NCBI GenBank assembly: GCA_964467735.1
Contig: CAYXSR010000002.1
Coordinates: 51,885 to 115,884, forward strand
Direction: 5' to 3'
Length of the DNA: 64,000 nt
Source of the DNA: an uncultured Pseudomonadales bacterium
Lineage (GTDB): Bacteria; Patescibacteriota; Microgenomatia; UBA1400; CAYXSR01
The notes under the pieces: model-generated
What the model was told of the DNA's origin: nothing
Database searches by the model: none
What the model saw: the letters and a program-made list of their open reading frames with translations, nothing else
Shown: one piece after another, positions 1 to 64,000 of the stretch
How positions within the stretch are numbered: the first letter of the stretch is position 1
How the letters are laid out: the number at the start of each line of letters is the position of its first letter
Made by a program: the position numbers and the translations under genes

Positions 1-610
1 TTGGGTTAATTAATTGGATTTCCTGCTGAGCCTCATCGAGTTTTTTAATTGACTCATCTATTTGAGGCATTATTTTATCTAATGTTTCAACTATTTTAAC
101 TAACCGTTCCTCTGTACTGCCTCCAGAAAAACTACCTTTACCTTTAAAACCCAAAACGTCAGCATAAGGAGCAATCGCTCCGGTTAAAATTTCTCCTGCC
201 TCTATTCCTTTTATAGCGGCATTTAAACCTCTCTCACCATCCTTATAATAATTATTAAAAAATGGAATAATCTTTAACCAAGATAAAATCCGATAAGCTT
301 TTTTTGTCTCTTCTAATTTAGTTTTGGTGGCTTTTAACTTTTCATCTGTCTGAATTAAATCTTGTTCTTTTACTGAATTATAAGCTTCTTGACCTAAAGT
401 TAATGCTTGTTTAGCTTTCGCAATTACCGGTTTTGTCATTAAAAAGCAAATTCCTGAAAAAACCAATAAAAAACCAATAACAATTATTAAAATTTTCAAC
501 CACTTCTTTTTAGTCTTTGGTTTTATTGGATCGACTAAGGATTCACTCTTATTAATTTTTGGTTGGTTATTTTTAGCTTCAAAATTTATTTTTCCTATTT
601 GTTCTACCAT
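1..610 (-). CDS. Hypothetical membrane-anchored protein (partial; C-terminus lies beyond the window start)
   Basis: Minus-strand frame open from ATG at 610..608 to the window edge (my manual translation: MVEQIGKINFEAKNNQPK...WLKILIIVIGFLLVFSGICFLMTKPVIAK...). There is one N-terminal TM helix followed by a hydrophilic domain. It is not in the supplied ORF track, presumably because it runs off the edge. Its start overlaps the stop of the upstream sugar transferase by a few nt, which suggests co-transcription. Confidence 0.4.
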   Translation of the reverse strand, partial: MVEQIGKINFEAKNNQPKINKSESLVDPIKPKTKKKWLKILIIVIGFLLVFSGICFLMTKPVIAKAKQALTLGQEAYNSVKEQDLIQTDEKLKATKTKLEETKKAYRILSWLKIIPFFNNYYKDGERGLNAAIKGIEAGEILTGAIAPYADVLGFKGKGSFSGGSTEERLVKIVETLDKIMPQIDESIKKLDEAQQEIQLINP

Positions 611-1224
611 TTGCTTATCATTGCTTTTGGCGTTTTTAATAAAATAAGTAAATCTTGCCAAAAAGAATGACTCCTTGCATATTTATAATCCATTCTAGCA
701 CGTTTATCGAAAGGAATCTCGTTCCTTCCGGAAGTTTGCCATGGCCCGGTTATCCCTGGCTTAACTGATAAAATTGTTTTTATTAAAGGTTTTGTTTTGG
801 GATATTTTTTAACTTGTTCTTTTAATTCCCTTTCAACATAAGCTCTTGGACCAACAATACTCATCTCTCCTTTTAAAACATTCCATAATTGAGGAAATTC
901 ATCAATCGTCAAATTTCTCAATAATCTTCCTAACCTTGTAATTCTCGGGTCATTTTTAAGCTTCCAATCACCTTTTTTAAATTTTTTTAAAAGTTCTTTA
1001 TCTTTTTCAAAAAGAATTTCATCAGCATTCTCCACCATTGTTCTGAATTTATAAAGCTTAAATTTCTTTCCTTTTTTACCTAATCTTTCATGGCTATAAA
1101 TAATTGATCCCTTTGACTGAAGTTTTATTAAAATAGGGACTATAAACCAAATTGGAAAAAAAATTACCGCCAAAAAAAGAGCTAAACAAATATCTATAAT
1201 TCTTTTTACACACTGATAATTCAT
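604..1224 (-). CDS. Polyprenyl-phosphate sugar phosphotransferase (bacterial sugar transferase, PglC/WbaP-C-domain type; initiating enzyme)
   Basis: 206 aa with a single N-terminal TM helix, then the family motifs KFRTM..NAD, DEFPQLWNVLKGEMSIVGPR, and KPGITGPWQ. These are the classic Bac_transf signature. Confidence 0.8.
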   Translation of the reverse strand: MNYQCVKRIIDICLALFLAVIFFPIWFIVPILIKLQSKGSIIYSHERLGKKGKKFKLYKFRTMVENADEILFEKDKELLKKFKKGDWKLKNDPRITRLGRLLRNLTIDEFPQLWNVLKGEMSIVGPRAYVERELKEQVKKYPKTKPLIKTILSVKPGITGPWQTSGRNEIPFDKRARMDYKYARSHSFWQDLLILLKTPKAMISKW

Positions 1225-1227
1225 AAG

Positions 1228-2316
1228 TTACTTTTCATAAAGGTTTTTATAAAGTTGCTTTACTTTCGGGGCCTGATCAAGTGGGCAAACTAACAAACCT
1301 TCAGCCGTATCAATAACAATTATATTGGAAAGACCAATTATTCCGGCAATTTTTTTATCCCGAGAAAAAATTAAAGAATTTTTAACATCTATTAGTTCTG
1401 TTTTACCAAGAATCACATTGCCATCTTTGTCTTTAGGTAAACCATAATAGATTAATTCCCAAGTTCCAAGATCTACCCAACCAATATCAACTGGTAATTC
1501 CCACTGTGTACCAGGTTTTAGTTTTTCAAACACGCCAAAATCAACTGAATTTTTCTCAATCTTAGGATATTCTTTATTAAGAACCTGAGTGTATTTGCTC
1601 GTCCCCATTGAGTCTGCAATTTTCTTTATTTTCTTGTAACAATCGGGTGCATGCTCTTTATATTTTTCCAACAAAAGTTGAGGTTTTGTTGCCATATAGC
1701 CAGAGTGAATTAAATATGTTTTGGCAGCTAAAAACTTTTTAGCAGTTGGCAAGTCTGGTTTCTCTACTTGTTTTAAAAACTCATAAACTTCAAACCCATC
1801 CTCACTTCTAAGTTTTTTACCAATTTTTATCCAACCGTTGTGGACTGATGGATAGGTTGGTTTCATATCTATGTGAACTACAACATTATTATCTCTTGAC
1901 AGTTGAGCAGCTTTTTTTAAGGCACTAACAAATGCTTTTTCTTTCCTAACTAAATGGTCCGCTCCCCAAAGAATAATCATTACTGAATTAGGGAATTTAT
2001 GGTTAATTGTGGCCGTCGCCAAAGCCACCGCTCCCAGGGTATCTCTCATCTCTGGTTCAAAAATTATATTTTCCTGGGGAATCTCTGGAGCATGTTTTCT
2101 AATAATTTCTTTATAGTCTTTACCAGTCGAAATGAATATATCCTCGGGACTAAAACCTTTTAATACTCTCTCGAAAGCCTGGCGGAAAAATGATTTTTCA
2201 CCTAAGATTGGACCAAACTGCTTAGGATGACCTATTTTGCTTATTGGCCACATCCTTGTCCCTCGACCACCACAAAAGAGGACTATCTTTGTGTCATTTT
2301 TTCCTGTCTTTTTCAT
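1228..2316 (-). CDS. manC: Mannose-1-phosphate guanylyltransferase (GDP-mannose pyrophosphorylase)
   Basis: N-terminus LFCGGRGTRMWPISKIGHPKQF (GGxGTRLWPxS...PKQF is the ManC/CpsB-type nucleotidyltransferase signature); 362 aa, so no PMI domain. Confidence 0.65.
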   Translation of the reverse strand: MKKTGKNDTKIVLFCGGRGTRMWPISKIGHPKQFGPILGEKSFFRQAFERVLKGFSPEDIFISTGKDYKEIIRKHAPEIPQENIIFEPEMRDTLGAVALATATINHKFPNSVMIILWGADHLVRKEKAFVSALKKAAQLSRDNNVVVHIDMKPTYPSVHNGWIKIGKKLRSEDGFEVYEFLKQVEKPDLPTAKKFLAAKTYLIHSGYMATKPQLLLEKYKEHAPDCYKKIKKIADSMGTSKYTQVLNKEYPKIEKNSVDFGVFEKLKPGTQWELPVDIGWVDLGTWELIYYGLPKDKDGNVILGKTELIDVKNSLIFSRDKKIAGIIGLSNIIVIDTAEGLLVCPLDQAPKVKQLYKNLYEK

Positions 2317-3413
2317 ATATCCTCCACTAGTTTTTTAATTTTTTTAATAAAGACTTTCTGATTAAATCTTTTGACATTTTGTTGGCAATCTTTGGCTTTA
2401 AAATTTTTGGCCTTAAACTGCTGAACGGCTTGAACTAGACCTTCTACTGTTTGATTTTCAAAAAGAATACCCGTTTTACCATCAATAACTGTTTCTCCAA
2501 AACCTCCTTTAGTAAAAGCAATTACTGGCTTTCCCGCCGCTTGAGCCTCTATTGCCACTAGACCAAAATCTTCATTTTGAGCTAAAACTACTGCACAACA
2601 CTTTTGATAATAACCAATTAAAATATCATCTGTCAATTGACCAAGAAATTCGATATTATCTTTTGCCATACGTTTTAGTCTTTTTAGCTGATTACCGACG
2701 CCAATAATTTTTAATGGAAGCCTCAGTTTATTAAAAGCTTTAATCACTAAATCTAGCCTTTTATAGGGGACAAGTCTCGAAACTACCAAGAAAAAGTCTT
2801 TTTGGCTGGGTAAATTAGCAATATCCTTCTTCTTAAATCTTTTTATATCAACAGGTGGATAGACAATGATAGAATCTCTATTGTAGTATTTTTTAATTCT
2901 TCTTTGGGTCGTTCGGGAAATAGCTAAAAATTTATCTGGACGTTGAGCAGCAACATAGTCCCATTTTTTAAGAATTGGGGCTAAAAGATTAAAAATTTTT
3001 TTAACTAAGAAATTAAAATTATTAAAACCAGCATTGCCTATATAGTCTTTATATCCCGACCATAAATATCGAGTTGGTGTAAGACAATAACAAATATGAT
3101 TTGTTTTGGTATTGGTAATAACTCCTTTCGCTTCAGCACTAGTAACAGAAATAACTAGTTCAAAATCAGAAAAATCAAAAGATTCAAAAGCAAAAGGTGT
3201 TAACCATGGATAAAACTCATGTTTTTCACTCGCAAATGGAAATTTTTGCATAAAAGAAGGAGTTATCTTAAATCCCTGTGTCCATAAAGCTTTTTTTTGA
3301 TTATAAACAGCAGTGAAAAAGGGTGCCTCTGGCCAGACTTCATGTAAAACTTGCAAGATCCTCTCTGCCCCTCCAATTTTATTAAGTCGATCATAAACAA
3401 TCGCTACTCTCAT
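2313..3413 (-). CDS. Glycosyltransferase family 4 (GT-B)
   Basis: C-terminal GT4 motif: VVSRLVPYKRLDLVIKAF...EDFGLVAIEAQAAGKPVIA. Confidence 0.75.
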   Translation of the reverse strand: MRVAIVYDRLNKIGGAERILQVLHEVWPEAPFFTAVYNQKKALWTQGFKITPSFMQKFPFASEKHEFYPWLTPFAFESFDFSDFELVISVTSAEAKGVITNTKTNHICYCLTPTRYLWSGYKDYIGNAGFNNFNFLVKKIFNLLAPILKKWDYVAAQRPDKFLAISRTTQRRIKKYYNRDSIIVYPPVDIKRFKKKDIANLPSQKDFFLVVSRLVPYKRLDLVIKAFNKLRLPLKIIGVGNQLKRLKRMAKDNIEFLGQLTDDILIGYYQKCCAVVLAQNEDFGLVAIEAQAAGKPVIAFTKGGFGETVIDGKTGILFENQTVEGLVQAVQQFKAKNFKAKDCQQNVKRFNQKVFIKKIKKLVEDI

Positions 3414-4567
3414 AAATTTCTTTTATAAATTTGAAAAGTTTCATCTTTTGTTTTTTGCCAGGAGAAATTTTTAACTCTCTGTTTTCCTGTCTTAATAAGC
3501 TTTCTTCTCAATTCATTAGAGGAATGGATTGTTCTAATCTTCTCAGCGATATCATCAATATCCAAAGGATTAAAATATAAAGCTGCTTTATCATAAATCT
3601 CTGGCAAAGAACTCTGTTTACTTGATAACACCGGACAACCAGCTGCCATTGCTTCTAATCCTGGCAGACCAAAACCCTCCATTAAAGAAGGAGTAATAAA
3701 AGACAATGATTCATAGTATAGTATTTTCAAATCTTCATCATTTACAAATCCCAAACATTTAACAAAATTTTCTGCTTTATAATTTTTAATAGTTTTCTTT
3801 AACCTTTGAAGAAAAACATCCCTTGCACAAACAATTATTAAATTAATCATTTTTTCGTTGGTTGAAAATTGATTTGCCTTTTTTAATCCTAGAATTAAAC
3901 GTTCTAAATTTTTATGAGGATAGACACTCCCGACATACAATAAATAAGGTTTTTTTAAATTATATTTTTTTAACACTCTTTTACTTATTGTTTTTGATTT
4001 AATCTCGTTAAATTTCTCCTCTACCCCTTCATAAATTACACTAATTTTTTCTGTGACAAGAGAAGGATATTTTTTAATTAATTTCTTCTTCACCCATTTA
4101 CTTGGAACAATTATTTTCTCTGCTCGTTTTACTGCTAGGTAAAAGATTAAATGATAGTTTAAATATTTAAACCAATAAATAAAAGGATTCTTTGTGGTAG
4201 TAGCCAGTCCTTTCGATTCGTGTTTTATAAGATCATGAATCGTAACTACGTATTTACTAAAGTAAAAAATTGGAACATTAAAATGAGGAAAATGAACTAA
4301 GTCAAATTTTTCTTTTGCCAAAAAAAAGGGAAAAAAAAGCTGCTCTTTTATTGAGTAATGATCAATATTTGTTTTAATATAGAAAAATTTGTTTCCTAAC
4401 TCTTTTTTTATTTTTAAAAATTCTTCTGATTTAACAATTAGCCAAAAATCAATATTATTTGTTTGTTTGTTTTTAATTTGTTTAATCAAATTTTTTATAT
4501 AACGCCCAATTCCTGCATGTTTTAAACCATACATCCGAGCATCAATAGCAATTTTAAAATGTTTCAT
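3410..4567 (-). CDS. Glycosyltransferase family 4 (GT-B)
   Basis: YVGSVYPHKNLERLI...EGFGLPGLEAMAAGCPVLSS (EX7E-type GT4 motif). Confidence 0.75.
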   Translation of the reverse strand: MKHFKIAIDARMYGLKHAGIGRYIKNLIKQIKNKQTNNIDFWLIVKSEEFLKIKKELGNKFFYIKTNIDHYSIKEQLFFPFFLAKEKFDLVHFPHFNVPIFYFSKYVVTIHDLIKHESKGLATTTKNPFIYWFKYLNYHLIFYLAVKRAEKIIVPSKWVKKKLIKKYPSLVTEKISVIYEGVEEKFNEIKSKTISKRVLKKYNLKKPYLLYVGSVYPHKNLERLILGLKKANQFSTNEKMINLIIVCARDVFLQRLKKTIKNYKAENFVKCLGFVNDEDLKILYYESLSFITPSLMEGFGLPGLEAMAAGCPVLSSKQSSLPEIYDKAALYFNPLDIDDIAEKIRTIHSSNELRRKLIKTGKQRVKNFSWQKTKDETFQIYKRNL

Positions 4568-4573
4568 TTTAAA

Positions 4574-5467
4574 CTATTTAAAAAAATTGATAATTATTCT
4601 AATAAAACCTTTTAAAGTTATTCCAAATAAAACTAGCTTTGTTAACCATCGTGGATATTTATTTTTATAAAATTTATTATAAAAAATTCTCATTGCTCTA
4701 ATTGATTCTTTTGCGGCTTTAATTCTTGTTTGACGATTTATTTTTATATCCTTGGTTTCTTCCCTTAAACCAGAACTTGCTCCTTTATAATGGATGGCTT
4801 TTGCTTTTGGATAATAAAATATCTGCCAGCCTTTTTCTTTGGCACGATAACAAAAATCAATATCTTCTCCATAAAAAAAATAATTCTCGTCCCACCAACC
4901 TATTCGGTCACCCACTTCTCGTCTTACCAACATAAAAGCTCCACAACAAGCATCTATCTGGTGGGGTTTATCTAAATTTAAATAAAACTGGTGATATTGA
5001 CTGAATAATCGATTTCTAGGAAAGATTTTTTCTAATCCACTAAAATAACAAAAAGCTCCCCAAGGAGTAGGAAATCCACGATGACAATCAGAATCCATTC
5101 TACCATCTCTTAGTTTTAACTTTGGCGTCACCACACCAATTTTTTTATTCTTTCTTAAGAATTTTAATAATAAAAGTATGTTTTCAGGAGAAACTAAGAC
5201 ATCCCCGTTAATAAAAAGTAAATACCTACCTTTAGCTTTTTTAACTGCTAAATTATTTCCGGCAGAAAAACCAATATTTTCTTTGTTTTCGATTAATTTA
5301 ATTTCGGGAAAATTATTCTTCATCATCTCCACACTCTTATCGCAAGAAGCATTATCAACAACAACAACTTCGCTAGAAACTTGCTTTTTTATGTCTTTTA
5401 ATAAATTTAATGATTTAGAGATAATTTCTCTATTATTAAAATTTAAAATTATTATAGAAAGCTTCAT
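4574..5467 (-). CDS. Glycosyltransferase family 2 (GT-A)
   Basis: N-terminus LSIIILNFNNREIISKSL...VVVVDNASCDKSVE...GFSAGNNLAVKKAKGRYLLFINGD (DxD-type GT2 fold). Confidence 0.75.
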   Translation of the reverse strand: MKLSIIILNFNNREIISKSLNLLKDIKKQVSSEVVVVDNASCDKSVEMMKNNFPEIKLIENKENIGFSAGNNLAVKKAKGRYLLFINGDVLVSPENILLLLKFLRKNKKIGVVTPKLKLRDGRMDSDCHRGFPTPWGAFCYFSGLEKIFPRNRLFSQYHQFYLNLDKPHQIDACCGAFMLVRREVGDRIGWWDENYFFYGEDIDFCYRAKEKGWQIFYYPKAKAIHYKGASSGLREETKDIKINRQTRIKAAKESIRAMRIFYNKFYKNKYPRWLTKLVLFGITLKGFIRIIINFFK

Positions 5468-5482
5468 ATTATTTTAATTCCT

Positions 5483-6664
5483 TTAAATTTCTCGATAAAT
5501 TTTGTTAAGGTCTTTGGCAATGTTATACCAATCATACCTTTCAAAAACTAATTTTTGGGCAGCCTTGCTTATATTATTGTTTAAAGTTTTATTTTCTAAA
5601 AGCTCTATCGTCTTCTCTACCATGTCATTTTCATCACTACCAACCAAAACATGTTTTCCTGATTGAAGATCTATCCCCTCAATACCCAAAGGAGTTGTTA
5701 CGACAGAAACCCCCGCCGCCATTGATTCCAAAATTTTATAACGCGTCCCTCTTCCTAGTCTTAGTGGGGCTATCAAAACATCGGCTATAGAAAAAATGTC
5801 TCTTATATCTTCAATATTCTCTTTCAAAACTACCCCTTCTGTTTTTTTAATCAATTCCGCAAGAGACATTGATGGATTCTTTCCAACAATCAAAAGTTTT
5901 GCATTGGGTATCCTTTGATAAATCTTTGGCCAAATTTCTTTAACAAGAAAATTCACCGCATCGCTATTTGGTAACCAGCTAAAATTCCCAACAAAAATAA
6001 CAAGCGGATTTTTTTGTTTTTGTTTCTTAATTTTCTCAAAAAAATCTCTATCGATTCCGTTGGGAATTAATACAACCTTTCTAAAAGAAATTTTCTCCAT
6101 AATTTTTTTGTCTTCTGTAGAAACTGCGATCAATTTTTCACTCCTTTTCCAATAATATTTCTCCCAAAAAATAAGCTTTAATAAATCAAAGTATAGAAAT
6201 GGCTTTAATAGAAGATTTTTTTTATCTATATATTTTCTAAAAACCAAATACTCTATATTGTGTTCTGCTAATACTAATGGTGGTTTTTTAACTCCTAGTA
6301 AGGATAATAAGACATAAAATGTCTCCGAGCTAATTAAATCATAATTATTTAAAAGCTCTTCCTTTAGTAATTTTCTAGCTTTTAAAGAAAAATAACTAAT
6401 CATTAAAAGAGGAAATGGCGAAAAGGCAGTTAAAAAAAGATTGAATAAAGACCAAATATTTCTCCTTCTAACGTAAATTACTTTATGACAAATTTTTTCC
6501 ACCTCAGATATATATTTTTCTTCATTGTCTCTTAAAAAGGTAAAAAGAGTAATTTCGTGTTGCTGAGAGATGTTTCTCAATAAATTATAGGCACGAATTC
6601 TGCCACCACTAATTAAAGGATAAGGTAAAACCGGAGAAACAAACAGGATTTTCATTTTTGACAA
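5483..6664 (-). CDS. Glycosyltransferase family 4 (GT-B)
   Basis: C-terminal PLRLGRGTRYKILESMAAGVSVVTTPLG is GT4-like. Confidence 0.7.
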   Translation of the reverse strand: MSKMKILFVSPVLPYPLISGGRIRAYNLLRNISQQHEITLFTFLRDNEEKYISEVEKICHKVIYVRRRNIWSLFNLFLTAFSPFPLLMISYFSLKARKLLKEELLNNYDLISSETFYVLLSLLGVKKPPLVLAEHNIEYLVFRKYIDKKNLLLKPFLYFDLLKLIFWEKYYWKRSEKLIAVSTEDKKIMEKISFRKVVLIPNGIDRDFFEKIKKQKQKNPLVIFVGNFSWLPNSDAVNFLVKEIWPKIYQRIPNAKLLIVGKNPSMSLAELIKKTEGVVLKENIEDIRDIFSIADVLIAPLRLGRGTRYKILESMAAGVSVVTTPLGIEGIDLQSGKHVLVGSDENDMVEKTIELLENKTLNNNISKAAQKLVFERYDWYNIAKDLNKIYREI

Positions 6665-8079
6665 TCTACCAGTTTAGCAATTATATAATCGTCAGTCTTT
6701 TCAAGAACACAAAACTTTTGTTCTATATATTCAGTTTCTGGACCAAAATCAAAATTAACATAATGAGTGGCTCCTTTACTAATAAGTTTATCTATTTCTA
6801 TTCCCTGAGGCCAACCATCTCTATTAATTTGATATAAAAAGGCAGTATCACCACCCAAAGGAGCAATCACTTTTGCTTCTTTGGGTAAAATTTCATCTGC
6901 TCTTCGTCCAGCAGTAATCATCTTAAAATTATTAATATTGAAAAAATCCCTAACTTGATACCAAGAAAATGCCCACATAAAAACAAAACATATAAAAAGA
7001 AATAACTTAGAAAAAACTTTTCTAAATTCTTTTATTGGAGCAAGTATCACTTTTGCTCCTTTACCAAGAAAAACGCAAATTACTGGCACCAAAAGTATTT
7101 GGTAATAATCATGCTGAATGTTGCCCCTTGCTACAACAATAAGATAAACAAGGGTCCCTAACAACCAAAAATCAAAGAACCTTCCTTCTTTTTTTTCTGT
7201 TTTGGCAATAATTCCTAGTATAAAAATAACTATTCCCCAATATCCCAAAATTAATTTGCTCAATCTCTCGGCAAATAACCACCTAAACCAAGCTGGCTTT
7301 AAACGCATTCCACCGGCATTTAAAAGCCACATATTTGCCGGAATACCCTCGGGAAAATGATTAATCCACCATCGCCACCATAAAAAAGGAACTATTGAAA
7401 TCAATAAATAAGTCCCTGTAAAAAAAAGTGACCTTGTTAATCCCTTTTGTCTCCAAAGTAAATAAAAAATACTGGGGGCAATAATAAATAAAGTAAATGG
7501 TTTGATCAATATAGAAATAGCTGTAAAAATTAGGAAATTACCTAAATATATCTTGCTATTTTTTCTAATAAATCTTAAAAAAAAGTAAATAGCTCCTAAC
7601 ATTGTCATAATCATCATTGGTTCTGGAAGAATTACTCTTGAATAATAAATATTAAAAGGAAGAACGGCAAAGAAAAAACTAGCTAATAATGCCATAGGAA
7701 AATCAATCAAATCTTTGACAATAAAAAATAGAAAAATTAAACTAAAACAGGAAAAAATATTAGAAATTAGTCTTCCCCATATCTCAAGACTAAAAAAACT
7801 CAGATTCTTTGCCAAAAAGGCATGAACAATATTATAGCTTGGAAATTCAACAAACCGATAGCCTTCTGGATTATCTTTTCCGGATGGAATATTAGAAAGG
7901 TCATTAAAACGAGGGTGTAAGATATCAAATCCTTTTTGAACAAAACTTCTTGAAACTGCTGAAGTATCAGCTTGGCGCCAGGAATGCCAATCAGCTATTG
8001 GGTTTCTAATCCTATACAATCTAAGGATAAAATTGATTAAAACAATTACAGATAATAATATAATCTGCTTTTTATTCAT
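6652..8079 (-). CDS. Polytopic membrane glycosyltransferase, GT-C fold (ArnT/PMT-like, lipid-carrier dependent)
   Basis: 475 aa with about 11 predicted TM helices. The first extracytoplasmic loop carries a conserved acidic motif (HSWRQADTS...) like the loop of GT39/GT83 enzymes. The N-terminal motif pattern resembles ORF 57844..59304 (GWESARD). Confidence 0.45.
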   Translation of the reverse strand: MNKKQIILLSVIVLINFILRLYRIRNPIADWHSWRQADTSAVSRSFVQKGFDILHPRFNDLSNIPSGKDNPEGYRFVEFPSYNIVHAFLAKNLSFFSLEIWGRLISNIFSCFSLIFLFFIVKDLIDFPMALLASFFFAVLPFNIYYSRVILPEPMMIMTMLGAIYFFLRFIRKNSKIYLGNFLIFTAISILIKPFTLFIIAPSIFYLLWRQKGLTRSLFFTGTYLLISIVPFLWWRWWINHFPEGIPANMWLLNAGGMRLKPAWFRWLFAERLSKLILGYWGIVIFILGIIAKTEKKEGRFFDFWLLGTLVYLIVVARGNIQHDYYQILLVPVICVFLGKGAKVILAPIKEFRKVFSKLFLFICFVFMWAFSWYQVRDFFNINNFKMITAGRRADEILPKEAKVIAPLGGDTAFLYQINRDGWPQGIEIDKLISKGATHYVNFDFGPETEYIEQKFCVLEKTDDYIIAKLVDCQK

Positions 8080-11000
8080 TTACTTCTATTATCTCATCGC
8101 CTAAATATTCTTTTAGATTATTCTGTTCATCAAAAACAAAAACATAAGTTGGTAAAGTCGATTTTTTATAATCCTTAGCGCTTTCTAATTCAGAAACTTT
8201 AACAACCCCTAATGTCTGATCACGGTAGATAAACCATAATGCATCTTCTAATCCTACTGGAAAAACCCAAGCATTTTCATATTTTATGGGAACGTTTACA
8301 AAACAAAGTGTTGCTCCCTCTGGAAATTCAAGATAATTATCTTTTAAGGCTCTTAGTGTTGTATAGGAAATATCAGAGGCTTTACTCCATTGCTGAAGCT
8401 GCCTGATAGTCAATTTTATAAAATAAATTGATAGAAACAATGATGTTAAAATTAAAAACACCATCCTGATTTTATATCTCCTTACCCTGTAGACAAAAGA
8501 AACCAAGACAAATGCCAGAATTGCACTAAAACCAAAAGAAGCTAAATAATTATAACGAATACTTATATTGCCCAGTCCCAAAAACGGCAATAGACTAATA
8601 AAAGATAAGGAAAAGAAGAAAAATATTATCTTTCCATCGATATAAACTTTTGATAGCTTCACATTTAATCTTTTTTTCAATTTTAAAATTATAACAGTAA
8701 TAAAAATTAAAATTATAACAAACCAAAAAATATGTTCTCGCCAAAAACCTCTTAGGTTCTGATAGAAAGGAAGAAATTCTGTTCCTAAGATAGTTAAACC
8801 AAGATATCCAAATAAATTACCCACAAAGTTAATTGGTAGTTTTAAAAAGTTATAATTGTAATCACCCGATAACCAATGAGAAGAGGCTATTAAACGCATA
8901 AATAGATAAAAGGCTGCTTCGGCACCAAAAAGAAGAACAAAAATAAAATCCCTTTTATCTTTCTTACTGAAAAGAAATACAAGTAGACATAGAAGAGGAA
9001 AAACTATTCCTGATTCATGAGAAAAAAGCGCCAGTAAGCCCAAAATTGATATTAAAATTAAAAATATTATCCTTTCAAAAGATTTGTTCGTTTGTAAAAA
9101 ACGAAACCAAAAATAAAGTCCCCAGATAGTAAACAAAGCAGAAAGGGCAATCATTATCCCTGAGCTCCAAACAACAGTCTCTATTTGGGAAGGAATAATG
9201 GTGAAAAATAAAGCTGCTAAGAAAGCAGTTAGTTTTCGTCCGGTATATTTTCTGGTCAATAAAAATACTCCTAAAGCGGTAAAAAGATGAATAATTATAC
9301 TTGTTGCATGATAACCAAATGGTTTTAGCCAAAAAATAGAATAAAGAAGGAAAAAATAGATTTTTCCAATCGGTCGATAGAAAAAACCAGCTGCGTCAAT
9401 AAATGGCAAATAAATATCTTTAAAAGAAAAGTTTGCTCCCCATTTCAACCAGGTAAAATCGTCACCAATAAAATAATTATTTAAACTGCCAGAATATAGC
9501 AACAAACCAACAATACAAATAAAAATAAAGAGAATAAAAGGAGAAGTAATAAATTGTTCAATGTTTCTTTTCAAATCAATCTTTCGACTAGAGTTAAAAC
9601 TAATAAAAATCCCCATTAAAATACCGATAAGAGGCCAAACTGTAAAGGCCACCTTAGAGGCTTCAAAAATATCAATCATTAAAGCATTTATTGCAACTCC
9701 AAATATACCTCCTAAAATTCCTGCTGCCATACTTTTAAAAAATGAGTCTTTTATTGAAGAAAAAGCTTTCTTTGTCCAAAAATAAATCAACAAAAATATA
9801 CTAAGGAAGCTAAGTAGGCCTAATAGTCCCGTCTCTCCCAACGTTCGTAAATAACTATTATCGGTTGCTAGAGAAATTGAAGAATAACCAGAGCCTGTTA
9901 ATATATTTCTTTTAAAAGCATTTATTGCTCTCGGCCATGTTCCTTGAAATCTTGTTGTAAAAGAAATGTCATACACTAATGCCTTTTGGATTAAAAAACT
10001 ACCAGAAATTGTTGCGATCTCGCTTGCTTTAGTAGCCACTTCTAAAGTCTCATATAGAGGAGTAGCAATTTTCTTTTTTATCACCGCCACTGAGGTGGCG
10101 GCTGGACTATCTTCTAGACTTGTAGGAGGCAAGGCAATAAAACCAGTGCCCAAAGGTAGATCTTCTTCAGCAACTTCATCTTCTTCGGTGATAACTTTTC
10201 CCAATTTTTCAATATCCTCTAGTTTGGCAATTGGCTTCCCCGTTACTTTATCATAAACAACATTTTCTACTCTAAAAGTTTTACTTAATCTTTCTGACAT
10301 TTGGCCGACAGAATTGCTCAGAAAAAAACTAATAAGAATAACTGGAATAATAAATTTTTTCTGTTTCAGTAAAACTAAAACTAAACTAATCGCTAACAAA
10401 TAAACTAAAAAAGAAACTCTTGAGGCCGTCAACAACAATAACTCATAAGCACCGATAAATAAAATAAAATAAAAGATTTTAGCTAACTTATTTTTAATAC
10501 CAAAAAAAAGGGCCCCAAACAAAGAAAGCATCAATACCAAGTAGGCTGCCAAGTCGTAATGTCCGCCAAAAGTAGAAGTAATTCTGTTGTTTGGGCCAAG
10601 TCTTAGAGGAATACCTTTAGCAAATTCCTCGTTCATAGTTAGATAAGCAGGCAAACCCATAAACTTCTGACCAAAACCATAAATTATAACTCCCACCAAA
10701 CCAATAATAATCGCCACCAAATAAAATTTAATTAATTTGTTATTCTCTTTCACTGTGGTGTAAACAAAGAAAAAAGGAATTATATATTCTATGCGTCGCA
10801 AATAATGAAGAATGGATACATTTGGAAAAAAATTAGCTAAGTGGGGTGCTAAAAAAATTAAAGCTACAACAGTAGATAGCAACCCTACTAACCAATAAAT
10901 AAATATTGCCCCTGTCAGAGGAGTCCTCAACCGATCTCTATTTCTTACAACCTTTGCTAAAAAAATAATTGTTAAAAACGCAACCAGTAAATCTTCTATT

Positions 11001-11149
11001 CTTATATAAGTCCAAGTATGTGAAATCCCAAACAAAGGAAGCTTGGGATAAATAGGAATAAAGATAAAATAGATAAAAATTCCTATTGGTAAAAGCCAGC
11101 GATCAAAAGCCCCTAATAATCTGATGATAAATTTGTCTTTTTGCATCAT
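8072..11149 (-). CDS. Two-module membrane protein: N-terminal O-antigen ligase/Wzy_C-like domain fused to a C-terminal PMT/TMTC-like GT-C domain
   Basis: Residues ~1-520 are polytopic and contain TASRVSFLVYLL and ...ILTGSGYSSISLATDNSYLRTLGETGLLGLLSFL. This matches the Wzy_C/O-antigen ligase consensus (G.G.G....hNsyLqllaE.GiiGl). An acidic insert (EEDEVAEEDLPLG...) interrupts this module. Residues ~540-1025 form a second polytopic module with YFIGDDFTWLKWGAN, resembling the F..DD...I..N motif of PMT/TMTC-type GT-C enzymes, followed by an extracytoplasmic C-terminal domain. The start may be later than 11149, since there is a 47-nt overlap with the next gene. Confidence 0.5.
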   Translation of the reverse strand: MMQKDKFIIRLLGAFDRWLLPIGIFIYFIFIPIYPKLPLFGISHTWTYIRIEDLLVAFLTIIFLAKVVRNRDRLRTPLTGAIFIYWLVGLLSTVVALIFLAPHLANFFPNVSILHYLRRIEYIIPFFFVYTTVKENNKLIKFYLVAIIIGLVGVIIYGFGQKFMGLPAYLTMNEEFAKGIPLRLGPNNRITSTFGGHYDLAAYLVLMLSLFGALFFGIKNKLAKIFYFILFIGAYELLLLTASRVSFLVYLLAISLVLVLLKQKKFIIPVILISFFLSNSVGQMSERLSKTFRVENVVYDKVTGKPIAKLEDIEKLGKVITEEDEVAEEDLPLGTGFIALPPTSLEDSPAATSVAVIKKKIATPLYETLEVATKASEIATISGSFLIQKALVYDISFTTRFQGTWPRAINAFKRNILTGSGYSSISLATDNSYLRTLGETGLLGLLSFLSIFLLIYFWTKKAFSSIKDSFFKSMAAGILGGIFGVAINALMIDIFEASKVAFTVWPLIGILMGIFISFNSSRKIDLKRNIEQFITSPFILFIFICIVGLLLYSGSLNNYFIGDDFTWLKWGANFSFKDIYLPFIDAAGFFYRPIGKIYFFLLYSIFWLKPFGYHATSIIIHLFTALGVFLLTRKYTGRKLTAFLAALFFTIIPSQIETVVWSSGIMIALSALFTIWGLYFWFRFLQTNKSFERIIFLILISILGLLALFSHESGIVFPLLCLLVFLFSKKDKRDFIFVLLFGAEAAFYLFMRLIASSHWLSGDYNYNFLKLPINFVGNLFGYLGLTILGTEFLPFYQNLRGFWREHIFWFVIILIFITVIILKLKKRLNVKLSKVYIDGKIIFFFFSLSFISLLPFLGLGNISIRYNYLASFGFSAILAFVLVSFVYRVRRYKIRMVFLILTSLFLSIYFIKLTIRQLQQWSKASDISYTTLRALKDNYLEFPEGATLCFVNVPIKYENAWVFPVGLEDALWFIYRDQTLGVVKVSELESAKDYKKSTLPTYVFVFDEQNNLKEYLGDEIIEVNE

Positions 11150-11996
11150 TTTTAAGTATAGCAGAAAAAATAATTCTATTTAGAATCCCAATTTTTAAAA
11201 TTATTCTAGCAATAAATTTCTGAAAAGATGATCTGTGTTTGTTGAAAAAATAAATTATTCCTCCAATTTCATTTGAGATTGCTCTTGCCAACCATTCCCT
11301 GCTCAACCCTTGTCTGAAGTGAATTATCTTGATAAATGGAAGGTAAAAAATCCTTATTCCTTTGTCTTTTGCCCGATAACATAAATCTACCTCTTCCATG
11401 TGCATAAAAATTTTTTCATCAAATCCTCCTAGCCTGTTAAAAACTGATTTCTTCATCAATAAAAAAGCTCCTGTCACCCAATCTACTTCTCTTTCTTTAT
11501 TATAAAAAGTTCTATTCTCCTGATGAAATGGTTTCAAAAATAAATTAAGAATAGGAATATCATCAATAAAAAAAGCCCAGTAAAAAAGGTTTTTTAATGA
11601 GGGAAAAAACCCTGCTGACGGCTGAATTGTCTTGTTTTTATTAAAGATTTGACAACCAATAATTGCCTCCTGTTTAAAGTTATAAATCCATTCTATTGTT
11701 TGCTTAAAATTATCACTCAATACCTCCGTATCAGAGTTCAAGAATAATAAATATTTTCCTTTTGCTTTTTTTGCTGCCTGATTATTAGCTATACCAAAAC
11801 CAACATTTTCTTTATTTTCAATAATTTTCACTTTGGGGAATAATTTCTTTGTCTTTCTAACAGAATTGTCAGAAGAATTATTATCAACTATTATCAGTTC
11901 AAAATTAACCGATTTTATCTTTTCAAAAATCGATCTTAAACAATTTTCTAAAATTGTCTCAGTATTATAGGAAACAATTATTATTGAAAGAAGCAT
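11103..11996 (-). CDS. Glycosyltransferase family 2 (GT-A)
   Basis: The track ORF extends to 12086. The likely true start is the internal Met (MLLSIIIVSYNTETILENCL...IIVDNNSSDNS...GFGIANNQAAKKAKGKYLLFLNSD). Its ATG at 11996..11994 sits 1 nt after the upstream gene's stop. Confidence 0.7.
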   Translation of the reverse strand: MLLSIIIVSYNTETILENCLRSIFEKIKSVNFELIIVDNNSSDNSVRKTKKLFPKVKIIENKENVGFGIANNQAAKKAKGKYLLFLNSDTEVLSDNFKQTIEWIYNFKQEAIIGCQIFNKNKTIQPSAGFFPSLKNLFYWAFFIDDIPILNLFLKPFHQENRTFYNKEREVDWVTGAFLLMKKSVFNRLGGFDEKIFMHMEEVDLCYRAKDKGIRIFYLPFIKIIHFRQGLSREWLARAISNEIGGIIYFFNKHRSSFQKFIARIILKIGILNRIIFSAILKNDAKRQIYHQIIRGF

Positions 11997-11997
11997 G

Positions 11998-12591
11998 TTA
12001 TTGAAATAATCTTGGCCTGCCCAAACGATAATTAAGATTAACTGCCTTTCTTTTTCTGATTGGTTTCGCTGGAACACCACCAACAACAGTCATTTCTGGA
12101 ATATCTTTAGTGACTACTGCACCAGCCGCTACGACAGCTCCTCTGCCAATTTTTATTCCGGGTAAAATTATTACTCTGGGACCAATAAAAACATAGTCTT
12201 CAATTAGAACTTGTTCTTCTGTGGCATGAAAGTCTTCAGAATCAATATTATGTTCTGAATTATAAATTAAAACCTGTGAGGCAATATCAACATGGTTCCC
12301 AATTTTTATCTTTGCCCTTCCATCCAAAAAACAATGATCACCAATAATTGTGTCTTCACCAATCTCTATAGCAAGGGGCTTAAAAAAATTTGCCCACATA
12401 TGAATCGTTGAACCACTGCCAATTTTAACTCCGGCTATAGTATAAAACAACCTTCTAACACAATGAGAAGGAATAAATCCTACCCAGCGCAACAACATTA
12501 ACTCAAAATCAAGCCAGCAATTATAAAAACGATTAAGAATTCTTAAATAAATTTCCTTATTTGTTAATTCTCTGCCTATTTTGTCTTTCAT
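11998..12591 (-). CDS. Sugar O-acetyltransferase, left-handed beta-helix (hexapeptide repeat) family
   Basis: IGDHCFLDG...IGNHVDIASQVLIYN...VFIGPRVIILPGIKIGRGAVVAAGAVVTKDIPEMTVVGGVPAKPIRKR (WcaF/maltose-acetyltransferase-like). Confidence 0.7.
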   Translation of the reverse strand: MKDKIGRELTNKEIYLRILNRFYNCWLDFELMLLRWVGFIPSHCVRRLFYTIAGVKIGSGSTIHMWANFFKPLAIEIGEDTIIGDHCFLDGRAKIKIGNHVDIASQVLIYNSEHNIDSEDFHATEEQVLIEDYVFIGPRVIILPGIKIGRGAVVAAGAVVTKDIPEMTVVGGVPAKPIRKRKAVNLNYRLGRPRLFQ

Positions 12592-13681
12592 AAAACTCTA
12601 TTAACTCTTCTAATACTAATTCTGCTGATCTTCGCCAGGAAAACTTTTTAAACTGCTTAAAACCATTATTTATCAACTTTTTTCTCTCGGCTTCATTTAA
12701 TTTTAACACTTTGGCTAACGCTTGCGCAATTGAATCTACATCTTGGGGGTTATCTATATAAATTGCTGCCTTATCGGCTACCTCAGGCAAACTGGCAACC
12801 CGAGAACAAACTACCAATGTTCCTACCGCCATTGCTTCCAGAATCGGAATACCAAAGCCTTCCCATAAAGAAGGCAAAACTAATGCCCTTGCATCAGCAA
12901 TTAATTGTTGTTTTTCTTTCTCCTTTGTAAACCCAGTGAAAACAATTCTTTTTTCTAGTTTTAATTTTTTAACAAGTTTAAAAATATCTTTATACAACCA
13001 GCCTTTTTTTCCAACAATCATAAGTTTGAACTCTTTTTTATCTAACTTATTAAAAGCCTCTATCAATCTTTTGATGTTTTTACTTGGTTTTAAGGTTCCT
13101 ACATAAATAAAATAATCTTTCTTTTGTTGTGATTTTATATTTATTTTTTTTCCATATACGCCTGGATAAATCACAATTATTTTTTCATTATCAATCTTAT
13201 AATTCTTCACTATATCCCTTTTGCTAAATTCAGATATGGTAATAATTTTTGCCGCTTTTTTTGTTGATTTTTTTGTCCAATATTTAAGCTGAAAATAGTC
13301 CTTTTTGGTAAATTGTTCTGGCCAACGCAAAAAACCAAGATCCATAATTGAAATTACAAAAGGAATTGGTGAAAAAGCAGGCCCATAATGAGAAGGACTG
13401 AAAAGAATATCTGGCCGTGGTCGTCCCAAAAAAAGTCTTTTTACCAAACCTGTCAAGGTCCAAAGTTTTTTCGGACCAAAAACTTCATACTGCCACCATT
13501 CAGTCGAAGGGGGAAAGTCCGGTAAAGGATCAGAATTCAAAAAAATTCTAAAATTTAAATATTGATAATTTCTACTGTTTTTTCTCAGTTGATAAATATT
13601 ATTTAAAAGCTCAAAGCTGAATTGGTTGACACCTACTCTTTTGCCTACATTAGCCTCATTAGCATCAATAGCAATTAACAT
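12557..13681 (-). CDS. Glycosyltransferase family 4 (GT-B)
   Basis: YVGTLKPSKNIKRLIEAF...EGFGIPILEAMAVGTLVVCSRVASLPEV. Confidence 0.75.
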   Translation of the reverse strand: MLIAIDANEANVGKRVGVNQFSFELLNNIYQLRKNSRNYQYLNFRIFLNSDPLPDFPPSTEWWQYEVFGPKKLWTLTGLVKRLFLGRPRPDILFSPSHYGPAFSPIPFVISIMDLGFLRWPEQFTKKDYFQLKYWTKKSTKKAAKIITISEFSKRDIVKNYKIDNEKIIVIYPGVYGKKINIKSQQKKDYFIYVGTLKPSKNIKRLIEAFNKLDKKEFKLMIVGKKGWLYKDIFKLVKKLKLEKRIVFTGFTKEKEKQQLIADARALVLPSLWEGFGIPILEAMAVGTLVVCSRVASLPEVADKAAIYIDNPQDVDSIAQALAKVLKLNEAERKKLINNGFKQFKKFSWRRSAELVLEELIEFYERQNRQRINK

Positions 13682-14745
13682 CTAATTGCCTCCATGTATG
13701 CTTTTAGCGTATTTTCAGCGGTTTGTCTCCAAGTAAACTTTTTTACTTGAGTTTTTCCTTCTTTTATTAACTTAGTCCTTAAATCCTTTTTTTCTAAAAC
13801 CTTTTCAATTGCTCTAGTAATGCTATTAGTTGACAAAGGATCTATTAGAATAGCCGCTTTACCAGCTAGTTCTGGTAAGCTTGATAAATTAGAAGTAATC
13901 ACTGGGCAACTAGCAGCCATGGCTTCTAATATTGGCAAACCAAAACCTTCATAAAGACTTGGGTAAACAAAAACTTTTGCATGTTTATATAACAACTTGA
14001 GTGTTTCCTCTGGTACAAAACCCAAAATATTTATTTGTTCGTTTTTAAAATTTAATTGTTTATTCCCCCATCCATATTTTCCAGCAATTACTAATTTTAC
14101 GTTTTTGTTTTTCTTTATTACTACTCGAAAAGCATTAATTAACCTTTTTAAATTCTTTCGTGGCTCTCTTGTTCCAACAGTTAAAATATAATCACCTTCT
14201 ACTAAAGACTCTCCTTCTGCTTTATTTTCTTCTACACCAAGATAAATCACTTTAATTTTCTTTTTAGGAATACCAATAATTTTAATTAAATCTTCTTTTG
14301 TCGAATAGGAATCAGCAATAATCAAATCGGCCTCTTTTTTAACCCACCTCATTCTTCTCTTATGAGTTTCAACAATTTTAGGATGAAGGGTTTGGGGATA
14401 CTTCCAGGGAGTTAAATCATGAACTGTGGTCACTAGTCGAGTTTTTTTTACTGGCGGTTGTGTCCAATCAGAACAATGGAAAATATCAATCTTTCCAATA
14501 AAGTTCTCAATTGGAAAGATATGAAATCTATTCCATAAAATATCTAACAAAGAAGGCGGTAGACCAAACTTTTTAATTTCTGCTCTAGAAAAATTCTCAT
14601 TTAGTTTTCTTCTTAATGAAGAAAAAAATAAAACATAATCATTTTCTTTATCTATCTTAAGCAGGTATTCCACTAATTTAGCTGTATAACGTGCTACCCC
14701 TGTTCCTTGATAAATAATTTGGCTTATATCAATTCCTATTCTCAT
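13675..14745 (-). CDS. Glycosyltransferase family 4 (GT-B)
   Basis: VGTREPRKNLKRLINAF...EGFGLPILEAMAASCPVITSNLSSLPEL. Confidence 0.75.
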   Translation of the reverse strand: MRIGIDISQIIYQGTGVARYTAKLVEYLLKIDKENDYVLFFSSLRRKLNENFSRAEIKKFGLPPSLLDILWNRFHIFPIENFIGKIDIFHCSDWTQPPVKKTRLVTTVHDLTPWKYPQTLHPKIVETHKRRMRWVKKEADLIIADSYSTKEDLIKIIGIPKKKIKVIYLGVEENKAEGESLVEGDYILTVGTREPRKNLKRLINAFRVVIKKNKNVKLVIAGKYGWGNKQLNFKNEQINILGFVPEETLKLLYKHAKVFVYPSLYEGFGLPILEAMAASCPVITSNLSSLPELAGKAAILIDPLSTNSITRAIEKVLEKKDLRTKLIKEGKTQVKKFTWRQTAENTLKAYMEAIRC

Positions 14746-14972
14746 TGTTTGTTTTTATTGAGATTTATAATTTCGAAAACTAAAAATACTATAAAAAAAG
14801 CAACTGCATACCAAGTTAGACGTTGGGCGGTAAAAAAGATTTTTAAATAGAATAAAAACATTGCTATAAGCAGAAAAGATAGACCAGCTAAAACCAAAAG
14901 TTTTCTTTGTTTTACAAAAATCAACAACCAAAGAAAAATTAATAAAAAGATGGTATCTTGAATCTTCATCAT
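14742..14972 (-). CDS. Small hydrophobic protein (2-3 TM helices), unknown function
   Basis: 76 aa, very hydrophobic, with a 4-nt overlap to the downstream GT4. Only 26 bp separate it from the divergent gene at 14999, so the promoter for the + gene must overlap it. This lowers confidence that it is real. Confidence 0.3.
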   Translation of the reverse strand: MMKIQDTIFLLIFLWLLIFVKQRKLLVLAGLSFLLIAMFLFYLKIFFTAQRLTWYAVAFFIVFLVFEIINLNKNKQ

Positions 14973-14998
14973 AGTCTAATTATTATTATATACAAAAG

Positions 14999-16411
14999 AT
15001 GATAAAAAGTGTGGATTTTAAAAAATTAATTATTCTCTGGATTTTATTGCTATCTGTTTTGTATAGCCTGCTTTCTATTTTACGACATGATCATTTTCAG
15101 TCAGGAGGTTTTGATCTGGGTCTTTTTGATCAAACTGTTTGGCAGTATTCCCGCTTCCTTTATCCTTATAATACAATTAAAGATCGTTTTATTCTAGGCG
15201 ATCATTTTACGCCAATATTAACTCTTTTATCGCCTTTATATTGGCTTTGGAGCAACGTCCGACTGCTTTTAATATTTCAAGCATTTTGGATCAGTTTTTC
15301 CACATTTGCAATTTTCAAGATTGCTAAATTAAAAAAAATGTCCAGCTTTACAGCTTTTGCAGTTAGCTTTAGCTACAGTATTTTTTATGGCATCCAACAA
15401 GCAGTTTTTTTTGACTTTCATCCGGTAGTTATCGGTGTTGGCCTATTATCATGGCTTGCTTATTTTTGGCTAGCTGACAAAAAAAAGCTATTTTATGCCA
15501 CTTTAGTACTTTTATTCTTAACCCAAGAAAATATGGGGATCGGTCTTGCTTGCTTAAGCCTTATTTTTTTCTTCGAGAAAAACCAGCAAAAAAAAGCATT
15601 AACAATGTTTATCTCAGGAATTGCTATTAGTCTAATAGAAGCTAAAATTATTAGCCGTTTCTCTCCTGTAGGATTCCAATATCAACCTGAAATAAACCTC
15701 AACCTAATCAAAATAGCTACTGATTTATTTAACAGCGAGGAAAAAAGACAAGTCTGGCTTTATTCCTTAAGCTGGTTTTCCTTTTTACCTTTACTTTCAC
15801 CTGGTTCCTTAATGGCAGTAATTGCTGATTTAGCACAATATTTTGTTACCGGCCCAGAATTTCAAAGAATGTGGAGCCCATTTATGCACCACCGTATCAC
15901 TCTATCGCTTTTTTTAATTTTAGGAGTAATCCAAGTTTTAAATTACCGTTTTTTTAAAAAATGGCGGTTTTGGCTATCATTGATAATCTTATCAACTAGC
16001 ATCTTTTGCCAGTACTACTTCCATTTTCCCTTAAATAAATTAAGCAAAAGTATTTATTGGAAAAAAGAATTTTGGATGGATGATAATAAAGAAATGTTTA
16101 GTCAAATTTCCTCTGATGTTAGTATTGCCACTCAACAGAATTTAGTACCTCATTTGTCCCAAAGAAAAGAAATCTACCTAATCTGGCCAAGGATGCATAA
16201 GGTTGATAATTTTTGTGAGAACTGCTGGTGGTTAGATTTTGCAGGAAAACCAGAATATTTGCTTGTTGACTTAAGACCCAACCAATGGTTAACCCAACTT
16301 CTTGAAAGTAATGAAAATTTTAAACAGGCAGTTAATAATATGAAAAAAGCAGGAAAAATTGAGTTCAATAGAAAAATTAATAATATTTATCTTTATAACA
16401 TTAACTATTAA
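14999..16411 (+). CDS. Polytopic membrane protein, DUF2079-like (putative GT-C-type glycosyltransferase)
   Basis: 470 aa with many TM helices. N-terminal region SILRHDHFQSGGFDLGLFDQTVWQYSRF...GDHFTPILTLLSP resembles the DUF2079 family signature as I recall it. Confidence 0.45.
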   Translation: MIKSVDFKKLIILWILLLSVLYSLLSILRHDHFQSGGFDLGLFDQTVWQYSRFLYPYNTIKDRFILGDHFTPILTLLSPLYWLWSNVRLLLIFQAFWISFSTFAIFKIAKLKKMSSFTAFAVSFSYSIFYGIQQAVFFDFHPVVIGVGLLSWLAYFWLADKKKLFYATLVLLFLTQENMGIGLACLSLIFFFEKNQQKKALTMFISGIAISLIEAKIISRFSPVGFQYQPEINLNLIKIATDLFNSEEKRQVWLYSLSWFSFLPLLSPGSLMAVIADLAQYFVTGPEFQRMWSPFMHHRITLSLFLILGVIQVLNYRFFKKWRFWLSLIILSTSIFCQYYFHFPLNKLSKSIYWKKEFWMDDNKEMFSQISSDVSIATQQNLVPHLSQRKEIYLIWPRMHKVDNFCENCWWLDFAGKPEYLLVDLRPNQWLTQLLESNENFKQAVNNMKKAGKIEFNRKINNIYLYNINY

Positions 16412-17641
16412 ATGAAAAAGAAAGTTCTATTTCAGGTTTTGTTCTTTTTATTTGTACTAATTATATATCTTTTTATAGCGGGAAAGGCCAATTGGCAGTT
16501 TAAAAAAAGTAATTTTCCCTATTTTAATTATCTAGCTGATTCTCTTTTGCAACAAAAATGGGATTTGGTCAATCCTCCTGCAAGCCGTTATGATTTAAGT
16601 CAATATCAAGGTAGGGTCTACCTTTATTGGGGTCCCTTACCGGCAATAACAATAATACCTTTAATTTTTATCTTCGGAAAAAACACAAGTGATTTTATTT
16701 ATACTGCTTGTTTTGGTTCCTTAAATGCCCTGCTTTTAACTTTTGTCTTATCAAAACTAAACCAGCTTCTTAAAAACAAACTAAGTTTTGTAAATATTTT
16801 CCTGTTAACTGTTTTTTTTGCCTTTGGGACTGTAAACTTTGCTGTTTCTGTTGTCGGTAGAGTCTGGTTTACTTCTCAGGTTATTTCTTTGACTGTTTTT
16901 CTAATCTCTTTGTACTTTTTGCTTGATTATTTATTTTCAAAAAAGAACATCAAGTTTATTTTGGCAACTTGTTTTCTTATGACTGCTGGTTTTGGCCGAC
17001 TGACCTATTTACTTTATCTACCTATGTTTGTCTTGTCTTTATTTTTTACAAAACCATTTAATAAAAAGAAAGTAATTACCAACAGCTTTTTCCTGATATT
17101 TTTTATTATATCTTTTTTTGCATTATATGGTTTTTACAATTATAAAAGGTTCCAAAATCCATTTGAAACTGGTTATAATTTTCAAGCAGAAAGAAATGAT
17201 TTTACGAAATTAAGGAAAAATTATGGCAGATATAATATTATTTATTTAGTTCAAAATATTAAGTATCAGCTAATAAATCCTCTTCTGTTTGAAAACAAGT
17301 TTCCTTTTATTAAACCAAACTTAAAAGGAAACGGTATTTTTATCACCTCTCCTCTGTTTTTACTTTTGGTTTTTTATATAAAAAAAGTGCTGAAAAACAA
17401 ATATAATATTTTGTTAATAAGCGGCGTCTTACCAATCTTTACTCAACTTATGCTTTTTTATGGCACCGGAGAATCACAGTTTGGCGCCCGTTATTTATTA
17501 GATTTAATTCCCTTGTTAATCTTAATATTAGCTACTTTTATAGAAACAGTCTCTAAAAAAGTCTTTTTACCTTTATTTGCGGTTTCCGTTATTATTTCGA
17601 CTTTAGGTGCAGTCTGGTTTTCAATATATAAACAGTGGTAA
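16412..17641 (+). CDS. Polytopic membrane protein, GT-C-like (ArnT/PMT-related)
   Basis: 409 aa, about 11 TM helices. The first loop DLSQYQGRVYLYWGPLPAI resembles the D..Y...Y.yW.PLp loop of ArnT-like enzymes. The start ATG is immediately after the stop of the upstream gene. Confidence 0.4.
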   Translation: MKKKVLFQVLFFLFVLIIYLFIAGKANWQFKKSNFPYFNYLADSLLQQKWDLVNPPASRYDLSQYQGRVYLYWGPLPAITIIPLIFIFGKNTSDFIYTACFGSLNALLLTFVLSKLNQLLKNKLSFVNIFLLTVFFAFGTVNFAVSVVGRVWFTSQVISLTVFLISLYFLLDYLFSKKNIKFILATCFLMTAGFGRLTYLLYLPMFVLSLFFTKPFNKKKVITNSFFLIFFIISFFALYGFYNYKRFQNPFETGYNFQAERNDFTKLRKNYGRYNIIYLVQNIKYQLINPLLFENKFPFIKPNLKGNGIFITSPLFLLLVFYIKKVLKNKYNILLISGVLPIFTQLMLFYGTGESQFGARYLLDLIPLLILILATFIETVSKKVFLPLFAVSVIISTLGAVWFSIYKQW

Positions 17642-19649
17642 TAAAAACGGTAAGCATTGATATTAAAAATAAAATATTTATTATTTTCTGAAGCTTATAT
17701 TCAATAACAATCTCATTATTTCCAATTTGCTCTATAAAAAAGGAGTTTAGCTTATTTCTTTCTTTTGACCTAATTATTTTATCGTTAATCTTTGCTTCCC
17801 AGTTTTCGTCAAAACTTTCAGAAAATACCAAATCAACAGGCTCTTTATTGTTAATCTTAACAATATATTTGGTACTGTTTACCATTTGAAAGCTTAGATT
17901 AGAGTTCGAATCAGTCCAAAATAGTCCTCTAGGTGGATTCTCCAAAGAAAAAACTTTTAATTTCTCAAAACCTTCTATTGGCTTATAAAAACCAGTTTGC
18001 GTAATAAAATTAATTAGCTTTTGTCTTGCTTGCTCATCATATTGTCTTTCTTTAACGAATATCTCTCCTTCTGTATCAAATGGAACAATCAAATATTTAA
18101 CATTCAATTCCTGAAAAATCTTTAAAACCTCCTTATTTGCTAAATAAGAAAAATCGGCCGGGTAACAGTGCTCATTCTCTGGACATTGAAAGTATTCCTT
18201 GTCTAAATTGCTTATTTTTAAACTGCAAAATGGATCCTCACAATAATCGTCAATTGTCCAAAAGTCAGCAGACATTACGGGGTGTTCATCGTCGTAATAG
18301 GTAAATCGCTGGGTTGAAGGTAACCAAAAGGTACGAAAACTAGCATCTTTAGAAATAATAAAATCCTTAAATTTTACATAATCATTCGACACTGAAGAAA
18401 GAATCAGGGATTTTTTTATATTTCCTTTTATTGCCGGCATTAGAATAATAATAAAAATTGAAATAAAAACAACGCCAGCATTAAGAACATTTTTCTTCCC
18501 CATCCTTCTGTCTAAGTTGTAAATTGTCCAAGGAATAAGCATGGAATAACCCAAACAAATCAAACTATAAAACTTTGTTGGATCACGAAACATATTCATG
18601 CCGGGAATATACTTAAATAAAAATAAGTAAATTTTTCCAAAGGGTTCATTTATTCCTTTTGAAAAAAAAATACCAACAATCGCTAGACAAGCAAAAAAGA
18701 GTACCATTTTTTTTACTTGTCTTTGTTTATTAATAAATAGAAGTGAACTAAAAATAAGCAATGGAAAAACTATAAATAAGGGATTAATCATGCTTATTTT
18801 ACCGAAGATATTTTCATACCAGTTAGGGTGGAATAGAGACAATGATGAACTAAGATCAGCAAAAGAAAAAAACTTTAGCGCTTCTTTGCTTGTATATACT
18901 TGATTACTAATATCAACACCCGTGGAACCACTAATTAATATTGGAACAATCCAAAAAGAATGAATAAAAAAGGCAATCATAAAAACAAAAGCAAATATTT
19001 TCAAAAACTTTATAACTGTTTTTTTTGACTGTCTTATGTTAACAAAAATATTGAATAGAAAAAAAGAAAATATTATAAACAACAGCAAGTAAGCAAAGCG
19101 CAGATCAAAAATAATCATTAAAGAAAAAGCAAGGGAAAAAAATATTATATAATCTACTTTTGATTTTTCATACGCTAATAAGAATAATAAAAAAGCAAAA
19201 GGCAAAAAAGAATAAGCCAAAAAAACACTTGTCTGACCACCAGAAACTATCATCAAAAAATAACTATTTAATCCATAAATCAAAGAGCTAAAGAATGCAT
19301 AATTGTTATTTTTAAATATTTTTTTATAAAGATAAAAAGGGCCAATAAAGGAAAAAATAAGTGCTGGGAAAAACCAGATTATTCTCTCAACAATAGCAAA
19401 GCTTAAAAACTTACCCAGAAATCCCATTGGAATTAAATAATAATAAGGAGCCAAAAAGAAAAAAGTTCTTCCCCCCAATCCACCGTTTCTAAAGGTTTCC
19501 CAAGCAGGCGGAAACCTGAAATAATTAACTAAATTTTCCTTAAAAAAATAGTTTAAATCTCCACTTACAATTGGAATATTTATCTTCAGTAGCCAATGTC
19601 TAAAGATAAATATAAAAAGAAAAGCTACTATTATTTTTAAATATCTCAT
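17592..19649 (-). CDS. Large GT-C-like membrane protein, paralog A of a three-member family (YfhO/AftD-like architecture)
   Basis: 685 aa: N-terminal block of about 11 TM helices, an extracytoplasmic domain, and one C-terminal TM helix (INILFLISMLTVFITTVYIL). It shares with 20019..23492 and 23497..26415 the motif KG.NxPFG..Y.FL....P.....FR (FFSKGINEPFGKIYLFLFKYIPGMNMFRD) and a C-terminal EY..Q+ anchor motif. Confidence 0.5.
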   Translation of the reverse strand: MRYLKIIVAFLFIFIFRHWLLKINIPIVSGDLNYFFKENLVNYFRFPPAWETFRNGGLGGRTFFFLAPYYYLIPMGFLGKFLSFAIVERIIWFFPALIFSFIGPFYLYKKIFKNNNYAFFSSLIYGLNSYFLMIVSGGQTSVFLAYSFLPFAFLLFLLAYEKSKVDYIIFFSLAFSLMIIFDLRFAYLLLFIIFSFFLFNIFVNIRQSKKTVIKFLKIFAFVFMIAFFIHSFWIVPILISGSTGVDISNQVYTSKEALKFFSFADLSSSLSLFHPNWYENIFGKISMINPLFIVFPLLIFSSLLFINKQRQVKKMVLFFACLAIVGIFFSKGINEPFGKIYLFLFKYIPGMNMFRDPTKFYSLICLGYSMLIPWTIYNLDRRMGKKNVLNAGVVFISIFIIILMPAIKGNIKKSLILSSVSNDYVKFKDFIISKDASFRTFWLPSTQRFTYYDDEHPVMSADFWTIDDYCEDPFCSLKISNLDKEYFQCPENEHCYPADFSYLANKEVLKIFQELNVKYLIVPFDTEGEIFVKERQYDEQARQKLINFITQTGFYKPIEGFEKLKVFSLENPPRGLFWTDSNSNLSFQMVNSTKYIVKINNKEPVDLVFSESFDENWEAKINDKIIRSKERNKLNSFFIEQIGNNEIVIEYKLQKIINILFLISMLTVFITTVYILKTRLHLKSK

Positions 19650-20026
19650 TTATGAAATCGAAGTTTACTTTTAACAAAAATCAACAATTCATTGATTATC
19701 CATTTGCAAAGACCAAGACTTATAAAAATAAACTCCCAAACTGCAAAAGCTTCGGCCAACCTTTCTCTTTTGGTTATTAAAACAAAAGGAACAGGAATTA
19801 GGAAAAAAATTGCGATTAAGAAAAACCATCTTTCTTCGAAAGATAAAACATAAAAAATTAAAAGCCAATATAAAAAAACAAAAGCAGTAAAAGAACTATT
19901 CAATCCTCTAAAAATAAAAACACCTGCCAAAGATAAAAGGAAACCAGCCAATATGGCTGCTATTCTTATTTTGTTGTTTTTTCTTAAACCTTTAAGAACT
20001 GTATTAATCTTCTTTATTTTATTCAT
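19646..20026 (-). CDS. Small membrane protein (3-4 TM helices), unknown function
   Basis: 126 aa and hydrophobic. It sits between the paralogous giant membrane proteins and overlaps both neighbours by a few nt. Confidence 0.4.
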   Translation of the reverse strand: MNKIKKINTVLKGLRKNNKIRIAAILAGFLLSLAGVFIFRGLNSSFTAFVFLYWLLIFYVLSFEERWFFLIAIFFLIPVPFVLITKRERLAEAFAVWEFIFISLGLCKWIINELLIFVKSKLRFHK

Positions 20027-23000
20027 TTATTCTCCTTTCTCTTTTCCTTAGATCTTTTAATGTTTGTACGCTAGCTAACATTGTAACAGAAATTATTGAT
20101 ACCAGAGAAATAGCAAAACCAATGTTTAATAATCTTTGCGGTTCATATTCAACTACGAGAGTATATTCTTTCTGATTATCAACACACTCAGGTTTAATCA
20201 ACCATTGGTTAGCATAACTGTTGGCCTCAAAATGCATTTCTTCAGGAACAGCTTGTTTTTGACTAATATTAAATAACTCTTTAAATAAAGAAATATTTGT
20301 CTTCTTATATATCTTCCAGTATTTATTATATTTTTGTGAAAAAACCAGCATGTAGGGATTTTGAGCATTTTTTATTTCAACTTCATACTTAGTAGGATTA
20401 ATTTTCTTAAAATGTATTAAGGGTTTATCTTGGTAATCTGTTTCTGATTGTTTGCTTTTTACCATTAATGAAGGAATGTTCATTTTTAGCAAGCGAGCTT
20501 CTATTATTTTAATTTTTCCTTGAAGATGTCTTAAAACTATACTTCCTTTTAAGCTATTTCCATTAGTTTTAAAAAGTAAGGAAAACCTGCCTCCTTTAGA
20601 AACTCTTTCGCTTCTTATTGTCTGTTCTTTTGTCTGCCATTGTCCCTGACTATAATAGTCTATATTTTCTTTTACATAAACTTCAAAAGCAGAATTATCT
20701 TCCATTTCATAATCAAATTCTAAAAGATAAACTTCGGCAGGCGACCAATTACTAATATTTTGAAAGTAAGAATCTGATTCTATCAGCAAAGGATTATTTT
20801 CTTTGGTTTGCAATTCTTCCTCGTCTACCTCATTTCTTTCCATTTCCAAGCTACCGTCAATCAGGATTCGCCAATTGTTGTTATTAATAAGGTTGTTATA
20901 ATTAATACTTATCTCTGGTTTAATGCTTGTTTCTTCTTCAAGATCGATAGTGCCGAGGTCAATTAGACTTTTCTGTTGTAAGGATTCAGAAGCAATCTCT
21001 TTCTCTAATCCATCAATAGAGACTCTTAAATTTTCTATTCCTGAAAAATCCTTTTCCGGCTTTATAAATAGTTCATATTCTCCATTTTCTGGAACTTCTA
21101 GACTATATTCAAGTTTATCTGGATCTACAAGTTTCATCCTCTCCGCAGCTCTTGTGGTTAAATCCTCAAAAATCTTAGACCAATGGATAATTTTGTCATT
21201 ACTCCAACCCTCTTTATTAGCAAGCTCATTAAAGGTATTTTTGTGATAATTCACATAATTAATTGTAAGCTGTAAACCTTCATGCTTATTGTCTAACAAC
21301 TCTGATTGATTAATGACTTCCTCTATTATCTTTTCAAAATCCTTTAAGTTTTTCTGCCACCAGGTATTACTTGTTCCCCACTTTACAATCTCCGCTATCC
21401 TTTTGGCAGCATAAAAATGAATTAAGTCAAATTTTTCTCGAGAGGTTAAATTCTTTTTTAAGGAGCGCTGTTCTTTTGCTCTTATCAAAGGATAAATAAA
21501 CGAATTAGGCTTAATTCTAACGTAGGGATAGGAAACAACACCTTTTACCTCCATATCTAAATCTCTTCTAATAAAATTATTTTTAAGATTGGTTGTAAAG
21601 TTTTTTGGACGGGAAAAAATAAATTTCTGATCAGATATTTTGTTAATAAACTCATCTTTGGCTTTAAGATCACTTTTTGCTTTTATCTGTGGATGAACTA
21701 AGTAAAAAGAGTATTTTTTGTCATCACTAACAAAATCGTTAAAGTTTAATATGTCTGTTGGATTCTCACTGTCAATCTGTATTATTTCGTCTGCAATATA
21801 AAGAGTTGGTAAAAAACAGTTATTATCTATCTCTCTTAGAGTAAAATAATTATTCTCTTGGATAATATTTCCAGAGAAATCCAAATTCTTAACAACTGGC
21901 CCATGAAGACTATCTTTTTCTTGTAATAAATAACCAATGTTAAAAATTTTAGTAAACAGGCAAGCCTTGGTAACAGGTAAGAAATTAATTTGGTTATCTC
22001 CAATAACATCATTCGCATAATTAATCGGTTTATTAACCAACCATTTAATTATTGGTTGTCCGGAATAACCCCATGACTTATTAACATAGCCGTCGCCTAA
22101 TGGAAGACTTAATATTTTCCCTTTGTCATCCTCAAACTTATTTATTGCCTGAGATATTTTAAAATATTCTTCTGGTACTCTATAACCTTTTTCTTCTAGA
22201 CTGCCACCTTGCCAGTTTTCAAGCTTTCTTCCTTGATAAACCGGAGCAAAAACTAAAAAATGGATTAAGCAAAATATTATTAATAAAACTGTTTTTGTTT
22301 TTAAAAAACTCTTAATTGTTAAACCCAGTAAAAAGGTATAAAAAATAACCCCTCCAATAATTAAACTTGAAGTAGTTCTAAAAATTTTGAAGAAAGGTAA
22401 ATGAAATAACAAAAACTTATAAACTTCGCCAAAAGGAGGATTGGAACCTTTTGCCAAAAAAATAAAAAACAATAAGAAAGTTAAAAGAAGATATATTTTT
22501 ATTTTCTTAGATCTTTTTTTAACTAAAAAGGCGTTAAGGATAATTAAGAACCAAAGAAAAAAAGTCCAAATAATGAAAAACGGCGAAGATAAAAATTTAC
22601 CTAAAGAAGTATTCTTATTTATAAGATTTGAATTAAAAAACCGTGAAGTAAAAGGAAGAGAAGCGGAGAATATGTCAGCATTTCCATCATAAACCACCAC
22701 TTCTTTTGAGTAATAGTTGTAAATTCCACCAGGCCCAAAAACGTCTCTAATAAAAGGAATTACTACATAAGCATTAAGTATTATTGTAAGAAGGCCTAAG
22801 ACAACAAGTCTGAAAAAAACCTTTTTAAATTTCACCTGCCTTACCCTTATATAGTAAATTAAGGTAAATATCAGACTGAAGAAAAAAACTATAGAAAATT
22901 TTACTTGCGGAAAGTCAGTAATAAAAGAAATATTAAAAAAATATGAAAAAAGTAAAGCATATATAATTTTTTTCTTATCTATAAATTGAAGAATTAAGAA

Positions 23001-23492
23001 AAGACATATTGGTATACCATATAATGGTACTGTTCCGACAATAACTAAAATCGCGGCTGGATTTAAGAAAAAAAGAATCGCCACCAATAAAGGCCAGTTA
23101 TTATTATTTTTCTTATTATTCGATGGGTGAAGAAGTTTAAATAAGCCAAAACTGGCGAAAAATCCAAGAAGATAAATTACTATAGTGAATATCTTTACCA
23201 TCAAATACGATGGAATTTGTAGCCAAGATAATAACAAGAAAGGCGCTTGCCAAGCTAAAAGTACATAACCAAAAAAACTAAAACCGTTGTTTCCTTCTTC
23301 CCATATAAAAATTGATTTTTTAATATTATTTTGCGGACTTAGAGGATAAATGAAATCACCACCGATATAATAATTCTTATCCCAAATTGAAAATATAAAA
23401 AATCCAAAAATAGAAAAAGTAATTAATAAATAAAAATATTTTAAGCAATTCTCCTTTATATTTTTAATTATTCTTATCACAAAATCATCCAT
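20019..23492 (-). CDS. Large GT-C-like membrane protein, paralog B (YfhO/AftD-like architecture)
   Basis: 1157 aa. N-terminal YYIGGDFIYPLSPQNN...FIWEEGNNGFSFFGYVLLAWQ, then about 12 TM helices with KGSNPPFGEVYKFLLFHLPFFKIFRTTS, a ~650-aa extracytoplasmic domain, and a C-terminal TM anchor (LLNIGFAISLVSIISVTMLA). It is clearly paralogous to 23497..26415 along its full length. Confidence 0.55.
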   Translation of the reverse strand: MDDFVIRIIKNIKENCLKYFYLLITFSIFGFFIFSIWDKNYYIGGDFIYPLSPQNNIKKSIFIWEEGNNGFSFFGYVLLAWQAPFLLLSWLQIPSYLMVKIFTIVIYLLGFFASFGLFKLLHPSNNKKNNNNWPLLVAILFFLNPAAILVIVGTVPLYGIPICLFLILQFIDKKKIIYALLFSYFFNISFITDFPQVKFSIVFFFSLIFTLIYYIRVRQVKFKKVFFRLVVLGLLTIILNAYVVIPFIRDVFGPGGIYNYYSKEVVVYDGNADIFSASLPFTSRFFNSNLINKNTSLGKFLSSPFFIIWTFFLWFLIILNAFLVKKRSKKIKIYLLLTFLLFFIFLAKGSNPPFGEVYKFLLFHLPFFKIFRTTSSLIIGGVIFYTFLLGLTIKSFLKTKTVLLIIFCLIHFLVFAPVYQGRKLENWQGGSLEEKGYRVPEEYFKISQAINKFEDDKGKILSLPLGDGYVNKSWGYSGQPIIKWLVNKPINYANDVIGDNQINFLPVTKACLFTKIFNIGYLLQEKDSLHGPVVKNLDFSGNIIQENNYFTLREIDNNCFLPTLYIADEIIQIDSENPTDILNFNDFVSDDKKYSFYLVHPQIKAKSDLKAKDEFINKISDQKFIFSRPKNFTTNLKNNFIRRDLDMEVKGVVSYPYVRIKPNSFIYPLIRAKEQRSLKKNLTSREKFDLIHFYAAKRIAEIVKWGTSNTWWQKNLKDFEKIIEEVINQSELLDNKHEGLQLTINYVNYHKNTFNELANKEGWSNDKIIHWSKIFEDLTTRAAERMKLVDPDKLEYSLEVPENGEYELFIKPEKDFSGIENLRVSIDGLEKEIASESLQQKSLIDLGTIDLEEETSIKPEISINYNNLINNNNWRILIDGSLEMERNEVDEEELQTKENNPLLIESDSYFQNISNWSPAEVYLLEFDYEMEDNSAFEVYVKENIDYYSQGQWQTKEQTIRSERVSKGGRFSLLFKTNGNSLKGSIVLRHLQGKIKIIEARLLKMNIPSLMVKSKQSETDYQDKPLIHFKKINPTKYEVEIKNAQNPYMLVFSQKYNKYWKIYKKTNISLFKELFNISQKQAVPEEMHFEANSYANQWLIKPECVDNQKEYTLVVEYEPQRLLNIGFAISLVSIISVTMLASVQTLKDLRKRERRINE

Positions 23493-23496
23493 TTGT

Positions 23497-26415
23497 TTAA
23501 TTCTTTCTATGTGTATTTTTAATTTTAATGACTTTAATAAAGCTAATAATTAGGATTATCAAAACACTAATAAATGATATTGTTATACCCACTATAAACA
23601 GTCTTTGTGGAACATATTCAATAATTAATTTACATTTTTTTCCGTCGCAATTTTTACTTTTCTCTATTATCCAACCATTAGCATAGCCATTAGCTAAAAA
23701 GTGCGAATTTTCTGGCACAGTTTTCTGGTTAAAATTTAATATATCACTTATCGACAAGAATTTATAATTTTGAACTTGCTGACTGACTTTCTTACTTGGA
23801 AATTCTATAGTTTCAAATTGCTTCTGATCAGGTAACTTTTTGTCAGTATAAAATACTTTCCATCGTGAATCAAAACCTTCTGAAAAAACCAAATAAACAG
23901 GAAAATTTAAAGATTCTATCTCAGCAAGATATTTGGTTGGGTTAATCTTTCTAAATATTAATTTGGCTTCATCATCATAATAGCTGTCTTTTTCTGTTTC
24001 TAAAAAGATTTCTGGGATTATTAATTCTTTTAAAGAAACTTTCTTAACAATGTTTTCTGACCCCAAATTATAAATATATATCTTGGCTTTAATAGCATCC
24101 TCATCAGCTTTAATAATTTTAGAATAATTTATTTTACCAGAACCACTAATCTTTTCATTTAGTATAGTAAAGTTTAAATTTTGTTTAATATATCTACCTT
24201 TATGAATAAGTTTTCTTTCATCTATTAGTACTCCTATATAATTATTAAGAGGAGCCTCTATCTCAAGAGAAAGTAGATAAGTTTTCCCTTTATTCCAACC
24301 TTCAAGAGATTGAAACATAACTGAATTACCGACATCAAGACAAGGAGGCTCAAGCTTTGTATAATCATCTCCTTTGCGATTATCAAACCAGTCTTTACTG
24401 ATTATTTCTGGTGAATTATTAATGGCTAATTCTATTTCCGACTCCCCTTCTGTAATCTTTTGCCCGTTTTCAATATCAAATTTAATATCATTTATTTTTA
24501 GACTGTTGATTTTGTCCAAGTCTTTACTTAAGATTTTATATTTGCCATCTTTGGGTATTTTTATTTTGTATTTTAATTCCTGAAATTCTTGTTTGTCCTC
24601 TGGAATAAATTCTGCTTTTGTCACTATTTTATTTGGTTCTATCTCGGCTAAATTATTATAAGTAAGGCTTAACTCTGGATTTCTAAGCAACCTTGATATT
24701 TCGGCAATATCGTTATCATTTCCTCCAAACAAAATCTTTTGTTTTGCCAAGTATAAATGAGGAACAAAACATTCATCGTCCACTTTATTTACCACCAAAT
24801 TTTCTCCTGAGTAAATTGGTTTAGCCGGTAATTTCAAGTCATTAAAATCAAACACATCTAAAGAGTCTTTTTCCTCGATAATATAACTAATATTTTGAAC
24901 TCCTATTTCGGCGCAAATTTCCTGCTTAGAAAAATTCCTCCATTGACTATTTTTTATTTGTTGATCAACAGAACCAAAGGCGCTTCCTATAACTGGTTTA
25001 TCAATCACCCAAGGCATTAATGTACTGCCACTAAAATTCCAATCCTTGTAACTATAACTATCATTGAAAGGTAATGTTAAGATTTTTCCATCAATTTTTT
25101 CTTTTCTTAAAATATCAGCTGTTGCAAAATAGTCTTGTGGAATATCTATTCTTTTTCTAACATTTTTATTATTTAAATATTCAAAGTTTGAATAATCTAA
25201 AAACACAAACCTAAATACAAAAATATGAATGATTAAAAAAAAGTAAAACAGTTTTTTTGACTTACTATAGATAAACTTAAAAACCAACCCCAATAAGATA
25301 CTAAAAAAGAAGCTACATCCTATTAAAATAATCGGGGTGGTTCTAAAAAACCCAAATAGAACGAAATTTAATAACAAAAACTTATAAACTTCGCCAAAAG
25401 GAGGATTTGGTCCCTTGGCCCAAAAAATAAAAAATATTAAAAAAAAAGTTAAAAAATAAAGAAGTTTTTTTTCCTTCTTTTCTTTGGTTTTGTAAATAAC
25501 CCAAAAAATCAATCCCCATAAAAAATAACACCAAAAAAGAAAAACTGGACTCTGTAGGGTTTTGCCCAAAATCGTCACATCGTTAACAAAATTAGAATTA
25601 TAGAAATTGAATACATAAGAAAGGCTGGCAGAGTGAATATCCGCATTTCCACCATAAAGATTTAAAATCTTTCTTTTATTAACATTATTATTACTTAAAA
25701 TAACGTCGTTAATAAATGGCATCAACAAATAAGCATTAAGAAGAATGGTTATTACCAACACTTTAATTAAAGGAAATATTAGTTCCTTGAAATTTATTTT
25801 TCTTAAGTAAGAATAAAGTAAAACAATAAAAAGAAGAGAAAAGCTATAAATTACTAGATACTTTGCCTGAGGTAAATCAGAAAAAGATCCAAAATTAATA
25901 AAGAAAGCGAGAGGAAGAGTATATAAAAAATTTTTTGTATCTAGATACTTAATTAAGAAAAAAATACAGGAAGGAAGAAAATATAGTTGATAAGCTCCTT
26001 TAAGCACGAGAATACTAATAGGGTTTAGAAAAAAGAATAGTCCGCAAATTACAGCTATTTTATTCTCCAAATATTTTTTTTCTTTAAAAAGTTCCCAATA
26101 GGAAAGATAAGTGAAAATGACGCCGATAGATAAAGTCAATATTATAAAAATCTTAATCCCAAAAGCTGGTGAAAATGACAGTCTACTCAAAACATAAAAA
26201 AAAGATTGCCAATTCAAATACATATACTTAAAAAAGCTTTTGCCACTCTCCACCTCTTCCCATAAATAAAGTGACTTATTAATATTTGCTTCTGGGTTTA
26301 GGGGAAAAATCCCATCTCCACTATAGTAATAACCACCCCTTAATATTAAATAAAAATAAATCAGAAATGGAAAAAAAATTAGTAAACCCCAGATTATTTT
26401 ATTTCTTTTATACAT
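23497..26415 (-). CDS. Large GT-C-like membrane protein, paralog C (YfhO/AftD-like architecture)
   Basis: 972 aa. YYYSGDGIFPLNPEAN...YLWEEVESGKSFFKYMYLNWQ; KGPNPPFGEVYKFLLLNFVLFGFFRTTP; C-terminal IEYVPQRLFIVGITISFISVLIILII. It has the same domain order as paralog B. Confidence 0.55.
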   Translation of the reverse strand: MYKRNKIIWGLLIFFPFLIYFYLILRGGYYYSGDGIFPLNPEANINKSLYLWEEVESGKSFFKYMYLNWQSFFYVLSRLSFSPAFGIKIFIILTLSIGVIFTYLSYWELFKEKKYLENKIAVICGLFFFLNPISILVLKGAYQLYFLPSCIFFLIKYLDTKNFLYTLPLAFFINFGSFSDLPQAKYLVIYSFSLLFIVLLYSYLRKINFKELIFPLIKVLVITILLNAYLLMPFINDVILSNNNVNKRKILNLYGGNADIHSASLSYVFNFYNSNFVNDVTILGKTLQSPVFLFWCYFLWGLIFWVIYKTKEKKEKKLLYFLTFFLIFFIFWAKGPNPPFGEVYKFLLLNFVLFGFFRTTPIILIGCSFFFSILLGLVFKFIYSKSKKLFYFFLIIHIFVFRFVFLDYSNFEYLNNKNVRKRIDIPQDYFATADILRKEKIDGKILTLPFNDSYSYKDWNFSGSTLMPWVIDKPVIGSAFGSVDQQIKNSQWRNFSKQEICAEIGVQNISYIIEEKDSLDVFDFNDLKLPAKPIYSGENLVVNKVDDECFVPHLYLAKQKILFGGNDNDIAEISRLLRNPELSLTYNNLAEIEPNKIVTKAEFIPEDKQEFQELKYKIKIPKDGKYKILSKDLDKINSLKINDIKFDIENGQKITEGESEIELAINNSPEIISKDWFDNRKGDDYTKLEPPCLDVGNSVMFQSLEGWNKGKTYLLSLEIEAPLNNYIGVLIDERKLIHKGRYIKQNLNFTILNEKISGSGKINYSKIIKADEDAIKAKIYIYNLGSENIVKKVSLKELIIPEIFLETEKDSYYDDEAKLIFRKINPTKYLAEIESLNFPVYLVFSEGFDSRWKVFYTDKKLPDQKQFETIEFPSKKVSQQVQNYKFLSISDILNFNQKTVPENSHFLANGYANGWIIEKSKNCDGKKCKLIIEYVPQRLFIVGITISFISVLIILIISFIKVIKIKNTHRKN

Positions 26416-27056
26416 AATAATGCTTTGCTAGTTTCCGGTTTGTATAAGCAGTAAGAATAGTTTAATATTTCAGAAACAGCCCCCCAAAAAAACTTAGGTC
26501 TTAAAACAATACTATATTTGTTGTCCCTGAGGAATTTAGGTCCATACAAACCATATACTTGGTAACCTTTATTCCTAAAATCTTTAGTAGTCCATCCGGA
26601 CAAGTGAGTTTCTAGATCTTCGCCGTCTCCAATTTGCGATAGAAATCCATTGGTTGTAAAAATAATAACTTTTTTCTTTGCTAATCTTTCTGCATCTTTA
26701 ACTAACTTAACCCCATCATCCTTTCCCAAATGTTCAATGAGATCAAGACAAATCACCGCATCAAATGACTTTTCTTTAAACTTTTTCCCAATATTCCTGG
26801 CATTCATATACAGAAATTTATTATGCGTCTTATTCTTTTTTGCTTTCTGTAAATTTTTTTTGTATAGATCAATTCCAAATAAATCCTTTCCTTCCAAAAG
26901 AGATAAAGGAGAATTAGCTCCGCAGCCAACGTCTAAAATTGAATGACAATGTTTTAACATTCCATCTAGTCTGTATAAAAAATTGGAAAAAGCAATATTT
27001 GGAAAACAAATCTTAAAATATTTACAACGTAATTTAAACTTTTCTAAAAGGCTCAT
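26394..27056 (-). CDS. Class I SAM-dependent methyltransferase
   Basis: ILDVGCGANSPLSLLEGKDLFGIDLYKKNLQKAKK...FDAVICLDLIEHL (SAM-binding motif I and post-I). Confidence 0.7.
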   Translation of the reverse strand: MSLLEKFKLRCKYFKICFPNIAFSNFLYRLDGMLKHCHSILDVGCGANSPLSLLEGKDLFGIDLYKKNLQKAKKNKTHNKFLYMNARNIGKKFKEKSFDAVICLDLIEHLGKDDGVKLVKDAERLAKKKVIIFTTNGFLSQIGDGEDLETHLSGWTTKDFRNKGYQVYGLYGPKFLRDNKYSIVLRPKFFWGAVSEILNYSYCLYKPETSKALLCIKEIK

Positions 27057-27060
27057 TTTT

Positions 27061-27742
27061 TTAATTCTTTCTTTTTTTTCTTTTTTTAGCAGCCACTGCC
27101 ATGACCATCATTGCCCAGCTTGGCTTAATTTTAGCTAAAAAGCCACTAATAAAGAAAGATAAATTAATCGTATTCCCTTCTATTTTTATATTTTTAAAAC
27201 CATTTGCTTTCAATTGTTCTTCGAGGTTTTTCACAGTGTAATATCTGATATGACCTACTGACGGGAACATTGTTAATTCTAACCATGCTTGAATATTCAA
27301 GAAAAGGATTTATACCAAACAACAACCTTCTTCCAATAGAGGTAACATTTGGGGTGGTTATTATTATTTTGCCGTTAGTTTTTAGCAACTGCCAACATTT
27401 CTGTAGAAGTGCATCTGTATCAAAAACATGTTCTAAAATATCTCCTAAAATAATTGCATCAAAACTGTTTTTGGGAAAAGTGATTTTTGATTTTTCAACA
27501 TCAATTCTCTTAACAATCAATCCCTTTTTCTTGGCTATTTTAAGCCTTTTTGAAGAAATATCTATTCCGTAAACTTTGTAACCTTGATTTAAAAGAATTT
27601 CTCCAATAAAACCAATGCCGCAGCCAACATCTAAATTTTTTTTTCCTCTACCAAAGTTTTCTAGTAAAAAAGTTATCTTCTCTGGATAATATCCATATCT
27701 TTCTAGTTTTTGATATTCCTTTTTATTATATACTTTATTCAT
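27061..27742 (-). pseudogene. Class I SAM-dependent methyltransferase, apparently interrupted by a single-nucleotide frameshift
   Basis: Two overlapping minus-strand ORFs in different frames (27194..27742 and 27061..27300) each carry part of one methyltransferase. The upstream ORF has LDVGCGIGFIGEIL...FDAIILGDILEHV...ITTPN...FGINPFLEYSS. The downstream ORF continues with ...FPSVGHIRYYTVKNLEEQLKANGF. The shift lies in the ~20-nt stretch gttagaattaacaatgttccc. Confidence 0.45.
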
Positions 27743-27758
27743 TTGTATTATTTCTATT

Positions 27759-28910
27759 TCAATTAATATTTTTTCCCAATTTGGGAAACATTTCTTTTAT
27801 TTCTTTACGGGCAATCTTGTCCCAATCAAAATTTTTTAAAGTATTATTATATTTTAACGGCTTTTTTAAAAATCTTATAATAAAACAAACTATTTTTTCT
27901 TTTCCTTTTTTCTTAAATGTTTTTAATTGTCCTGTTTTAATAAATTCTCCAAAAACATCGTAGTAAATCGGCAACTCATAAGCGACTACCTGTTTATTGG
28001 CCGCTAAAGCTTCGATTACCACTTGCGGACAATGTTCATCATAACTTAGGAACAAAAAAAGTTTACACTTTGAGTAAATACTTCCTTTCTCCACTCCTTC
28101 TTTATAGCCTAAAATTTTAATATTATTTTTCAAATTATTTTTTTTTATTTGTCGAAATAATTTTCTTTTAATCTCTATGTCTCCATCCCCCATTATACCC
28201 AAGGAAATATTATTAATTCTTCTCTTCAAAAGACCAACTACATCTACCAAGTCAAAAATACCCTTTGCTGGATGAAGTCGTCCAGCAAAAAGTAAATCAC
28301 AACTTGGTGATTTTCTTATAATTGATTTGAAAATACTCGTATCGATTCCATAACGATCTCCAGTTTTAATTACTTTAATTCCTTTTCGCTTATAATACTC
28401 TTTTAAAGTGTCGGACACTAAAAAAATCGCACTGGTTTTTCTTAATAAGATATTACCTAGTCTAAATCCTAAAAAAGATAAAGTTTTTAAAATTAAATTT
28501 CCCGGATTTTTAAAGGGATTTGATACTAGATTATCAATTACCACGTAAATTTTAAGATTTTTGTTAAATAACTTACCAATCCAAGGCAGTATTAGAAAAT
28601 CAATTGTTCCCGACATACAATAAACTTTTTCAAATTTACTTAAGTTTCTAAACCATACTGGCCATGCTTTAAAGTGTAAAAGAATTGTTGACCAAACAAC
28701 ATCACGTTGAAATTTAATTTTATGTTTAAAAGGAACCACAATAAAATCAATATTTTTTAATTTCTCTGAGTAATATTTCTTTCCTTCCAAATTGGTAAAA
28801 AAAGTAAGTTTTAATTTTTTCCAAAATCTTATTTTGGCAATAAAAGGTTCCCGGTTAACCCCTTTTGTGTAATTAATGTCAAATATTAGTAATTTATTTT
28901 TTACTGTCAT
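27759..28910 (-). CDS. Glycosyltransferase, GT-B (GT4-like), paralog of 29935..31116
   Basis: LLFAGRLHPAKGIFDLVDVVGLLKRR...LGIMGDGDIEIKRKLFRQIKKNNLKNNIKILGY parallels LLYCGRIHLAKGILDLVEVAKLVCDRR...IGILGEGEKDVKKQFYQKIKDYGLENNFIHFGY in the other copy. Confidence 0.6.
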   Translation of the reverse strand: MTVKNKLLIFDINYTKGVNREPFIAKIRFWKKLKLTFFTNLEGKKYYSEKLKNIDFIVVPFKHKIKFQRDVVWSTILLHFKAWPVWFRNLSKFEKVYCMSGTIDFLILPWIGKLFNKNLKIYVVIDNLVSNPFKNPGNLILKTLSFLGFRLGNILLRKTSAIFLVSDTLKEYYKRKGIKVIKTGDRYGIDTSIFKSIIRKSPSCDLLFAGRLHPAKGIFDLVDVVGLLKRRINNISLGIMGDGDIEIKRKLFRQIKKNNLKNNIKILGYKEGVEKGSIYSKCKLFLFLSYDEHCPQVVIEALAANKQVVAYELPIYYDVFGEFIKTGQLKTFKKKGKEKIVCFIIRFLKKPLKYNNTLKNFDWDKIARKEIKEMFPKLGKNIN

Positions 28911-29935
28911 TCAAATGTTGGTATTTTGATTTTTAGAAAAGCATTTAGTTTTCCGCTGCCAAAATATAATTTCTTAAAAATCTCCCAATCATTTACTTTT
29001 CTTCGACTCTGAACCCAAGATCTCTTTTTTAAAGTTGATCTAAAACACAATATATTCCACCACCAAGCAGCTAAATATTGATAAGAAACTTTCCGCCTAT
29101 TAAATATAAAAAAAATAATAATTTCTACTAAGTTAATCAGCAAGTAAATAGGCAAAAGCCATACAAGAGTAAACAAAGAGTAGTTTTTTATAAAATTCCT
29201 TATTGTATTACGCTCTCCCAAATAACGCCTTAGGTAAGTAGTGGCATATTTTGGACCTTTGATGATTCCTCCTTTTAAAGATCCTCCGCTAAAATGATAA
29301 ATAACAGCCTGGGGTACATTAAGTAAAGGAATTTTAAAAAGATGCGCTTTCCATGATAAATCTACATCATCGGCAAACATAAAAAGAGCTTCATCAAATC
29401 TTCCAATTTTATTAAAAGTTTTGTGCGGAATAAAGATGGCTGCCCCATCGCAATAAAACATTCTTTTTGTTGCGAGTGAATTATCATCGTTGTAAAGCTT
29501 AAAAGGAAATTGAAAAATATCAGTACAAATACCATCAAATAAATACTCTCCTCTTTCGTAACGTTTTTGTCTTCCTACCAAAATAAAATTTTTTCTTCTT
29601 GTTTGTTTTGCTGTTTTTAAAAAGTCTTTTAAACAATTATTATCCAAATAAGTATCTGGTCCTAAAAAAAATAAATACTCGCCCTCTGCGATTTTTGATC
29701 CCAAATTGTTTCCGCCAGCATACCCAATATTAAAGTCTGATTCGATTAATTTTATTTTTAGCTTTTTTTTAAAAGATTTAATAATTTCTTTTGTTATAGT
29801 AAGGCTTTTTTTATTGGACTTGGAATCAATCAGAATAATTTCTAGCTTTTTTACTTTTTGACAAATTATTGACTGTAGATATCTTTTCAAAAATCTATCC
29901 GAGTTGTAGCAAACAGTAATTATGGAAACTTTCAT
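28907..29935 (-). CDS. Glycosyltransferase family 2 (GT-A)
   Basis: MKVSIITVCYNSDRFLKRYLQSI...IILIDSKSNKKS...GYAGGNNLGSKIAEGEYLFFLGPD, with a C-terminal TM segment. Confidence 0.75.
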   Translation of the reverse strand: MKVSIITVCYNSDRFLKRYLQSIICQKVKKLEIILIDSKSNKKSLTITKEIIKSFKKKLKIKLIESDFNIGYAGGNNLGSKIAEGEYLFFLGPDTYLDNNCLKDFLKTAKQTRRKNFILVGRQKRYERGEYLFDGICTDIFQFPFKLYNDDNSLATKRMFYCDGAAIFIPHKTFNKIGRFDEALFMFADDVDLSWKAHLFKIPLLNVPQAVIYHFSGGSLKGGIIKGPKYATTYLRRYLGERNTIRNFIKNYSLFTLVWLLPIYLLINLVEIIIFFIFNRRKVSYQYLAAWWWNILCFRSTLKKRSWVQSRRKVNDWEIFKKLYFGSGKLNAFLKIKIPTFE

Positions 29936-31116
29936 TACTTTTCTCTCATTGCTTCAAATTCATTATTAATTATCTTTGTCCAAGTATAATCATCGATAAC
30001 ATTTTTAAATTTTAATTTTTTATAATCGTCTTTAAGAATAAATTGAGCTATTTTTGAATATTCACCGATTTTAAATTGCTTTATTTGATTATTCTTAATT
30101 TCCTTGGCATATAAGTGTTTAAAAGCGGGTAAATTATAGGTTATGATTGGTTTATTGCATACCACTGCTTCAAGAATAGAATGACCAGAAGCTTCGTCAT
30201 GACTTAAAGAAATAAATAACTTTGAGCGTCTATAAATATCCCCCTTTTTCTTGCCAACTATATAACCAAAGTGAATAAAGTTGTTTTCTAGTCCATAGTC
30301 TTTTATCTTCTGATAAAACTGTTTTTTAACATCTTTTTCACCCTCTCCTAAAATTCCGATCTTAAAATTTTTTCTCCTATCACATACGAGTTTAGCAACT
30401 TCAACTAAATCCAAAATTCCTTTGGCCAGATGGATACGACCACAATACAATAAGTCAATTTGTTGTGTTTTGGAAGGGATTTTACCTTTAAAAATTTCTG
30501 TCTCAATTCCATATTGACCTGCTGTTTGAATAATTTTTTTGTATCCCTTCTTTTTGTAAAAATCTTTAACTAATTTAGTTATTACAAAAATTCCGTCAGC
30601 TTTATAGAGTAATATATTCCCTAATTGAAAAGATAAATAAGGAATAAAATTTTTTATCCTTGAACCTGGTCGCTTAGTTGGAGACGGCACTGTATTATCT
30701 ACCATCACAAACCATTTTATCTTCTGGTCAAATAATTTTAAAAACCAAGGAATAATTAAAAAATCAATTACTGATGATTGAGAATAAACTACATTAAATT
30801 TATTTTTTAAGTCAGGAATTTGAAAAAGGGCTAAAAAATTAGTTTTGATAATTTCCCAAATTAACGAGTAAGAGTTTGTGGGTTGATGCTTGTGATTGAG
30901 GATAATATAGTTAACTTTTTTTAAATGGTGTTGATAAAAAACCTGTCCTTCTTTCGTACAAAAAATGGTTATTAAAGCGCCTTTCTTCTGCCACCCTCTA
31001 ATTTTGATCAAAGGAATTACCCTGCTTATTCCATCAACGTAATTAAGATCATGAATAAGAATTTTTAACATAGTCTTTTTATTTCCTCTAAATACTGAAT
31101 GGCTGCCTTTTTCCAT
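29935..31116 (-). CDS. Glycosyltransferase, GT-B (GT4-like), paralog of 27759..28910
   Basis: See the paralog feature above. DEASGHSILEAVVCNKPIITYNLPAFKHLY parallels DEHCPQVVIEALAANKQVVAYELPIYYDVF. Confidence 0.6.
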   Translation of the reverse strand: MEKGSHSVFRGNKKTMLKILIHDLNYVDGISRVIPLIKIRGWQKKGALITIFCTKEGQVFYQHHLKKVNYIILNHKHQPTNSYSLIWEIIKTNFLALFQIPDLKNKFNVVYSQSSVIDFLIIPWFLKLFDQKIKWFVMVDNTVPSPTKRPGSRIKNFIPYLSFQLGNILLYKADGIFVITKLVKDFYKKKGYKKIIQTAGQYGIETEIFKGKIPSKTQQIDLLYCGRIHLAKGILDLVEVAKLVCDRRKNFKIGILGEGEKDVKKQFYQKIKDYGLENNFIHFGYIVGKKKGDIYRRSKLFISLSHDEASGHSILEAVVCNKPIITYNLPAFKHLYAKEIKNNQIKQFKIGEYSKIAQFILKDDYKKLKFKNVIDDYTWTKIINNEFEAMREK

Positions 31117-32246
31117 GAAAATCTTTTAATATGAGCCTCTACTTTACTTAAATAGTGATTGTATTTTTTTGAACTAAAATCGATAACTTCATTAATTTTG
31201 GCAGTCATATCTTTGATATCTCTTGGGTTGAATAATAACTGTTTACAACCAAGAACTTCAGGAATAGAACCAGTATTAGAGGCAACCGGCAGACATCCAC
31301 AAACAGTTGACTCGATAATCGGCAAGCCAAAACCTTCTTCAAAAGAAGGATAAATAAAAATCTTAGCAAAGGAATAAAGTGTTCTTAATTCATCTTTGCT
31401 TACATAACCCAAAAATTTAACCCTTTTTTCCACTTTATTTTGACTTATAAAATTCTTAATCTTTTCAATGTGATCTTTAGGCAATAAACCAGAAATCAAA
31501 AGCTGATAATTATCATATTCTTTAATATATCTAAAAGCTTTTACCAGACCATAGATGTTCTTTCTCTCCTGATTGGTGGCATTGGTAAAAATATATTTAC
31601 TGGTAATTTTATACTTTTTTTTAACTTGAAAAAATTTATTTCTACTCTTTACCTGATAAAAATAGTCATCCCTTCCTTCGTAGATTACTTTTATCTTCTT
31701 CAAATCAGCTTTGTAGACTTTTATAAGTTGTCTTTTAGTAAAGAAAGAAGGAACCAAAACTTTATCTGCCTTTTTTAAGATAAAGGGCATTACCGTTTTC
31801 ATATAAACAACTAGGCTTGTATAAATCTTAAAAATATTACTTTTATAAGTCAAAAAACTTAAATCGTGAATAACTGTTATAAATCTCATTCCTTTTGGTT
31901 TTATTACTGGAAGAATAAAACTGGGGGAAATAAAAATATTTATTTTTTGTTCTTTTAAAAGCTTTAAGATATAAAAATTATCAAAAAAAACATTAGAAAG
32001 TCTTTCATCGATTTGATGCAGCTTATCCAGCAAGTTTGATTTAGCTATTATATGAGTTACATTCTTTGACACTTTTTCCTTGCCAGTAGAGAAAAAAATG
32101 AACTCAAACTTATCTTTAGAATTAAACAATTTGTTCTGCTTTAATATCTCGTTAAAAAGACAATAAGTAAAATTTTGAATTCCTGAAGCTTGGAATTCAA
32201 GCATTCTAACGTTAACTCCCACCCTAATTTTATTACTCTTTTTCAT
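31065..32246 (-). CDS. Glycosyltransferase family 4 (GT-B)
   Basis: EEGFGLPIIESTVCGCLPVASNTGSIPEV. The track start is 32267; the likely start is the Met of MKKSNKIRV at 32246, which gives an ATGA-type overlap with the upstream methyltransferase stop. Confidence 0.7.
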   Translation of the reverse strand: MKKSNKIRVGVNVRMLEFQASGIQNFTYCLFNEILKQNKLFNSKDKFEFIFFSTGKEKVSKNVTHIIAKSNLLDKLHQIDERLSNVFFDNFYILKLLKEQKINIFISPSFILPVIKPKGMRFITVIHDLSFLTYKSNIFKIYTSLVVYMKTVMPFILKKADKVLVPSFFTKRQLIKVYKADLKKIKVIYEGRDDYFYQVKSRNKFFQVKKKYKITSKYIFTNATNQERKNIYGLVKAFRYIKEYDNYQLLISGLLPKDHIEKIKNFISQNKVEKRVKFLGYVSKDELRTLYSFAKIFIYPSFEEGFGLPIIESTVCGCLPVASNTGSIPEVLGCKQLLFNPRDIKDMTAKINEVIDFSSKKYNHYLSKVEAHIKRFSWKKAAIQYLEEIKRLC

Positions 32247-32923
32247 TCCTTCCTGGCCACTAACCATAAACTACCTCCAATGTCGCTCTTGTTGAAAAAA
32301 GTCCTAATAAACTTTGGTGAGGAATAAAGAATTGTTTCGTTAATTATAACCTCAAAACCCACCTGTTTTAATAAAAAACCAAGGCTTTTCCTGTTAAAAA
32401 GGTGTAAATGAGTTTTATCTTTATAACCAAACCAGTTTTTTTTAAAGATCCACTCAAATAAAGAATTAATATTAGGTGTTTGGATCATTAACAAGCCATT
32501 TTTTTTCAAAATTCTTTTTGCCTCACAGAGAAATCTGTAAGGAGATTCCAGGTGTTCTATGAGGTCTTGAGCTATTATAGCTTCAAAGTAATTATTATTA
32601 TATGGTAAACCATTATCAATATCTTTCCTAACTAGGCAGGCACTGGTGTTTTTTTTCGCCCTCTTAAGAGCAAAAGCCGAGATATCAATTCCAAAAGTCA
32701 AAAAGCCCTCTTTATCTAAAAAAGATAAAAGATTACCATAAGCACAACCAACATCTAAAATCTTTGATTTTTTTTTACATTTAGCAAGTAATTGTTTTAT
32801 CCGATTCTCATAAAGATAGGTGATATTGCTTGATTTGTAACCAAAACCAGACTCATAATTCTTGTAGTAATTTTTCCCGTAATAACTATTTGTTTTATTT
32901 CTAGATTTTAGCAATTTTGCCAT
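32243..32923 (-). CDS. Class I SAM-dependent methyltransferase
   Basis: [38 protein letters not shown]...[13 protein letters not shown]. Confidence 0.7.
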
Positions 32924-33510
32924 TTTTTCTTTTTAAAATTATATTTTTTTATAACTTTTGCGGGCGTACCGGCAACCACAGAGTAAGCAGGAACATCTTT
33001 TGTTACAACAGAATTGGCGCCAATCACAGCGTGTTTACTAATTTTCAGATTACCCAAAATCACGGCATTAATACCAATAAAACAATCATCCTCTATAATT
33101 ATAGTACCCTTTACTGCAACTGGTTGATTAATAATTGGTATTTTTATATTTTGATAATCATGAATGTGGTCAAGAATAGTTACTCTGGCTGAGGTTAAAA
33201 CATTCTTTCCAATTTCAATCCGGTTTGCAGCAATAATCATTGAATAAGAACCAATACTGCAGTTATCACCAATAATTAATTTTGGTTTCTTATTTTTTTC
33301 AGTAACAGTATCTAACCAGGAGAACATTCCAACATTAACATTATTTCCCAAAAAAATATTCTTAGGACAATTGGTATTTAGCAGTGGTCTTATCGCACAG
33401 TTTTTACCGATTTTGCCAAATTTGTTACTAATTAAAAAGGTATAAATATTAAATATTTGACCTAATAGTAAACCGAATCTTGCAGTTTTTCTTTTCATTC
33501 TCCTGTTCAT
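32908..33510 (-). CDS. Sugar O-/N-acetyltransferase, hexapeptide-repeat (LbH) family
   Basis: [17 protein letters not shown]...[48 protein letters not shown]. Confidence 0.7.
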
Positions 33511-34535
33511 GTCAGTTCTATCTTAATTTTATTAGCAATACTTTTAGAAAGCATCTTGCTTTTATAAAGATCAACAATTTTTCTTAAAAGAAATCGCGGC
33601 GTAAATAAACAAACTAAGGTATAAAACCAAAATCTTTTATCAATAAGACTAGCAGGACGATATTTTATATGAACGCATATCTCTTCCAGCAAATCCTTTA
33701 AATAACTATAGTTTTTTATCTGTACCAATCCAACATAGTTTTGAGCCATGTAATTCTGACATATTTTTCTTTCTCTTTGATATTTTTTCCCAGGCAAAAT
33801 GTATTCAAAAACATCCATCCATGTTTGAGTCGGTGAAGGCTCATAAATTGCCGGCTTAAACCGACACTGACTTTCATAGATACCAACCGCTACAATATAA
33901 TCTTTGAGAAATATCGCTTTGTGGTCTTTTAAAATCGAGAAGAATGGGTAAGCTTGAGAAGTAAAAACATGCTCATGAAAAGGTTGTTTTAGATATTTCG
34001 TTCGATATGCCAAACCAGAAACCAAAAAGACTCCCCTAACTACTGCTTCCAATTTTTTCGGACTACTATTTATAGATATTATTGTGTCTTTTTTTATACT
34101 TGGAGGCGGCCAGTGCCTAACTGGAATTTTTGGATCATATTCAAACTGATAGTATGGGCGGGTAACTACTCCAACATCATCATCCAATTCAAAAGCTCTA
34201 ACTATTTTTAACAAAGCATTTTTTAGAAAAATATCATCCTGAGCCATCAAAACCATAATGTCACTTTTTATTTTATCTCTAAAACTATTTAAATTCTTGC
34301 CGTACCCAAGGTTCATTTTATTCTTATAAAATTTTATTCTTTTGTCCTTGATATTTTTGATAATTTTTTCTGTATCATCCTTTGAATAATCATCATTAAT
34401 TATAATTTCAAAATTCTGATAACTCTGTTTCAAAATACTATTTATTGTCCTTTTAATTGTGTTGCTACCGTTAAAAGTTGGTATACAAATGCTTAATTTG
34501 AGTTTGTTTTTACTATTAAATGTTTTTTTTATCAT
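33507..34535 (-). CDS. Glycosyltransferase family 2 (GT-A), paralogous to 42398..43426
   Basis: [46 protein letters not shown]...[14 protein letters not shown]...MAQDDIFL parallels FSIVIPTYNRYQNLKKAINSILLQDFKDFEIVISDNHSTDKTKQIV...NFGAEGNYKKAFNR...MGDDDLII. Confidence 0.7.
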
Positions 34536-34560
34536 TTTTTCAGAACTTTCTTATAAACTA

Positions 34561-35268
34561 TCATTTATCTTTCAGTGAGTAAAAAAACCAACGATTCACT
34601 AAAAAGTAAGGCATAATGTTTGCAAGAAATATATCAATTTTTTCTAACAGAAAAGCATTTCTAGGTAGGATTGGGAAAAAGCCGCTTTTCTTAATATTCC
34701 TAAGTAAGAATTTATTATCATCAAGCATCCTTTTAATCCTATTCATTGTAAAAAAGTTAACATGATAATAGCCTAGGGTTGTCGTAATCTTCAATATCTT
34801 CCTTAAATAAATTAAAGGAAGATCAAAAAACAATTCGTAGCTACCATAACCATTGGGAATCGAGAGAATAAAAAGACCTTTTTCCTTTAGTAGTTGATGG
34901 GCTTTTCTCAAAATTATATCAGGATTGTTAACGTGTTCTAAAACTTCTGTTAATAAAACAACGTCATATTTTTTTGTGGTCTTAAGATTTTCAATTGAAC
35001 TTTTCATCAACTTAATATTTCTTCGTGGAATCCCCAGTTTATCTGTAAAAATTTTGAAGTTATTTAATAACTTAGCATTCATATCTACGCAAGTAACTTT
35101 ATATCCAAGCTTTAACAAAGGAAGAGAAACATGACCATACCCAGTTCCCAAGTCAATAATTTTTACCCTATCTTTATTCATTTTTACACAATGCTCTTCT
35201 GTCGGTTTAATAATGTTATCTAAATTATCTTTATTAAGAGGAGATAGAGAACTTTTTTTATTTTTCAT
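34561..35268 (-). CDS. Class I SAM-dependent methyltransferase
   Basis: IIDLGTGYGHVSLPLLKLGYKVTCVDMNAKLLNN...YDVVLLTEVLEHV. Confidence 0.65.
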   Translation of the reverse strand: MKNKKSSLSPLNKDNLDNIIKPTEEHCVKMNKDRVKIIDLGTGYGHVSLPLLKLGYKVTCVDMNAKLLNNFKIFTDKLGIPRRNIKLMKSSIENLKTTKKYDVVLLTEVLEHVNNPDIILRKAHQLLKEKGLFILSIPNGYGSYELFFDLPLIYLRKILKITTTLGYYHVNFFTMNRIKRMLDDNKFLLRNIKKSGFFPILPRNAFLLEKIDIFLANIMPYFLVNRWFFYSLKDK

Positions 35269-36502
35269 TTAAAAATTTTGCAAATTGTTTAATAATATAG
35301 TTTATCATTTTTTTATCTATCCCGGGAAAAACACCAATCCAAAAACCGTCATTCATAATTTTATCTGAATTTTTTAATCTTCCAATTTTTCTACATTTAA
35401 TATCTAAATAGGCCGGATGTTTTAAGATATTGCCGGCAAAAAGGTTTCGAGTGCCGATTTTTTTTGATTCTAAGTATTTAACTAATTCTAGGCGAGTAAA
35501 AGGAGCTTTATCCTTTAAAATAATCATAAAACCAAACCAACATGGATTACTATTCTTTTCTGGTTCTTGAAAAAAGAAATATTTGTTGTATTTTTCAAGT
35601 CCCTTTTTAAGCAAAAGATAGTTTTCCTGCCTTTTTCTAATAAATTGCGGCAGTTTATCCATTTGAGCTACTCCTATTGCCGCTTGAAAATCAGTCAACT
35701 TCAAGTTGTAACCTATTTGAGAATAAATATATTTATGGTCATATCCAAAAGGTAGCTTCCCCAATTGCCAACTAAACCTTTTGCCGCAACTATTGTCTTC
35801 TCCTGTACCACACCAACAATCTCTGCCCCAGTCCCGAAATTGCCTTAGGGAACGATAAATCAAAGGACTGCTGGTAACAACCGCACCTCCTTCTGCCATT
35901 GTTATTTGATGGGCGGGATAAAAACTGAAGGTCGCCAAATCGCCAAATCCACCAAGATATTTTCCTTTATATGTTGAACCTAAGGCGTCACAACAATCCT
36001 CAATTAGCCAGATATTATTTTTCCTGGCAATCTTTTTAATCTCTACCAAGTCAAAAGGATTTCCTAAAGTATGAGCAAGTATTATTAGTTTTGTTTTTTT
36101 AGTTATGGCCTTTTTCAAACCAGATATATTGATATTTAATGTTTTTAAATCAATATCTACAAAAACTGGTTTTAAGCCGTAAAGAAAACCAGGATTTACT
36201 GTTGTGGGGAAAGCAACGGCCGTTGTAATAAATTCATCGCCTTTTTTTAAAGCTCTTTTTTTAAATACTTTTGAAGTTAAAGCCGCTACTGCCAAAAGAT
36301 TTGCCGAAGAACCGGAATTGACAAGAACTGTATGTTTTATTGATAGAAAACTAGTAAATCTTTTTTCAAACTTTTTGGCAAATTCACCTTCAGTCCAATA
36401 CCCATCTTTTGCAACTTTAATAATATTGTTTATCTCTCTATGGTCAAATACTTTTCTGGTGGTAGGAATATAATCAATTCCCGGAAGAAATGAATCTTTC
36501 AT
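35258..36502 (-). CDS. ddhC: CDP-6-deoxy-D-xylo-4-hexulose 3-dehydrase (E1; PMP- and [2Fe-2S]-dependent, DegT/DnrJ/EryC1 fold)
   Basis: LVNSGSSANLLAVAAL (RfbH/AscC-type N-terminal motif). The active-site region SFYPAHQITMAEGG has His where true aminotransferases have the Schiff-base Lys. Cysteine spacing: EDCC...(57 residues, counted by hand)...RDCWCGTGEDNSCGK gives C-X57-C-X1-C-X7-C, the arrangement I recall as the E1 [2Fe-2S] motif. Confidence 0.8.
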   Translation of the reverse strand: MKDSFLPGIDYIPTTRKVFDHREINNIIKVAKDGYWTEGEFAKKFEKRFTSFLSIKHTVLVNSGSSANLLAVAALTSKVFKKRALKKGDEFITTAVAFPTTVNPGFLYGLKPVFVDIDLKTLNINISGLKKAITKKTKLIILAHTLGNPFDLVEIKKIARKNNIWLIEDCCDALGSTYKGKYLGGFGDLATFSFYPAHQITMAEGGAVVTSSPLIYRSLRQFRDWGRDCWCGTGEDNSCGKRFSWQLGKLPFGYDHKYIYSQIGYNLKLTDFQAAIGVAQMDKLPQFIRKRQENYLLLKKGLEKYNKYFFFQEPEKNSNPCWFGFMIILKDKAPFTRLELVKYLESKKIGTRNLFAGNILKHPAYLDIKCRKIGRLKNSDKIMNDGFWIGVFPGIDKKMINYIIKQFAKFLNEK

Positions 36503-36507
36503 TTGAT

Positions 36508-37551
36508 CTATTTTATATAAGAACGAATTGTTTTGAAAACTGCTTCTCTAGTAGAAGTAGTTGGACAGTAGTTAAAAGTTTTAATGAATTTAGTTATGTC
36601 GGGCTTAATTGCCTTGACCACGTTTTTATAATAATTAATTTCTTTTTGCTTAACAACCACTTTTATCTTCCGGCCATATTGCTTGGTAAACTCTTGGGCA
36701 ATTATTTTTGCGAATCCTCCAACTGAAACTAAATCTTTACCTCCTACATTATATACTTCGCCGCTTTTACCTTTTAGCAATATTTTTAAAAACATTATGG
36801 TAGCATCTTTAATATAAAGCATTACTCTTTTGATTGTGCTATCTCCATAAAGTTTTATATCTTCTCCTTTTAGTCCCTGACTAATAAAATCACTAAACAT
36901 TCTTCCATCTTCTAAGTTCATTCCCGGGCCAAAGGTGTGAAAAATTCTGGCAATCTTTATTGGAATTTTCTTTTCCCAAAAATAACTCATTCCTATTGTT
37001 TCAGCTACCTTCTTCGCTTCAAAATAGCAGGCTCTCGGATCTAAATGATTTGTTTTCCCTACATAATCTTCTTTAATTGCCTTATTTTTTGGTGGAGATC
37101 CGTATACCTCACCAGAGCTAAAAAAAAGCATGCTTTTTGTTTTAGAGCTACAAAGTTCCATCACATTAAACAAACCCAAGATGTTGGCACTTAAAGTATC
37201 AACCATGTTTTTGGTGAAAATTTTGGGCGCTGCTTTAGAGGCAGCATGAATAATATAATCAAATTCTATTTCGGTTTTAATCTTTTCCGAAATGTCTTGA
37301 TTGTAGTAGGTTATGTTTCTGTCGTTACCAAAGGCCTTTTTATCTCTTCTTATAACTAAATAAAGTTTTGTAGGCTTTTTTAAGATGTTTTTATTAGCAA
37401 ACAATAAGGTGTAAACAATATAAGAAGTCAGCATTCCAGCGGCACCGGTTATTAAAATATTGCTCCCTTCTAATTTTTTTAAATCTGTTCTTAATTCTTT
37501 AGCAATATTTTTAACATCTGCCCGAATTATCCGATTATCTCTGTAATTCAT
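36508..37551 (-). CDS. NAD(P)-dependent sugar-nucleotide epimerase/reductase (extended SDR)
   Basis: N-terminal ILITGAAGMLTSYIV Rossmann motif and catalytic YFEAK (YxxxK). Its position directly downstream of E1 suggests a CDP-4-keto-3,6-dideoxyhexose 4-reductase (abequose/paratose-synthase-like) or a YerF-like reductase. The specific role is inference. Confidence 0.6.
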   Translation of the reverse strand: MNYRDNRIIRADVKNIAKELRTDLKKLEGSNILITGAAGMLTSYIVYTLLFANKNILKKPTKLYLVIRRDKKAFGNDRNITYYNQDISEKIKTEIEFDYIIHAASKAAPKIFTKNMVDTLSANILGLFNVMELCSSKTKSMLFFSSGEVYGSPPKNKAIKEDYVGKTNHLDPRACYFEAKKVAETIGMSYFWEKKIPIKIARIFHTFGPGMNLEDGRMFSDFISQGLKGEDIKLYGDSTIKRVMLYIKDATIMFLKILLKGKSGEVYNVGGKDLVSVGGFAKIIAQEFTKQYGRKIKVVVKQKEINYYKNVVKAIKPDITKFIKTFNYCPTTSTREAVFKTIRSYIK

Positions 37552-37553
37552 AT

Positions 37554-38717
37554 TCAGTTCCTCAATGTTTCAAGAGCTGTTTTTATTTTCCGAAGTCCTT
37601 TATTTAAGTTCTCCATGGAAGTTGCGTATGAAATTCGCAAATAACCCTCTCCATACTTGCCAAATGAAGTGCCATCAAGCAATGCTACCCCAGCTTTTTC
37701 TAATAAATAGTCTGCCATCCACCTAGAACTCTTTTTAAAAGATTTAATATTCGGAAAAACATAAAAAGCGCCTTCTGGATTTTGACATTTTACCCCAGGA
37801 ATACTATTTAAATAATCAACTACAAATTGACGTCTCTTATTAAACTCTTTTACCATATTCCTAACACTTAACTGTGAACCCTCTAAAGCCGCCACCCCAG
37901 CGTATTGAGTAAAAGTGGCAGTACAACCAATTGTGTGAGTTAATAAATAATCAATTCTTTCCTCAAATACTTTTGGATAAACCATATAACCCAAGCGCCA
38001 ACCAGTCATAGAATAACTTTTAGAAAAGCCATCCACCAGAATTGTTCTTTTCTTCATTCCGCGACAGTTAATGATAGTCGTATGAGGCTTGCCAGAATAA
38101 ATAATCTTAGAGTAAATTTCATCGGACAAAATCCAACATTTAGTAAGTGAAGCTATTTTGCTCAAATCTTTTTTAGAAATTAGACCGCCGGTGGGATTGC
38201 TAGGAGAATTTATTATCACTAACTTAGTCTTTTTAGATAAAGATTTTTGGAAAACTTCCATATCAAAACTAAATCCTTTTTCTTCAAGTAAGGGCACTGG
38301 CTTTGGAATGCATCCAAAAAATTTAGTTAATGATAAATAAGTTGGAAAGCCAGGATCTGGATAAATTACCTCATCACCTTTTTCTAAAACTGCTGCCATG
38401 GCAAGAAAAATGCCGGCTTTTGTTGAGGGAGTGATGGCTATTCCATTTAGGGAAATTTTTATTTTTCTGGTTCGAGAAACTTCATTAGCAATCGTTTGTC
38501 TTAAGTCTTTTATTCCAAGGGGAGGAGTGTATTTCGTTAGACCTTTTTTTATCGATTTTATTGCTTCTTCGCAAATATAAGTCGGGGTCGGAAAATCTGG
38601 TTGGCCAATTTCAAGGTGAATTATTCTTTTACCTTTGGCTTCTAAAGCTTGAGCTTTACCCAAAACTGCATAAGCACCTTCAGGCTCGAGAACAGCGATC
38701 CTTTTGGCAATTTTCAT
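37554..38717 (-). CDS. PLP-dependent aminotransferase, class I/II (aspartate aminotransferase fold)
   Basis: IHLEIGQPDFPTP (fold-type I N-terminal motif) ... NSPSNPTGG ... GFSKSYSMTGWRLGY (PLP lysine region). Confidence 0.7.
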   Translation of the reverse strand: MKIAKRIAVLEPEGAYAVLGKAQALEAKGKRIIHLEIGQPDFPTPTYICEEAIKSIKKGLTKYTPPLGIKDLRQTIANEVSRTRKIKISLNGIAITPSTKAGIFLAMAAVLEKGDEVIYPDPGFPTYLSLTKFFGCIPKPVPLLEEKGFSFDMEVFQKSLSKKTKLVIINSPSNPTGGLISKKDLSKIASLTKCWILSDEIYSKIIYSGKPHTTIINCRGMKKRTILVDGFSKSYSMTGWRLGYMVYPKVFEERIDYLLTHTIGCTATFTQYAGVAALEGSQLSVRNMVKEFNKRRQFVVDYLNSIPGVKCQNPEGAFYVFPNIKSFKKSSRWMADYLLEKAGVALLDGTSFGKYGEGYLRISYATSMENLNKGLRKIKTALETLRN

Positions 38718-40531
38718 TCTTCCTCTACCGGAGCAACAAACATATTTTTTAAGAATTCTTCTCGCGGTAGAAAGGGAAACATGTCTTCTAAAGGCTTGGA
38801 CACCATTTTTCCTTCTTTGGTTTTCCTGGAACTAACTGTTGGAATAATGGGCTGTTCTTTGGGAGAAATTATTTCACAAATAACTGGGCCCTTTGTTTTA
38901 AAAGCATATTCTAGGGCTTTATCAAGCTCACTGTTTTTATTAGCTTTTACATAATTTATTCCATAAGCACGGGCTATTTTTTTACAACTTGGAAAAGAAA
39001 CACCTGAACTAGGACCTTCGCCAATAAGTCTTCCAAAATAATTCTTCTGGGTAAATCTTATAGAAAGATAGCCATCATTGTTAATTATAAATATTTTGAT
39101 CGGTAGCTTATGGTGAATAATAGTCTGCAGTTCTTGAATATTTTGCTGGAAAGAACCATCACCATTAATACAAATAACCCTACCTTTATTAGAAGCAAAA
39201 CTAGCCCCAATACTGGCTGGAAGACTGTAACCCATAGCTCCAAAACCACCCGAGGTAAGGTACCGCATGTTTTTTCTGACCTTTATGGTCTGGGGTCCAA
39301 CATAAAGAACTGATCCTGCATCAGTTATCACAATTTCATTACTCTTTAAGTAATTGGAAAGCTTGTCAAAAAAATAATAAATGTTAATTTCTTTTTTTAA
39401 TTTTCTATATTCCGGTAAAACTGGATTGTATTTTCTTCTCCATCCCACACATACCTTAAGCCATTTGCTGTTAAAATGATATTTTTCCTCATCTAGAGTC
39501 TTTAAGGTTTTTGTAAGAAAGTTATCAATGTCCGCTTGAATTAAAAGGTCTATTTTTACGGCTTTCTTCTGGTGAGAACATTTATCTATATCAACAACAA
39601 CAATTTTTGCTTCTCTGGCAAAAAAACTATATTCAAAGCCTATCTCTGATATTGGAAGGCTACTTCCTAACACTAGCAACAGATCAGAATTCTGAACTGC
39701 AAAGTTGCCTGCCCTTGTTCCCTTAATACCAATTCTTCCCGTATAGCTAGGATTGTTGGTAGTAATTACATCAACACCCAGATAAGTTGTAACTACGGGA
39801 ATATTGTATTTCTTAATAAACTTTCCAAAGTTATCAATCGCCCCAGAAGCTCTAACTCCTCCACCGGCTAAAATTACCGGTCTTTTTGCCTGCTTTAATA
39901 AATTTACAAAAGTTTTAATATCTTTAGCACTCGCTTTGCTTATTTTGTCTACTGGAGGAGTAAAACTGCGGAGACTTTTAGAATCAATATAGGCTCCTTG
40001 TACATCTAAAGGTACATCAAGCCAAACTGGTCCCGGTCTGCCTGATTTTGCTGCATATATTGCTCTTTGAAGATGATATTTAATGTCTTCTGGTTTATCA
40101 ATAAAAGCGGCGTATTTTGTAATTGCTTTCACCATCGGCATAATATTGATTTCCTGGACTCCACACTGCCTAATCCCCAGGATTTTCATATAACAAGTTG
40201 CCTCTACTCTTTTCGCTTGTCCGGAAATATAAAGGCTGGGGACCGAATCTACATAGGCACCAGCAGTTCCGGTAAAAGCATTAATTGCTCCAGGGCCGGT
40301 GGTAAAGTAACCAACACCTAAATTTCCGGTTACTTTTGCATATCCATCTACTGCCATAGCTGCTGCTTGTTCATGATGATAACAAACAGGTTTAATCTTT
40401 TTGTTTGCCGCCAATCCATCACTTAAATACATCATTCCGCCACCAGAAAGCAAATGAACATGTTTAACCCCACAGTTGGAAATGAATTGGGCAATAAAAT
40501 CGGAGACTCTGATCCTTTTTTTACTTACCAT
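38714..40531 (-). CDS. Thiamine-diphosphate-dependent enzyme, acetolactate synthase large-subunit family (YerE-like candidate)
   Basis: 605 aa. N-terminal VKHVHLLSGGGMMYLSDG (Pyr domain). The ThDP-binding fingerprint is INGDGSFQQNIQELQTIIHHKLPIKIFIINNDGY (GDG..~27..NN). The middle domain resembles the FAD-binding domain of ALS-like enzymes. Confidence 0.7.
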   Translation of the reverse strand: MVSKKRIRVSDFIAQFISNCGVKHVHLLSGGGMMYLSDGLAANKKIKPVCYHHEQAAAMAVDGYAKVTGNLGVGYFTTGPGAINAFTGTAGAYVDSVPSLYISGQAKRVEATCYMKILGIRQCGVQEINIMPMVKAITKYAAFIDKPEDIKYHLQRAIYAAKSGRPGPVWLDVPLDVQGAYIDSKSLRSFTPPVDKISKASAKDIKTFVNLLKQAKRPVILAGGGVRASGAIDNFGKFIKKYNIPVVTTYLGVDVITTNNPSYTGRIGIKGTRAGNFAVQNSDLLLVLGSSLPISEIGFEYSFFAREAKIVVVDIDKCSHQKKAVKIDLLIQADIDNFLTKTLKTLDEEKYHFNSKWLKVCVGWRRKYNPVLPEYRKLKKEINIYYFFDKLSNYLKSNEIVITDAGSVLYVGPQTIKVRKNMRYLTSGGFGAMGYSLPASIGASFASNKGRVICINGDGSFQQNIQELQTIIHHKLPIKIFIINNDGYLSIRFTQKNYFGRLIGEGPSSGVSFPSCKKIARAYGINYVKANKNSELDKALEYAFKTKGPVICEIISPKEQPIIPTVSSRKTKEGKMVSKPLEDMFPFLPREEFLKNMFVAPVEEE

Positions 40532-40566
40532 TTAAAAACCCAATTTAGTATAGAATATAATAATAT

Positions 40567-40595
40567 TTAATATCCGCTATCATTTCAAGTATCAA
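40567..40595 (-). promoter_or_regulatory. Putative sigma70-like promoter (-35 TTGATA / 17-bp spacer / -10 TATTAA) in the 115-bp gap upstream of the ThDP-enzyme gene
   Basis: Minus-strand reading ttgatacttgaaatgatagcggatattaa. This is the only sizeable intergenic gap within the long minus-strand gene array between 43426 and 17592. Confidence 0.2.
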
Positions 40596-40646
40596 AAATA
40601 AACTAGTCATTACTCCTACATTCTTCTCTGCTATGAATTGTGTATA

Positions 40647-41615
40647 CTAATTAGACTTTAATAAAAGATTGTTATACCAGTTAAAAACAATTGGAATTGT
40701 TTTATTAAAATCATAGGTAGGCCGCCAACCTAGGCTTTTCTTTATTTTCTGGTAATTCAAACTTTGGTAACTTATTTCATTTCTGGCAATATTAAGTATT
40801 TTATATTTAATTTTTTTCTTTAGTATTGTCTCTACTTTTTTTATTGCTTCCAAAACCGAATATGTCTCATCTGTAGAAATATTAAATACTTCTCCCATAG
40901 TTTTTTCTATGTTTTCAGCAATTAAAATATAGGCCTTAACCACATCTTTAATATAAATAAAATCACGGATACATTTACCATTACTTCTTATTTTAAGGAC
41001 TTTGTTTTTAATCAAAGACTCCATTATTCCTGGTATTAAACGATTGAAATTTAAATCACCGGGTCCATAGATATTGCCAAAACGAGTAATAGCAACAGAT
41101 AAACCATATGTTTTGTAATAAGTATGAGCCACAAGGTCGGCACAAGATTTGGAAACTTCATAAGGATGGTCTCCTTTTAAAGGATCTGTTTCTTTGTATA
41201 CTTTATCCAGTTTTCCATAAGCTTTATCCGAAGAAGCAACAATTATTCCCTTTACCTTCCTATATAGTCTTGCTGTTTCCAAAATATTGACTGTTCCCAT
41301 TATATTAGTTTCCAAAGTTTCCAAAGGATTATAATAAGCAGTTTCTACAATTGGTTGAGCAGCCAGATGAAAGATAAATTCAATTTCATACTTGGTAACA
41401 ATATCAAAAACTCTTTTAAAGTTTTTTATATCACAATCCACCATTGTTGTCTTTTTATAGAGTTTTTCTTGGGTAAAAAAAGAGTGAGGATCAAAGCTTC
41501 TTTGAGGAACAACCACTCTTGCCTTTTTTTCAAGCAAGTCTTTTACTAAGTGACTGCCTACCAAACCACAGCCACCGGTCACTAGAATATTTTTACCAAC
41601 AAGTTTCATTTCCAA
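40647..41615 (-). CDS. ddhB: CDP-glucose 4,6-dehydratase
   Basis: Colinear matches to the Salmonella RfbG sequence as I remember it. FHLAAQPIVETAYYNPLETLETNIMGTVNILE parallels FHMAAQPLVRLSYEQPIETYSTNVMGTVHLLE. SSDKAYG parallels SDKCYDN. HPYEVSKSCADLV parallels DPYSNSKGCAELV. NRLIPGIMES parallels DRLIPDILRS. N-terminal VTGGCGLVGSHL Rossmann motif. Confidence 0.8.
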   Translation of the reverse strand: MEMKLVGKNILVTGGCGLVGSHLVKDLLEKKARVVVPQRSFDPHSFFTQEKLYKKTTMVDCDIKNFKRVFDIVTKYEIEFIFHLAAQPIVETAYYNPLETLETNIMGTVNILETARLYRKVKGIIVASSDKAYGKLDKVYKETDPLKGDHPYEVSKSCADLVAHTYYKTYGLSVAITRFGNIYGPGDLNFNRLIPGIMESLIKNKVLKIRSNGKCIRDFIYIKDVVKAYILIAENIEKTMGEVFNISTDETYSVLEAIKKVETILKKKIKYKILNIARNEISYQSLNYQKIKKSLGWRPTYDFNKTIPIVFNWYNNLLLKSN

Positions 41616-42385
41616 ACTTTCCAGGGCGGGATTCCTTTATTCCAAAGTTTATTTAAACCTTCAACTTCTTTATAAGTATCCATACAATACCAAAATTTTT
41701 CGTGCTTATATAATGATAATTGTCTTTCTTTTGCTAAACGAGACAAAGCTGGGTGTTCTGTTTCTCCAGGTTTAAGATATTTAAAAAATCTTTTATCAAA
41801 AACCATAAAACCACCATTAACGTAATCGGAAAGAGTAGGTTTCTCCTTGAATGCTTTAACCAAGTTGTTTTTATCAACTTTAATTAAACCATATTTCACT
41901 ATCGGATTGACGCCGGTAATCGTCCCAATTATTTTTTGTTTTTTATGAAAAGCAACGAGCTTTTTAATATTAATATCAGAAACACCATCACCATAAGTAA
42001 CCATAAAATATTTATCCTTGTCGGGAATGTATTTCTGACAAAGCAAAATTCTTTCTCCTGGTAAAGTTTCTAATCCAGTATCAACAAAGGTTATTTTAAA
42101 ATTATCAACACTATTTCTATTTTCCAAAAAGAATTTCTTTTTAAAAGTTTCTGTATCTAGAGTAAAATCACAAGTAAATGCTTTTTGATTAATAAAAAAG
42201 TCTTTTATATATTCTGCTTTATAGCCCAAAGCCAGAATAAACTCGTTAAAGCCATAATGGGAATAAATTTTCATTATATGCCATAAAATAGGTCGACCCC
42301 CAACTAAAACCATTGGTTTTGGCTTGAATTCGGTTTCTTCTTTTAGGCGAGTACCTGTGCCACCGCATAGTATTATGGTTTTCAT
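41606..42385 (-). CDS. ddhA: Glucose-1-phosphate cytidylyltransferase
   Basis: Near full-length colinearity with RfbF/DdhA as recalled. [41 protein letters not shown] parallels [65 protein letters not shown] and [12 protein letters not shown] match YGDGV, INGGFFVLN, FWQPMDTLRD and LWEKGKAPWKTW. 259 aa versus 257 aa. Confidence 0.9.
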   Translation of the reverse strand: [259 protein letters not shown]

Positions 42386-42397
42386 TTTATCAATAGT

Positions 42398-43426
42398 CTA
42401 AGTTATTAACTTATAGGCTCTCTCAATTTTATCTAAGTTTCTAATCCTTGAGATTGTGTCGTTAGTGTAATGTCGTAATTTTCTTATAAATTTCCAAAAA
42501 GAACTCGGAAAAATAAAAGCAAAGGCAAATAAAATATAAAATTTAAAGTTTTTTTTCAATCGTGGTTCTAGTATTACTAATCTTTGATTAAATTTGACTA
42601 AATTTTCATTGTTTGAGTATAACTTAATTACAGGCTGCAAAATAATATAGTTTTTAAAATAGTTCCATTTATAATTTGCTAACCTTGAGGAGGGTATTAG
42701 GTTTAATACATAATCCATAAGTTGTTCAAACATTAATCTTCCATCTTTTCTTGGAAAGTAGTGGCTTGATATTTCTCCTTGTGACCATGTAATAACCATA
42801 TAGTAATTCGCAATAAAAAAGGCGCCTCCTTCTTTAACTGTAGGATAAATAATCTTCATCCAAGGAATATCGGGAAATTCAAGAACTAAGTTTCCAATAC
42901 TTTTTTTGTTTTTAAAAACCAATCCCGCAATATGACCAACGGCAACTCTAGAAAGAAAAGCAAGTATTTTTTCCGATGATGCTCCTCTTTTTATCTGGAT
43001 ATTCCTTTCATATTTAATTATACTCTTTCTTAATCCCTCTCCTGCAATTTTTTTTTCTATCAAATTAAGGCGCACAAAATCCACCTTTTTTTCAATAATT
43101 ATCTTCCTAACTTTAGTCAATGTATCCTTAAAAATAATTAAATCGTCATCACCCATACTAAAAATATATTTACCTTTCGCTCTATTAAATGCCTTTTTAT
43201 AATTTCCTTCCGCTCCAAAATTCTTACTATTTTTAAAATATCTTATTCTTTTATCCTTAAAACTTTTTACAATTTGTTTTGTTTTATCAGTTGAATGATT
43301 ATCGGAAATTACAATTTCAAAATCTTTAAAATCTTGGAGAAGAATACTATTAATGGCTTTTTTTAAATTTTGGTAGCGATTATAAGTAGGAATAACAATG
43401 GAAAAAAAAGGTTGGTTCATTTTCAT
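42398..43426 (-). CDS. Glycosyltransferase family 2 (GT-A)
   Basis: FSIVIPTYNRYQNLKKAINSILLQDFKDFEIVISDNHSTDKT...MGDDDLII. This is the first gene of the long minus-strand array. Confidence 0.7.
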   Translation of the reverse strand: MKMNQPFFSIVIPTYNRYQNLKKAINSILLQDFKDFEIVISDNHSTDKTKQIVKSFKDKRIRYFKNSKNFGAEGNYKKAFNRAKGKYIFSMGDDDLIIFKDTLTKVRKIIIEKKVDFVRLNLIEKKIAGEGLRKSIIKYERNIQIKRGASSEKILAFLSRVAVGHIAGLVFKNKKSIGNLVLEFPDIPWMKIIYPTVKEGGAFFIANYYMVITWSQGEISSHYFPRKDGRLMFEQLMDYVLNLIPSSRLANYKWNYFKNYIILQPVIKLYSNNENLVKFNQRLVILEPRLKKNFKFYILFAFAFIFPSSFWKFIRKLRHYTNDTISRIRNLDKIERAYKLIT

Positions 43427-43600
43427 TCATATTAAACCAAAAGATCCTCATGTGGTCAATTGTTAACTAATGAATTACATAAGATTTATTTCAAATATAT
43501 ATTTATATTTTTAAAATTACCTCATATTAAAATAAACTTAAATATTGCTAGTCAATTAAGATATACTCTTAATTACTAATCTTAATGCTATAATTGATTT

Positions 43601-44455
43601 ATGAATAATTTGAATCCTCTGGTTTCAGTTATAATTCCAGCCAAAAATTCTGGTAAACATTTAAACAAATGCCTTTCGTGTATTAAAAACCAAACATATA
43701 AAAGAATTGAAATAATTGTTGTTGATAGTAATTCTCAAGACAATACCAAAGAAATTTGCCAAAAATATAAAACGAAGATCTTTCATTTCTCCAATCCAAA
43801 ACTTTTAGGAAAGTTTGATGCTACTTTTAAAAGAAATTTAGGCGCTCAAAAAGCTAAAGGAAAATATGTATACTACGTAGATGCTGATATGAGATTGATA
43901 AAAAATGTCATCTCACAGGCTGTTTTCGCTTGTGAAAAAGAAGATTATGATGCAGTCATTGTTAAAGAAATCGTCGTTGGCAGTGGCTTCTTGACTAAAT
44001 GCCGACACTTAGAACAGGAATGTTACTGGGGAGATGATAACATAGAAGCACCACGTTTTTTCAAAAAGAACGTCTGGAAAAAATTAAAAGGCCTTGATAG
44101 TAAACTAGGAGCGGGCTGCGATGATTGGGATCTATATCAAAGATTTCTCCAGCAGGGATACAAAGCAAAAAGAATAAAGGCTCCTCTTTATCATAACGAA
44201 GGAAAAATAAATCTAAAAGATTTAATTAAAAAAAGTTTTATGTACGGAAAAGATGTTACGAAATTTATTAAAAAGAGTCCCAAAAAAAGTTTTATGTACT
44301 TTTTTCCAATAAGACCTGCTTATATACGTCATTGGAAGCTATTCGTTAAAAATCCTCATTTGGGGTTCGGTCTTATTTTAATAAGGACAATTGAGTATAG
44401 TGGCGGTGCAATTGGAATAATTTATAACAAAATCTCACAAACTAAAATTAAATGA
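43601..44455 (+). CDS. Glycosyltransferase family 2 (GT-A)
   Basis: VSVIIPAKNSGKHLNKCLSCIKNQTYKRIEIIVVDSNSQDNTKEI...YYVDADMRL. Confidence 0.7.
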   Translation: MNNLNPLVSVIIPAKNSGKHLNKCLSCIKNQTYKRIEIIVVDSNSQDNTKEICQKYKTKIFHFSNPKLLGKFDATFKRNLGAQKAKGKYVYYVDADMRLIKNVISQAVFACEKEDYDAVIVKEIVVGSGFLTKCRHLEQECYWGDDNIEAPRFFKKNVWKKLKGLDSKLGAGCDDWDLYQRFLQQGYKAKRIKAPLYHNEGKINLKDLIKKSFMYGKDVTKFIKKSPKKSFMYFFPIRPAYIRHWKLFVKNPHLGFGLILIRTIEYSGGAIGIIYNKISQTKIK

Positions 44456-45408
44456 AAAAATATTGGCAGAAAAAAAAGATTCTTATAACCGGAGCCAATG
44501 GCTTCATTGGTTCATCCGTTTGTCAGGAATTATTAAATATCGGAGCAAAAGTAACTGCCCTTGTCAGTCCTAATTCATCGCTCAACAATCTTAAAGGTTT
44601 AAATAATAAAATTAAGCTTCTTCGCAAAGATCTCATAAATGACGTTTTTGAAATTCAGGAAAAAATTGTTTTTCATCTAGCTGCTCTAGATGGCGGTCAG
44701 AAATTTAAAAAACAGCATGGTCCACAAATTCTTCAACAAAACTTAATCATGACTTCCAAGATGATTGAACTTTCGCAAAAAGCAAACGTAGAAAAGTTTA
44801 TTTTTTTTAGTTCAGCGGAAGTTTACCAAGGGAAAAAGAGAGCTCAAAAAAGAAAAATTAAAGAAACCGACTTTAATATTGATGAAGCGTTATTGGCAAA
44901 TAACAATCTATATATGTGGTCAAAGATTATTGGAGAAAGTATTTGCTTGCAGTCTAAGTTGAAAACAATTATAATTCGTCCGGCTAACATCTATGGCGAA
45001 AGAGATTCTGTCCAAAAAGAAAGACTTATTCCTTTACTCCTAGATAATATAAAAAATAATAATAAAGAAGTTGTCCTTACTGGTGATGGGTCACCCACTC
45101 GCTCCTTTATGTATATTGAAGACTTTGTGAAAAATTTATTGGCATTAACAGGAAAACTAAAAAAGGGTATTTATAATATCGCCGGTGAAAATCCAATTTC
45201 TCTTAAAAAATTTGTCAATCTCTTTCACAATATTTGTGGAATTAATATAAAATTCATCTCTAAGACAAAGCAAAATCCCTCTGATTATTTTGTTTTAAAC
45301 AATAGTAAGGTCAAAAAAGTCGTTTCCAACTGGCATGATCAGAGTTATAAAAAAGTTATAAAAAAATTAATCGCCAATATTAATGATAATTGCAATCACT
45401 GGGCCTGA
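44452..45408 (+). CDS. NAD-dependent sugar-nucleotide epimerase/dehydratase (extended SDR)
   Basis: ILITGANGFIGSSVCQELLNIGAKVTALV Rossmann motif. YMWSK is a YxxxK-type catalytic dyad. Confidence 0.6.
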   Translation: MKKYWQKKKILITGANGFIGSSVCQELLNIGAKVTALVSPNSSLNNLKGLNNKIKLLRKDLINDVFEIQEKIVFHLAALDGGQKFKKQHGPQILQQNLIMTSKMIELSQKANVEKFIFFSSAEVYQGKKRAQKRKIKETDFNIDEALLANNNLYMWSKIIGESICLQSKLKTIIIRPANIYGERDSVQKERLIPLLLDNIKNNNKEVVLTGDGSPTRSFMYIEDFVKNLLALTGKLKKGIYNIAGENPISLKKFVNLFHNICGINIKFISKTKQNPSDYFVLNNSKVKKVVSNWHDQSYKKVIKKLIANINDNCNHWA

Positions 45409-46219
45409 TGGTTTCATTGGCTCTCAACTCATCAAAAAACTTAACACTAGTAAGAAAGATAACATTTGTCACTTTGATAGAAAGGTTTTTTCTCTTTTTT
45501 CTATATCTTCTCTTAAGAATTTCGTTAAAAACAAAGATGTTATTATTCATCTTGCGGGCATTAATCTATCTCAGGATCCAAATGAATACTACTTAGTAAA
45601 CACCTTGGGAACATTAAATTTACTGGAAGCAATTCGGCTTTTTGGAAAAAAGAACTGCCATTTTATTCTCAGCTCTTCATTTGCCATCTACCAGATAAAT
45701 GAAAATAATACAAAGCTTAAAGAAGACAGTTCCCCACTTAAACCAAGAAACCATTATGGAATGTCCAAACTTTTAGCAGAAACTATTGCTAGTCAGTATA
45801 AAGACACAATAGGTAAAATTACTATCCTTAGGATTGCTAATGCCTATGGCAAAAATGACAAACTTATATCTTCACTAATAAATAATCTTATAAAAGGAAA
45901 CAAATTTAAGCTTGATTATCATCCAAAACAAATACGCGATTACATTTATATCGATGATATTGTTAGGGCAATTATTAATACAATCAGATATCAAAAGAAA
46001 AAATTCTCAATCCTTAATGTTTGCAGCGGTAAAAAGACTACAGTCAGTGATTTCTTTAACGAAGTTGAAATGAAACTCAACAAAAAAGGACTAATTAAAT
46101 ATAATAATAAAAGAAAAGAAAATGGATACTGGGTGGGCAATAACAAAAAAGCCTTGAAGGAAATAAAGTTTACTTATATAACTGATTACAAAACAGGAAT
46201 TGCAAAAACATTAAAATGA
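45383..46219 (+). CDS. NAD-dependent sugar-nucleotide epimerase/reductase (SDR family)
   Basis: MIIAITGPDGFIGSQLIKKL Rossmann N-terminus and YGMSK catalytic motif. It overlaps the upstream SDR gene by 26 nt. Confidence 0.55.
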   Translation: MIIAITGPDGFIGSQLIKKLNTSKKDNICHFDRKVFSLFSISSLKNFVKNKDVIIHLAGINLSQDPNEYYLVNTLGTLNLLEAIRLFGKKNCHFILSSSFAIYQINENNTKLKEDSSPLKPRNHYGMSKLLAETIASQYKDTIGKITILRIANAYGKNDKLISSLINNLIKGNKFKLDYHPKQIRDYIYIDDIVRAIINTIRYQKKKFSILNVCSGKKTTVSDFFNEVEMKLNKKGLIKYNNKRKENGYWVGNNKKALKEIKFTYITDYKTGIAKTLK

Positions 46220-47631
46220 TCAAAAAACAGAAAATAATTATAATCGGCGCTGGTACTGCAGGAAAAGAATTATTAAAAGAAATTATCAAGTATAAATACA
46301 AAGAGTTTGCAGTGATCGGCTTTCTAGATGACGATAAAAGAAAAATAGGGACTACAATAAATAAAGTCCCAGTTTTAGATAATATTGACCAGCTTGAAAA
46401 CATTGTTCACAAGGGCAAAATCAAAAGGATATTCATTGCTCTTCCTTCAATCAAAAGCACAGTTATAAATAATATTTTCAGACGTTGCATAATGATTGGT
46501 GTAAATTGCCAAATTGTCCCCAGAATTAGAGAAATAATTGAAGGAAAAGTCGATCTAAAAAGGGTTCGAAATGTTGAAATAGAAGATTTATTGGGAAGAT
46601 CTGTTAGAAAACCGGATCTTAAAAGCATTTTTTCCTTGATAAAAGGACAAACAGTATTGGTGACTGGAGCAGCTGGTTCAATCGGTTCAGAATTATGTCG
46701 CCAGATCGCTTCCTTTAAACCAAAAAAAATTGTCATGTTTGATTGGTGGGAAAATGGACTTTATCAGATGGGAATTGAGTTTCGTGAAACATATCCAACA
46801 ATTGAATGTCTTTTAGTCATCGGCAATATTCAAGATAAAAAAAGAGTAGAAACAATTTTTTCACAATATAAACCATCCTTGATTTTTCATGCAGCTGCTT
46901 TTAAACATGTTCCTCTTATGGAACAACACCCTAGTGAGGCGATTAAAAATAACATCCTTGGAACAAAAATAGTTGCTGATGCATCAAGAAAATACAGGAT
47001 TAAAAAATTTATTTTTGTTTCAACAGATAAGGCAGCTGATCCTAAAAATATTATGGGAATTACTAAATCAATAAGTGAAAGTTTAATTTCATCTTACAAT
47101 CGAGAAACGAAAACAAAATTTATTGCTGTAAGATTTGGAAATGTTTTAGACAGCAATGGAAGTGTACTCCCTTTGTTCCGGAAACAAATATCTAATGGTG
47201 GACCAATCACTATAACCGATGTTAGAATGACCCGCTATTTTATGACTATTCCTGAAGCTGCCCAATTAATACTTAAAGCAGCTACTATTGGCAAAGGCAA
47301 GGAAATTTTTATACTGGATATGGGTAAACCAATAAAAATCATTGATTTGGCAAAAAATTTAATTCTTTTATCCGGTTTTATTCCCAACAAAGACATAAAG
47401 ATAGAAATTGTTGGTAAAAGACCAGGTGAAAAAATTCATGAAAAACTTATTTCAAACAAAGAAAAATTAATAAAAACCGAGTTTAAAGAAATAATGATGG
47501 TCGAAAACAAACAGACTAATAAAGTAAAGTTAAACTCTTTTATTAAAAAACTACTAGAAGCTGCTCTATCAGGAGACCAAAACAAAACACTCAACTTACT
47601 TAAGCAGTTTCCTAAAAACAAATTAATCTAG
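46216..47631 (+). CDS. Nucleotide-sugar (UDP-HexNAc) 4,6-dehydratase, CapD/PglF/WbpM family, soluble form
   Basis: N-terminal KIIIIGAGTAGKELLKEI (CoA-binding-like domain), then VLVTGAAGSIGSELCRQI and FVSTDKAADPKNIMGITK (Polysacc_synt_2-type dehydratase core). There are no N-terminal TM helices. Confidence 0.7.
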   Translation: MIKKQKIIIIGAGTAGKELLKEIIKYKYKEFAVIGFLDDDKRKIGTTINKVPVLDNIDQLENIVHKGKIKRIFIALPSIKSTVINNIFRRCIMIGVNCQIVPRIREIIEGKVDLKRVRNVEIEDLLGRSVRKPDLKSIFSLIKGQTVLVTGAAGSIGSELCRQIASFKPKKIVMFDWWENGLYQMGIEFRETYPTIECLLVIGNIQDKKRVETIFSQYKPSLIFHAAAFKHVPLMEQHPSEAIKNNILGTKIVADASRKYRIKKFIFVSTDKAADPKNIMGITKSISESLISSYNRETKTKFIAVRFGNVLDSNGSVLPLFRKQISNGGPITITDVRMTRYFMTIPEAAQLILKAATIGKGKEIFILDMGKPIKIIDLAKNLILLSGFIPNKDIKIEIVGKRPGEKIHEKLISNKEKLIKTEFKEIMMVENKQTNKVKLNSFIKKLLEAALSGDQNKTLNLLKQFPKNKLI

Positions 47632-49458
47632 ATGTTAACAGGAAAACAAAAAAAATATCTATTAAAGAATGTTAGGAAAGAAAACCTAGCTAAACTGTCA
47701 AAAAGACTGGATGTCCCCAAAAAAGAAATTCTTGCTTATTTTGAAAAACGTTGGTCCAAAGGCAAATTTCAAAAATATCTCAAAAGTTATTTTAAACAAA
47801 ATAATGAGAAAAAAACTAATCATTTTAAACTAAGAAATTTCGTTTCATTTCATAAAAAAGAATTGCTTTTTTTAGTCACTATAGTATTAATTTCATACAT
47901 TAATACTTTAAACAATGACTTTGTCTCTGATGATGTTGCTGCCATTCAGACAAACCCTAATTTACCAACATGGCATAATGTAATTGTTGCTCCCCAAGCA
48001 TTAATCCGTCCATTTCTGAATTATTCTATCTATCATTTGTTTGGCTTAAAACCCTGGGCTTTTAGGATAATTAATATTCTATTTCATTTAGGAACAGTAC
48101 TTATTGTCTATTATTTTATAAGTTTACTCATTAATAAGGCAGTTGGTTTTTTAACGGCCTCGATTTTAGCTGTTCATCCTCTCCAAATTGAAGCAGTAAG
48201 TTGGATTTCCGGCGGACCTTATTCTCAGTATAGCTTCTTTTTAATGTCTTCTCTTCTTTCTTATTACCTTTTTATAAGAAAAAGGAAAGTAAAATATTAT
48301 TTTATATCAATTCTATTATATTTTTTAAGTCTGCAGTCTTCTGAAAGAGCTGCAGTATTACCAATAATGATTTTTGCTTTCTTACTTGCTTATAAAAAGT
48401 TTAAAAAATACTGGCTTTCATTAATACCCTTTATTACCTTAAGTGGTTTCTGGGTTCTTATTTTTATGGGAATAATAAAATCAAGGGTTACTATTCTTCA
48501 GTCCGATTACTACCAAAATGATGGTACAATAAATCCTTTATTTAAAGCTGTTGTTGCTTTTTCTTCTTATTTAGGACTTGCTCTTTTCCCAAAAAACTTA
48601 ACCCTTTACCATTCGGAGCTATCTTTTTCTATTTATGACTTTGTCTTTAGGGTAGTAATCGTTGTCATACTAGGCACTCTCTCCCTACTATGCTTTAAGA
48701 AACAAAAGCATTTTTTCTTCTGGCCAATATTCTTTGCTGTCTCTCTTCTTCCGACACTAACCCCTTTTAATGTCACTTGGGTAGTAGCCGAAAGATATGT
48801 TTATCTTGGCAGTATCGGCTTATATGTTGTCTTTTCGCTGATTGTTTATAAACTTATAAAAAAAATTTCAAACTATAAAAACCTTCATTATAATTATTGG
48901 ACAGTATTACTAATACTAGTAATCATGTTATCATTAAGAACAATTGCAAGAAATATTGATTGGGATAATCAAGATAATCTTTGGCTTTCCGCTGCTAAAA
49001 CCTCTCCTTCAAGCCCCCAAAATCATAACAACTTGGGAGATTTATACACCCGCCAAAAAAACTATCAAAAAGCAATTGAAGAATTTAACAAAGCCATCCA
49101 ATTGAATCCTAATTATGCTGATGCTTATCATAATTTAGCCAATACTTTTTTACAAAGTGGCCAGCCGGAAAAAGCAATTGCTAGCTATCAGAAATCCTTA
49201 GAAATTAATCCAACAATATGGCAATCACATCTCGCTTTAGGCGCTATTTATTTTGATCAAAAAGACTATCAACAAGCAAAATCTCATATACTTGAAGCAA
49301 TTAGCATTAAGCCAAATAATCCAGATCTTTATTCAAATCTTGGTTTAATTTATCTTAAAATTGGAGATTATGAAAAAGCAGTTTCATCTTTAAATAAAGC
49401 GTTAGAAATTGATCCAAACAACAATCGAGCAAAAGATATATTAATAAATTCTAGATAG
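47632..49458 (+). CDS. PMT/TMTC-like GT-C membrane glycosyltransferase with a C-terminal TPR-repeat domain
   Basis: N-terminal loop NTLNNDFVSDDVAAIQTNPNL (F..DD...I..N signature of PMT_2/TMTC-type enzymes), about 9-11 TM helices, then 4-5 TPR repeats (NHNNLGDLYTRQKNYQKAIEEFNKAIQLNPNYADAYHNLANTF...). Confidence 0.65.
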   Translation: MLTGKQKKYLLKNVRKENLAKLSKRLDVPKKEILAYFEKRWSKGKFQKYLKSYFKQNNEKKTNHFKLRNFVSFHKKELLFLVTIVLISYINTLNNDFVSDDVAAIQTNPNLPTWHNVIVAPQALIRPFLNYSIYHLFGLKPWAFRIINILFHLGTVLIVYYFISLLINKAVGFLTASILAVHPLQIEAVSWISGGPYSQYSFFLMSSLLSYYLFIRKRKVKYYFISILLYFLSLQSSERAAVLPIMIFAFLLAYKKFKKYWLSLIPFITLSGFWVLIFMGIIKSRVTILQSDYYQNDGTINPLFKAVVAFSSYLGLALFPKNLTLYHSELSFSIYDFVFRVVIVVILGTLSLLCFKKQKHFFFWPIFFAVSLLPTLTPFNVTWVVAERYVYLGSIGLYVVFSLIVYKLIKKISNYKNLHYNYWTVLLILVIMLSLRTIARNIDWDNQDNLWLSAAKTSPSSPQNHNNLGDLYTRQKNYQKAIEEFNKAIQLNPNYADAYHNLANTFLQSGQPEKAIASYQKSLEINPTIWQSHLALGAIYFDQKDYQQAKSHILEAISIKPNNPDLYSNLGLIYLKIGDYEKAVSSLNKALEIDPNNNRAKDILINSR

Positions 49459-49487
49459 TAAACTAAATTTCCGTTAGCAGACTTTAT

Positions 49488-49976
49488 TCAAAATCCCATT
49501 TGTTTCTTGATCTTAATGTGTTTCTGATAATGCTCGGGTGGAACTAATTCCTTTAATTTAAATCTTTTGCTTATTCTATATAAAGTCGAATAAGATTTGA
49601 ATAGGATATTATTGGTATAAACATCAACTGTTAAATGAAAAATCAATGAGAGACTAATGGCTAATGCCACAATTTTCATTTCTTTTTCGTCAGATAGTAA
49701 AAAAATTAAAAGACTTACTACTGAATATTCCCAGCCATGAAAAGGGACAATAATCTTATCACTGATTAGAAAATGATAACCCTTTAAAAAATATTTAAAA
49801 TTTATCACTGAACCCATGGCGAAAACATAATCAAATAGATGATCAATGTCAATAAAAACCCCCACTATTACCGCTGGAATAAAACTAAGTATAAGATTTT
49901 TATATATTAAATAAACAATAAAACCTGCAAGCAAACTAAAGAAAAGATGAATGAAAAGATGGAGAAATAATCTCAT
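49488..49976 (-). CDS. Small polytopic membrane protein (possibly DUF457-type membrane-bound metal-dependent hydrolase)
   Basis: 162 aa, about 4 TM helices, His-rich short motifs (IDHLFDY, HGWEY, HLTVDVY). It has a 4-nt overlap with the upstream radical SAM gene. The family assignment is weak. Confidence 0.3.
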   Translation of the reverse strand: MRLFLHLFIHLFFSLLAGFIVYLIYKNLILSFIPAVIVGVFIDIDHLFDYVFAMGSVINFKYFLKGYHFLISDKIIVPFHGWEYSVVSLLIFLLSDEKEMKIVALAISLSLIFHLTVDVYTNNILFKSYSTLYRISKRFKLKELVPPEHYQKHIKIKKQMGF

Positions 49977-51451
49977 TTATTTTTTTTACTAAAATCACTC
50001 AATTTGCCGAAATATTTTAAAGCCATAATAAAATAAGTTTTTACATCTTCCCAGGATCTGATTGATAAAATTTTCCTGATAATAAATTCGGGAGTTATAA
50101 AACTACTATATAGTTTTTGAACCATTACTTTTAATTCTTTTTCGCCAACTGGGCTTTTCATAATCGCACTTCTCATATCATAGTCATCCCAGTCTTCGGT
50201 TAGCAACCATTTATTTTTTTTACAATCTTTAAAAAGCGGCGTTCCAGGATAAGGAATAACTATCGTTGCCTGCATAGAATCGGCATAACCTTTTTTGAAT
50301 AACTTTTTTGCCAGGTCTAGCGTCCTTTGCGTATCTTTTTTATTTTCCCAAGGATAACCAACCATAACTGTATAATGTGGCTCTAATCCTGCTTGTTTGG
50401 CTTTTTTTATTCCTTCCTTTATTTGTTTAACTTTTAAATTTTTATTAATTTTGTCTAATGTCTTTTGATTAGCTGACTCTAACCCATATAGAATAAATCT
50501 AAAACCTGCTTTTTTCATTAATTGGTAATCGCTTAAAGACAAGCCGCAATTAAAACGCATATTGCAATCAATAGTTACTTTTTTATTAAGACCACGTTTA
50601 ATCATCTTCCTGCAAAACTCTCTTAACCAATCACCAACTGGAAAAGTACCAGAATCATCCATAATTTCTTTTACTTTTAAATTCTCCACTAAGTGATTAA
50701 TTTCTTTTAAAACATTATCCACTGATCTTACCCGATATTTTTCGCCAGGAAAAAGGGTTGTCCATGAGCAAAAAGTACACTTTCCCCACCAACAATCTCT
50801 GCCTGCCATAATATAAGTTCCGGGATATTTTTTAAAATTTGAATTTTTATAGGCATAAAGCTGCCATTTTGTAAGTTTGCGGTCAATTATTGGAGTCTGG
50901 TTAAGATCATGCGCCAAATTAAATCTACCTGTCGATTTAATTTTCCCCTTCTTTTTCCAGTAAAATCCCGGCTCTAATTTCACCTTATCTTTGGTTTGTA
51001 AATATTTGGCCAAATTTAAAAGTAAAAAGTCAAAGTCACCTCCAGTTAAAATATAATCAACAGGAGAATTTTCAAGCGATTCTTTCGGCAATGCGGTTAC
51101 GTGATCACCCATTAAGACTATTTTCATCTTTCTGTTTGTCTTTTTTAAATCTTTTATTATCTGCCAATATCTTTTAACTACTGGAGTTTTAACCTCAAAA
51201 GCAATCAAATCGGGTTTAATTTTCTTAACACTGTTTAAAAATTGTCTGTATGTCTTTTTCTCAGCAATGTAATCCAGCCAATAAACTTTAAAACCGGCAT
51301 TCTTTAACATTGTTGCTGCGGTAGCTGGAACTACCGGATAAATGAAATAAGCTGTTTTTTTGTCAGTAAACCATTGAAACTGTCTGTTTTGTGATAATAA
51401 CGGCGTTCCTTTTTCTGACTCAAGAGGCGGATATGCAATAGCTATTTTCAT
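49973..51451 (-). CDS. B12-binding-domain radical SAM protein (class B-like)
   Basis: N-terminal Rossmann-like B12-binding region (KIAIAYPP...IAFEVKTP...KIVLMGDHVTALP). The radical SAM core has a cysteine triad at AGRDCWWGKCTFCSW, counted as C-X4-C-X2-C rather than the canonical C-X3-C-X2-C. Downstream TIM-barrel-like motifs are present (GLESANQKTLDKINK). Confidence 0.6.
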   Translation of the reverse strand: MKIAIAYPPLESEKGTPLLSQNRQFQWFTDKKTAYFIYPVVPATAATMLKNAGFKVYWLDYIAEKKTYRQFLNSVKKIKPDLIAFEVKTPVVKRYWQIIKDLKKTNRKMKIVLMGDHVTALPKESLENSPVDYILTGGDFDFLLLNLAKYLQTKDKVKLEPGFYWKKKGKIKSTGRFNLAHDLNQTPIIDRKLTKWQLYAYKNSNFKKYPGTYIMAGRDCWWGKCTFCSWTTLFPGEKYRVRSVDNVLKEINHLVENLKVKEIMDDSGTFPVGDWLREFCRKMIKRGLNKKVTIDCNMRFNCGLSLSDYQLMKKAGFRFILYGLESANQKTLDKINKNLKVKQIKEGIKKAKQAGLEPHYTVMVGYPWENKKDTQRTLDLAKKLFKKGYADSMQATIVIPYPGTPLFKDCKKNKWLLTEDWDDYDMRSAIMKSPVGEKELKVMVQKLYSSFITPEFIIRKILSIRSWEDVKTYFIMALKYFGKLSDFSKKNK

Positions 51452-51510
51452 AATCTTAAACTTTTATAACAAACTAAAATTATAATAACTTTTTAAGAAT
51501 AAAACCATAT

Positions 51511-52554
51511 TTAATAAAGTTTACTTGATAATAATCCTTTAATAAATCTTATTCCATAGTAAATATGGCTAACCAAAATTGTTGGTATTACAAACAAACC
51601 AACAATAATTTTTTTACTCTTTATTGTTACCCAAAATCCGGTAATTAAAAGAAGTAAAATATAAAAAGAAATTGTACAAAAATAAATAAGACTAAAAATA
51701 TGCGATAAAAGCTGAAGTTTTAAAAATCTTAAGAAAATAATAATAAACGGACTAAATAGTAAGCCCAAAGTAAATAATGACGGCAGAAAATAACCTAATC
51801 TTCTCGAGGTTTTAGGAAGTATTTTTACAAAAAATCCTCTATGAAAACCATACCTTCCTAATTGTTTAAGATGTTTTTTAAAAATTTTTCGACGGTGATG
51901 ATGGACGATAACTTTTGGGTCATAAATTATCTTTTTTCTTAACTTATAAACAATATCGTGGCACAACTTAGTATCTTCACCAGGATAAAAACGAGAATTA
52001 AAACCACCCAACTTTTCAAAATCTTTTTTTCTAATAAGTAAGTTAAATGTCGGATAGTCATCTACTAGTTGTTTTTTTCCCGGAAAACAACGGTAAGTTC
52101 CTGCTCCCCCTGCTCCTAACCAAGAACTCCACATCCATCCGGATACTTGCTGTTGCCAACAATTATTTCTTGGTGTTAATCCGGGACCGCCAACGGCAGC
52201 AATTTTCAGATCATTAAAATTTAGCAATGCATTTTCAAGCCACTGACGGTCTGGATATGCATCATCATCGATAAAGGCTAAAATTTCTCCTTTTGCCAGA
52301 TTTGCACCTAAATCTCTTTTTTTTGCCGGCCCTTTTTCATTTGTCCTTATAATCCTTAAAGAATATTTATATTTTTTATTTAATTTTTTATCCCTTTCGC
52401 TCAATTCATCAACTACAATTATTACTTCAAATTCTTTATAAGTTTGCTTTGCTAAGCTAGGAAGTAACTCTTTGCTAATATAATCATTAATTTTAAGTAC
52501 CGGGACAATAACCGAAAACATTCTTCTTTTATTTAACTTTTGTTTTTTTTGCAT
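51511..52554 (-). CDS. Glycosyltransferase family 2 with C-terminal transmembrane domain
   Basis: FSVIVPVLKINDYISKELLPSLAKQTYKEFEVIIVVDE...AFIDDDAYP, followed by about 4 TM helices. Confidence 0.65.
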   Translation of the reverse strand: MQKKQKLNKRRMFSVIVPVLKINDYISKELLPSLAKQTYKEFEVIIVVDELSERDKKLNKKYKYSLRIIRTNEKGPAKKRDLGANLAKGEILAFIDDDAYPDRQWLENALLNFNDLKIAAVGGPGLTPRNNCWQQQVSGWMWSSWLGAGGAGTYRCFPGKKQLVDDYPTFNLLIRKKDFEKLGGFNSRFYPGEDTKLCHDIVYKLRKKIIYDPKVIVHHHRRKIFKKHLKQLGRYGFHRGFFVKILPKTSRRLGYFLPSLFTLGLLFSPFIIIFLRFLKLQLLSHIFSLIYFCTISFYILLLLITGFWVTIKSKKIIVGLFVIPTILVSHIYYGIRFIKGLLSSKLY

Positions 52555-53287
52555 AATAATTAAGGATTCTTAACCGATAAAAGACTGCTAAAGTATCCCA
52601 AAGCATTAAAAATATAGCTTTGTAAGTAGCGGCACTAGTTAAACCACCAAACTGGAATTCCAATCTTATTGGGGCGTCATAAATCCTTTTATATCCGAAT
52701 GATCTAGCTACTGCTAGCATCTCGATATCAAAAGCATATTTCTTAACTAACAATACCGGCAGAATCTTTTTTAGTACTGGTTTTTTAAAAACTTTAATTC
52801 CTGCCTGAGTATCTGTTACTTTAACGCCAAATAAAATTTTGACAATATTATAATACCCCCAGCTTAGAATCTTTCTAATCAGGGGGTACTCAACCTGGGA
52901 AACCGGATGCCTTTTTGAACCAACAATTATATCAGCATCATACCAAATCAAGTGTTGTAAAAGCATAGAAATCCCAATCGGGTCGATTTCCAAACCCGCA
53001 TCTATAAAAGAAACATAATCTCCTTTTGATTTTTTCATTCCAAATCTAATTGCATACCCTTTCCCTTGATTCTTTTTATATGAATAAACTCTAATTTTAC
53101 TTGAGGCCGCTTTTTTTGCATTTTTATATGAGTTATCAATTCTCCCATCGACAACTACCACTATTTCGTAGTTCCATCCTGACTGATCAAGTGTTTTTTT
53201 AATCCTTAAAAGATCTTTTTTAATTGTTTTTCCTTGTTTATAAACAGGAATAATGACTGAAAGCAAAAAGTTATCTAAGTTTCTCAT
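52529..53287 (-). CDS. Polyprenol-monophosphate glycosyltransferase (Dpm1/GtrB/ArnC-like GT2)
   Basis: LSVIIPVYKQGKTIKKDL...YEIVVVVDGRIDNS...KNQGKGYAIRFGMKKSKGDYVSFIDAGLEIDP...DADIIVGSKR (DxD...GSR architecture of the Dpm1 family). Confidence 0.6.
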   Translation of the reverse strand: MRNLDNFLLSVIIPVYKQGKTIKKDLLRIKKTLDQSGWNYEIVVVVDGRIDNSYKNAKKAASSKIRVYSYKKNQGKGYAIRFGMKKSKGDYVSFIDAGLEIDPIGISMLLQHLIWYDADIIVGSKRHPVSQVEYPLIRKILSWGYYNIVKILFGVKVTDTQAGIKVFKKPVLKKILPVLLVKKYAFDIEMLAVARSFGYKRIYDAPIRLEFQFGGLTSAATYKAIFLMLWDTLAVFYRLRILNYYAKKTKVK

Positions 53288-54563
53288 TATTAAAATTAGA
53301 ATATATTAAAAGACTAATAACTAGTATAGCAGTTGCGCTAGTTGAGCTAATAATAATTTGATAAATATCTTGATGAAATAATTTTATCAGTAATATTTGA
53401 ACAAGAGCGGCTCCTAAAGGAAAATATCCGATTAGCTTATCTTCAAGGGCCATATAAAAACTGGTTAAAACATTTGCTAAGCTATAAAAAGAAATAAAAA
53501 TTGAAAAAATTCCAAGATAACGAGCCGCCGCTAAATACTTTTTGCCGTACAACATAAATAAAATAGTTTTAGGAAAAGTAAAATAAAGCAAGGCCAAAAA
53601 TAAACAAACCAGCAGGATAAATCCTAAAGTCAAATACAGCGGCTTTCTGTAGTTTGTATTCTCTTCTTTTTTCTTGATTGTCAAAGGCATCATTACTGTT
53701 AAAATTGGAGAAGAAGCAAAAAAGATTACTTTGCCAAGAACCGAAGCACTTGAATACAAACCAGCATCAAAACTAGATAAGTAATGCTTCGTTAAAACTA
53801 TATCAGAAGTATACAGGCTTGTCATTCCTAAAACAGCTAAGAAGACTGGCAGTGAATTTATCCAGAAACCCTTAATGTTTATTTCCTTTATTTCTCCATC
53901 CTTATCCCCTTCTCTGTTTTTTAAAACAAAAGGAATAAAACTTATTGTTAGGATTATTGCACCTGATAAAATTATTGCTCCCAATATTTTTCCAATTGAA
54001 ATACCAACTAAAGTTAGCAAAAATACAAAAACAATCTTTAAAATCCCTCCACCAACACTTATGCCGGCTAAAAATTTGAAGTTCATCAGTGCTTGGGTAA
54101 AGGCAAGGTTTGGAATATTAATAAAGGCCACAAAACTGACAAAAGCGGCAAGGATAATAAAGTTGGGGTTATCAATCTTTAAAAATGTTGCCAGTGGTCT
54201 ACTTAAAATATAACAAACCAGGTTTATAAACATTCCCAATATAAATACTTGCCAATAGGATTTTTTAAAGAAACTAATTGCCTCTGCCTTTTTTTTTCTA
54301 GACCATAATTTAGCTATTTCTCTCATTATCGTTGTTAGGATTACTGTTGAAAAAATACCAGTAAAGTAAGTCAAAGAGATAAGACTTGTTAGCACTGCAT
54401 AGTCTTTGGGTCCTAAAACTCTACCTGTTATCAGGTGAAAAAGATAATTTGTGACATTGCCTAAAAAATTACCAGCGGTCAGAATAAAACTGCCGGCAAA
54501 TAGTGGATGTTTTATAATCCTCTTAATTTTATCTCTCATAAATTTATGATACCCACCAACCAC
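53271..54563 (-). CDS. Wzx-like flippase (MOP superfamily polysaccharide biosynthesis protein)
   Basis: 430 aa, about 12 TM helices. N-terminal SFILTAGNFLGNVTNYLFHLITGRVLGPKDYAVLTSLISL resembles the Polysacc_synt N-terminus. Confidence 0.55.
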   Translation of the reverse strand: MVGGYHKFMRDKIKRIIKHPLFAGSFILTAGNFLGNVTNYLFHLITGRVLGPKDYAVLTSLISLTYFTGIFSTVILTTIMREIAKLWSRKKKAEAISFFKKSYWQVFILGMFINLVCYILSRPLATFLKIDNPNFIILAAFVSFVAFINIPNLAFTQALMNFKFLAGISVGGGILKIVFVFLLTLVGISIGKILGAIILSGAIILTISFIPFVLKNREGDKDGEIKEINIKGFWINSLPVFLAVLGMTSLYTSDIVLTKHYLSSFDAGLYSSASVLGKVIFFASSPILTVMMPLTIKKKEENTNYRKPLYLTLGFILLVCLFLALLYFTFPKTILFMLYGKKYLAAARYLGIFSIFISFYSLANVLTSFYMALEDKLIGYFPLGAALVQILLIKLFHQDIYQIIISSTSATAILVISLLIYSNFNNEKLR

Positions 54564-55620
54564 GAGTAAATAGGGCGGTTAAAATAATTGAAAGCAGCAA
54601 ACTTAGAACAACTACCGTGTTGTAAATTTTATTATTTTTAATACAACCAATTAAAATAAAAACACTAAAAGCCGGAAGCACATATCTTGGTATAGAAGAA
54701 AAAGTTCCGGTTAAAGTGGGTAAGATAATTATTAATATTGAAAATAATCCATAAGATTTCCTAACCTTAAAGTATGAAATAATGGCTAAATACAAGAATG
54801 AAATCGCCATAACAAATTCTAAAATCGCAATCCAAAAATCATAACTTTTAACCGGAACAGTGAAAAAGATCTTCAGATAACGCCAAATAACTTGATAAAT
54901 AAGGACTAATCTACCACCAGATCGATTGGCTCCAAAGGCTGGCTGAGCATGAAAGAAAAATAAAGGATCCTGTACGTTTTTCCAAAGATAAGACATATAA
55001 GAAAAAAGTCCTAATGGAATAAGTATTAACCAAGAAAGGTCTTTAAGGTATCTCTTTTTTTTAATTTGTTCTTTCCATTCTATAATTAAAGCCAATAGTA
55101 AAATTATTCCTATTAGTCTTGTAGCACTCGCCAAGCAACCAAGAACACCAGCTAACCACCATTTTTTCTTTCTTACCGCATAAAAACTTCCCAATATCAA
55201 TGCTAAAAACAATGATTCTGTATACACTGAAGCAAAGAAAAATGAGGTAGGAAAGATTAACAATAAAAGTAGACTTCTTTTTGCAACCTTTTTGTTGAAA
55301 TCAAGCCTTACCAACTTAAATAGTAAAACAAGACTAATGAAGAATGAAAAATAAGAGATAACAAAAGCGCTTAATAAAAAATTATGACCTAAGAAAAATG
55401 ATAGTTTTTTTATTAACCACGGATATAAAGGGAAAAAGGCCTGCTCATATTGAACATAACTTATCTTTGCAATTGATAAATAATGCAGGCCGTCAAAATT
55501 GGCCCAGACTGATGGCCCTAAAAATCCCAAACGTTGGGGAATAAATCTTTTTGCTAACAAGGAGATTATTTCTAAAAAAATTCTCCAAAATGTTAAACTA
55601 GCAATAATAAACCAATGCAT
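54544..55620 (-). CDS. GT-C-like membrane mannosyltransferase-family protein (PIG-V/GT87-like)
   Basis: VWANFDGLHYLSIAKISYVQYEQAFFPLYPWLIK resembles the W..wDg.hYl.IA..GY...FfPlyP signature of PIG-V-type mannosyltransferases; about 9 TM helices. Confidence 0.45.
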   Translation of the reverse strand: MHWFIIASLTFWRIFLEIISLLAKRFIPQRLGFLGPSVWANFDGLHYLSIAKISYVQYEQAFFPLYPWLIKKLSFFLGHNFLLSAFVISYFSFFISLVLLFKLVRLDFNKKVAKRSLLLLLIFPTSFFFASVYTESLFLALILGSFYAVRKKKWWLAGVLGCLASATRLIGIILLLALIIEWKEQIKKKRYLKDLSWLILIPLGLFSYMSYLWKNVQDPLFFFHAQPAFGANRSGGRLVLIYQVIWRYLKIFFTVPVKSYDFWIAILEFVMAISFLYLAIISYFKVRKSYGLFSILIIILPTLTGTFSSIPRYVLPAFSVFILIGCIKNNKIYNTVVVLSLLLSIILTALFTRGWWVS

Positions 55621-55628
55621 TTTAACGA

Positions 55629-56675
55629 TTAAAACTTTAATACTTTTTTATAAATATCTAGAGTAGCAGTAGCCGTCTTATCCCAGGAAAATTTATCTGC
55701 TTGTACTTTTCCTCTTTTAATAAGTTTCTCCCTAATTTTTGTATCACCAATCACCTTTATAATATTTTTTTCCATATCTTGCAAGTTGTAAGGATTAAAG
55801 TAGACAACTGCCTCACCTCCTACTTCTTTTAGAGAAGTAGCATTGCTGCAAACTACTGGACAACCAAGATTCATCGCTTCAAGAACCGGCAGACCAAACC
55901 CCTCATAATATGATGGCTGACAATAAACGGTTGCTAGTTTATAAATTGCGGCCAAATCTTCGTTTGACACAAAACCAAGTAACTGGATTTTTTTATTTTC
56001 CCTTGCTATCTGCTGAAGCCTTAGAAGAGTTTTATTTTCCGGATGCTCTGGATCAAAATCCTTATCTGCAGCTTGTTTACCGACAATCACTAGATTTAGC
56101 TTATTCTTTTCACATACCTTGATCAATGAAATTAGATTTTTGTTCCAGTTCACATCTCCAACATATAGAATAAATTGAGTTGGAAGTTGATATTTTTTTC
56201 TAAAACTTAACAATTTATTTCGAGGAATTTTCTTATTTGCAATAGAAGAACTTAAATAAATCGGATATATTTTATCCTCACTTACTCCTAAATAATCTAT
56301 TATATCTTTTTTAGAGTTTTTAGAATCCGTTATTACTGCTTTAGCTCCCCTTAAGGATAGCTTTTGCATTTGCAGTCTTATAAAACCTTTAATTCCTTTA
56401 GGGAATTCTTCGGGAAAAATTAAAGGAATTACGTCGTGGATTGTAACCACAACAGGTTTATTTTTATAAAAAGGAAGTGTCTGCCAAAAAAATTCAAAGT
56501 AAGGATAATGTATAACATCTGTGTCTTTGGGAAAGTTTCCGTCATCAACTACAAAAATCAACAAATCTTTATCTCTTCTCTCCTGTAAATGTTTAATTAA
56601 ATTATCTGTATAAACTCCAATTCCCCTGAATTTATGGTTTTTGTAAAGCCTTGGCAAGCTAATTGCAACTTTCAT
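55629..56675 (-). CDS. Glycosyltransferase family 4 (GT-B)
   Basis: YVGDVNWNKNLISLIKV...YYEGFGLPVLEAMNLGCPVVCSNATSLKEV. Confidence 0.75.
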   Translation of the reverse strand: MKVAISLPRLYKNHKFRGIGVYTDNLIKHLQERRDKDLLIFVVDDGNFPKDTDVIHYPYFEFFWQTLPFYKNKPVVVTIHDVIPLIFPEEFPKGIKGFIRLQMQKLSLRGAKAVITDSKNSKKDIIDYLGVSEDKIYPIYLSSSIANKKIPRNKLLSFRKKYQLPTQFILYVGDVNWNKNLISLIKVCEKNKLNLVIVGKQAADKDFDPEHPENKTLLRLQQIARENKKIQLLGFVSNEDLAAIYKLATVYCQPSYYEGFGLPVLEAMNLGCPVVCSNATSLKEVGGEAVVYFNPYNLQDMEKNIIKVIGDTKIREKLIKRGKVQADKFSWDKTATATLDIYKKVLKF

Positions 56676-56698
56676 ATTTTTATATTGGATATTTTAGA

Positions 56699-57847
56699 CT
56701 ATTTTTTCGTTCTTTTTTTAAACTTAATTCTAAAATTTGCTAGAAATTCTTTTATCCCCCATAATCCTAAAACATAAGTAAAAGGCAGTAGCGGCAGTAA
56801 ATAGCGCGCATTTGCCTGGTTTAAAGATAAAAATAATAAATAATTAAAAATCCAGATCATAACTACTTCTGCTGGCATATTTTTTTGAATTTTTTTAAAT
56901 AAATAAGCTGTAATTGTTAGTAAACTTATTCCTGTACCTAGGGGCCAAAACAGTTGCCAAGTGACTTCTTTAACAACCTCGCTATCCCCCCACCATGTTT
57001 GCCACTGATTTAAAAATATTAACTTCCAGACCGTAAAAGGATAAATAGACTTACTCTTATGATAAGCAAATAACCATTTTTGAATTCTTAAAACGTCTAG
57101 AGGATTTTTGCCTTCTTTAAAAATAGCAATGTAGCTTAATATCAGTATTAATAATGAAAAAGTCAATGAATATAAAAGAAACTTTAATGATTTTATATCT
57201 TTTTTCATTATTAAAAGAAGAATGAAGGCAAAAAGAAGAATTAATCCTGTTATGAAAAACTTAACTCCAAATATAACTCCTATAAAAATACTGACAAGAA
57301 TAAAAAAGGCAATTTTTTTCTTCTGAAGCGCTTTGATAAAAAAAAGAATCGATAACGAAATAAAGGTAAGCTGGATAATGTCTAGAAGTGGAGTATTCTC
57401 AAACTGACGTAAAAATAGCTTTTCAAAAGAAAGAACAAGTATTGGCAATAAAGCAAATAAATTATCTCGCATTATCTTTTTGCCGATAAAAAATAAAGAC
57501 AACAGAAACACCAAACCAAAGATAATAATTGCAATGTTTTCATTATTAAATAACAAAACAGAAAGAGAAAGAAAATACTTTCCTAAAGGAGGCTGTGTGC
57601 TCTGAATAACTGTTGGATTTGCGCCTTTTAAGTACTCGCCAGCCGCATAGGAATAAAGTATTTCATCCGGAACCCACCCGACTGGATTTTTTATAGCATA
57701 CTGCGAATTCCAATATGAAGTTTTATAAAACTCAAATCTGTCCCAATATTTATACAAATATCTATCTTTAAAGGAATATATATATTTCCCAAAATTAAAA
57801 AAACAGATAATTAGTATAATAAGAAATATAACACCCTTTAGCTTCAT
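56699..57847 (-). CDS. ArnT/PMT-family GT-C membrane glycosyltransferase (short form)
   Basis: First loop GWVPDEILYSYAAGEYLKGANPTVIQSTQPPLGKYFLSL matches the DE..Y...A...(K)PPL.Y loop of GT83/GT39 enzymes; 382 aa with about 9 TM helices. Confidence 0.5.
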   Translation of the reverse strand: MKLKGVIFLIILIICFFNFGKYIYSFKDRYLYKYWDRFEFYKTSYWNSQYAIKNPVGWVPDEILYSYAAGEYLKGANPTVIQSTQPPLGKYFLSLSVLLFNNENIAIIIFGLVFLLSLFFIGKKIMRDNLFALLPILVLSFEKLFLRQFENTPLLDIIQLTFISLSILFFIKALQKKKIAFFILVSIFIGVIFGVKFFITGLILLFAFILLLIMKKDIKSLKFLLYSLTFSLLILILSYIAIFKEGKNPLDVLRIQKWLFAYHKSKSIYPFTVWKLIFLNQWQTWWGDSEVVKEVTWQLFWPLGTGISLLTITAYLFKKIQKNMPAEVVMIWIFNYLLFLSLNQANARYLLPLLPFTYVLGLWGIKEFLANFRIKFKKRTKK

Positions 57848-59304
57848 GGTTTTTCCCTATACCACCACTTAACATAATTATCATAAATTGCTTGAGGTCT
57901 GGCAGCAACCCAACCTACAGATTCCAGATTTTCCCTATCTGAAGATAAATCTACAAACATTCCTGCCTTGAGCTGATCTTCTTTATTTTTGAAATCACAA
58001 TTCTTGGAATATATTCCTAGAATTTTATCCGAACCTTTATCATAAATTTTCTTTACTATAAAGGAAAGCAGCACCGAATCTTTATTATTATCTAAGTCTT
58101 TTTCACAGTAATAAAGATCTATTTGTTCATAACCTTCACTTTTTAATTCGCTAATGATCTTTTTTAATTCTACAGCCGAAAAATCTCTATCTGTTAAAAG
58201 AGATTGATTTAATGAATTTTTGGTAATAAAAAGCCATATAGGAATAAATATAATAATTAAAGCAAAAAGGTGTTTCTTGGAAATTAGTTTAAAAAATTCA
58301 TAGAATAATAAACCTACATAAATAAAAACAAAAGGACTAAAAAATTGCATCCAACCAAAATACCTTTCCCCTCTCCAATATCTAATTATGACTACCTGAA
58401 TGCCAAAATTAATTGTTAATAGCAATAAACTCTTGTTTATTCTTTTTCTAATTAAGTAGTTTAATATTAAAAAGACAGACAAAAACATTAAGATTAATGA
58501 CAAAAATTTGCTTCCCCCTAAAAAGAATTGCCACACTTTTGGAAAGAAATCAAAAACAAATGTTAACCAGCGCATACTTGTCCATAGTTGGTATTGTGTA
58601 TGAAATAAAAAATCATAAACCCCTCTTAAATTAAACCAATGATTGTTCAAATCAAAAGCCAACATGGGTAAACCAGAAATAAATAAACCTAGAAATGGCC
58701 AAATAATTTCTTTGATACCTTTAATAATTAAAAACAGTAACAGTAAAGTTAATAAACCGGCTCCTTGATAATGAGTAAACAATGTTATACCTATTAACCA
58801 TCCAAATATTATATATATTAGTTTATTCTCTTCTCCTTTTATTATCTTTACAAAAAATAAAATTACTAATGATGTTAGAAAAACAACTAACGAAGGATTT
58901 GTTAAAACCAAACTATTGTCTATAGAATTGGGAGAAATCGTAGTTAAAAACCCCAGAATCAAACCAAGGTTCTGATCTTGCAAGATTCCTCCTATCTTAT
59001 ACATTAAAAAAACCGTCAGCAGTGAAGCAATTCCAACTCCAATCCAGGGAGCGTAGACTGAGGGAATTAAAAGTTGAGATACAATTAAATAATACCAGTA
59101 CCACGGACCAATAGTTAAAGGACCAATAGAGGCCCAAGGTCCAGTTAATGGAAGTTGAAGATCCTTACTTGCTACTTTACTTACAATAAAATCCCTTGCA
59201 CTTTCCCATCCATAACTGACTCTTTGATTATAATGATGAAACCTAAGATAAGCACCAAAAATTAAGAAAATAACCAAAACAACCGTATATTTATTGAACT
59301 TCAT
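57844..59304 (-). CDS. Polytopic GT-C-like membrane glycosyltransferase
   Basis: 486 aa, about 12 TM helices. The N-terminal loop YGWESARDFIVSK is similar to the loop of 6652..8079, and there is a C-terminal soluble domain. Confidence 0.45.
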   Translation of the reverse strand: MKFNKYTVVLVIFLIFGAYLRFHHYNQRVSYGWESARDFIVSKVASKDLQLPLTGPWASIGPLTIGPWYWYYLIVSQLLIPSVYAPWIGVGIASLLTVFLMYKIGGILQDQNLGLILGFLTTISPNSIDNSLVLTNPSLVVFLTSLVILFFVKIIKGEENKLIYIIFGWLIGITLFTHYQGAGLLTLLLLFLIIKGIKEIIWPFLGLFISGLPMLAFDLNNHWFNLRGVYDFLFHTQYQLWTSMRWLTFVFDFFPKVWQFFLGGSKFLSLILMFLSVFLILNYLIRKRINKSLLLLTINFGIQVVIIRYWRGERYFGWMQFFSPFVFIYVGLLFYEFFKLISKKHLFALIIIFIPIWLFITKNSLNQSLLTDRDFSAVELKKIISELKSEGYEQIDLYYCEKDLDNNKDSVLLSFIVKKIYDKGSDKILGIYSKNCDFKNKEDQLKAGMFVDLSSDRENLESVGWVAARPQAIYDNYVKWWYREKP

Positions 59305-60077
59305 CTTTTCTTTTTTAAATATTTTATATAGGCAAGTGTGTGGTGAAGTCCCGAAAACAATGCAAACACAAAACCTGGTAAACCATCAACAAAACCTTTA
59401 TGGCGAACAAAAATCGAAAAAAATGTTTTTATTGGAAGCCAAATTAGATATTTAAAACTAGTTTGTAGGTTAATTGGTAAATTTTCTTCTTTCAATTTAT
59501 CGGCTGTAAGATTAGTATAACGATTGGCGTTTACTAAATAACGAGAAAATTTCGGAGCAGTATAATGTAATAAATGCCCTTTTAAATAACCTACTTCTCC
59601 TTCAACTTGTATTTGCTCATGAACACTTTTGCAAGGAAAAAAAGCTTTTCCTTTTTTAAACAAACGTATTACATAATCGGGATATTGACCTCCTTTTCTA
59701 AGCCATTTCCCTAAGAAATAATTTTTTCTAGGAATAAAATAAGCTGTTTTTCCATTGTTCTTCTTTTTAATTATCCTATATATTTCTTTTTTTAATTGCT
59801 GACTAACTATTTCATCAGCATCAAGTTGCAAGATCCAATCACCTCTTGCTTTGTCCACTGCCATTTGTTTATTAATATGAAAAATTGGTTGATTTTTAGT
59901 AATAAAAATTCGAGCACCGAAATTTTTAGCAATCTCTGCTGTCTTATCCATCGAACTACCATCCACTAAAACAACTTCATCTGCTAGGTCTTTAACCGCT
60001 TTTAAACACTTTCCAATATTTTTCTCTTCATTAAACGTTGCTAAGACAACTGATAGTTTGACTTTTTTTTTAGACAT
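59301..60077 (-). CDS. Glycosyltransferase family 2 (GT-A), tandem paralog 1
   Basis: KLSVVLATFNEEKNIGKCLKAVKDLADEVVLVDGSSMDKTAEIA...LQLDADEIV. The C-terminal half is paralogous to 60077..60856 (FFLGKWLRKGGQYPDYVIRLFKK parallels FFLGKEFKSVWPDDMIRLIKK). Confidence 0.7.
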   Translation of the reverse strand: MSKKKVKLSVVLATFNEEKNIGKCLKAVKDLADEVVLVDGSSMDKTAEIAKNFGARIFITKNQPIFHINKQMAVDKARGDWILQLDADEIVSQQLKKEIYRIIKKKNNGKTAYFIPRKNYFLGKWLRKGGQYPDYVIRLFKKGKAFFPCKSVHEQIQVEGEVGYLKGHLLHYTAPKFSRYLVNANRYTNLTADKLKEENLPINLQTSFKYLIWLPIKTFFSIFVRHKGFVDGLPGFVFALFSGLHHTLAYIKYLKKKR

Positions 60078-60856
60078 TATTTTATTTTCTGTTCAATTTT
60101 TTTATACTTTTTTTCGGTTTCATTTTGTAATTCCCAAAGACGAACATAAGTAAAAAATAAAGAGAATGTTTGATATATCCCTTCTATTATCCCTTCTACT
60201 CCCTCTCTGAATAATCTCCTTTTTCCAAAATTTTCCCATAACCCAGTAACAAATATTCTTAGAAAACGCCAACTGTTCATTTTTGGGTGTCCAGATTTGA
60301 AACAGTTTCTTGCCTCAAGCTTAGACCACCAAATTGTCTTCTCCAACATCTGTTCTAAACTAAGATGAGTTAAATGAATTAAGGGGGTTTTAAGACTAGT
60401 AACTTTACCATCTATCTCAGCGGTTTCATGAATGGTCCCCCGCCATTCTTTCAATTTCTTTTTTTTAATCAAACGAATCATATCATCGGGCCAAACGCTT
60501 TTAAATTCTTTTCCTAGAAAAAAATTTCTGCGAGGAATTCTAAAAGCTACATATCCATTTGTCTCTATATTTCTAGTTATTTCTTCTTTTAATTCTTTAG
60601 TACACCTCTCGTCAGAATCAATATACAATAACCATTCCCCTTTTGCTTCTTTTGCTCCTTGATTCCGCCAAAAAGAAAAATCATCCTTTACCTTTGATTT
60701 TATAACTCTCCCTCCATATTTTTTAATAATTTTATCCGTTTCATCTATTGAACCAATATCTATCCCAATAATTTCATTTGTCCATTTTATTGTTTCTAAA
60801 CATTTAGCAATAGTTTGTTCGTTGTTTTTAAACAAAATAATTGTACTTATTTTCAT
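60077..60856 (-). CDS. Glycosyltransferase family 2 (GT-A), tandem paralog 2
   Basis: MKISTIILFKNNEQTIAKCLETIKW...IGIDIGSIDETDKII...LYIDSDERC. Confidence 0.7.
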   Translation of the reverse strand: MKISTIILFKNNEQTIAKCLETIKWTNEIIGIDIGSIDETDKIIKKYGGRVIKSKVKDDFSFWRNQGAKEAKGEWLLYIDSDERCTKELKEEITRNIETNGYVAFRIPRRNFFLGKEFKSVWPDDMIRLIKKKKLKEWRGTIHETAEIDGKVTSLKTPLIHLTHLSLEQMLEKTIWWSKLEARNCFKSGHPKMNSWRFLRIFVTGLWENFGKRRLFREGVEGIIEGIYQTFSLFFTYVRLWELQNETEKKYKKIEQKIK

Positions 60857-61599
60857 TTTTTCTTTTTAAAAAGTCTCCCTTCTCTATTTAGAACATAAAG
60901 CATAAGATTCCATAAAATAGCCAAACCATATCTAACAGAAGCATAAAAATTCGCTGAAGAAGCTTCTGGAAAATATCTTACCGGCACAGCAATTTCACCA
61001 ATTTTAAAATTATTAGCTACTGCAGAAAGCAAAATCTGTTGATCAAAAACAAAATCATTTGAAAACCGACCGAAAGGTACCTTTTTTAAAATCTTTTTAG
61101 TAAATGCTCTCATTCCTGTGTGATATTCAGAAAGATTTAATCCCAAAAACATATTTTCCAATACAGTTAGAAAGCGATTACTTATATATTTCCACCAAGG
61201 CATGCCACCAGCTAAAGCCTCTTGGCGAGTACGAATTCTACTCCCTAACATTATATCGAATCGGCCATCCAATATTGGTTTTACTAAATCAGGGATTAAA
61301 GTCGGATCATATTGATAATCAGGGTGAATCATAATTATAATATCAGGGTTTCTTTTTAGAGCTTCCCAATAACAGGTTTTTTGATTGCCACCATATCCTA
61401 AATTACTAGGGTGAACAAAAACTTCTAATCCTAATTTTTGGGCCATTTTTACTGTCTTATCAGAACTTGCGTCATCAACAACTAAAACTTCATCAACTAA
61501 ATCTTTGGGAATATCTTTATATGTTTTTTCTATTGTCCCGGCTGCATTATAAGCAGGCATTACCACAATAATTTTCTTTTTTGTATGTCTTTTTTTCAT
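60853..61599 (-). CDS. Polyprenol-monophosphate glycosyltransferase (Dpm1/ArnC/GtrB-like GT2)
   Basis: IIVVMPAYNAAGTIEKTYKDIP...VLVVDDASSDKTVKMAQKLG...IIIMIHPDYQYDP...DIMLGSRI. Its 5' end is 13 nt from the start of the ArnT-like gene at 61612..63237. Confidence 0.7.
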   Translation of the reverse strand: MKKRHTKKKIIVVMPAYNAAGTIEKTYKDIPKDLVDEVLVVDDASSDKTVKMAQKLGLEVFVHPSNLGYGGNQKTCYWEALKRNPDIIIMIHPDYQYDPTLIPDLVKPILDGRFDIMLGSRIRTRQEALAGGMPWWKYISNRFLTVLENMFLGLNLSEYHTGMRAFTKKILKKVPFGRFSNDFVFDQQILLSAVANNFKIGEIAVPVRYFPEASSANFYASVRYGLAILWNLMLYVLNREGRLFKKKK

Positions 61600-61611
61600 C
61601 CGCTATTCTTA

Positions 61612-63237
61612 TTATATCTTGAAAATGTGAAGGATCGGTTCTCCATTTAAAAGATAAATTGTTTTTATAATTTTTGCGTCTCCCGGCAATTCTTTATCTG
61701 TGACTACCCACCATATTTTATCTCTTTTATCTTCTTTTTCCCAATCAAATCGAACAAATTCATATTTGCCGATTTTGTGTTCTTCCCAAAAGCCACCCGA
61801 TATAGTACCACCTTGCTCTAAATATTTTGCCGGATTATACTTTTTATAAAATAGAAAAAACATATAAGGTTGTTCTGCTTCGATTGAAATCCTAACCTTC
61901 TCATATTTATTTTCTAATTTCTCTAACTCTTTGAAAAGTTCTTTATACCCATATTGCCAATAACGAGAATATTCTATTGGTTGATGAATATGATATTGAT
62001 GTAAATAAAAAATAAAATTGACTAGAAAGAGACCTGTTGTTACAAAATAGATTATAGCTGTTATTAATTTGTTCTTTAAACTATTGCCCCATCTAATAAA
62101 TGCCAATACTCCTAAAGCAGTGAAAACATGCCATGTTGGTAAGAAACATAAAGTCCGAACTGCATGAGGGACATCAGCCGAAACAGAAGCAGCAATAGGA
62201 GCCAGTAACCACCAACTAAAAATAATTAATTTTGGTTTCTTATCTGGCCAAAAGAAAAGAGAATAAATTCCCCATAAAATAAAAGGTAACTCCCAAAAGT
62301 AAAGCATTCCGACATCGGGAACGTGATGTCTTTGAACATCTCCTTCTCCATTAACAAATAGCCAATTTGGATTAAAATGAGCCGTATAACTTTCTAAGAA
62401 TCTTAGAACATAACGAATTCGTCGATTATGAACCAACGAACCCCACCAAATTCCTTTTTCTAAATCTTGGCTTATTTTTTTACTATCTTTAGACAATAAG
62501 TTAATTGTGTCAGAAAAAGCACTTACTCCCTTTAATCTCATTTGTCCTTCTGTGCTCGTCATAATTTTTACCAATGGCCAAATAAAAATTAAAGCAATAA
62601 TTCCGCTTAACAAAACTATTTTCTTTATTTTCAAAAGTTGCCTGAAATAAGTCATTATTAGAACCAAAACTAAAAACGGCACAAATACTCTGGCGCTATG
62701 ATAAGTGTATAAAGCTAATCCGAAAGACAATGTTGAAAGTAGTAGGAAGAATTTATTTTTTTTGACTGATTTTAAGAATAATATCGTCCCTAAAATTTCC
62801 CAAGCCAAAGCAACGTTTGCCTCAAAAGCAATTCGAGAAAACTGCAAATGCCAAGGTGAAATCGCCATAAAAAACATGGATAAGAGTGCTAAATTTTCTT
62901 TCTTAAACAACAGTTTTATTAAAAAGTAAACACCAATAACGCCAATTACTCCAAAAACTGCTGATGGTAAACGAACCGCAAAAAGATTTACTCCGAAAAC
63001 AATTATTGAAGGAATTGTTAAATAAAAATATAAAGGTGGCTTATAATCGTCAAAAGATCGAAAAGTCAACGGAAATTTCACTCCATATTCGTCTTTTCCT
63101 GTTTTCCAAATTGAATAGGCATTCCAGCCAATAGCTGCTTCATCCCAATCAGGACTAGGTGGCACTTTCGCCAGATTCCAGAATCTTAAACCAATCGCTA
63201 AAGCTAAAATTAAAATAAAAATAATTTTTTTTCTCAT
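61612..63237 (-). CDS. ArnT/PMT-family GT-C membrane glycosyltransferase (GT39/GT83-like)
   Basis: RFWNLAKVPPSPDWDEAAIGWNAYSIWKTGKDEYGVKFPLTFRSFDDYKPPLYFYLT (DE..Y...KPPLyfy signature); about 12 TM helices plus a C-terminal soluble domain. Confidence 0.7.
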   Translation of the reverse strand: MRKKIIFILILALAIGLRFWNLAKVPPSPDWDEAAIGWNAYSIWKTGKDEYGVKFPLTFRSFDDYKPPLYFYLTIPSIIVFGVNLFAVRLPSAVFGVIGVIGVYFLIKLLFKKENLALLSMFFMAISPWHLQFSRIAFEANVALAWEILGTILFLKSVKKNKFFLLLSTLSFGLALYTYHSARVFVPFLVLVLIMTYFRQLLKIKKIVLLSGIIALIFIWPLVKIMTSTEGQMRLKGVSAFSDTINLLSKDSKKISQDLEKGIWWGSLVHNRRIRYVLRFLESYTAHFNPNWLFVNGEGDVQRHHVPDVGMLYFWELPFILWGIYSLFFWPDKKPKLIIFSWWLLAPIAASVSADVPHAVRTLCFLPTWHVFTALGVLAFIRWGNSLKNKLITAIIYFVTTGLFLVNFIFYLHQYHIHQPIEYSRYWQYGYKELFKELEKLENKYEKVRISIEAEQPYMFFLFYKKYNPAKYLEQGGTISGGFWEEHKIGKYEFVRFDWEKEDKRDKIWWVVTDKELPGDAKIIKTIYLLNGEPILHIFKI

Positions 63238-64000
63238 TTAATTAGTATAAATATAGAAAACTACTTCTCCATTCAAAAGATAAATCGTTTTTAATAAATC
63301 AACTTTATCTAACTGAGTCTCTCCTTTCGTCATTACATATAGAACTTTTCCCTTCCTATCTGTTTCTATTTGCTCTCCGAATCTATATTTATCAAAACCC
63401 AAAACCTTCCTTATCCCAAAAGGTTCAATCTCTTCAGTTTTATTCTGCCAAAATTTTTGAGGAGGATATTGTTGGTAAAAAAGGAAATAAATATAAGGCC
63501 TTCCTAAGCTTCGTGTTACTATAATATGATCATATTCATCCTGGACAGATTTAACAAAATCTACCATTTGTTTATAACCATATTGCCATTCTGAGGAATA
63601 TTCATTAGGATAATGAACAAAATAATTATGAAGAAAACGAAAGGCTGAAAAAAAGTAAAAAACTATTAAAGAAACAGCTCCTAGCTTTATAAAAGAAGGT
63701 TTAAGAAGTCTAAAAAATTTATAAATTCCATAAGCAATAAATATCTGATAAGTGGGTAATATTACTTCTGTTCTTAAAGCATGAGGAGTTTCTCTGGCAG
63801 TGGCAGCTGGGACTAATGCTGCAATTAACCAAAAAAATAAAAATCCAATATTTTTTTGCTTGTCCTTTATTAAATAAATAATTCCTAAAATTAAAAACGG
63901 CAGTTCTATCAAATAAAGTTGCCCTGTTTCTTGACTAGAAAAACGAGGATTTCTGTCACCAGTAAAGAATAAAAATTTTGGATTAAAATGATCAAAAAGA
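63238..64000 (-). CDS. ArnT/PMT-family GT-C glycosyltransferase, tandem paralog (partial; N-terminus beyond window end)
   Basis: The track ORF starts at an internal TTG (63912), but the frame stays open to position 64000 (...LFDHFNPKFLFFTGDRNPRFSSQETGQLYLIELPFLILGIIY...). This is colinear with HFNPNWLFVNGEGDVQRHHVPDVGMLYFWELPFILWGIY of 61612..63237. The C-terminal domains are also paralogous (KTIYLLNGEVVFYIY parallels KTIYLLNGEPILHIF). Confidence 0.65.
   Translation of the reverse strand, partial: LFDHFNPKFLFFTGDRNPRFSSQETGQLYLIELPFLILGIIYLIKDKQKNIGFLFFWLIAALVPAATARETPHALRTEVILPTYQIFIAYGIYKFFRLLKPSFIKLGAVSLIVFYFFSAFRFLHNYFVHYPNEYSSEWQYGYKQMVDFVKSVQDEYDHIIVTRSLGRPYIYFLFYQQYPPQKFWQNKTEEIEPFGIRKVLGFDKYRFGEQIETDRKGKVLYVMTKGETQLDKVDLLKTIYLLNGEVVFYIYTN

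Follow-up and report, generated by a model that had tools for sequence, protein, structure and literature searches.

The stretch of DNA analysed here, a window of 64 kb, is over its whole length a gene-dense locus for sugar-polymer assembly, and its unusual feature is that more than a third of its length is given over to membrane glycosyltransferases acting outside the cell membrane, among them a large unclassified family closest to mycobacterial AftD. Thirteen polytopic proteins of the GT-C type take up 23.5 kb, or 37% of the window, alongside 20 cytoplasmic GT-A/GT-B enzymes (by Pfam, 11 GT2 and nine GT4); an earlier note had put these classes at about 13 and about 20, and both figures stood, with 11 of the 13 directly supported as GT-C by homology or fold and with g13 and g46 as weak cases. 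The rival reading, that the polytopic reading frames are transporters, is contradicted by the matches: none of the 13 matched a transporter family, and the sole transporter-type match in the window is the Wzx-like flippase, which that note had listed separately.

Gene content and setting of the locus

From the open reading frame listing and a reading of both ends, the window holds 55 complete genes, including a conserved frame of 76 aa, and two more that are cut by its ends. Coding sequence makes up 98.95% of it, 33 of the 51 same-strand neighbour pairs overlap, GC content is 28-35%, and neither tRNA genes nor Rfam matches were found within the 64 kb. Pfam also identifies four class-I SAM methyltransferases and two hexapeptide acyltransferases/acetyltransferases, exactly the numbers claimed previously, and the three nucleotide-sugar routes, one phosphoglycosyltransferase for initiation and one Wzx-like flippase described before are all present. 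The claim that housekeeping genes are absent holds up as well, as the only candidate, the class-I aminotransferase g31, overlaps the YerE-like gene g32 by 4 nt and is therefore probably part of a sugar pathway. Cytoplasmic glycosyltransferases, methyltransferases and acyltransferases are as follows (strand in brackets, then best family scores):

2313..3413 (-): g3, GT4 (GT-B); Glycos_transf_1 111.5 bits
3410..4567 (-): g4, GT4; Glycos_transf_1 104.8, Glyco_transf_4 43.7 bits
4574..5467 (-): g5, GT2 (GT-A); Glycos_transf_2 72.2 bits
5483..6664 (-): g6, GT4; Glyco_trans_1_4 89.9 bits
11103..12086 (-): g9, GT2; Glycos_transf_2 94.9 bits
11998..12591 (-): g10, hexapeptide-repeat O-acetyltransferase, WcaF-like; Hexapep 59.4, NCBIfam WcaF family 101.5 bits
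12557..13681 (-): g11, GT4; Glycos_transf_1 127.5 bits
13675..14745 (-): g12, GT4; Glycos_transf_1 123.3 bits
26394..27056 (-): g19, SAM methyltransferase; Methyltransf_11 54.5 bits
27194..27742 (-): g20, SAM methyltransferase; Methyltransf_11 68.3 bits
27759..28910 (-): g21, GT4; Glycos_transf_1 78.5 bits
28907..29935 (-): g22, GT2; Glycos_transf_2 73.5 bits
29935..31116 (-): g23, GT4; Glycos_transf_1 77.5 bits
31065..32267 (-): g24, GT4; Glycos_transf_1 96.7 bits
32243..32923 (-): g25, SAM methyltransferase; Methyltransf_23 89.4 bits
32908..33510 (-): g26, hexapeptide-repeat acyltransferase; Hexapep 52.5 bits
33507..34535 (-): g27, GT2; Glycos_transf_2 100.6 bits
34561..35268 (-): g28, SAM methyltransferase; Methyltransf_23 62 bits
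42398..43426 (-): g35, GT2; Glycos_transf_2 102.5 bits
43601..44455 (+): g36, GT2; Glycos_transf_2 93.6 bits
51511..52554 (-): g43, GT2 with C-terminal TM segments; Glycos_transf_2 64.9 bits
52529..53287 (-): g44, short GT2, candidate polyprenyl-phosphate sugar synthase; Glycos_transf_2 79.7 bits
55629..56675 (-): g47, GT4; Glycos_transf_1 113.1 bits
59301..60077 (-): g50, short GT2, possible polyprenyl-phosphate sugar synthase; Glycos_transf_2 72.4 bits
60077..60856 (-): g51, short GT2; Glycos_transf_2 62.2 bits
60853..61599 (-): g52, short GT2; Glycos_transf_2 80.5 bits

Two further genes have counterparts in a related locus, L081, that is 81-83% identical; the one at the window start delimits the locus on its left:

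1..610 (-): DUF4012-type membrane-anchored protein, N-terminal part, cut by the window start
14742..14972 (-): small membrane protein of 76 aa, conserved

The frame of the former is open from an ATG near 610 to base 1 and encodes helical sequence after a single TM segment; Pfam gave no match on the 203-aa fragment itself, and at the matching position L081 carries a 675-aa DUF4012 protein (PF13196) and then RecO. The latter matches a 76-aa gene in place, with the motif LFYLKIFFTAQRL common to both. Almost all homologues and syntenic loci belong to Microgenomates-group Patescibacteria (Collier-, Shapiro-, Levy-, Woese- and Gottesmanbacteria, and entries named 'Microgenomates group'), a taxonomy that supports an uncultivated small-genome bacterium of that group, within the candidate phyla radiation, as the source, in keeping with the lineage guessed previously.

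Membrane glycosyltransferases of the GT-C type

The Pfam cut-off for PMT_2 (26.1 bits) is reached by five proteins, g7, g40, g48, g49 and g53, listed here with a g53 paralogue and four proteins assigned by other evidence:

6652..8079 (-): g7, PMT_2/ArnT-like GT-C, about 10 TM segments; PMT_2 48.7, PMT 24.9 bits
47632..49458 (+): g40, PMT_2 GT-C with a C-terminal TPR domain (Pfam)
56699..57847 (-): g48, PMT_2 GT-C; 39.4 bits
57844..59304 (-): g49, PMT_2 GT-C, about 8 TM segments; 26.1 bits, exactly the cut-off
61612..63237 (-): g53, PMT_2/ArnT-like GT-C; PMT_2 59.5, PMT 31.1 bits
63238..64000 (-): g54, PMT_2-type GT-C, C-terminal part, running off the window end
8072..11149 (-): g8, 1025-aa Wzy_C-like/PMT_2-like fusion, about 20 TM segments (Pfam, blastp, hhalign)
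16412..17641 (+): g14, 409-aa GT-C-fold protein of a family without a Pfam model (AF2 model, Foldseek)
54544..55620 (-): g46, 358-aa polytopic protein, probable GT-C
14999..16411 (+): g13, DUF2079 polytopic membrane protein, putative GT-C; 147.9 bits

In g40, PMT_2 (29.3 bits) covers residues 132-273 and TPR_1 (134.8 bits) residues 460-600, an architecture shared with TMTC-type protein O-mannosyltransferases. The alignment places a WDEA motif after TM1 of g53, and g54, whose frame is open to base 64000, matches the C-terminal half of g53 (residues 316-539, E 6e-34). The fusion protein g8 joins an N-terminal half of the Wzy_C (O-antigen polymerase/ligase) type, where Wzy_C scores 17-18 bits on residues 394-449, below its cut-off, to a PMT_2-like GT-C half that matches g40 by blastp (3e-13) and the PMT_2 set by hhalign (96.9%). 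Its homologues at 40-50% identity have PF04932 recorded in many cases and PF13231 in few, and the family, of at least 1590 members, goes in Patescibacteria by the name 'O-antigen ligase family protein'. For g14, the AF2 model (pLDDT 93.6) found only GT-C structures among its best 33 Foldseek matches in the PDB (STT3, PglB, AglB, ALG3, Pmt4, ALG9, Emb, AftD and AftB; TMq 0.34-0.58), while hhalign against the PMT_2 set gave 86% and one homologue carries PF13231.

The two weak cases are g46 and g13. In g46, which has 7-9 TM segments, PMT_2 (21 bits) and PIG-V (18.6 bits) each fall below cut-off, and the NCBIfam 'cell surface glycopolymer formation protein' model scores 32.9 bits. In g13, which has at least six TM segments and a GGFDLGLFDQ motif after TM1, hhalign to the window's PMT_2 set was negative; we take its family, DUF2079, to be a member of the GT-C clan.

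Three large proteins, g15, g17 and g18, form one GT-C family without a Pfam model, adjoined by a small membrane protein:

17592..19649 (-): g15, 685-aa AftD-like GT-C, short form
19646..20026 (-): g16, 126-aa protein with 4 predicted TM segments
20019..23492 (-): g17, 1157-aa AftD-like GT-C
23497..26415 (-): g18, 972-aa AftD-like GT-C, paralogue of g17

Judged by the AF2 model of g17 (pLDDT 76.5), this family is most similar to mycobacterial AftD, the closest solved structure, which gives substance to an analogy with mycobacteria that had been drawn from the sequence: the top three Foldseek matches are AftD (6wbx, 6wby, 6w98; E 1e-11, aligned over the full length), followed by CBM-type domains and AglB. 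The modelled layout begins with about 11 TM segments in an N-terminal domain, to which are added a helical bundle, extracytoplasmic beta-sandwich (CBM-like) domains and a C-terminal TM segment. By sequence, g17 matched neither Pfam nor the PDB; hhalign to the PMT_2 set gave 92.7%, and in the first loop D46 is conserved almost without exception. The top match of the family profile is g18 (blastp to g17: 36.6% identity, E 5e-95), and g15, which has no Pfam match, aligns with the family by hhalign (99.3%, E 1.5e-20, 388 columns). Pfam gave nothing for g16 with the threshold relaxed to E<=1. It always adjoins genes of the g17 family, with homologues of 111-115 aa at the matching position in L001 and L003, and may be a flippase or partner for a lipid-linked donor.

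Nucleotide sugars, initiation and export

The nucleotide-sugar genes are:

1228..2316 (-): g2, mannose-1-phosphate guanylyltransferase (ManC), making GDP-mannose; Pfam NTP_transferase and ManC_GMP_beta-helix, NCBIfam GMP_PMI 222 bits
35258..36502 (-): g29, RfbH/E1-type CDP-6-deoxy-4-keto-hexose 3-dehydrase; DegT_DnrJ_EryC1 312.5 bits
36508..37551 (-): g30, SDR epimerase/reductase; Epimerase 113.4 bits
37554..38717 (-): g31, class-I (aspartate-type) aminotransferase; Aminotran_1_2 217.8 bits
38714..40531 (-): g32, YerE-like ThDP-dependent sugar C-branching enzyme; all three TPP domains
40647..41615 (-): g33, CDP-glucose 4,6-dehydratase-like SDR; GDP_Man_Dehyd 182.8 bits
41606..42385 (-): g34, glucose-1-phosphate cytidylyltransferase; NCBIfam G1P_cyt_trans
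44452..45408 (+): g37, SDR epimerase/reductase of the 6-deoxy-HexNAc route; Epimerase 144 bits
45383..46219 (+): g38, SDR reductase, WbcJ/RmlD-like; Epimerase 115.3 bits
46216..47631 (+): g39, UDP-GlcNAc 4,6-dehydratase, PglF/CapD/PseB-like (FnlA-like); Polysacc_synt_2 390.2 bits

The NCBIfam RfbH equivalog model matches g29 at 621.6 bits, above its cut-off of 423, while g34 reaches 262.7 bits over its full length (cut-off 300) and g33 211.9 bits with its best NCBIfam model, CDP_4_6_dhtase (cut-off 278). The 3,6-dideoxyhexose route claimed from the sequence is present, but its product is unlikely to be a plain dideoxyhexose, because the YerE-like g32 in the route makes a C4-branched, yersiniose-like sugar probable. 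The second PDB match of g32, 5ahk (265 bits), bears the deposited name acetolactate synthase II and is presumably PpYerE, a YerE homologue; with plant acetolactate synthases the score is about 248 bits, and a GDG motif stands at residue 457. The best match, 8rph (415.5 bits), is JanthE, a YerE-like enzyme (PMC12188165; PMC12247030). With generic NCBIfam matches only, g30 is a candidate YerF-like ketoreductase, and g31, for which the NCBIfam models of aspartate aminotransferases reach 300-330 bits, short of the cut-off in every case, could possibly supply the 2-oxoacid donor for g32. NCBIfam gives PseB 203.5 and FnlA 160.6 bits for g39, and the UDP-2-acetamido-2,6-dideoxy-hexulose reductase WbcJ 77 bits for g38.

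Initiation, export and a further module are represented by:

604..1224 (-): g1, small initiating polyprenyl-phosphate phosphoglycosyltransferase; Pfam Bac_transf 213.6 bits
49488..49976 (-): g41, 162-aa protein, 4 predicted TM segments
49973..51451 (-): g42, B12-binding radical SAM enzyme, HpnJ-like; Radical_SAM 73.5, B12-binding 43.9 bits
53271..54563 (-): g45, Wzx-like (MOP-type) flippase, about 11 TM segments; Polysacc_synt 28.1 bits (cut-off 28.2)

Among NCBIfam models, g1 is matched on its catalytic domain only, at 252.9 bits by EPS_sugtrans and at 247.4 bits by WbaP, and g45 also has a weak MatE match. Among the short GT2 enzymes, g52 is the best candidate for a polyprenyl-phosphate sugar synthase (NCBIfam AglJ 74.7, PpgS 66.2, dolichyl-phosphate hexose transferase 52.7 bits, none of which reaches its cut-off); the best NCBIfam models for g44 are PgfS, ArnC, PpgS and AglJ (37-52 bits, all below cut-offs), and the weak NCBIfam matches of g50 include AglJ and dolichyl-phosphate hexose transferase. 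In the g43-g42-g41 module, g43 has TM segments at residues 253-335 and PDB matches to TarS-type GT2 in the N-terminal domain only. The NCBIfam HpnJ model gives g42 187 bits, below cut-off, and homologues of 50-61% identity are present in L002, L003, L035 and L065. This enzyme may be a C-methylase or catalyse a rearrangement, with a sugar or lipid as its substrate. No Pfam match was obtained for g41, whose homologue in L065 adjoins the radical SAM gene.

Relatives and modularity of the locus

The window falls into five transcription blocks, and the modules in these blocks are shuffled from one relative to another. Several modules that cooperate are therefore more likely than the earlier reading of one glycosylation island with one product, even though the gene-dense locus itself stands; the substrates, the acceptor and the chemical nature of the product we infer. 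The high GT-C density was likewise correctly noted but is not peculiar to this genome: clusters of several GT-C genes recur in related genomes of Microgenomates-group Patescibacteria, so that this density is a trait of the lineage and the locus is typical of it.

Layout and borders of the locus

The window is most probably (we would put it at roughly 0.78) one continuous super-locus for surface-glycan assembly, composed of several co-located modules, in a Microgenomates-group member of the CPR. Established directly are the protein families, folds and topology class of its products, as well as the gene order and its conservation in relatives; the pathway itself we infer. The GC content lies between 28 and 35%, the coding density is 98.95%, and neighbouring genes overlap in 33 of the 51 same-strand pairs. 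An ORF listing combined with a six-frame reading of both window ends gave 55 complete genes and 2 genes cut by the edges. Genes are numbered g1 to g54 from left to right, except for one small ORF and a partial ORF at the left edge, and lie in five strand blocks.

Strand blocks of the window and one unnumbered small gene
604–14972, minus strand: genes g1 to g12
14742–14972, minus strand: conserved small membrane protein of 76 aa with the motif LFYLKIFFTAQRL, in the apparent 230-bp gap upstream of g12
14999–17641, plus strand: genes g13 and g14
17592–43426, minus strand: genes g15 to g35
43601–49458, plus strand: genes g36 to g40
49488–64000 and beyond, minus strand: genes g41 to g54

Families were assigned by a Pfam scan of every ORF, including all 55 complete genes, and by an NCBIfam scan of selected sets. 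By Pfam, the window encodes 20 cytoplasmic GT-A/GT-B glycosyltransferases (11 GT2 and 9 GT4), four class-I SAM methyltransferases and two hexapeptide acyltransferases. The only phosphoglycosyltransferase is g1, a 206-aa Bac_transf protein (213.6 bits), and the only Wzx-like (MOP-type) flippase is g45, whose Polysacc_synt score of 28.1 bits falls 0.1 bit short of the 28.2 cut-off. Three nucleotide-sugar routes are represented by the ManC protein g2, by the CDP-hexose enzymes g34, g33 and g29, and by a UDP-GlcNAc 4,6-dehydratase (g39) accompanied by the SDRs g37 and g38. All of these numbers match those counted in the earlier note, made by reading the sequence alone. Scans of the window found no tRNA and no Rfam match, and no rRNA or ribosomal-protein marker lies within it. 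The same note had stated that no housekeeping gene interrupts the array, and the sole candidate for one is g31, a class-I aminotransferase that probably belongs to the sugar pathway, since its gene overlaps g32 by 4 nt.

Both ends of the locus appear to lie outside the window. L081, a related metagenome contig held at ENA, has DNA 81–83% identical to the window and is collinear with it from g14 through g1; a gene for the 76-aa protein is also called there at the equivalent place. Past g1, the truncated ORF at the window start (1–610, minus strand) has as its L081 counterpart (15681–18231 region) a 675-aa DUF4012 membrane protein, which is followed by RecO; the glycan locus therefore has its left border only a little beyond the window start. 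The DUF4012 gene adjoins that of the phosphoglycosyltransferase g1 and may itself be part of the system. On the right, g54 (63238–64000, minus strand) is listed as a 224-aa ORF starting from TTG, yet its frame is open to base 64000, so that the locus continues past the window end.

GT-C proteins and the AftD-like family

Besides the flippase, a hydropathy scan picked out 13 large polytopic proteins, the products of g7, g8, g13, g14, g15, g17, g18, g40, g46, g48, g49, g53 and g54, whose genes together account for 23.5 kb, 37% of the window. A crude Kyte-Doolittle predictor gives 6 to 20 transmembrane (TM) segments for all except g54, which is truncated by the window edge. The Pfam PMT_2 cut-off is reached by g7, g40, g48, g49 (exactly at it) and g53, and g40 carries a C-terminal TPR domain as well. 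The match of g54 to the C-terminal half of g53 (E 6e-34) identifies it as a further PMT_2-type gene, an edge-cut paralogue. For g46 there are sub-threshold matches only, to PMT_2 (21 bits) and PIG-V (18.6 bits). The g13 protein matches DUF2079 at 147.9 bits, a family that we take to be a member of the Pfam GT-C clan; comparison of g13 with the PMT_2 set of the window by hhalign gave no relation.

Profiles of the g14 and g17 families searched against the PDB by sequence returned only chance coiled-coil matches or nothing, so that fold comparison was needed instead. The g14 protein (409 aa, without a Pfam match) has an AlphaFold model with a pLDDT of 93.6, with an alignment of 30 homologues, and its top 33 Foldseek matches in the PDB are all GT-C structures, namely STT3, PglB, AglB, ALG3, Pmt4, PIG-U, ALG9, EmbA/B, AftD and AftB (TMq 0.34–0.58). 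Against the PMT_2 set, hhalign gave 27% for the single g14 sequence and 86% for the family profile. Acidic residues stand in the first loop of several proteins, as WDEA in g53, SDDV in g40, GDDF in the C-terminal half of g8, GGFDLGLFDQ in g13 and D61 in the g14 family, and are not obvious in g7, g46, g48 and g49. The g17 family has a nearly invariant D46 in its first extracytoplasmic loop, together with other conserved loop residues.

Three of the proteins, g15, g17 and g18, form a family of their own. By blastp g17 and g18 share 37% identity, and g15 matches the g17-family profile at 99.3% (hhalign). None of the three has a Pfam match even at E≤1, AftD (PF11847) and Emb models included, and they are not members of the Pfam AftD family because the match to its model fails. 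The AlphaFold model of g17 (pLDDT 76.5) nonetheless has the AftD structures 6wbx, 6wby and 6w98 as its top three Foldseek matches, at E 1e-11 and probability 1.00 over a full-length alignment, which favours the analogy with mycobacterial assembly drawn in the earlier note. The AftD structures are followed by CBM-like domains and by the archaeal oligosaccharyltransferase AglB, and the CBM22 and CBM16 matches map to the β-sandwich region of g17. Judged from the model, g15, g17 and g18 would share the architecture of AftD, a GT-C membrane domain joined to a large external domain bearing CBMs, while lying outside PF11847. One distant g17 homologue, P0051, does carry PF11847, and aligns to just 11% of g17.

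The N-terminal membrane domains of g17, g18 and g15 were combined into a profile, and its search against 1.84 billion representative proteins retrieved 4082 clusters (at 50% identity) at E≤1e-3, 1811 at E≤1e-10 and 267 at E≤1e-30. Most of these clusters are g15-like, at about 650–690 aa, and Pfam gave no match to the N-terminal membrane domain of the ten family members sampled. The family is accompanied by small proteins: g16 (126 aa, four TM segments) adjoins the g17-family genes, its homologues lie beside such genes in the related loci L001 and L003, and ORFs of 95–118 aa without a match lie beside them in L011, L032 and L035. Neither g16 nor the similarly small g41 matches GtrA or any other Pfam family, and the two are unrelated to each other. 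The end of g17 (residues ~1000–1157, window 20019–20500) consists of a C-terminal β-sandwich and a terminal TM segment with the motif H[FY]x[VA]NGYAN. This module also occurs alone or in other architectures in the loci L030, L036, L054, L063, L066, L073 and L076, and is found in archaea (Bathyarchaeia, Methanosarcinaceae, Methanothrix) and many bacterial phyla, a spread so wide that it is not specific to the g17 family.

The g8 protein (8072–11149, minus strand) is a fusion of 1025 aa with about 20 TM segments, combining a Wzy_C-like half with a PMT_2-like GT-C half. Its C-terminal half matches g40 by blastp (3e-13) and the PMT_2 profile of the window by hhalign (96.9%), and its N-terminal half scores 17–18 bits against Wzy_C, under the cut-off. 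At least 1590 full-length members of the g8 family, of about 1000 aa and mostly from Patescibacteria of the Microgenomates group, are named 'O-antigen ligase family protein'. PF04932 is recorded in many of the homologues (40–50% identical over the full length) and PF13231 in a few, and the named homologues belong to Gottesmanbacteria, Shapirobacteria, Microgenomates and Patescibacteria.

Two readings would deny some or all of these proteins a glycosyltransferase role. According to one, the polytopic ORFs would be transporters or other membrane proteins unrelated to glycosyl transfer, an outcome that would have undone the GT-C count of the earlier note; it draws on the fact that annotation by Pfam and NCBIfam leaves 5 of the 13 (g8, g14, g15, g17 and g18) without a significant family match in single-sequence searches. 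All five are linked to GT-C proteins by profile-profile or fold comparison, however, and in the fold search with g14 transporters first appear at rank 34, below the 33 GT-C structures, with probabilities of at most 0.05. Homology or fold thus ties 11 of the 13 well to GT-C proteins and g46 and g13 weakly, none is transporter-like, the earlier figure of about 13 GT-C proteins stands, and the transporter reading, already largely refuted, is scarcely credible and was rejected. It is somewhat less improbable, if still quite unlikely, that g15, g17 and g18 are non-catalytic, serving as scaffolds or as transport and delivery proteins for lipids or glycolipids that share an ancestral GT-C-like fold. 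Such a role would suit a weak NCBIfam match of g15 to 'MmpA family trehalose lipid delivery protein' (28.1 bits, E 7.5e-7), global TM-scores of g17 against AftD of merely 0.39–0.42 with a large rmsd, and the lack of any match of the family to Pfam GT-C models. The MmpA score is, however, far under its 210-bit cut-off, the g17 family matches the PMT_2 core at 92.7% (hhalign), and the full-length Foldseek alignment to AftD and the near-invariant first-loop Asp with its conserved neighbours argue for glycosyltransferases, as does the fact that in many genomes the genes consistently stand amid those for GT2, GT4 and methyltransferase enzymes.

In species-representative genomes, the great majority of g17-family homologues belong to Microgenomates-group Patescibacteria, with record titles naming Collier-, Shapiro-, Levy-, Woese- and Gottesmanbacteria and 'Microgenomates group bacterium'. 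The taxonomy of these homologues points to an origin of the window in the Microgenomates group of the Patescibacteria/CPR, and the low GC content and overlapping genes fit that lineage; the suspicion of a CPR-like genome voiced in the earlier note is thereby supported. Copies of g17, g14 and g8 with 100% identity are all found on a single NCBI contig of 116,093 bp. Several MAGs with full-length g17-family genes bear titles such as 'uncultured Gammaproteobacteria bacterium' or 'Planctomycetia' (L008, L009, L010, L018, L023, L024, L027 and others); their gene content is Patescibacteria-like, and the record titles may be taxonomically mislabelled. In L001, a 788-kb contig of GCA_040960625.1, counterparts of g27–g22, a run resembling g18/g17/g16/g15, g13 and g12–g10 are present, mostly at 35–69% protein identity and in a module order partly unlike that of the window. 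More distant Patescibacteria loci hold 3–5 GT-C-like genes per 18–25 kb around a g17-family gene, in a sample biased by the choice of every locus for holding such a gene; GT-C genes are therefore repeatedly found at high density in the lineage, and not in this genome alone. Literature searches for GT-C enzymes, glycosylation or DUF2079 in CPR bacteria (Patescibacteria, Microgenomates) found nothing relevant; one paper on Saccharibacteria mentions polyprenol-phosphate-mannose-dependent mannosyltransferases (PMC6031116).

A probable branched dideoxyhexose route and the g41–g43 module

The CDP-hexose route is encoded in a single run on the minus strand (35258–42385). It comprises the DdhA-like g34, the DdhB-like g33, the SDR g30 and g29, which scores 621.6 bits as RfbH/E1, above the NCBIfam equivalog cut-off, and it includes g31 (37554–38717) and g32 (38714–40531). 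The g32 protein has three ThDP-enzyme domains and a canonical GDG motif. Its matches in the PDB are led by JanthE (8rph, 415.5 bits), a characterised YerE-like enzyme (PMC12188165), followed by 5ahk (265.4 bits) and by acetolactate synthases at no more than about 248 bits, and none of the NCBIfam acetolactate synthase equivalogs reaches its cut-off. Assignment of g32 as a housekeeping acetolactate synthase was rejected in view of its YerE-like best matches and its CDP-sugar neighbours.

YerE-like enzymes put acyl branches on CDP-4-keto-3,6-dideoxyglucose, giving yersiniose and erwiniose (PMC12247030). The presence of g34, g33, g29 and g30 in one run with a YerE-like g32 predicts a sugar of the same kind, and the product of the route is, by sequence comparison, probably a yersiniose-like, C4-branched 3,6-dideoxyhexose. 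The 3,6-dideoxyhexose named in the earlier note is thus retained, with a CDP-hexose route and RfbH present, in a probably branched rather than plain form. The cytidylyltransferase, 4,6-dehydratase, RfbH/E1, YerE-like enzyme and SDR in an operon-like run resemble the yersiniose/erwiniose route (DdhA-DdhB-DdhC/E1-DdhD/E3 with YerE and YerF). The run differs from that route in that no E3/DdhD-type iron-sulfur flavoprotein reductase occurs among the window proteins, that a class-I aminotransferase stands beside the ThDP enzyme, and that its host belongs to the CPR and not to the Gram-negative producers of LPS. This aminotransferase, g31, may supply the 2-oxoacid donor for g32.

A second group of modifying enzymes is encoded by g41–g43 (49488–52554, minus strand), where a GT2 with C-terminal TM helices (g43) is joined by a B12-binding radical SAM protein (g42, HpnJ-like at 187 bits in NCBIfam) and a 162-aa protein with four TM segments (g41). 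Parts of this module recur beside glycan genes in the related loci L002, L003, L035 and L065; the B12-radical-SAM gene of L001 is distant from g42, at 28% identity. Classification of g43 as a GtrB-type synthase was rejected, its PDB matches being to TarS-type GT2 enzymes only. The module may act on a sugar or lipid by C-methylation or rearrangement.

A proposed assembly route and its meaning

Taken together, these assignments suggest how the glycan could be made. GDP-mannose would be supplied by g2 and UDP-6-deoxy-HexNAc by g39, g37 and g38, while g34, g33 and g29 would form CDP-3,6-dideoxy-4-keto-hexose, to which g32 would add the C4 branch ahead of reduction by g30. The phosphoglycosyltransferase g1 would start the chain on polyprenyl phosphate, up to 20 GT2 and GT4 enzymes would extend it in the cytoplasm, and the four SAM methyltransferases, the two acetyltransferases and possibly g42 would decorate it, after which g45 would flip the lipid-linked oligosaccharide to the outer face of the membrane. 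There, the 13 GT-C-fold enzymes would extend and branch the glycan, or glycosylate proteins. Their putative donors are polyprenyl-phosphate monosaccharides made by the short DPM1/ArnC-like GT2s g44, g50 and g52, whose genes are interspersed with GT-C genes in the last block and which have AglJ, PpgS, ArnC, PgfS and dolichyl-phosphate hexose transferase as their best NCBIfam matches, all below cut-off; g16 and g41 are candidates for flipping these donors. The CBM-like external domains of g15, g17 and g18 might hold the growing polysaccharide, as has been proposed for mycobacterial AftD, and the Wzy_C-like half of g8 would polymerise the repeat unit or join it to its final acceptor. No LCP-type or otherwise recognisable ligase for attachment to peptidoglycan is encoded in the window.

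Parts of this scheme can be recognised in several known systems. Mycobacterial and corynebacterial arabinogalactan and LAM assembly (AftA-D, EmbA-C, MptA/B) likewise employs many GT-C enzymes outside the membrane on a lipid-anchored glycan begun in the cytoplasm, as the enzymes of the window would, and AftD, with its large external domain and CBM-like β-sandwiches, is the solved structure closest to the g17 model. The small 4-TM protein adjoining the GT-C genes also has a parallel in Rv3789, which is similarly placed in the mycobacterial cluster. Unlike the mycobacterial system, the window has neither Pfam AftD or Emb matches nor UbiA-type or DprE-type genes for decaprenyl-phospho-arabinose, its host is a small-genome CPR bacterium rather than an actinobacterium, and its genes are gathered in one 64-kb stretch and not scattered around the chromosome. 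The phosphoglycosyltransferase, nucleotide-sugar genes, GT2 and GT4 enzymes, O-acetyltransferases, Wzx-like flippase and Wzy_C-type protein recall the Wzx/Wzy loci for O-antigens and capsules. To our knowledge, ordinary loci of that kind hold no GT-C enzyme or a single one and span 10–25 kb, in contrast to 13 over 64 kb here, where the Wzy_C-like domain is moreover fused to a GT-C domain and chain-length regulator and export genes are not recognised in the window. Short DPM1/ArnC-like GT2s beside PMT_2 GT-C proteins, with small 4-TM proteins, are also a feature of three-component Gtr/Arn glycosylation, from which the locus is set apart by the absence of a GtrA match in g16 and g41, by the sub-cut-off scores of its GT2s and by far more GT-C paralogues than any Gtr/Arn locus has.

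Whether the locus makes one product, and whether that product is attached to protein, divides the main reading from two others. The possibility that mainly protein glycosylation is encoded, with most of the PMT_2 GT-C enzymes and a PglL-type Wzy_C domain modifying S-layer, pilin or other surface proteins rather than making a polysaccharide that is free or linked to the wall, is doubtful without being negligible. PMT_2 is the superfamily of protein O-mannosyltransferases and ArnT, the PMT_2 and TPR domains of g40 reproduce the architecture of the eukaryotic TMTC protein O-mannosyltransferases and so resemble PMT/TMTC protein O-mannosylation, the Wzy_C family also includes the PglL/PilO O-oligosaccharyltransferases, and the oligosaccharyltransferases STT3, PglB and AglB are the top fold matches of g14. 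These targets are, however, proteins of 640–860 aa (TMt 0.25–0.37), and g14, at 409 aa, is without their external peptide-binding domain; the CBM-like β-sandwich domains of g15, g17 and g18 point to glycan rather than protein acceptors, and the window contains no S-layer or pilin gene. Unlikely, and slightly more so, is the literal reading of the earlier note, by which the 50-odd genes would build one complex methylated and acetylated heteropolysaccharide in a single pathway. The uninterrupted array, 99% coding, with its one phosphoglycosyltransferase and one Wzx-like flippase, agrees with such a pathway and with the single island described in that note. Against a single product stand the five transcription blocks on alternating strands and the three nucleotide-sugar routes in three different blocks; moreover, GT-C enzymes with lipid-monophosphate donors require no phosphoglycosyltransferase of their own. 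In addition, g1–g12 are kept as a unit in L081, whereas in L001 g10–g13 adjoin the g15–g18 module and a second radical SAM gene, a difference in block placement which indicates that modules shuffle between relatives. Since the blocks are five, the modules shuffle and the sugar routes are separate, several cooperating modules in one island are likelier than one island with one product, and the super-locus of co-located modules is preferred.

As a kind, a surface-glycan biosynthesis locus is known, its sequences were already public and annotated as hypothetical proteins, and existing concepts are unaffected. New are the number of GT-C-type genes (13 in 64 kb), a large family of AftD-like proteins without a Pfam model, a conserved Wzy_C–GT-C fusion and an uncultivated small-genome host. 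The locus combines a Wzx/Wzy parts list with a preponderance of GT-C enzymes of the kind usually seen in mycobacterial arabinogalactan and LAM assembly and with a YerE-type operon known from Gram-negative O-antigens. On the assumption of a genome of roughly 1 Mb, taken from the 0.76–0.79-Mb contigs of relatives, the window would probably represent about 5–8% of the genome, all devoted to glycan assembly and with an investment skewed towards extra-membrane enzymes acting on lipid-linked donors, a strategy whose best-known examples are mycobacteria and the protein glycosylation of eukaryotes and archaea. The AftD-like GT-C family with its thousands of members, the Wzy_C–GT-C fusion and the compact YerE-type operon, the last for heterologous expression, are testable candidates.

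CPR/Patescibacteria account for a sizeable part of bacterial diversity, and their cell envelopes are almost uncharted experimentally. A wider proposal, which we hold only tentatively and at odds well below even, is that Microgenomates CPR bacteria, like mycobacteria, carry out most of the assembly of a complex envelope polymer beyond the cytoplasmic membrane, using an unclassified AftD-like GT-C family (at least 1800 clusters, with no characterised member) and a Wzy_C/GT-C fusion, and that this polymer contains a C4-branched 3,6-dideoxyhexose. If this were true, the AftD-like family would constitute a new CAZy glycosyltransferase family, and the glycan coat could be central to the host and phage interactions of these episymbiotic, lipid-auxotrophic cells.

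Follow-up and report, generated by a model that had tools for sequence, protein, structure and literature searches.

A single gene in the 64,000-nucleotide stretch of DNA analysed here (the window) is a genuine fusion that places two outward-facing glycosyltransferases with lipid-linked donors in one protein. Most likely its product is a bifunctional extracytoplasmic enzyme, in which an N-terminal module of the WaaL/Wzy_C type would polymerise or ligate a glycan linked to undecaprenyl diphosphate (Und-PP) and a C-terminal GT-C_A module would attach a sugar carried on polyprenyl phosphate. The single 1025-aa polypeptide described in an earlier note on this DNA is borne out, given that ORF translation and full-length homologs delimit an uninterrupted ORF of 1025 codons at 8072..11149 (minus strand, stop included), with an ATG start and no internal stops. 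The probability of 1025 stop-free codons at the base composition of the window is about 1e-39. All three peptides quoted in that note are present in the protein, GSGYSSISLATDNSYLRTLGETGLLGLL at residue 419, YFIGDDFTWL at residue 559 and EEDEVAEEDLPLG at residue 322.

The fused architecture is widespread, a relative of the fusion being encoded by at least 572 species-representative genomes. Among the 120 best database homologs, all of which are 890-1072 aa long and carry both halves within one gene, query coverage is 91-100%, except for P0103 (71%). The matches to the N- and C-terminal halves share one ORF in 81 of 81 related loci examined, and thus the question of whether homologs are fused or occur as adjacent genes was answered in favour of fusion in both sets, and a frameshift or assembly join at residues 520-540, singled out beforehand as the weak point of the claim, is excluded. 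In two metagenomic contigs (L083 and L085) the halves are separate genes that adjoin and overlap, an arrangement that could suggest that a sequencing or assembly error had joined two neighbouring genes in the window. However, both breaks sit in an A-run and the deletion of one A gives a single ORF again, so that these split forms are more likely to be errors or secondary fissions, judging from their sequence, and do not constitute clean "Rosetta stone" evidence. Since the fused form is also found in independent assemblies, in all 120 best matches and all 81 loci, the artefactual origin of the fusion is effectively refuted and retains only a vanishing chance of being right. Residue conservation was counted over 195 family sequences with only 35-50% identity. 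R118, R189, R244, R287, R400, D430 and R435 are conserved in 100% of them, R592, H614, E657, R752, D763 and R865 of the C-module in at least 97%, and the putative active-site residues of both modules are invariant.

The N-module (residues 1-518; 9596..11149, minus strand) has a 12-TM WaaL/Wzy_C fold of the GT-C_B class. Structure predictions were run on each half separately, and the 12 TM helices and the large extracytoplasmic loop before TM10 that characterise the WaaL-type fold were both found, independently confirming the earlier assignment of this half as Wzy_C/O-antigen-ligase-like. The Pfam check was less uniform, as the window protein reaches only 17 bits (E 0.005) against Wzy_C (PF04932), under the cut-off of 31.7, whereas 30 of 33 homologs match at E<=0.01 (best 3e-13) and the split-gene homologs, with 33.1 and 32.3 bits, exceed the cut-off. 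By profile score, membership in Wzy_C holds for the family overall and is sub-threshold for the window sequence. The NCBIfam search with the fusion protein gave no match, and because a profile search with the full-length family alignment against PDB sequences returned nothing at E<=10, fold was used to establish relationships. The donor of this module would be an Und-PP-linked glycan.

In WaaL, a His activates the acceptor and two Arg bind Und-PP (PMC10920833). Counterparts of this Arg pair (R191/R265 in Cm WaaL, R215/R288 in E. coli WaaL) are present in the N-module, both being Arg in 195/195 sequences. R244, in a TASR motif (10418..10420, minus strand), aligns with the first diphosphate-binding Arg, R215 of E. 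coli WaaL, in an HMM alignment of the family with WaaL, and R400, in TTRFQGxWPRA (9950..9952, minus strand), is the candidate for the second and is, by motif pattern alone, probably equivalent to E. coli R288. In contrast, the catalytic His of the ligases (H338 in E. coli, H313 in Cm) is replaced by Asp. When the WaaL motif H[NSQ]x9Gxx[GTY] is written as a regular expression, it picks out H338-N-x9-G-x-x-G in E. coli WaaL; with Asp in place of His, it picks out D430-N-x9-G441-x-x-G444 in the fusion protein (9818..9862, minus strand). On the Pfam Wzy_C profile, D430 and H338 share roughly position 130, and Asp occupies this position in 195/195 sequences. Model confidence is low in the loop bearing D430 (pLDDT <50 at residues 424-431). 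In inverting polymerases and SEDS proteins, which are members of the same clan, the place of the ligase His is taken by Asp or Glu, accompanied by one or two conserved Arg (PMC10920833), and the invariant D430, R244 and R400 correspond to this pattern. Although the fold proposed for this half stands, the term "ligase" applied to it in the earlier note may therefore be the wrong word, and several hundred proteins labelled "O-antigen ligase family protein" in databases probably bear a misleading name.

Within the large extracytoplasmic loop of the N-module there is a variable beta-rich insert (residues 292-392; 9974..10276, minus strand), which is the least conserved region of the family and for which strands are predicted at low to moderate pLDDT. 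Relative to a 403-residue WaaL as reference, it measures 57-149 aa across the family (median 96). This insert had been noted as acidic and of about 110 residues; an extra insert is indeed found in every family member, but acidity is particular to the window sequence, since across the family net charge spans -10 to +8, with a median of -1. The two modules are separated by a short basic linker (residues 519-533; 9551..9595, minus strand), cytoplasmic by hydropathy and charge analysis, which in the 195 sequences, taken as residues 516-533, is 16-24 aa long with a median of 4 K/R. According to the same kind of analysis and to the models, 12 TM helices are followed by this K/R-rich linker and by an outward-running TM1 of the C-module, and therefore both active sites lie outside.

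The C-module (residues 534-935; 8345..9550, minus strand) is a GT-C_A transmembrane module of about 11 TM helices. It gave a positive result in the fold test, and the assignment of this half as PMT/TMTC-like GT-C was thereby independently confirmed and a lack of GT-C similarity excluded. The acidic motif YFIGDDFTWL (9446..9475, minus strand), at the start of the first extracytoplasmic loop, contains the sole DD of the fusion protein, D563-D564, a putative catalytic or metal-binding site. D564 is conserved in 195/195 and D563 in 192/195 sequences, and the pair lies 6 residues past TM1 of the model (model helix 18-38), in agreement with the acidic loop expected of GT-C enzymes. The features of GT66 oligosaccharyltransferases (WWDxG and a large C-terminal periplasmic domain) are lacking in the fusion protein. 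The module is followed by an extracytoplasmic alpha/beta domain of about 85 residues (residues ~939-1025; 8075..8335, minus strand), modelled with strands and helices and marked by the invariant motif AWVFPVGLxDxLW, with P954, W961, P964 and G966 conserved in at least 99% of the sequences. By analogy with the carbohydrate-binding domains of GT-C enzymes (PMC11127046), this domain may bind the acceptor or the glycan.

Pfam detected no PMT, PMT_2 or MIR match on the window protein and no TPR at its C-terminus. PMT_2 matches 2 of 33 homologs, its cut-off being reached by distant relatives only, and the distant relatives P0251 and P0258 have PMT_2 plus TPR; judged from these searches, Pfam leaves the family essentially uncovered. 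These results bear on the idea of dual protein O-glycosylation, in which the N-module would be a PglL-like O-oligosaccharyltransferase and the C-module a PMT-like O-mannosyltransferase, both acting on secreted or S-layer proteins. This is improbable, given that the fusion protein has neither a MIR domain nor a Pfam PMT match and that Pmt4 leads AglB, ALG12 and ArnT only marginally in the fold comparison of the C-module. Moreover, O-oligosaccharyltransferases are not known to have lost the catalytic His, whereas the N-module has Asp, and no target protein for glycosylation is evident in the operon. Another alternative is that one module is catalytic and the other a degenerate scaffold or substrate-binding domain, as might be supposed from the missing canonical His of the N-module and from the fact that each half of the window protein falls below its Pfam cut-off. 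We consider this even less probable, since Asp at the His position is normal in related active enzymes (PMC10920833) and many invariant charged residues occupy the expected extracytoplasmic positions in both halves throughout a set of 195 sequences with identities of only 35-50%.

The fusion gene is located in a gene cluster of conserved composition. A separate second GT-C (Pfam PMT_2, E 1.3e-12; 6652..8079, minus strand) overlaps the stop codon of the fusion and lies immediately downstream of it in 80 of 81 loci. Upstream there are genes for a GT2, a hexapeptide acyltransferase and two GT4 proteins (11103..14745, minus strand), found on the same strand in 73-75 of 81 loci. Further downstream, genes for GT4, GT2, GT4, GT4, an NTP-transferase and a Bac_transf phosphoglycosyl transferase (604..6664, minus strand) occur, where the flank is long enough, in 56-75 of 81 loci, in an order identical to that of the related locus L001, in which a DUF4012 protein follows the operon. 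The upstream GT2 and the Bac_transf labels come from Pfam on the window itself and the remaining ones from Pfam on the positional counterparts in L001. The source organism is linked by similarity to Gottesman-, Levy-, Shapiro-, Roizman- and Woesebacteria. The only Polysacc_synt (Wzx-like) protein in the window (53271-54563) is 40 kb off and borderline, its 28.1 bits falling just under the cut-off of 28.2; no dedicated synthase and flippase pair was identified next to the fusion gene, no co-polymerase was recognised, and no LPS core genes were noticed within the window. The profile of the C-terminal half of the family gave no significant alignment with the neighbouring PMT_2 protein or with the polytopic ORF 16412-17641, and for this reason an origin of the C-module as a recent duplicate of its neighbours was rejected. 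From its surroundings we infer that the fusion gene acts in one conserved Microgenomates surface-glycan operon.

Taken as a two-module enzyme in which the N-module acts as a Wzy-type polymerase, the protein finds what we regard as its best overall explanation, one to which we would assign about an even chance. In such a pathway, the phosphoglycosyl transferase and the GT4 and GT2 enzymes would assemble an acetylated, undecaprenyl-diphosphate-linked oligosaccharide on the cytoplasmic side of the membrane, and this oligosaccharide would then be flipped outward. R244 and R400 of the N-module would hold the Und-PP-glycan, and D430 could serve as general base for inverting transfer of the glycan to an acceptor hydroxyl. 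The C-module would supply the same glycan with one sugar, taken from a polyprenyl-monophosphate donor, this sugar forming a branch or serving as the acceptor or priming sugar, while the C-terminal domain would grip the glycan. The fusion might thus channel the product between the steps and set their stoichiometry. A Wzy-type polymerase is preferred to a WaaL/TacL-type ligase because Asp replaces the ligase His and because the conserved operon contains no other polymerase candidate. In addition, in a sister operon (L084) the GT-C module stands by itself beside ABC-transporter genes, with no Wzy_C module; this argument points in the same direction but is weak, since that genome might carry a ligase or polymerase at another site.

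Literature searches for Wzy_C plus PMT_2/GT-C fusions or O-antigen ligases in Patescibacteria or the candidate phyla radiation found no description of this architecture, just as the earlier note had been aware of no characterized example. Compared with WaaL (CAZy GT121; PDB 7TPG/7TPJ; E. coli WaaL) and its catalytic His, the family has an invariant Asp, an additional variable loop insert of about 96 residues and a fused second glycosyltransferase. We know of no Patescibacteria that make the lipid A-core, which is the acceptor of WaaL. The N-module is far more similar to WaaL than to SEDS, and among the inverting Wzy-type polymerases and SEDS (clan GT-C1; GT119, GT125-129) none has been described with a fused GT-C_A module such as that of the window protein. 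The closest described precedent is Brucella WadA, a bifunctional O-antigen ligase (GT25 + GT121) in which the ligase is fused to a coupled glycosyltransferase that acts on the same glycoconjugate, and for which coupled action has been proposed (PMC9938171; PMC10920833). Both proteins combine a Wzy_C-type module with a second glycosyltransferase in one polypeptide, but the partner in WadA is a soluble cytoplasmic GT25 of the GT-A type, N-terminal, dependent on a nucleotide sugar and on the opposite side of the membrane, whereas in the window protein it is a polytopic GT-C_A, C-terminal and with its active site facing outward like that of the N-module. The window protein gave no match to GT25 or to any other GT-A; its partner is a GT-C, so that only the principle of a coupled fusion is shared with WadA.

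Following that principle, the N-module could instead be a true WaaL/TacL-type ligase that hands over a finished Und-PP glycan en bloc, the recipient in this monoderm-like cell being a membrane glycolipid or another anchor. The GT-C would then make or decorate the acceptor sugar, comparable to the preparation of the core for ligation by the GT25 domain of WadA; this is a possible reading, and one that we hold as rather doubtful. For the second step of the preferred polymerase reading there are other points of comparison. From the PMT, PMT_2 and TMTC-like GT-C_A enzymes (GT39, GT105, GT83 ArnT) the window protein differs in having no significant PMT/PMT_2 match, MIR or TPR and in ending instead with a small alpha/beta domain that bears an invariant motif of its own. 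In three-component systems (GtrA/GtrB/GtrC; CsbB/GtcA/YfhO; the GT136 system), a GT-C adds sugars singly from polyprenyl-phosphate donors outside the membrane; its targets are Und-PP-linked or membrane-anchored glycans, and it acts before polymerisation and ligation or at about the same stage, as is proposed here, and GT-C decoration of Und-PP-linked glycans has precedent (PMC11127046). In those systems, however, the GT-C is separate from the polymerase or ligase, whereas in the window protein the two are fused.

A broader proposal is that the fusion is a composite machine, performing repeat-unit polymerisation or ligation from Und-PP and sugar addition from polyprenyl phosphate in one cycle, which together with the neighbouring PMT_2 protein would build a previously undescribed, Microgenomates-wide surface glycoconjugate central to the envelope of these episymbionts. 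We put this forward tentatively, as somewhat short of an even chance; if true, it would be the first enzyme joining GT-C_B and GT-C_A chemistries. The protein would also be the first case of a Wzy/WaaL-type Und-PP-glycan transferase and a PMT/TMTC-type polyprenyl-phosphate-sugar transferase being covalently joined on one side of the membrane, and therefore the physical coupling of polymerisation or ligation with decoration becomes directly testable. As a naturally fused two-step extracytoplasmic enzyme, it could serve as a part in glycoengineering. To our knowledge, there is almost no experimental information on the cell-envelope glycans of the candidate phyla radiation, and because at least 572 species-level genomes have kept this protein and its operon, they probably make a core component of the envelope of these bacteria.

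The gene at 8072..11149 (minus strand) is one uninterrupted, ATG-initiated ORF of 1025 codons with zero internal stops, encoding a single polypeptide as the earlier note had claimed, and the three peptides quoted there are found at residues 419, 559 and 322. At the ~30% G+C of the window stop codons are frequent, and the chance of a stop-free run of this length is ~1e-39. By hydropathy, the protein comprises a first block of ~12 TM segments with a 155-residue loop (residues 285-439), a 14-residue basic linker, and a second block of ~11 TM segments followed by a 110-residue soluble tail.

A homolog search of 5.8 billion proteins gave 1593 matches among the candidates scored, the best 120 of which are all 890-1072 aa long, with 39-84% identity to the fusion and 91-100% query coverage, except for the homolog P0103 (71%). 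With one genome scanned per species, at least 572 genomes encode a relative. The 80 loci among the matches listed all align from residue 1-36 through to residue 976-1025, and at 81 of 81 loci both halves match within the same ORF, with one unrelated break within the N-half; the inter-module linker measures 16-24 residues in 195 distinct sequences. A frameshift or assembly join at residues ~520-540, raised earlier as a way in which this could really be two genes, is therefore excluded, and the possibility that the fusion is an artefact is hardly credible. Named homolog records are all Microgenomates (Gottesman-, Levy-, Shapiro-, Roizman- and Woesebacteria, and 'Patescibacteria group'), and in public databases these proteins are named no more specifically than 'O-antigen ligase family protein' or 'hypothetical'. 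Many loci with the Microgenomates-type operon, including L003, L005 and L007, come from binchicken assemblies under the title 'uncultured Gammaproteobacteria bacterium', and others are titled Lysobacterales, Acidiferrales or Limnocylindrales; these titles are probably placeholders or mis-assignments.

As to whether relatives carry a fusion or adjacent genes, the modules are fused at all 81 loci, but two metagenomic contigs have adjacent overlapping genes in the same operon context: in L083 a Wzy_C gene (528 aa) adjoins a GT-C gene (516 aa) with an 11-nt overlap at 2982-2992, and in L085 the genes encode 507 and 498 aa and overlap by 20 nt at 6001-6020. Both breaks fall where A5-A6 runs encode the Lys-rich linker, and with one A fewer the two genes become a single ORF; the split could be either a true fission in which translation stays coupled or a homopolymer sequencing error. 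Stand-alone homologs of the C-half were also found (P0139, P0141, P0146 and P0163). In L086 (GCA_964406795.1) a 1061-aa fusion at 1984-5169 coexists with a stand-alone GT-C paralog two genes downstream (6001-7512, 503 aa, weak GtrII match), and in L084 the GT-C module adjoins ABC-transporter genes, and the locus has no Wzy_C gene. Such stand-alone forms indicate that the GT-C module can work without covalent linkage. Since ABC-dependent pathways do not need Wzy, the L084 arrangement agrees with the N-module being a polymerase, a weak argument because further genes may sit elsewhere in that genome.

The proposed Wzy_C domain in the N-half is borne out by the family, with Pfam Wzy_C matching 30 of 33 relatives (best E 3e-13), although the fusion's own sequence scores 17 bits, below the 31.7 cut-off. 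E. coli WaaL (MG1655) contains the motif H338-N-x9-G-x-x-G and essential R215 and R288. The counterpart in the fusion is D430-N-x9-G441-x-x-G444, H338 and D430 sharing profile position ~130 in the Pfam matches; R215 pairs with R244 in the HMM alignment, and R400, in TTRFQGxWPRA, corresponds to R288 by motif pattern. R244, R400 and D430 are conserved in 195 of 195 family sequences. WaaL binds the Und-PP phosphates through two Arg, and SEDS and the inverting polysaccharide polymerases of its clan have a conserved Asp/Glu where WaaL has His (Meitil et al., PMC10920833). Because D430 occupies the ligase His position, the N-module appears from these alignments to combine the diphosphate-binding apparatus of the clan with a base characteristic of polymerases, not of ligases. 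The description as O-antigen-ligase-like thus holds for the Wzy_C kinship and the clan Arg residues, but not for the defining His. That the N-module is nevertheless a ligase transferring glycan to a membrane anchor, like WaaL or TacL (PMC5727136), is possible but the less probable reading. The loop bearing D430 (residues 424-431) is modelled at low confidence (pLDDT <50). Compared with WaaL, the large loop is extended by residues 292-392, a segment for which beta strands are predicted; it is found in every family member (57-149 residues, median 96) and is less conserved than any other part of the protein. The atypical insert noted earlier is therefore real, but its acidity is not a family trait (net charge -10 to +8, median -1).

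In GT-C_A enzymes catalytic acidic residues lie just after the first TM helix. D563-D564, the only DD in the fusion, lies six residues past the first TM helix of the C-module, with D564 invariant and D563 98% conserved in the 195 sequences; inactivity of one module is very improbable. The C-half comparison gave 21.2 for Pmt4, 20.1 for AglB, 20.0 for ALG12, 19.2 for STT3B, 18.6 for Pmt2, 18.5 for ArnT, 17.5 for AftA and 16.9 for PglB. An exhaustive HMMER search with the C-half retrieved 17,209 cluster representatives at E<=1e-3, and its relatives at E ~1e-20 include PMT_2 + TPR proteins of TMTC-like architecture and one protein above the Pfam PMT cut-off. The label PMT/TMTC-like GT-C is thereby supported at superfamily level, for a family of its own that Pfam does not cover. 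The WWDxG oligosaccharyltransferase motif was not found in the fusion sequence, nor a MIR domain or TPR by Pfam, and a dual protein O-glycosylation enzyme seems unlikely. The last ~85 residues are modelled as an alpha/beta domain in which the motif AWVFPVGLxDxLW is invariant; by analogy with the C-terminal carbohydrate-binding domains of other GT-C enzymes (PMC11127046), this domain may bind the acceptor glycan.

The N-half is modelled with 12 TM helices. WaaL-fold proteins have 12 TM helices and both termini in the cytoplasm, and a cytoplasmic linker fits its basic composition (median 4 K/R). The GT-C module is accordingly predicted to start inside, with the DD loop and, after 11 helices, the C-terminal domain outside, so that both putative active sites would point outward.

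The fusion gene lies within a tightly packed minus-strand operon (GT4, GT4, hexapeptide acyltransferase, GT2, fusion, PMT_2-type GT-C, GT4, GT2, GT4, GT4, NTP-transferase and Bac_transf phosphoglycosyl transferase) that looks like a pathway building a repeat unit on undecaprenyl diphosphate. PMT_2, the upstream GT2 and Bac_transf are Pfam-confirmed in the window, the remaining labels coming from Pfam matches of positional counterparts in L001, the locus of a 46%-identical homolog with identical gene order. The PMT_2 gene (6652-8079) directly follows the fusion at 80 of 81 loci, and other neighbours, as far as the 6-kb flank extends to them, recur at 56-75 of the 81, without exception on the same strand. 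The mechanical ORF of the upstream GT2 (11103-12086, minus strand, TTG start) overlaps both neighbours; its true start is probably an internal ATG (MLLSIIIVSYN...), since the L001 homolog has 297 aa. Its stop overlaps the fusion start by 47 nt, consistent with translational coupling.

The evidence for the architecture is strong, and its function we infer as follows, at about even odds in our judgement. Cytoplasmic enzymes of the operon would assemble an acetylated oligosaccharide on Und-PP, which would then be flipped to the outer face. In the N-module, R244 and R400 would bind the diphosphate and D430 act as base, the glycan being transferred with inversion in Wzy-like chain growth, which we favour over transfer to a membrane anchor. 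The C-module would add a single sugar to the same glycan from a polyprenyl-phosphate donor, in the manner of the GT-C enzymes of three-component decoration systems (PMC11127046), and having both modules in one protein would couple these steps.

Among described bimodular enzymes the closest is WadA of Brucella, which joins a GT25 domain to a GT121 ligase (PMC9938171; PMC10920833) and which its authors called the first bifunctional O-antigen ligase (PMC9938171). In WadA the ligase is partnered by a cytoplasmic GT that uses a nucleotide sugar and sits across the membrane, whereas both putative sites of the fusion are predicted on the outer side. No report of a protein joining a WaaL/Wzy_C module to a GT-C_A module came up in our literature search, in agreement with the earlier remark that no characterised example was known. 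Both parts belong to known kinds, and the His, one of the features that define WaaL ligases, is absent; what is new is the combination of modules, the same-side topology and the lineage.

Almost the entire 64-kb window is devoted to glycan biosynthesis, with at least seven GT-C-type polytopic proteins, the fusion included. Outside the operon the window encodes at least five further PMT_2-type proteins, among them those at 56699-57847, 57844-59304, 61612-63237 and 47632-49458 (plus strand), the last (608 aa) with N-terminal PMT_2 and C-terminal TPR repeats, the architecture of eukaryotic TMTC O-mannosyltransferases in a Patescibacteria-like genome. A GT-C-type DUF2079 protein (14999-16411) adjoins two polytopic membrane proteins with no Pfam match, of 409 aa (16412-17641, plus strand) and 685 aa (17592-19649, minus strand), which may be further unclassified GT-C-like enzymes; the latter recurs ~5.8 kb upstream of the fusion at 17 of 81 loci. 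Two very large minus-strand ORFs (20019-23492, 1157 aa; 23497-26415, 972 aa) also lack a Pfam match; L084 and L001 have ORFs of comparable length (1129 and 1214 aa), likewise without a Pfam match, upstream of the glycan genes, and each of the two window ORFs has a weak BLAST match in L001 (~30% identity). A GT2 with three C-terminal hydrophobic segments (51511-52554, minus strand), a candidate polyprenyl-phosphate sugar synthase, and a nearby Wzx-like Polysacc_synt protein (53271-54563, minus strand; borderline at 28.1 bits against a 28.2 cut-off) may together provide and flip the lipid-linked substrates that the many GT-C enzymes use. At 37554-40531 (minus strand) a three-domain TPP-dependent enzyme adjoins a class I/II aminotransferase, and at 49973-51451 (minus strand) glycosyltransferases surround a B12-binding radical SAM enzyme, which together hint at unusual sugar or substituent chemistry. 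Together with ~11 GT2, ~10 GT4, five methyltransferases, aminotransferases, dehydratases/epimerases and two nucleotidyltransferases, this glycan gene load is unusually heavy for a lineage with small genomes.

What the first reader, a model, noticed from the sequence alone, without database searches (positions are those of the whole stretch)
17592..26415. Tandem triplet of paralogous giant GT-C-like proteins (685, 1157, 972 aa) with YfhO/AftD-like architecture
All three proteins share the same build: an N-terminal bundle of about 11-13 TM helices, a large extracytoplasmic domain and a single C-terminal TM anchor. All three carry the KG.NPPFGEVYKFL...FR motif and a conserved EY.PQRL motif just before the anchor. 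Paralogs B and C also share the N-terminal YY..GD.I.PL.P..NI.KS...WEE motif. This architecture matches lipoteichoic/wall-teichoic-acid glycosylating YfhO-type enzymes and mycobacterial AftD-type arabinofuranosyltransferases. The extracytoplasmic domains of B and C differ in length (about 650 versus 480 residues) and sequence, which suggests divergent acceptor or carbohydrate-binding specificity. An 8.8-kb tandem expansion of such enzymes is notable.
Basis: partly seen in the sequence, partly recalled or inferred. Interest (0 to 1): 0.7.

Follow-up and report, generated by a model that had tools for sequence, protein, structure and literature searches.

The report
AftD-like membrane glycosyltransferase gene module
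Three neighbouring genes in a Patescibacteria (candidate phyla radiation) surface-sugar gene cluster encode large membrane proteins built like the mycobacterial cell-wall enzyme AftD. They most likely attach sugars to a surface polymer outside the cell, and they are divergent, unannotated members of a known enzyme class rather than a new kind of system.

Summary

This is not a local expansion. The order C, B, a missed 126-aa orphan membrane protein, then A is syntenic in other Patescibacteria, and B and C diverged long ago. The superfamily is large (20,567 cluster representatives). A resembles MmpA (Rv0226c) as much as AftD.

Differences from AftD:
- no TM13–16 (ACP-binding) module
- a helical insert in B
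- B and C lack the equivalents of AftD K361 and D474

The YfhO/teichoic-acid part does not. Verdict: new variant of a known kind, moderate interest.

The parts
23497..26415 (-). Gene C (972 aa): C-type AftD-like GT-C protein. Membrane domain is residues 1-409 (nt 25189-26415), outside ectodomain 410-934 (nt 23614-25188), and C-terminal TM anchor 935-968 (nt 23512-23613). EL1 Asp D34 is at nt 26314-26316. The KGPNPPFGEVYKFL...FR loop is at nt 25342-25416.
   Evidence: ORF. Paralogy to B. Hydropathy. Motifs and coordinates. C-type orthologs on the same contigs as B-type orthologs.
20019..23492 (-). Gene B (1157 aa): B-type giant AftD-like GT-C protein. Membrane domain (11 TM) is residues 1-419 (nt 22236-23492). 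Invariant EL1 Asp D46 is at nt 23355-23357. The outer loop KGSNPPFGEVYKFL...FR (348-372) is at nt 22377-22451. The ectodomain is residues 420-1120 (nt 20133-22235), and the TM12 anchor 1121-1145 is at nt 20058-20132.
21138..21494 (-). B-specific helical-bundle insert (residues 667-785, five helices) within the ectodomain. C lacks it. It is conserved in distant B-type giants.
   Evidence: DSSP of the model. Gap in the B/C alignment: B 572-792 against C 562-612. Weak DUF5667 hit, E=0.0057. The region also aligns in the L025 giant.
20145..20420 (-). Last beta-sandwich of B (residues 1025-1116), just before the anchor. It carries INPTKY...LVFS..W...H..N.YAN.W...EY.PQ and is the ectodomain module shared by A, B and C.
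   Evidence: C-terminal alignments A/B and A/C. Invariant or nearly invariant K1035, Y1036, W1059, H1087, N1095, W1097 and Q1119. Strands in the models.
19646..20026 (-). Small conserved membrane protein (126 aa, about 4 hydrophobic segments, K-rich ends). It overlaps B by 8 nt and A by 4 nt.
   Evidence: ORF. Orthologs lie between B-type and A-type genes in L001, L002 (uncalled there) and L003. The family has 48 members of 101-126 aa, with no Pfam domain, on the same contigs as B/C-type proteins. No Pfam hit at E<=10. Probable remote homologs lie upstream of the giants in L025 and L026.
17592..19649 (-). Gene A (685 aa): A-type, an MmpA/AftD-like GT-C protein. Membrane domain is residues 1-407 (nt 18429-19649). 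EL1 Asp D31 is at nt 19557-19559. The outer loop KGINEPFGKIYLFL...FRDPTK (331-359) is at nt 18573-18659. The ectodomain 408-654 (nt 17688-18428) is an alpha/beta module plus one beta-sandwich. The TM12 anchor 655-677 is at nt 17619-17687.
   Evidence: Model with pLDDT 88.6 and pTM 0.90. Foldseek hits AftD at E=2.5e-5, then OST catalytic subunits. All 44 family members hit NCBIfam MmpA weakly. The family has more than 193 members in Patescibacteria. R355 and K359 align to AftD R357 and K361. Coordinates.
28907..29935 (-). Conserved neighbouring GT2 (342 aa, GT-A fold) with one C-terminal hydrophobic segment. It is a candidate cytoplasmic partner, possibly a lipid-linked sugar synthase, but its role is not established.
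   Evidence: Pfam Glycos_transf_2. TM segment at 260-278. 58-63% identical to the GT2 beside the module in L003 and L001. There is no GtrB/ArnC equivalog hit, and the best NCBIfam hit is a rhamnosyltransferase subfamily at 7e-15.

Best explanation
A, B and C are divergent members of the AftD/MmpA branch of the GT-C membrane glycosyltransferase superfamily. They sit in a large surface-glycan biosynthesis locus of a Patescibacteria (Microgenomates-type) bacterium.

**Build (shown).** Each protein has 11 N-terminal TM helices forming the GT-C core. Next comes an extracytoplasmic alpha/beta module plus beta-sandwich module(s). One C-terminal TM helix then returns the chain to the cytoplasm.

**Mechanism (inferred from the GT-C class).**
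- A lipid-linked (polyprenyl-phosphate) sugar made in the cytoplasm and flipped outward binds at the outer face of the TM core.
- The conserved Asp in outer loop 1 (A D31, B D46, C D34) and the conserved outer-loop KG.N.PFG..Y...FR element form the active site.
- The sugar is transferred to a growing or finished surface polysaccharide that the ectodomain beta-sandwiches hold.
- The different ectodomains (A about 250 aa, C about 525 aa, B about 700 aa with a helical bundle) would give three different acceptor or linkage specificities in one pathway.

The genes form a translationally coupled operon together with a 126-aa orphan membrane protein. That protein may be an accessory subunit or a flippase, which is speculative. 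The module is old and syntenic, not a recent expansion.
For: **Fold**
- Foldseek gives AftD at E=5.9e-14 for B.
- A's model (pLDDT 88.6) hits AftD and then only OST catalytic subunits.

**Sequence**
- Family profiles hit AftD in the PDB at E=1.3e-4 and 3.5e-7, colinear over AftD residues 45-471.
- Relatives hit Pfam GT-C_AftD, with a best E of 6e-32.
- All 44 A-family members hit the MmpA model. MmpA is itself reported as homologous to the AftD N-terminus (PMC8698533).

**Topology**
- K+R density is 0.40 inside vs 0.07 outside for B, and 0.38 vs 0.09 for A. This places the ectodomain and all conserved motifs outside.

**Conservation**
- The EL1 Asp is invariant in two B/C-family alignments (A4, A5), at least 90% conserved in A1, and at least 90% conserved in the A family.
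- A R355 and K359 are invariant and align to AftD R357 and the essential K361.

**Context**
- The locus holds Bac_transf, a Wzx-like flippase, NDP-sugar enzymes, many GT4/GT2 genes and other GT-C genes.
- Synteny holds in L001-L004, L025 and L026.
- The genes overlap by 4-8 nt.
- Beta-sandwich hits to CBM22 and GH101 modules, and one relative with a weak CBM_4_9 hit.
Against: - No enzymatic activity, donor or acceptor is shown.
- The three window proteins have no significant direct Pfam or NCBIfam hit above threshold.
- The essential AftD residues map only partly:
  - The conserved Asp aligns to AftD D37, four residues from the essential D41.
  - B and C have Ser or Pro at the K361 position, and Gln at D474.
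  - The E251 equivalent is uncertain.
- No clear polyprenyl-phosphate-sugar synthase (GtrB/ArnC/CsbB type) or GtrA flippase was found in the scanned part of the window.
- MmpA, the nearest characterised relative of A by NCBIfam, has no demonstrated catalytic activity.
- CBM function is inferred from fold alone.
Confidence: 0.7

Rival explanations
1. YfhO-type enzymes: GT-C transferases that glycosylate lipoteichoic or wall teichoic acid using C55-P-GlcNAc made by a CsbB-type GT-A and flipped by a GtrA-type protein.
For: - The general class and build are the same: a GT-C core plus an extracellular domain.
- 4 of 44 A-family relatives touch Pfam YfhO (best E=1.1e-6).
- A conserved membrane-anchored GT2 and a small multi-TM protein accompany the module, which echoes GT-A/flippase/GT-C systems (PMC8035078).
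Against: - A, B and C do not hit PF09586.
- AftD and MmpA models are hit more often or more strongly.
- The small protein has no GtrA similarity.
- The GT2 is not a CsbB/GtrB equivalog.
- No teichoic-acid genes were seen among the scanned ORFs. The locus looks like a Wzx-dependent heteropolysaccharide cluster.
Confidence: 0.08
2. Non-catalytic MmpA-like role, mainly for A. On this reading A is a GT-C-fold membrane scaffold or lipid-handling factor. It would organise a complex, or assist export of a lipid-linked intermediate, rather than transfer sugar.
For: - All 44 A-family members match the MmpA model over TM9-EL5-TM11.
- A has the topology described for MmpA.
- MmpA is required for trehalose-lipid acetylation and transport, and no catalytic function has been assigned to it. 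It was proposed as a membrane anchor for a complex (PMC8698533).
- A always travels with a giant AftD-like gene.
Against: - The scores are far below the MmpA equivalog cutoff (28 vs 210 bits).
- The A family keeps a constellation of outer-face residues typical of an active site. D182, R184, K331, R355, D356 and K359 are invariant, and D31 is at least 90% conserved. K359 aligns to the catalytically essential AftD K361.
- MmpA itself might be an uncharacterised enzyme.
Confidence: 0.13
3. Oligosaccharyltransferase or ligase-type enzymes: en-bloc transfer of the flipped, diphosphate-lipid-linked glycan to a protein (S-layer protein or pilin) or to the wall, as in PglB/AglB/STT3.
For: - A's model matches STT3, AglB and PglB with TM-scores of 0.40-0.50 and probability 1.00.
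- The locus has an initiating phosphoglycosyltransferase and a Wzx-like flippase, and so needs a final transfer step.
Against: - No WWDxG motif occurs in A, B or C, or in any of 101 aligned relatives.
- AftD is the better match, and the only one covering the soluble domain.
- Another candidate for polymerase or ligase exists in the locus: the 1025-aa protein with a weak Wzy_C hit at 8072-11149.
Confidence: 0.07

Closest known systems
AftD (mycobacterial arabinofuranosyltransferase D; Pfam PF11847 GT-C_AftD; PDB 6W98/6WBX)
   Same: - The GT-C fold, with 11 N-terminal TM helices.
- A periplasmic alpha/beta module followed by beta-sandwich modules.
- Re-entry into the membrane through a single helix (TM12).
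- It is the best structural match for both A and B.
- The profile alignment is colinear over about 500 residues.
- An acidic residue sits in outer loop 1, and the Arg of the L/F-R motif is conserved (AftD R357 = A R355 = B R372).
   Different: - There is no TM13-16 module, which binds acyl carrier protein in AftD. The proteins end 4-12 residues after TM12.
- Sequence identity is only about 10%, and the window proteins have no direct Pfam hit.
- B carries a helical-bundle insert.
- A has a single beta-sandwich instead of three CBMs.
- B and C lack the equivalents of the essential K361 and D474.
- The host is Patescibacteria, which lacks arabinogalactan.
- No DPA-pathway genes were seen among the scanned ORFs.
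MmpA (NCgl2761/Rv0226c; NCBIfam NF053599)
   Same: - For A: similar size class and topology (10-11 TM helices, one ectodomain near the C-terminus, then a terminal TM).
- All 44 A-family members match the model across TM9-EL5-TM11.
- MmpA is itself homologous to the AftD N-terminus and lies nine genes from aftD in M. tuberculosis. That parallels the adjacent A-type and B-type genes here.
   Different: - Scores are 28-50 bits against a 210-bit equivalog cutoff.
- The context is different: no mycolate, TmaT or MmpL genes.
- MmpA is described as a trehalose-lipid delivery factor with no assigned catalysis.
- MmpA was reported to have no homologs outside the Corynebacterineae.
YfhO (PF09586), GT-C enzyme of LTA/WTA glycosylation
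   Same: It is a GT-C membrane enzyme with an extracellular domain thought to bind the acceptor polymer. It works in multi-component GT-A/flippase/GT-C systems (PMC8035078).
   Different: - A, B and C have no Pfam match. Only 4 of 44 A-family relatives match, and weakly.
- There is no CsbB or GtrA equivalent.
- No solved YfhO structure appeared among the PDB matches.
Multi-component (three-component) transmembrane glycosylation systems (GtrABC, CsbB/GtcA/YfhO, GT136 pentofuranose systems)
   Same: The gene content resembles a GT-A plus a small multi-TM protein plus GT-C enzyme(s) inside a polysaccharide locus. The expected logic is extracytoplasmic post-polymerisation glycosylation (PMC8035078, PMC11127046).
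   Different: - The small protein is an orphan with no GtrA, MATE or Wzx similarity.
- The GT2 is not a recognised polyprenyl-phosphate-sugar synthase.
- Two or three GT-C paralogs are coupled in one operon, rather than one.

Membership tests
AftD / Pfam PF11847 GT-C_AftD | Significant sequence match to the PF11847 model | tested here: not met
   A, B and C give no PF11847 hit even at E<=1. Only relatives do: 6/44 in the B/C-family alignment (best 4.8e-8), 6/44 in the A family (best 1.3e-6), and 8/37 in the broad sample (best 6.1e-32).
AftD / Pfam PF11847 GT-C_AftD | GT-C fold with 11 N-terminal TM helices plus a periplasmic alpha/beta GT-C module | tested here: met
AftD / Pfam PF11847 GT-C_AftD | Periplasmic beta-sandwich/CBM modules followed by a re-entrant single TM helix (TM12) | tested here: met
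   B has beta-sandwich strands at 793-1116, then helix 1118-1156. A has strands at 584-651, then helix 653-684. Foldseek hits CBM22 and GH101 modules. Carbohydrate binding itself was not tested.
AftD / Pfam PF11847 GT-C_AftD | C-terminal TM13-16 bundle that binds acyl carrier protein | tested here: not met
   The proteins end 4-12 residues after the single C-terminal TM helix. The AftD architecture is taken from bioRxiv 10.1101/2019.12.22.885152.
AftD / Pfam PF11847 GT-C_AftD | Essential residues K39, D41, E251, K361 and D474 | tested here: inconclusive
   From profile alignments to the rebuilt AftD 21-543 fragment:
- The conserved B D46 aligns to AftD D37. D41 falls on I48.
- K361 aligns to A K359 (invariant in the A family), but to B S376 and C Pro.
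- E251 lies one residue from A D265 and 2-6 residues from B D269 and D273.
- D474 aligns to B Q479, and to a position that varies in the A family.

A structural superposition is needed to settle this.
AftD / Pfam PF11847 GT-C_AftD | Arabinofuranosyl transfer from decaprenyl-phospho-arabinose to arabinan | not testable with these tools
   This needs biochemistry. No UbiA-type or DprE-type genes appeared among the 46 of 54 window ORFs that were scanned.
YfhO (PF09586) | Significant match to the YfhO model | tested here: not met
   There is no hit for A, B or C. 4 of 44 A-family relatives hit at best 1.1e-6, and none in the B/C-family samples do.
YfhO (PF09586) | Partner CsbB-type C55-P-sugar synthase and GtrA-type flippase | tested here: inconclusive
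   A conserved GT2 with one TM segment lies nearby, but it is not a GtrB/CsbB/ArnC equivalog. The small 4-TM protein has no GtrA similarity.
MmpA (NF053599) | Score above the equivalog cutoff (210 bits) | tested here: not met
   A scores 28.1 bits, B 10.4 bits, and C has no hit. All 44 A-family members hit weakly, with a best E of 5.2e-14.
MmpA (NF053599) | Topology: about 10-11 TM helices, one extracytoplasmic domain near the C-terminus, then a terminal TM helix | tested here: met
   A has 11 TM helices, an ectodomain at 408-654, and a terminal TM at 655-677. The MmpA topology is taken from PMC8698533.
Oligosaccharyltransferases (STT3/PglB/AglB) | WWDxG motif in the soluble domain | tested here: not met
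   The motif is absent from A, B and C and from all 101 sequences in alignments A2, A4 and A5.
GT-C superfamily (general) | Conserved acidic residue in the first extracytoplasmic loop, facing outside | tested here: met
   B D46 (G-G-D) is invariant in A4 and A5 and at least 90% conserved in A1. A D31 is at least 90% conserved in A2. The loop is on the low-K+R (outer) side.
GT-C superfamily (general) | Use of a polyprenyl-phosphate-linked sugar donor | not testable with these tools
   This is inferred from the fold class only.

The most novel reading that the evidence does not exclude
The conserved set of B-type AftD-like giant, A-type MmpA-like protein and orphan ~115-aa membrane protein (with a C-type paralog in some lineages) would be one dedicated extracytoplasmic glycan-assembly machine. 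It would be widespread in Patescibacteria. It would also be an evolutionary counterpart of the mycobacterial aftD-mmpA neighbourhood.

That would imply that MmpA-type proteins are partners of AftD-type GT-C enzymes, or are GT-C enzymes themselves, rather than lipid-delivery factors specific to the Corynebacterineae. It would also make the orphan small protein a new kind of subunit or lipid-sugar flippase.
Probability: 0.2. Interest if true: 0.6.

Novelty: new variant of a known kind. Interest (0 to 1): 0.36.

Why it matters
Almost nothing is known experimentally about the cell-surface glycans of Patescibacteria (candidate phyla radiation). These are mostly uncultivated, host-dependent bacteria, for which the surface is likely central.

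- **An unannotated branch of GT-C enzymes.** This locus shows that they carry a large, unannotated branch of the AftD/MmpA GT-C superfamily, with thousands of sequence clusters and no dedicated Pfam or NCBIfam model. The branch is organised as a conserved operon with an orphan small membrane protein.
- **A minimal AftD.** The proteins give a version of AftD without the ACP-binding module, which could be useful for mechanistic comparison.
- **Remote MmpA homologs outside the Corynebacterineae.** They sit next to an AftD-like gene, which could help to assign a molecular function to the essential M. tuberculosis protein Rv0226c.
- **Practical use.** The family alignments could seed new family models, so that these 'hypothetical proteins' get annotated.

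Tried and rejected
- **Direct hmmscan.** Pfam and NCBIfam scans of A, B and C gave no YfhO or AftD hit. The only results were weak MmpA and DUF5667 hits.
- **Single-sequence PDB searches.** Searches with B, A, P0051 and P0111 found nothing relevant, so these bridge sequences could not be used for residue mapping. The A-family profile alone did not reach AftD in the PDB either.
- **AFDB50 fold search.** The library was unavailable, so YfhO-type predicted structures could not compete with AftD.
- **Genome scan with alignment A1.** I repeated it with the closer alignment A4.
- **Global hhalign to the AftD fragment.** The result was degenerate, so I used local mode.
- **Donor synthase.** A search for a GtrB/ArnC/CsbB-type synthase among seven GT2 genes gave no equivalog.
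- **GtrA-like identity of the small protein.** I found none.
- **Source-record look-up.** The look-up through P0001 returned 'not on record', and cluster look-ups gave no names.
- **Literature.** Searches combining Patescibacteria/CPR/Microgenomates with GT-C, YfhO, arabinofuranosyltransferase or DUF3367 returned no papers.
- **Ideas rejected.** A recent tandem expansion is contradicted by synteny and the tree. OST identity is contradicted by the absence of WWDxG. The antisense 107-aa ORF at 20923-21246 inside B is treated as spurious.

Full report
**Observation.** The window has about 30% G+C and is densely packed with genes, mostly on the minus strand. It overlaps B by 8 nt and A by 4 nt. 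C and B are 4 nt apart, and a methyltransferase gene overlaps the start of C by 22 nt, so these genes form a translationally coupled operon.

B and C are unambiguous paralogs: 37% identity over 558 aa (E=2e-96), plus 27% over the C-terminal domain. A is much more distant: 25% over 281 aa to B (E=6e-9), plus a short C-terminal match to both B and C. At profile level its family is clearly homologous to the B/C family over the whole membrane domain (hhalign probability 100%, E=1.5e-63, 484 columns).

The motifs are as described for B and C. A has only degenerate versions: KGINEPFGKIYLFL...FR and EYKLQKI.

**Direct family tests.** hmmscan of A, B and C finds neither YfhO (PF09586) nor GT-C_AftD (PF11847). 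The only hits are a weak MmpA hit for A (NF053599, 28 bits against a cutoff of 210) and a sub-threshold DUF5667 hit inside B. Single-sequence searches of the PDB find nothing.

**Relatives.** A word-indexed search with B found only 57 proteins, all from metagenomes or Patescibacteria. They fall into B-type (about 1120-1155 aa) and C-type (about 710-970 aa) proteins, which often share a contig. A has more than 193 relatives at 29-43% identity in Microgenomates-group Patescibacteria.

The exhaustive search with the B/C-family profile shows that the superfamily is large. It found 20,567 cluster representatives at E<=1e-3 and 7,463 at E<=1e-30. More than 150 full-length proteins of about 1,200 aa match at E<1e-146.

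A scan of GTDB species representatives names Collierbacteria, Levybacteria, Shapirobacteria and unclassified Patescibacteria. Only motif-level echoes appear in Chloroflexia, Dormibacteraeota and Bathyarchaeia.

**Link to known families.**
- The B/C-family profile hits the solved AftD sequence (6W98/6WBX) at E=1.3e-4.
- A more diverse profile reaches E=3.5e-7 and is colinear over AftD 45-471.
- Individual relatives hit Pfam GT-C_AftD: 6/44, 6/44 and 8/37, with a best E of 6.1e-32.
- A few A-family members also touch YfhO (4/44, best 1.1e-6) and PTPS_related.
- All 44 A-family members hit the MmpA model (best 5.2e-14) over TM9-EL5-TM11.
- MmpA (Rv0226c) is itself reported to be homologous to the N-terminal 668 residues of AftD and to lie nine genes from aftD (PMC8698533).

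**Structure.** The AlphaFold2 models are confident: B has pLDDT 86.9 and pTM 0.82, and A has pLDDT 88.6 and pTM 0.90.

For A, AftD is again first (E=2.5e-5, TMq 0.51). Then come only OST catalytic subunits, and every hit below E=1e-3 is a GT-C enzyme.

B's ectodomain consists of:
- an alpha/beta module (about 423-660)
- a five-helix bundle (667-785), which C lacks
- beta-sandwiches (793-1116), which give fold-level hits to CBM22, GH101 and Cry-protoxin modules

A has the alpha/beta module and one beta-sandwich.

**Topology.** I took helix boundaries from the models and treated the amphipathic helices of outer loop 1 as juxtamembrane. Both proteins then read as N-in, 11 TM helices, ectodomain out, TM12, C-terminus in. 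K+R density is 0.397 in the proposed cytoplasmic loops against 0.067 outside for B, and 0.377 against 0.093 for A. The ectodomain and all shared motifs therefore face outward. This is the same layout as AftD TM1-11, periplasmic domain and TM12.

**Active-site comparison.** I rebuilt AftD chain residues 21-543 from the printed alignments. A +3 offset reproduces the published K39, D41, E251, K361, D474 and E475 exactly. Local profile alignments are colinear over about 500 residues, but they are statistically weak against a single sequence (A5 E=8e-5; A2 and A4 about 0.06-0.08). The mapping is:

| AftD residue | A family | B/C family |
|---|---|---|
| D37 / K39 / D41 (EL1) | D31 lies in the same short segment after TM1; register unresolved | conserved D46 aligns to D37, four residues before the essential D41 |
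| E251 | D265 of the 'FAD' motif, one residue away | D269 and D273, 2-6 residues away |
| R357 | R355 (invariant) | R372 |
| K361 | K359 (invariant) | S376 in B, Pro in C |
| D474 | variable in the family | Q479, within a well-anchored P...WG segment |

So an outer-face acidic residue and the F/L-R element are shared. The A family keeps the R...K pair, but B and C do not keep K361 or D474. This fits a functional outer-face site with chemistry that need not be that of AftD. A structural superposition, which is not possible with these tools, is needed to settle the equivalences.

**Genomic context and age.** The window is one large surface-glycan locus. It contains:
- an initiating phosphoglycosyltransferase (604-1224)
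- a Wzx-like flippase (53271-54563)
- nucleotidyltransferases, dehydratases, aminotransferases, acetyltransferases and methyltransferases
- many GT4 and GT2 genes
- a 1025-aa multi-TM protein with a weak Wzy_C hit
- five PMT_2 GT-C genes, a DUF2079 gene and an LA_3751-like gene

The module is syntenic elsewhere:

| Locus | Gene order |
|---|---|
| L001 (788-kb contig) | C-type, B-type, small, A-type |
| L002 | C-type, B-type, small (uncalled), A-type |
| L003 / L004 | GT2, B-type, small, A-type |
| L025 (more distant) | small, giant, A-type |
| L026 (more distant) | small, giant, methyltransferase, A-type |

An NJ tree of the shared domain puts B-type proteins in one clade and C-type proteins outside it, and pairs from the same contig split between the two. 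The tree has no bootstrap support. The duplication therefore predates these lineages, and this is not a recent expansion.

The small protein defines a 48-member orphan family with no Pfam domain, found on the same contigs as B/C-type genes. A 342-aa GT2 with one C-terminal TM segment is a conserved neighbour (58-63% identity), but it is not a recognisable polyprenyl-phosphate-sugar synthase.

**Interpretation.** The fold, topology, conservation and context are shown. On that basis A, B and C are GT-C-fold membrane proteins of the AftD/MmpA branch with outward-facing ectodomains, encoded in a conserved operon within a glycan locus.

The mechanism is inferred. The proteins would use lipid-phosphate-linked sugars at the outer face to elongate or decorate the locus polysaccharide, and the ectodomain beta-sandwiches would hold the acceptor. 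The three different ectodomains would give three specificities. Confidence is about 0.7.

The rivals are:
- a YfhO/teichoic-acid role (0.08), because membership is not met
- a non-catalytic MmpA-like scaffold role, mainly for A (0.13)
- an OST or ligase-type en-bloc transferase (0.07), because no WWDxG motif occurs in 101 relatives

**Novelty.** No paper in the searchable library links Patescibacteria or CPR bacteria with AftD, YfhO or GT-C enzymes. The MmpA paper states that MmpA has no homologs outside the Corynebacterineae. The proteins belong to a known enzyme class, so a specialist would not be very surprised. Even so, the branch has no annotation, lacks AftD's ACP-binding module, has its own inserts and a dedicated orphan partner, and pairs an AftD-like gene with an MmpA-like gene. 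I rate it a new variant of a known kind, with interest about 0.36.

Noticed in passing
window 19646-20026 (-): A 126-aa multi-TM protein is wedged between B and A. It overlaps B by 8 nt and A by 4 nt. It is the founding member of a 48-member orphan family with no Pfam domain, always on contigs that carry B/C-type genes. Probable remote homologs precede the giants in L025 and L026.
   Followed up: yes
window 8072-11149 (-): A 1025-aa protein with about 21 hydrophobic segments. Its only hit is weak: Wzy_C (O-antigen ligase/polymerase), E=0.0053, with no NCBIfam hit. ORFs of similar size (990-1054 aa) follow a GT2 in L002 and L003. It is a possible unusual polymerase or ligase for this glycan.
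   Followed up: partly
window 6652-8079, 47632-49458, 56699-57847, 57844-59304, 61612-63237, 14999-16411, 16412-17641: The window holds five PMT_2-type GT-C genes (one fused to C-terminal TPR repeats), a DUF2079 gene and an LA_3751/3752-like gene. Counting A, B and C, that is about ten GT-C-like membrane proteins in 64 kb, which is an unusually high density.
   Followed up: partly
window 49973-51451 (-); L001 15712-17133: A B12-binding radical SAM enzyme lies inside the glycan locus. In L001 a protein with the same domain pair sits immediately after the A-type gene. This suggests radical methylation or another modification of a sugar.
   Followed up: no
window 38714-40531 (-), 37554-38717 (-), 35258-36502 (-); L003 2-1755: A TPP-dependent enzyme (acetolactate-synthase-like, three TPP domains) sits next to two aminotransferases in the sugar-modification part of the locus. 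L003 has a split transketolase pair at the corresponding end. This hints at a branched-chain or otherwise unusual sugar.
   Followed up: no
window 17592-17641: The 3' ends of A (minus strand) and of the LA_3751-like ORF 16412-17641 (plus strand) overlap convergently by 50 nt.
   Followed up: no
window 28907-29935 (-); L001 5266-6300; L003 6995-8038: A GT2 with a single C-terminal TM segment is 58-63% identical across loci, well above the 34-43% seen for A, B and C. In L003 it overlaps the start of the B-type gene. It is not a GtrB/ArnC equivalog.
   Followed up: partly
window 26394-27056 (-); L025 9060-10007; L026 6373-7017: A SAM-dependent methyltransferase gene directly abuts the module in several loci. 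It lies upstream of C here, after the A-type gene in L025, and between the giant and the A-type gene in L026. This recalls that MmpA function in corynebacteria depends on the putative methyltransferase MtrP, but the resemblance may be coincidental.
   Followed up: no
window 27194-27742 (-): A 182-aa methyltransferase ORF has a C-terminal tail that departs from the domain. It is followed by a 137-nt gap before the next methyltransferase gene. It may be a truncated or frameshifted copy.
   Followed up: no
L006, L008, L011, L012: Several MAG records that carry close relatives of B/C are titled 'uncultured Pseudomonadales' or 'Gammaproteobacteria'. All other relatives are Patescibacteria, so these titles are probably taxonomic mislabels in the third-party assemblies.
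   Followed up: no
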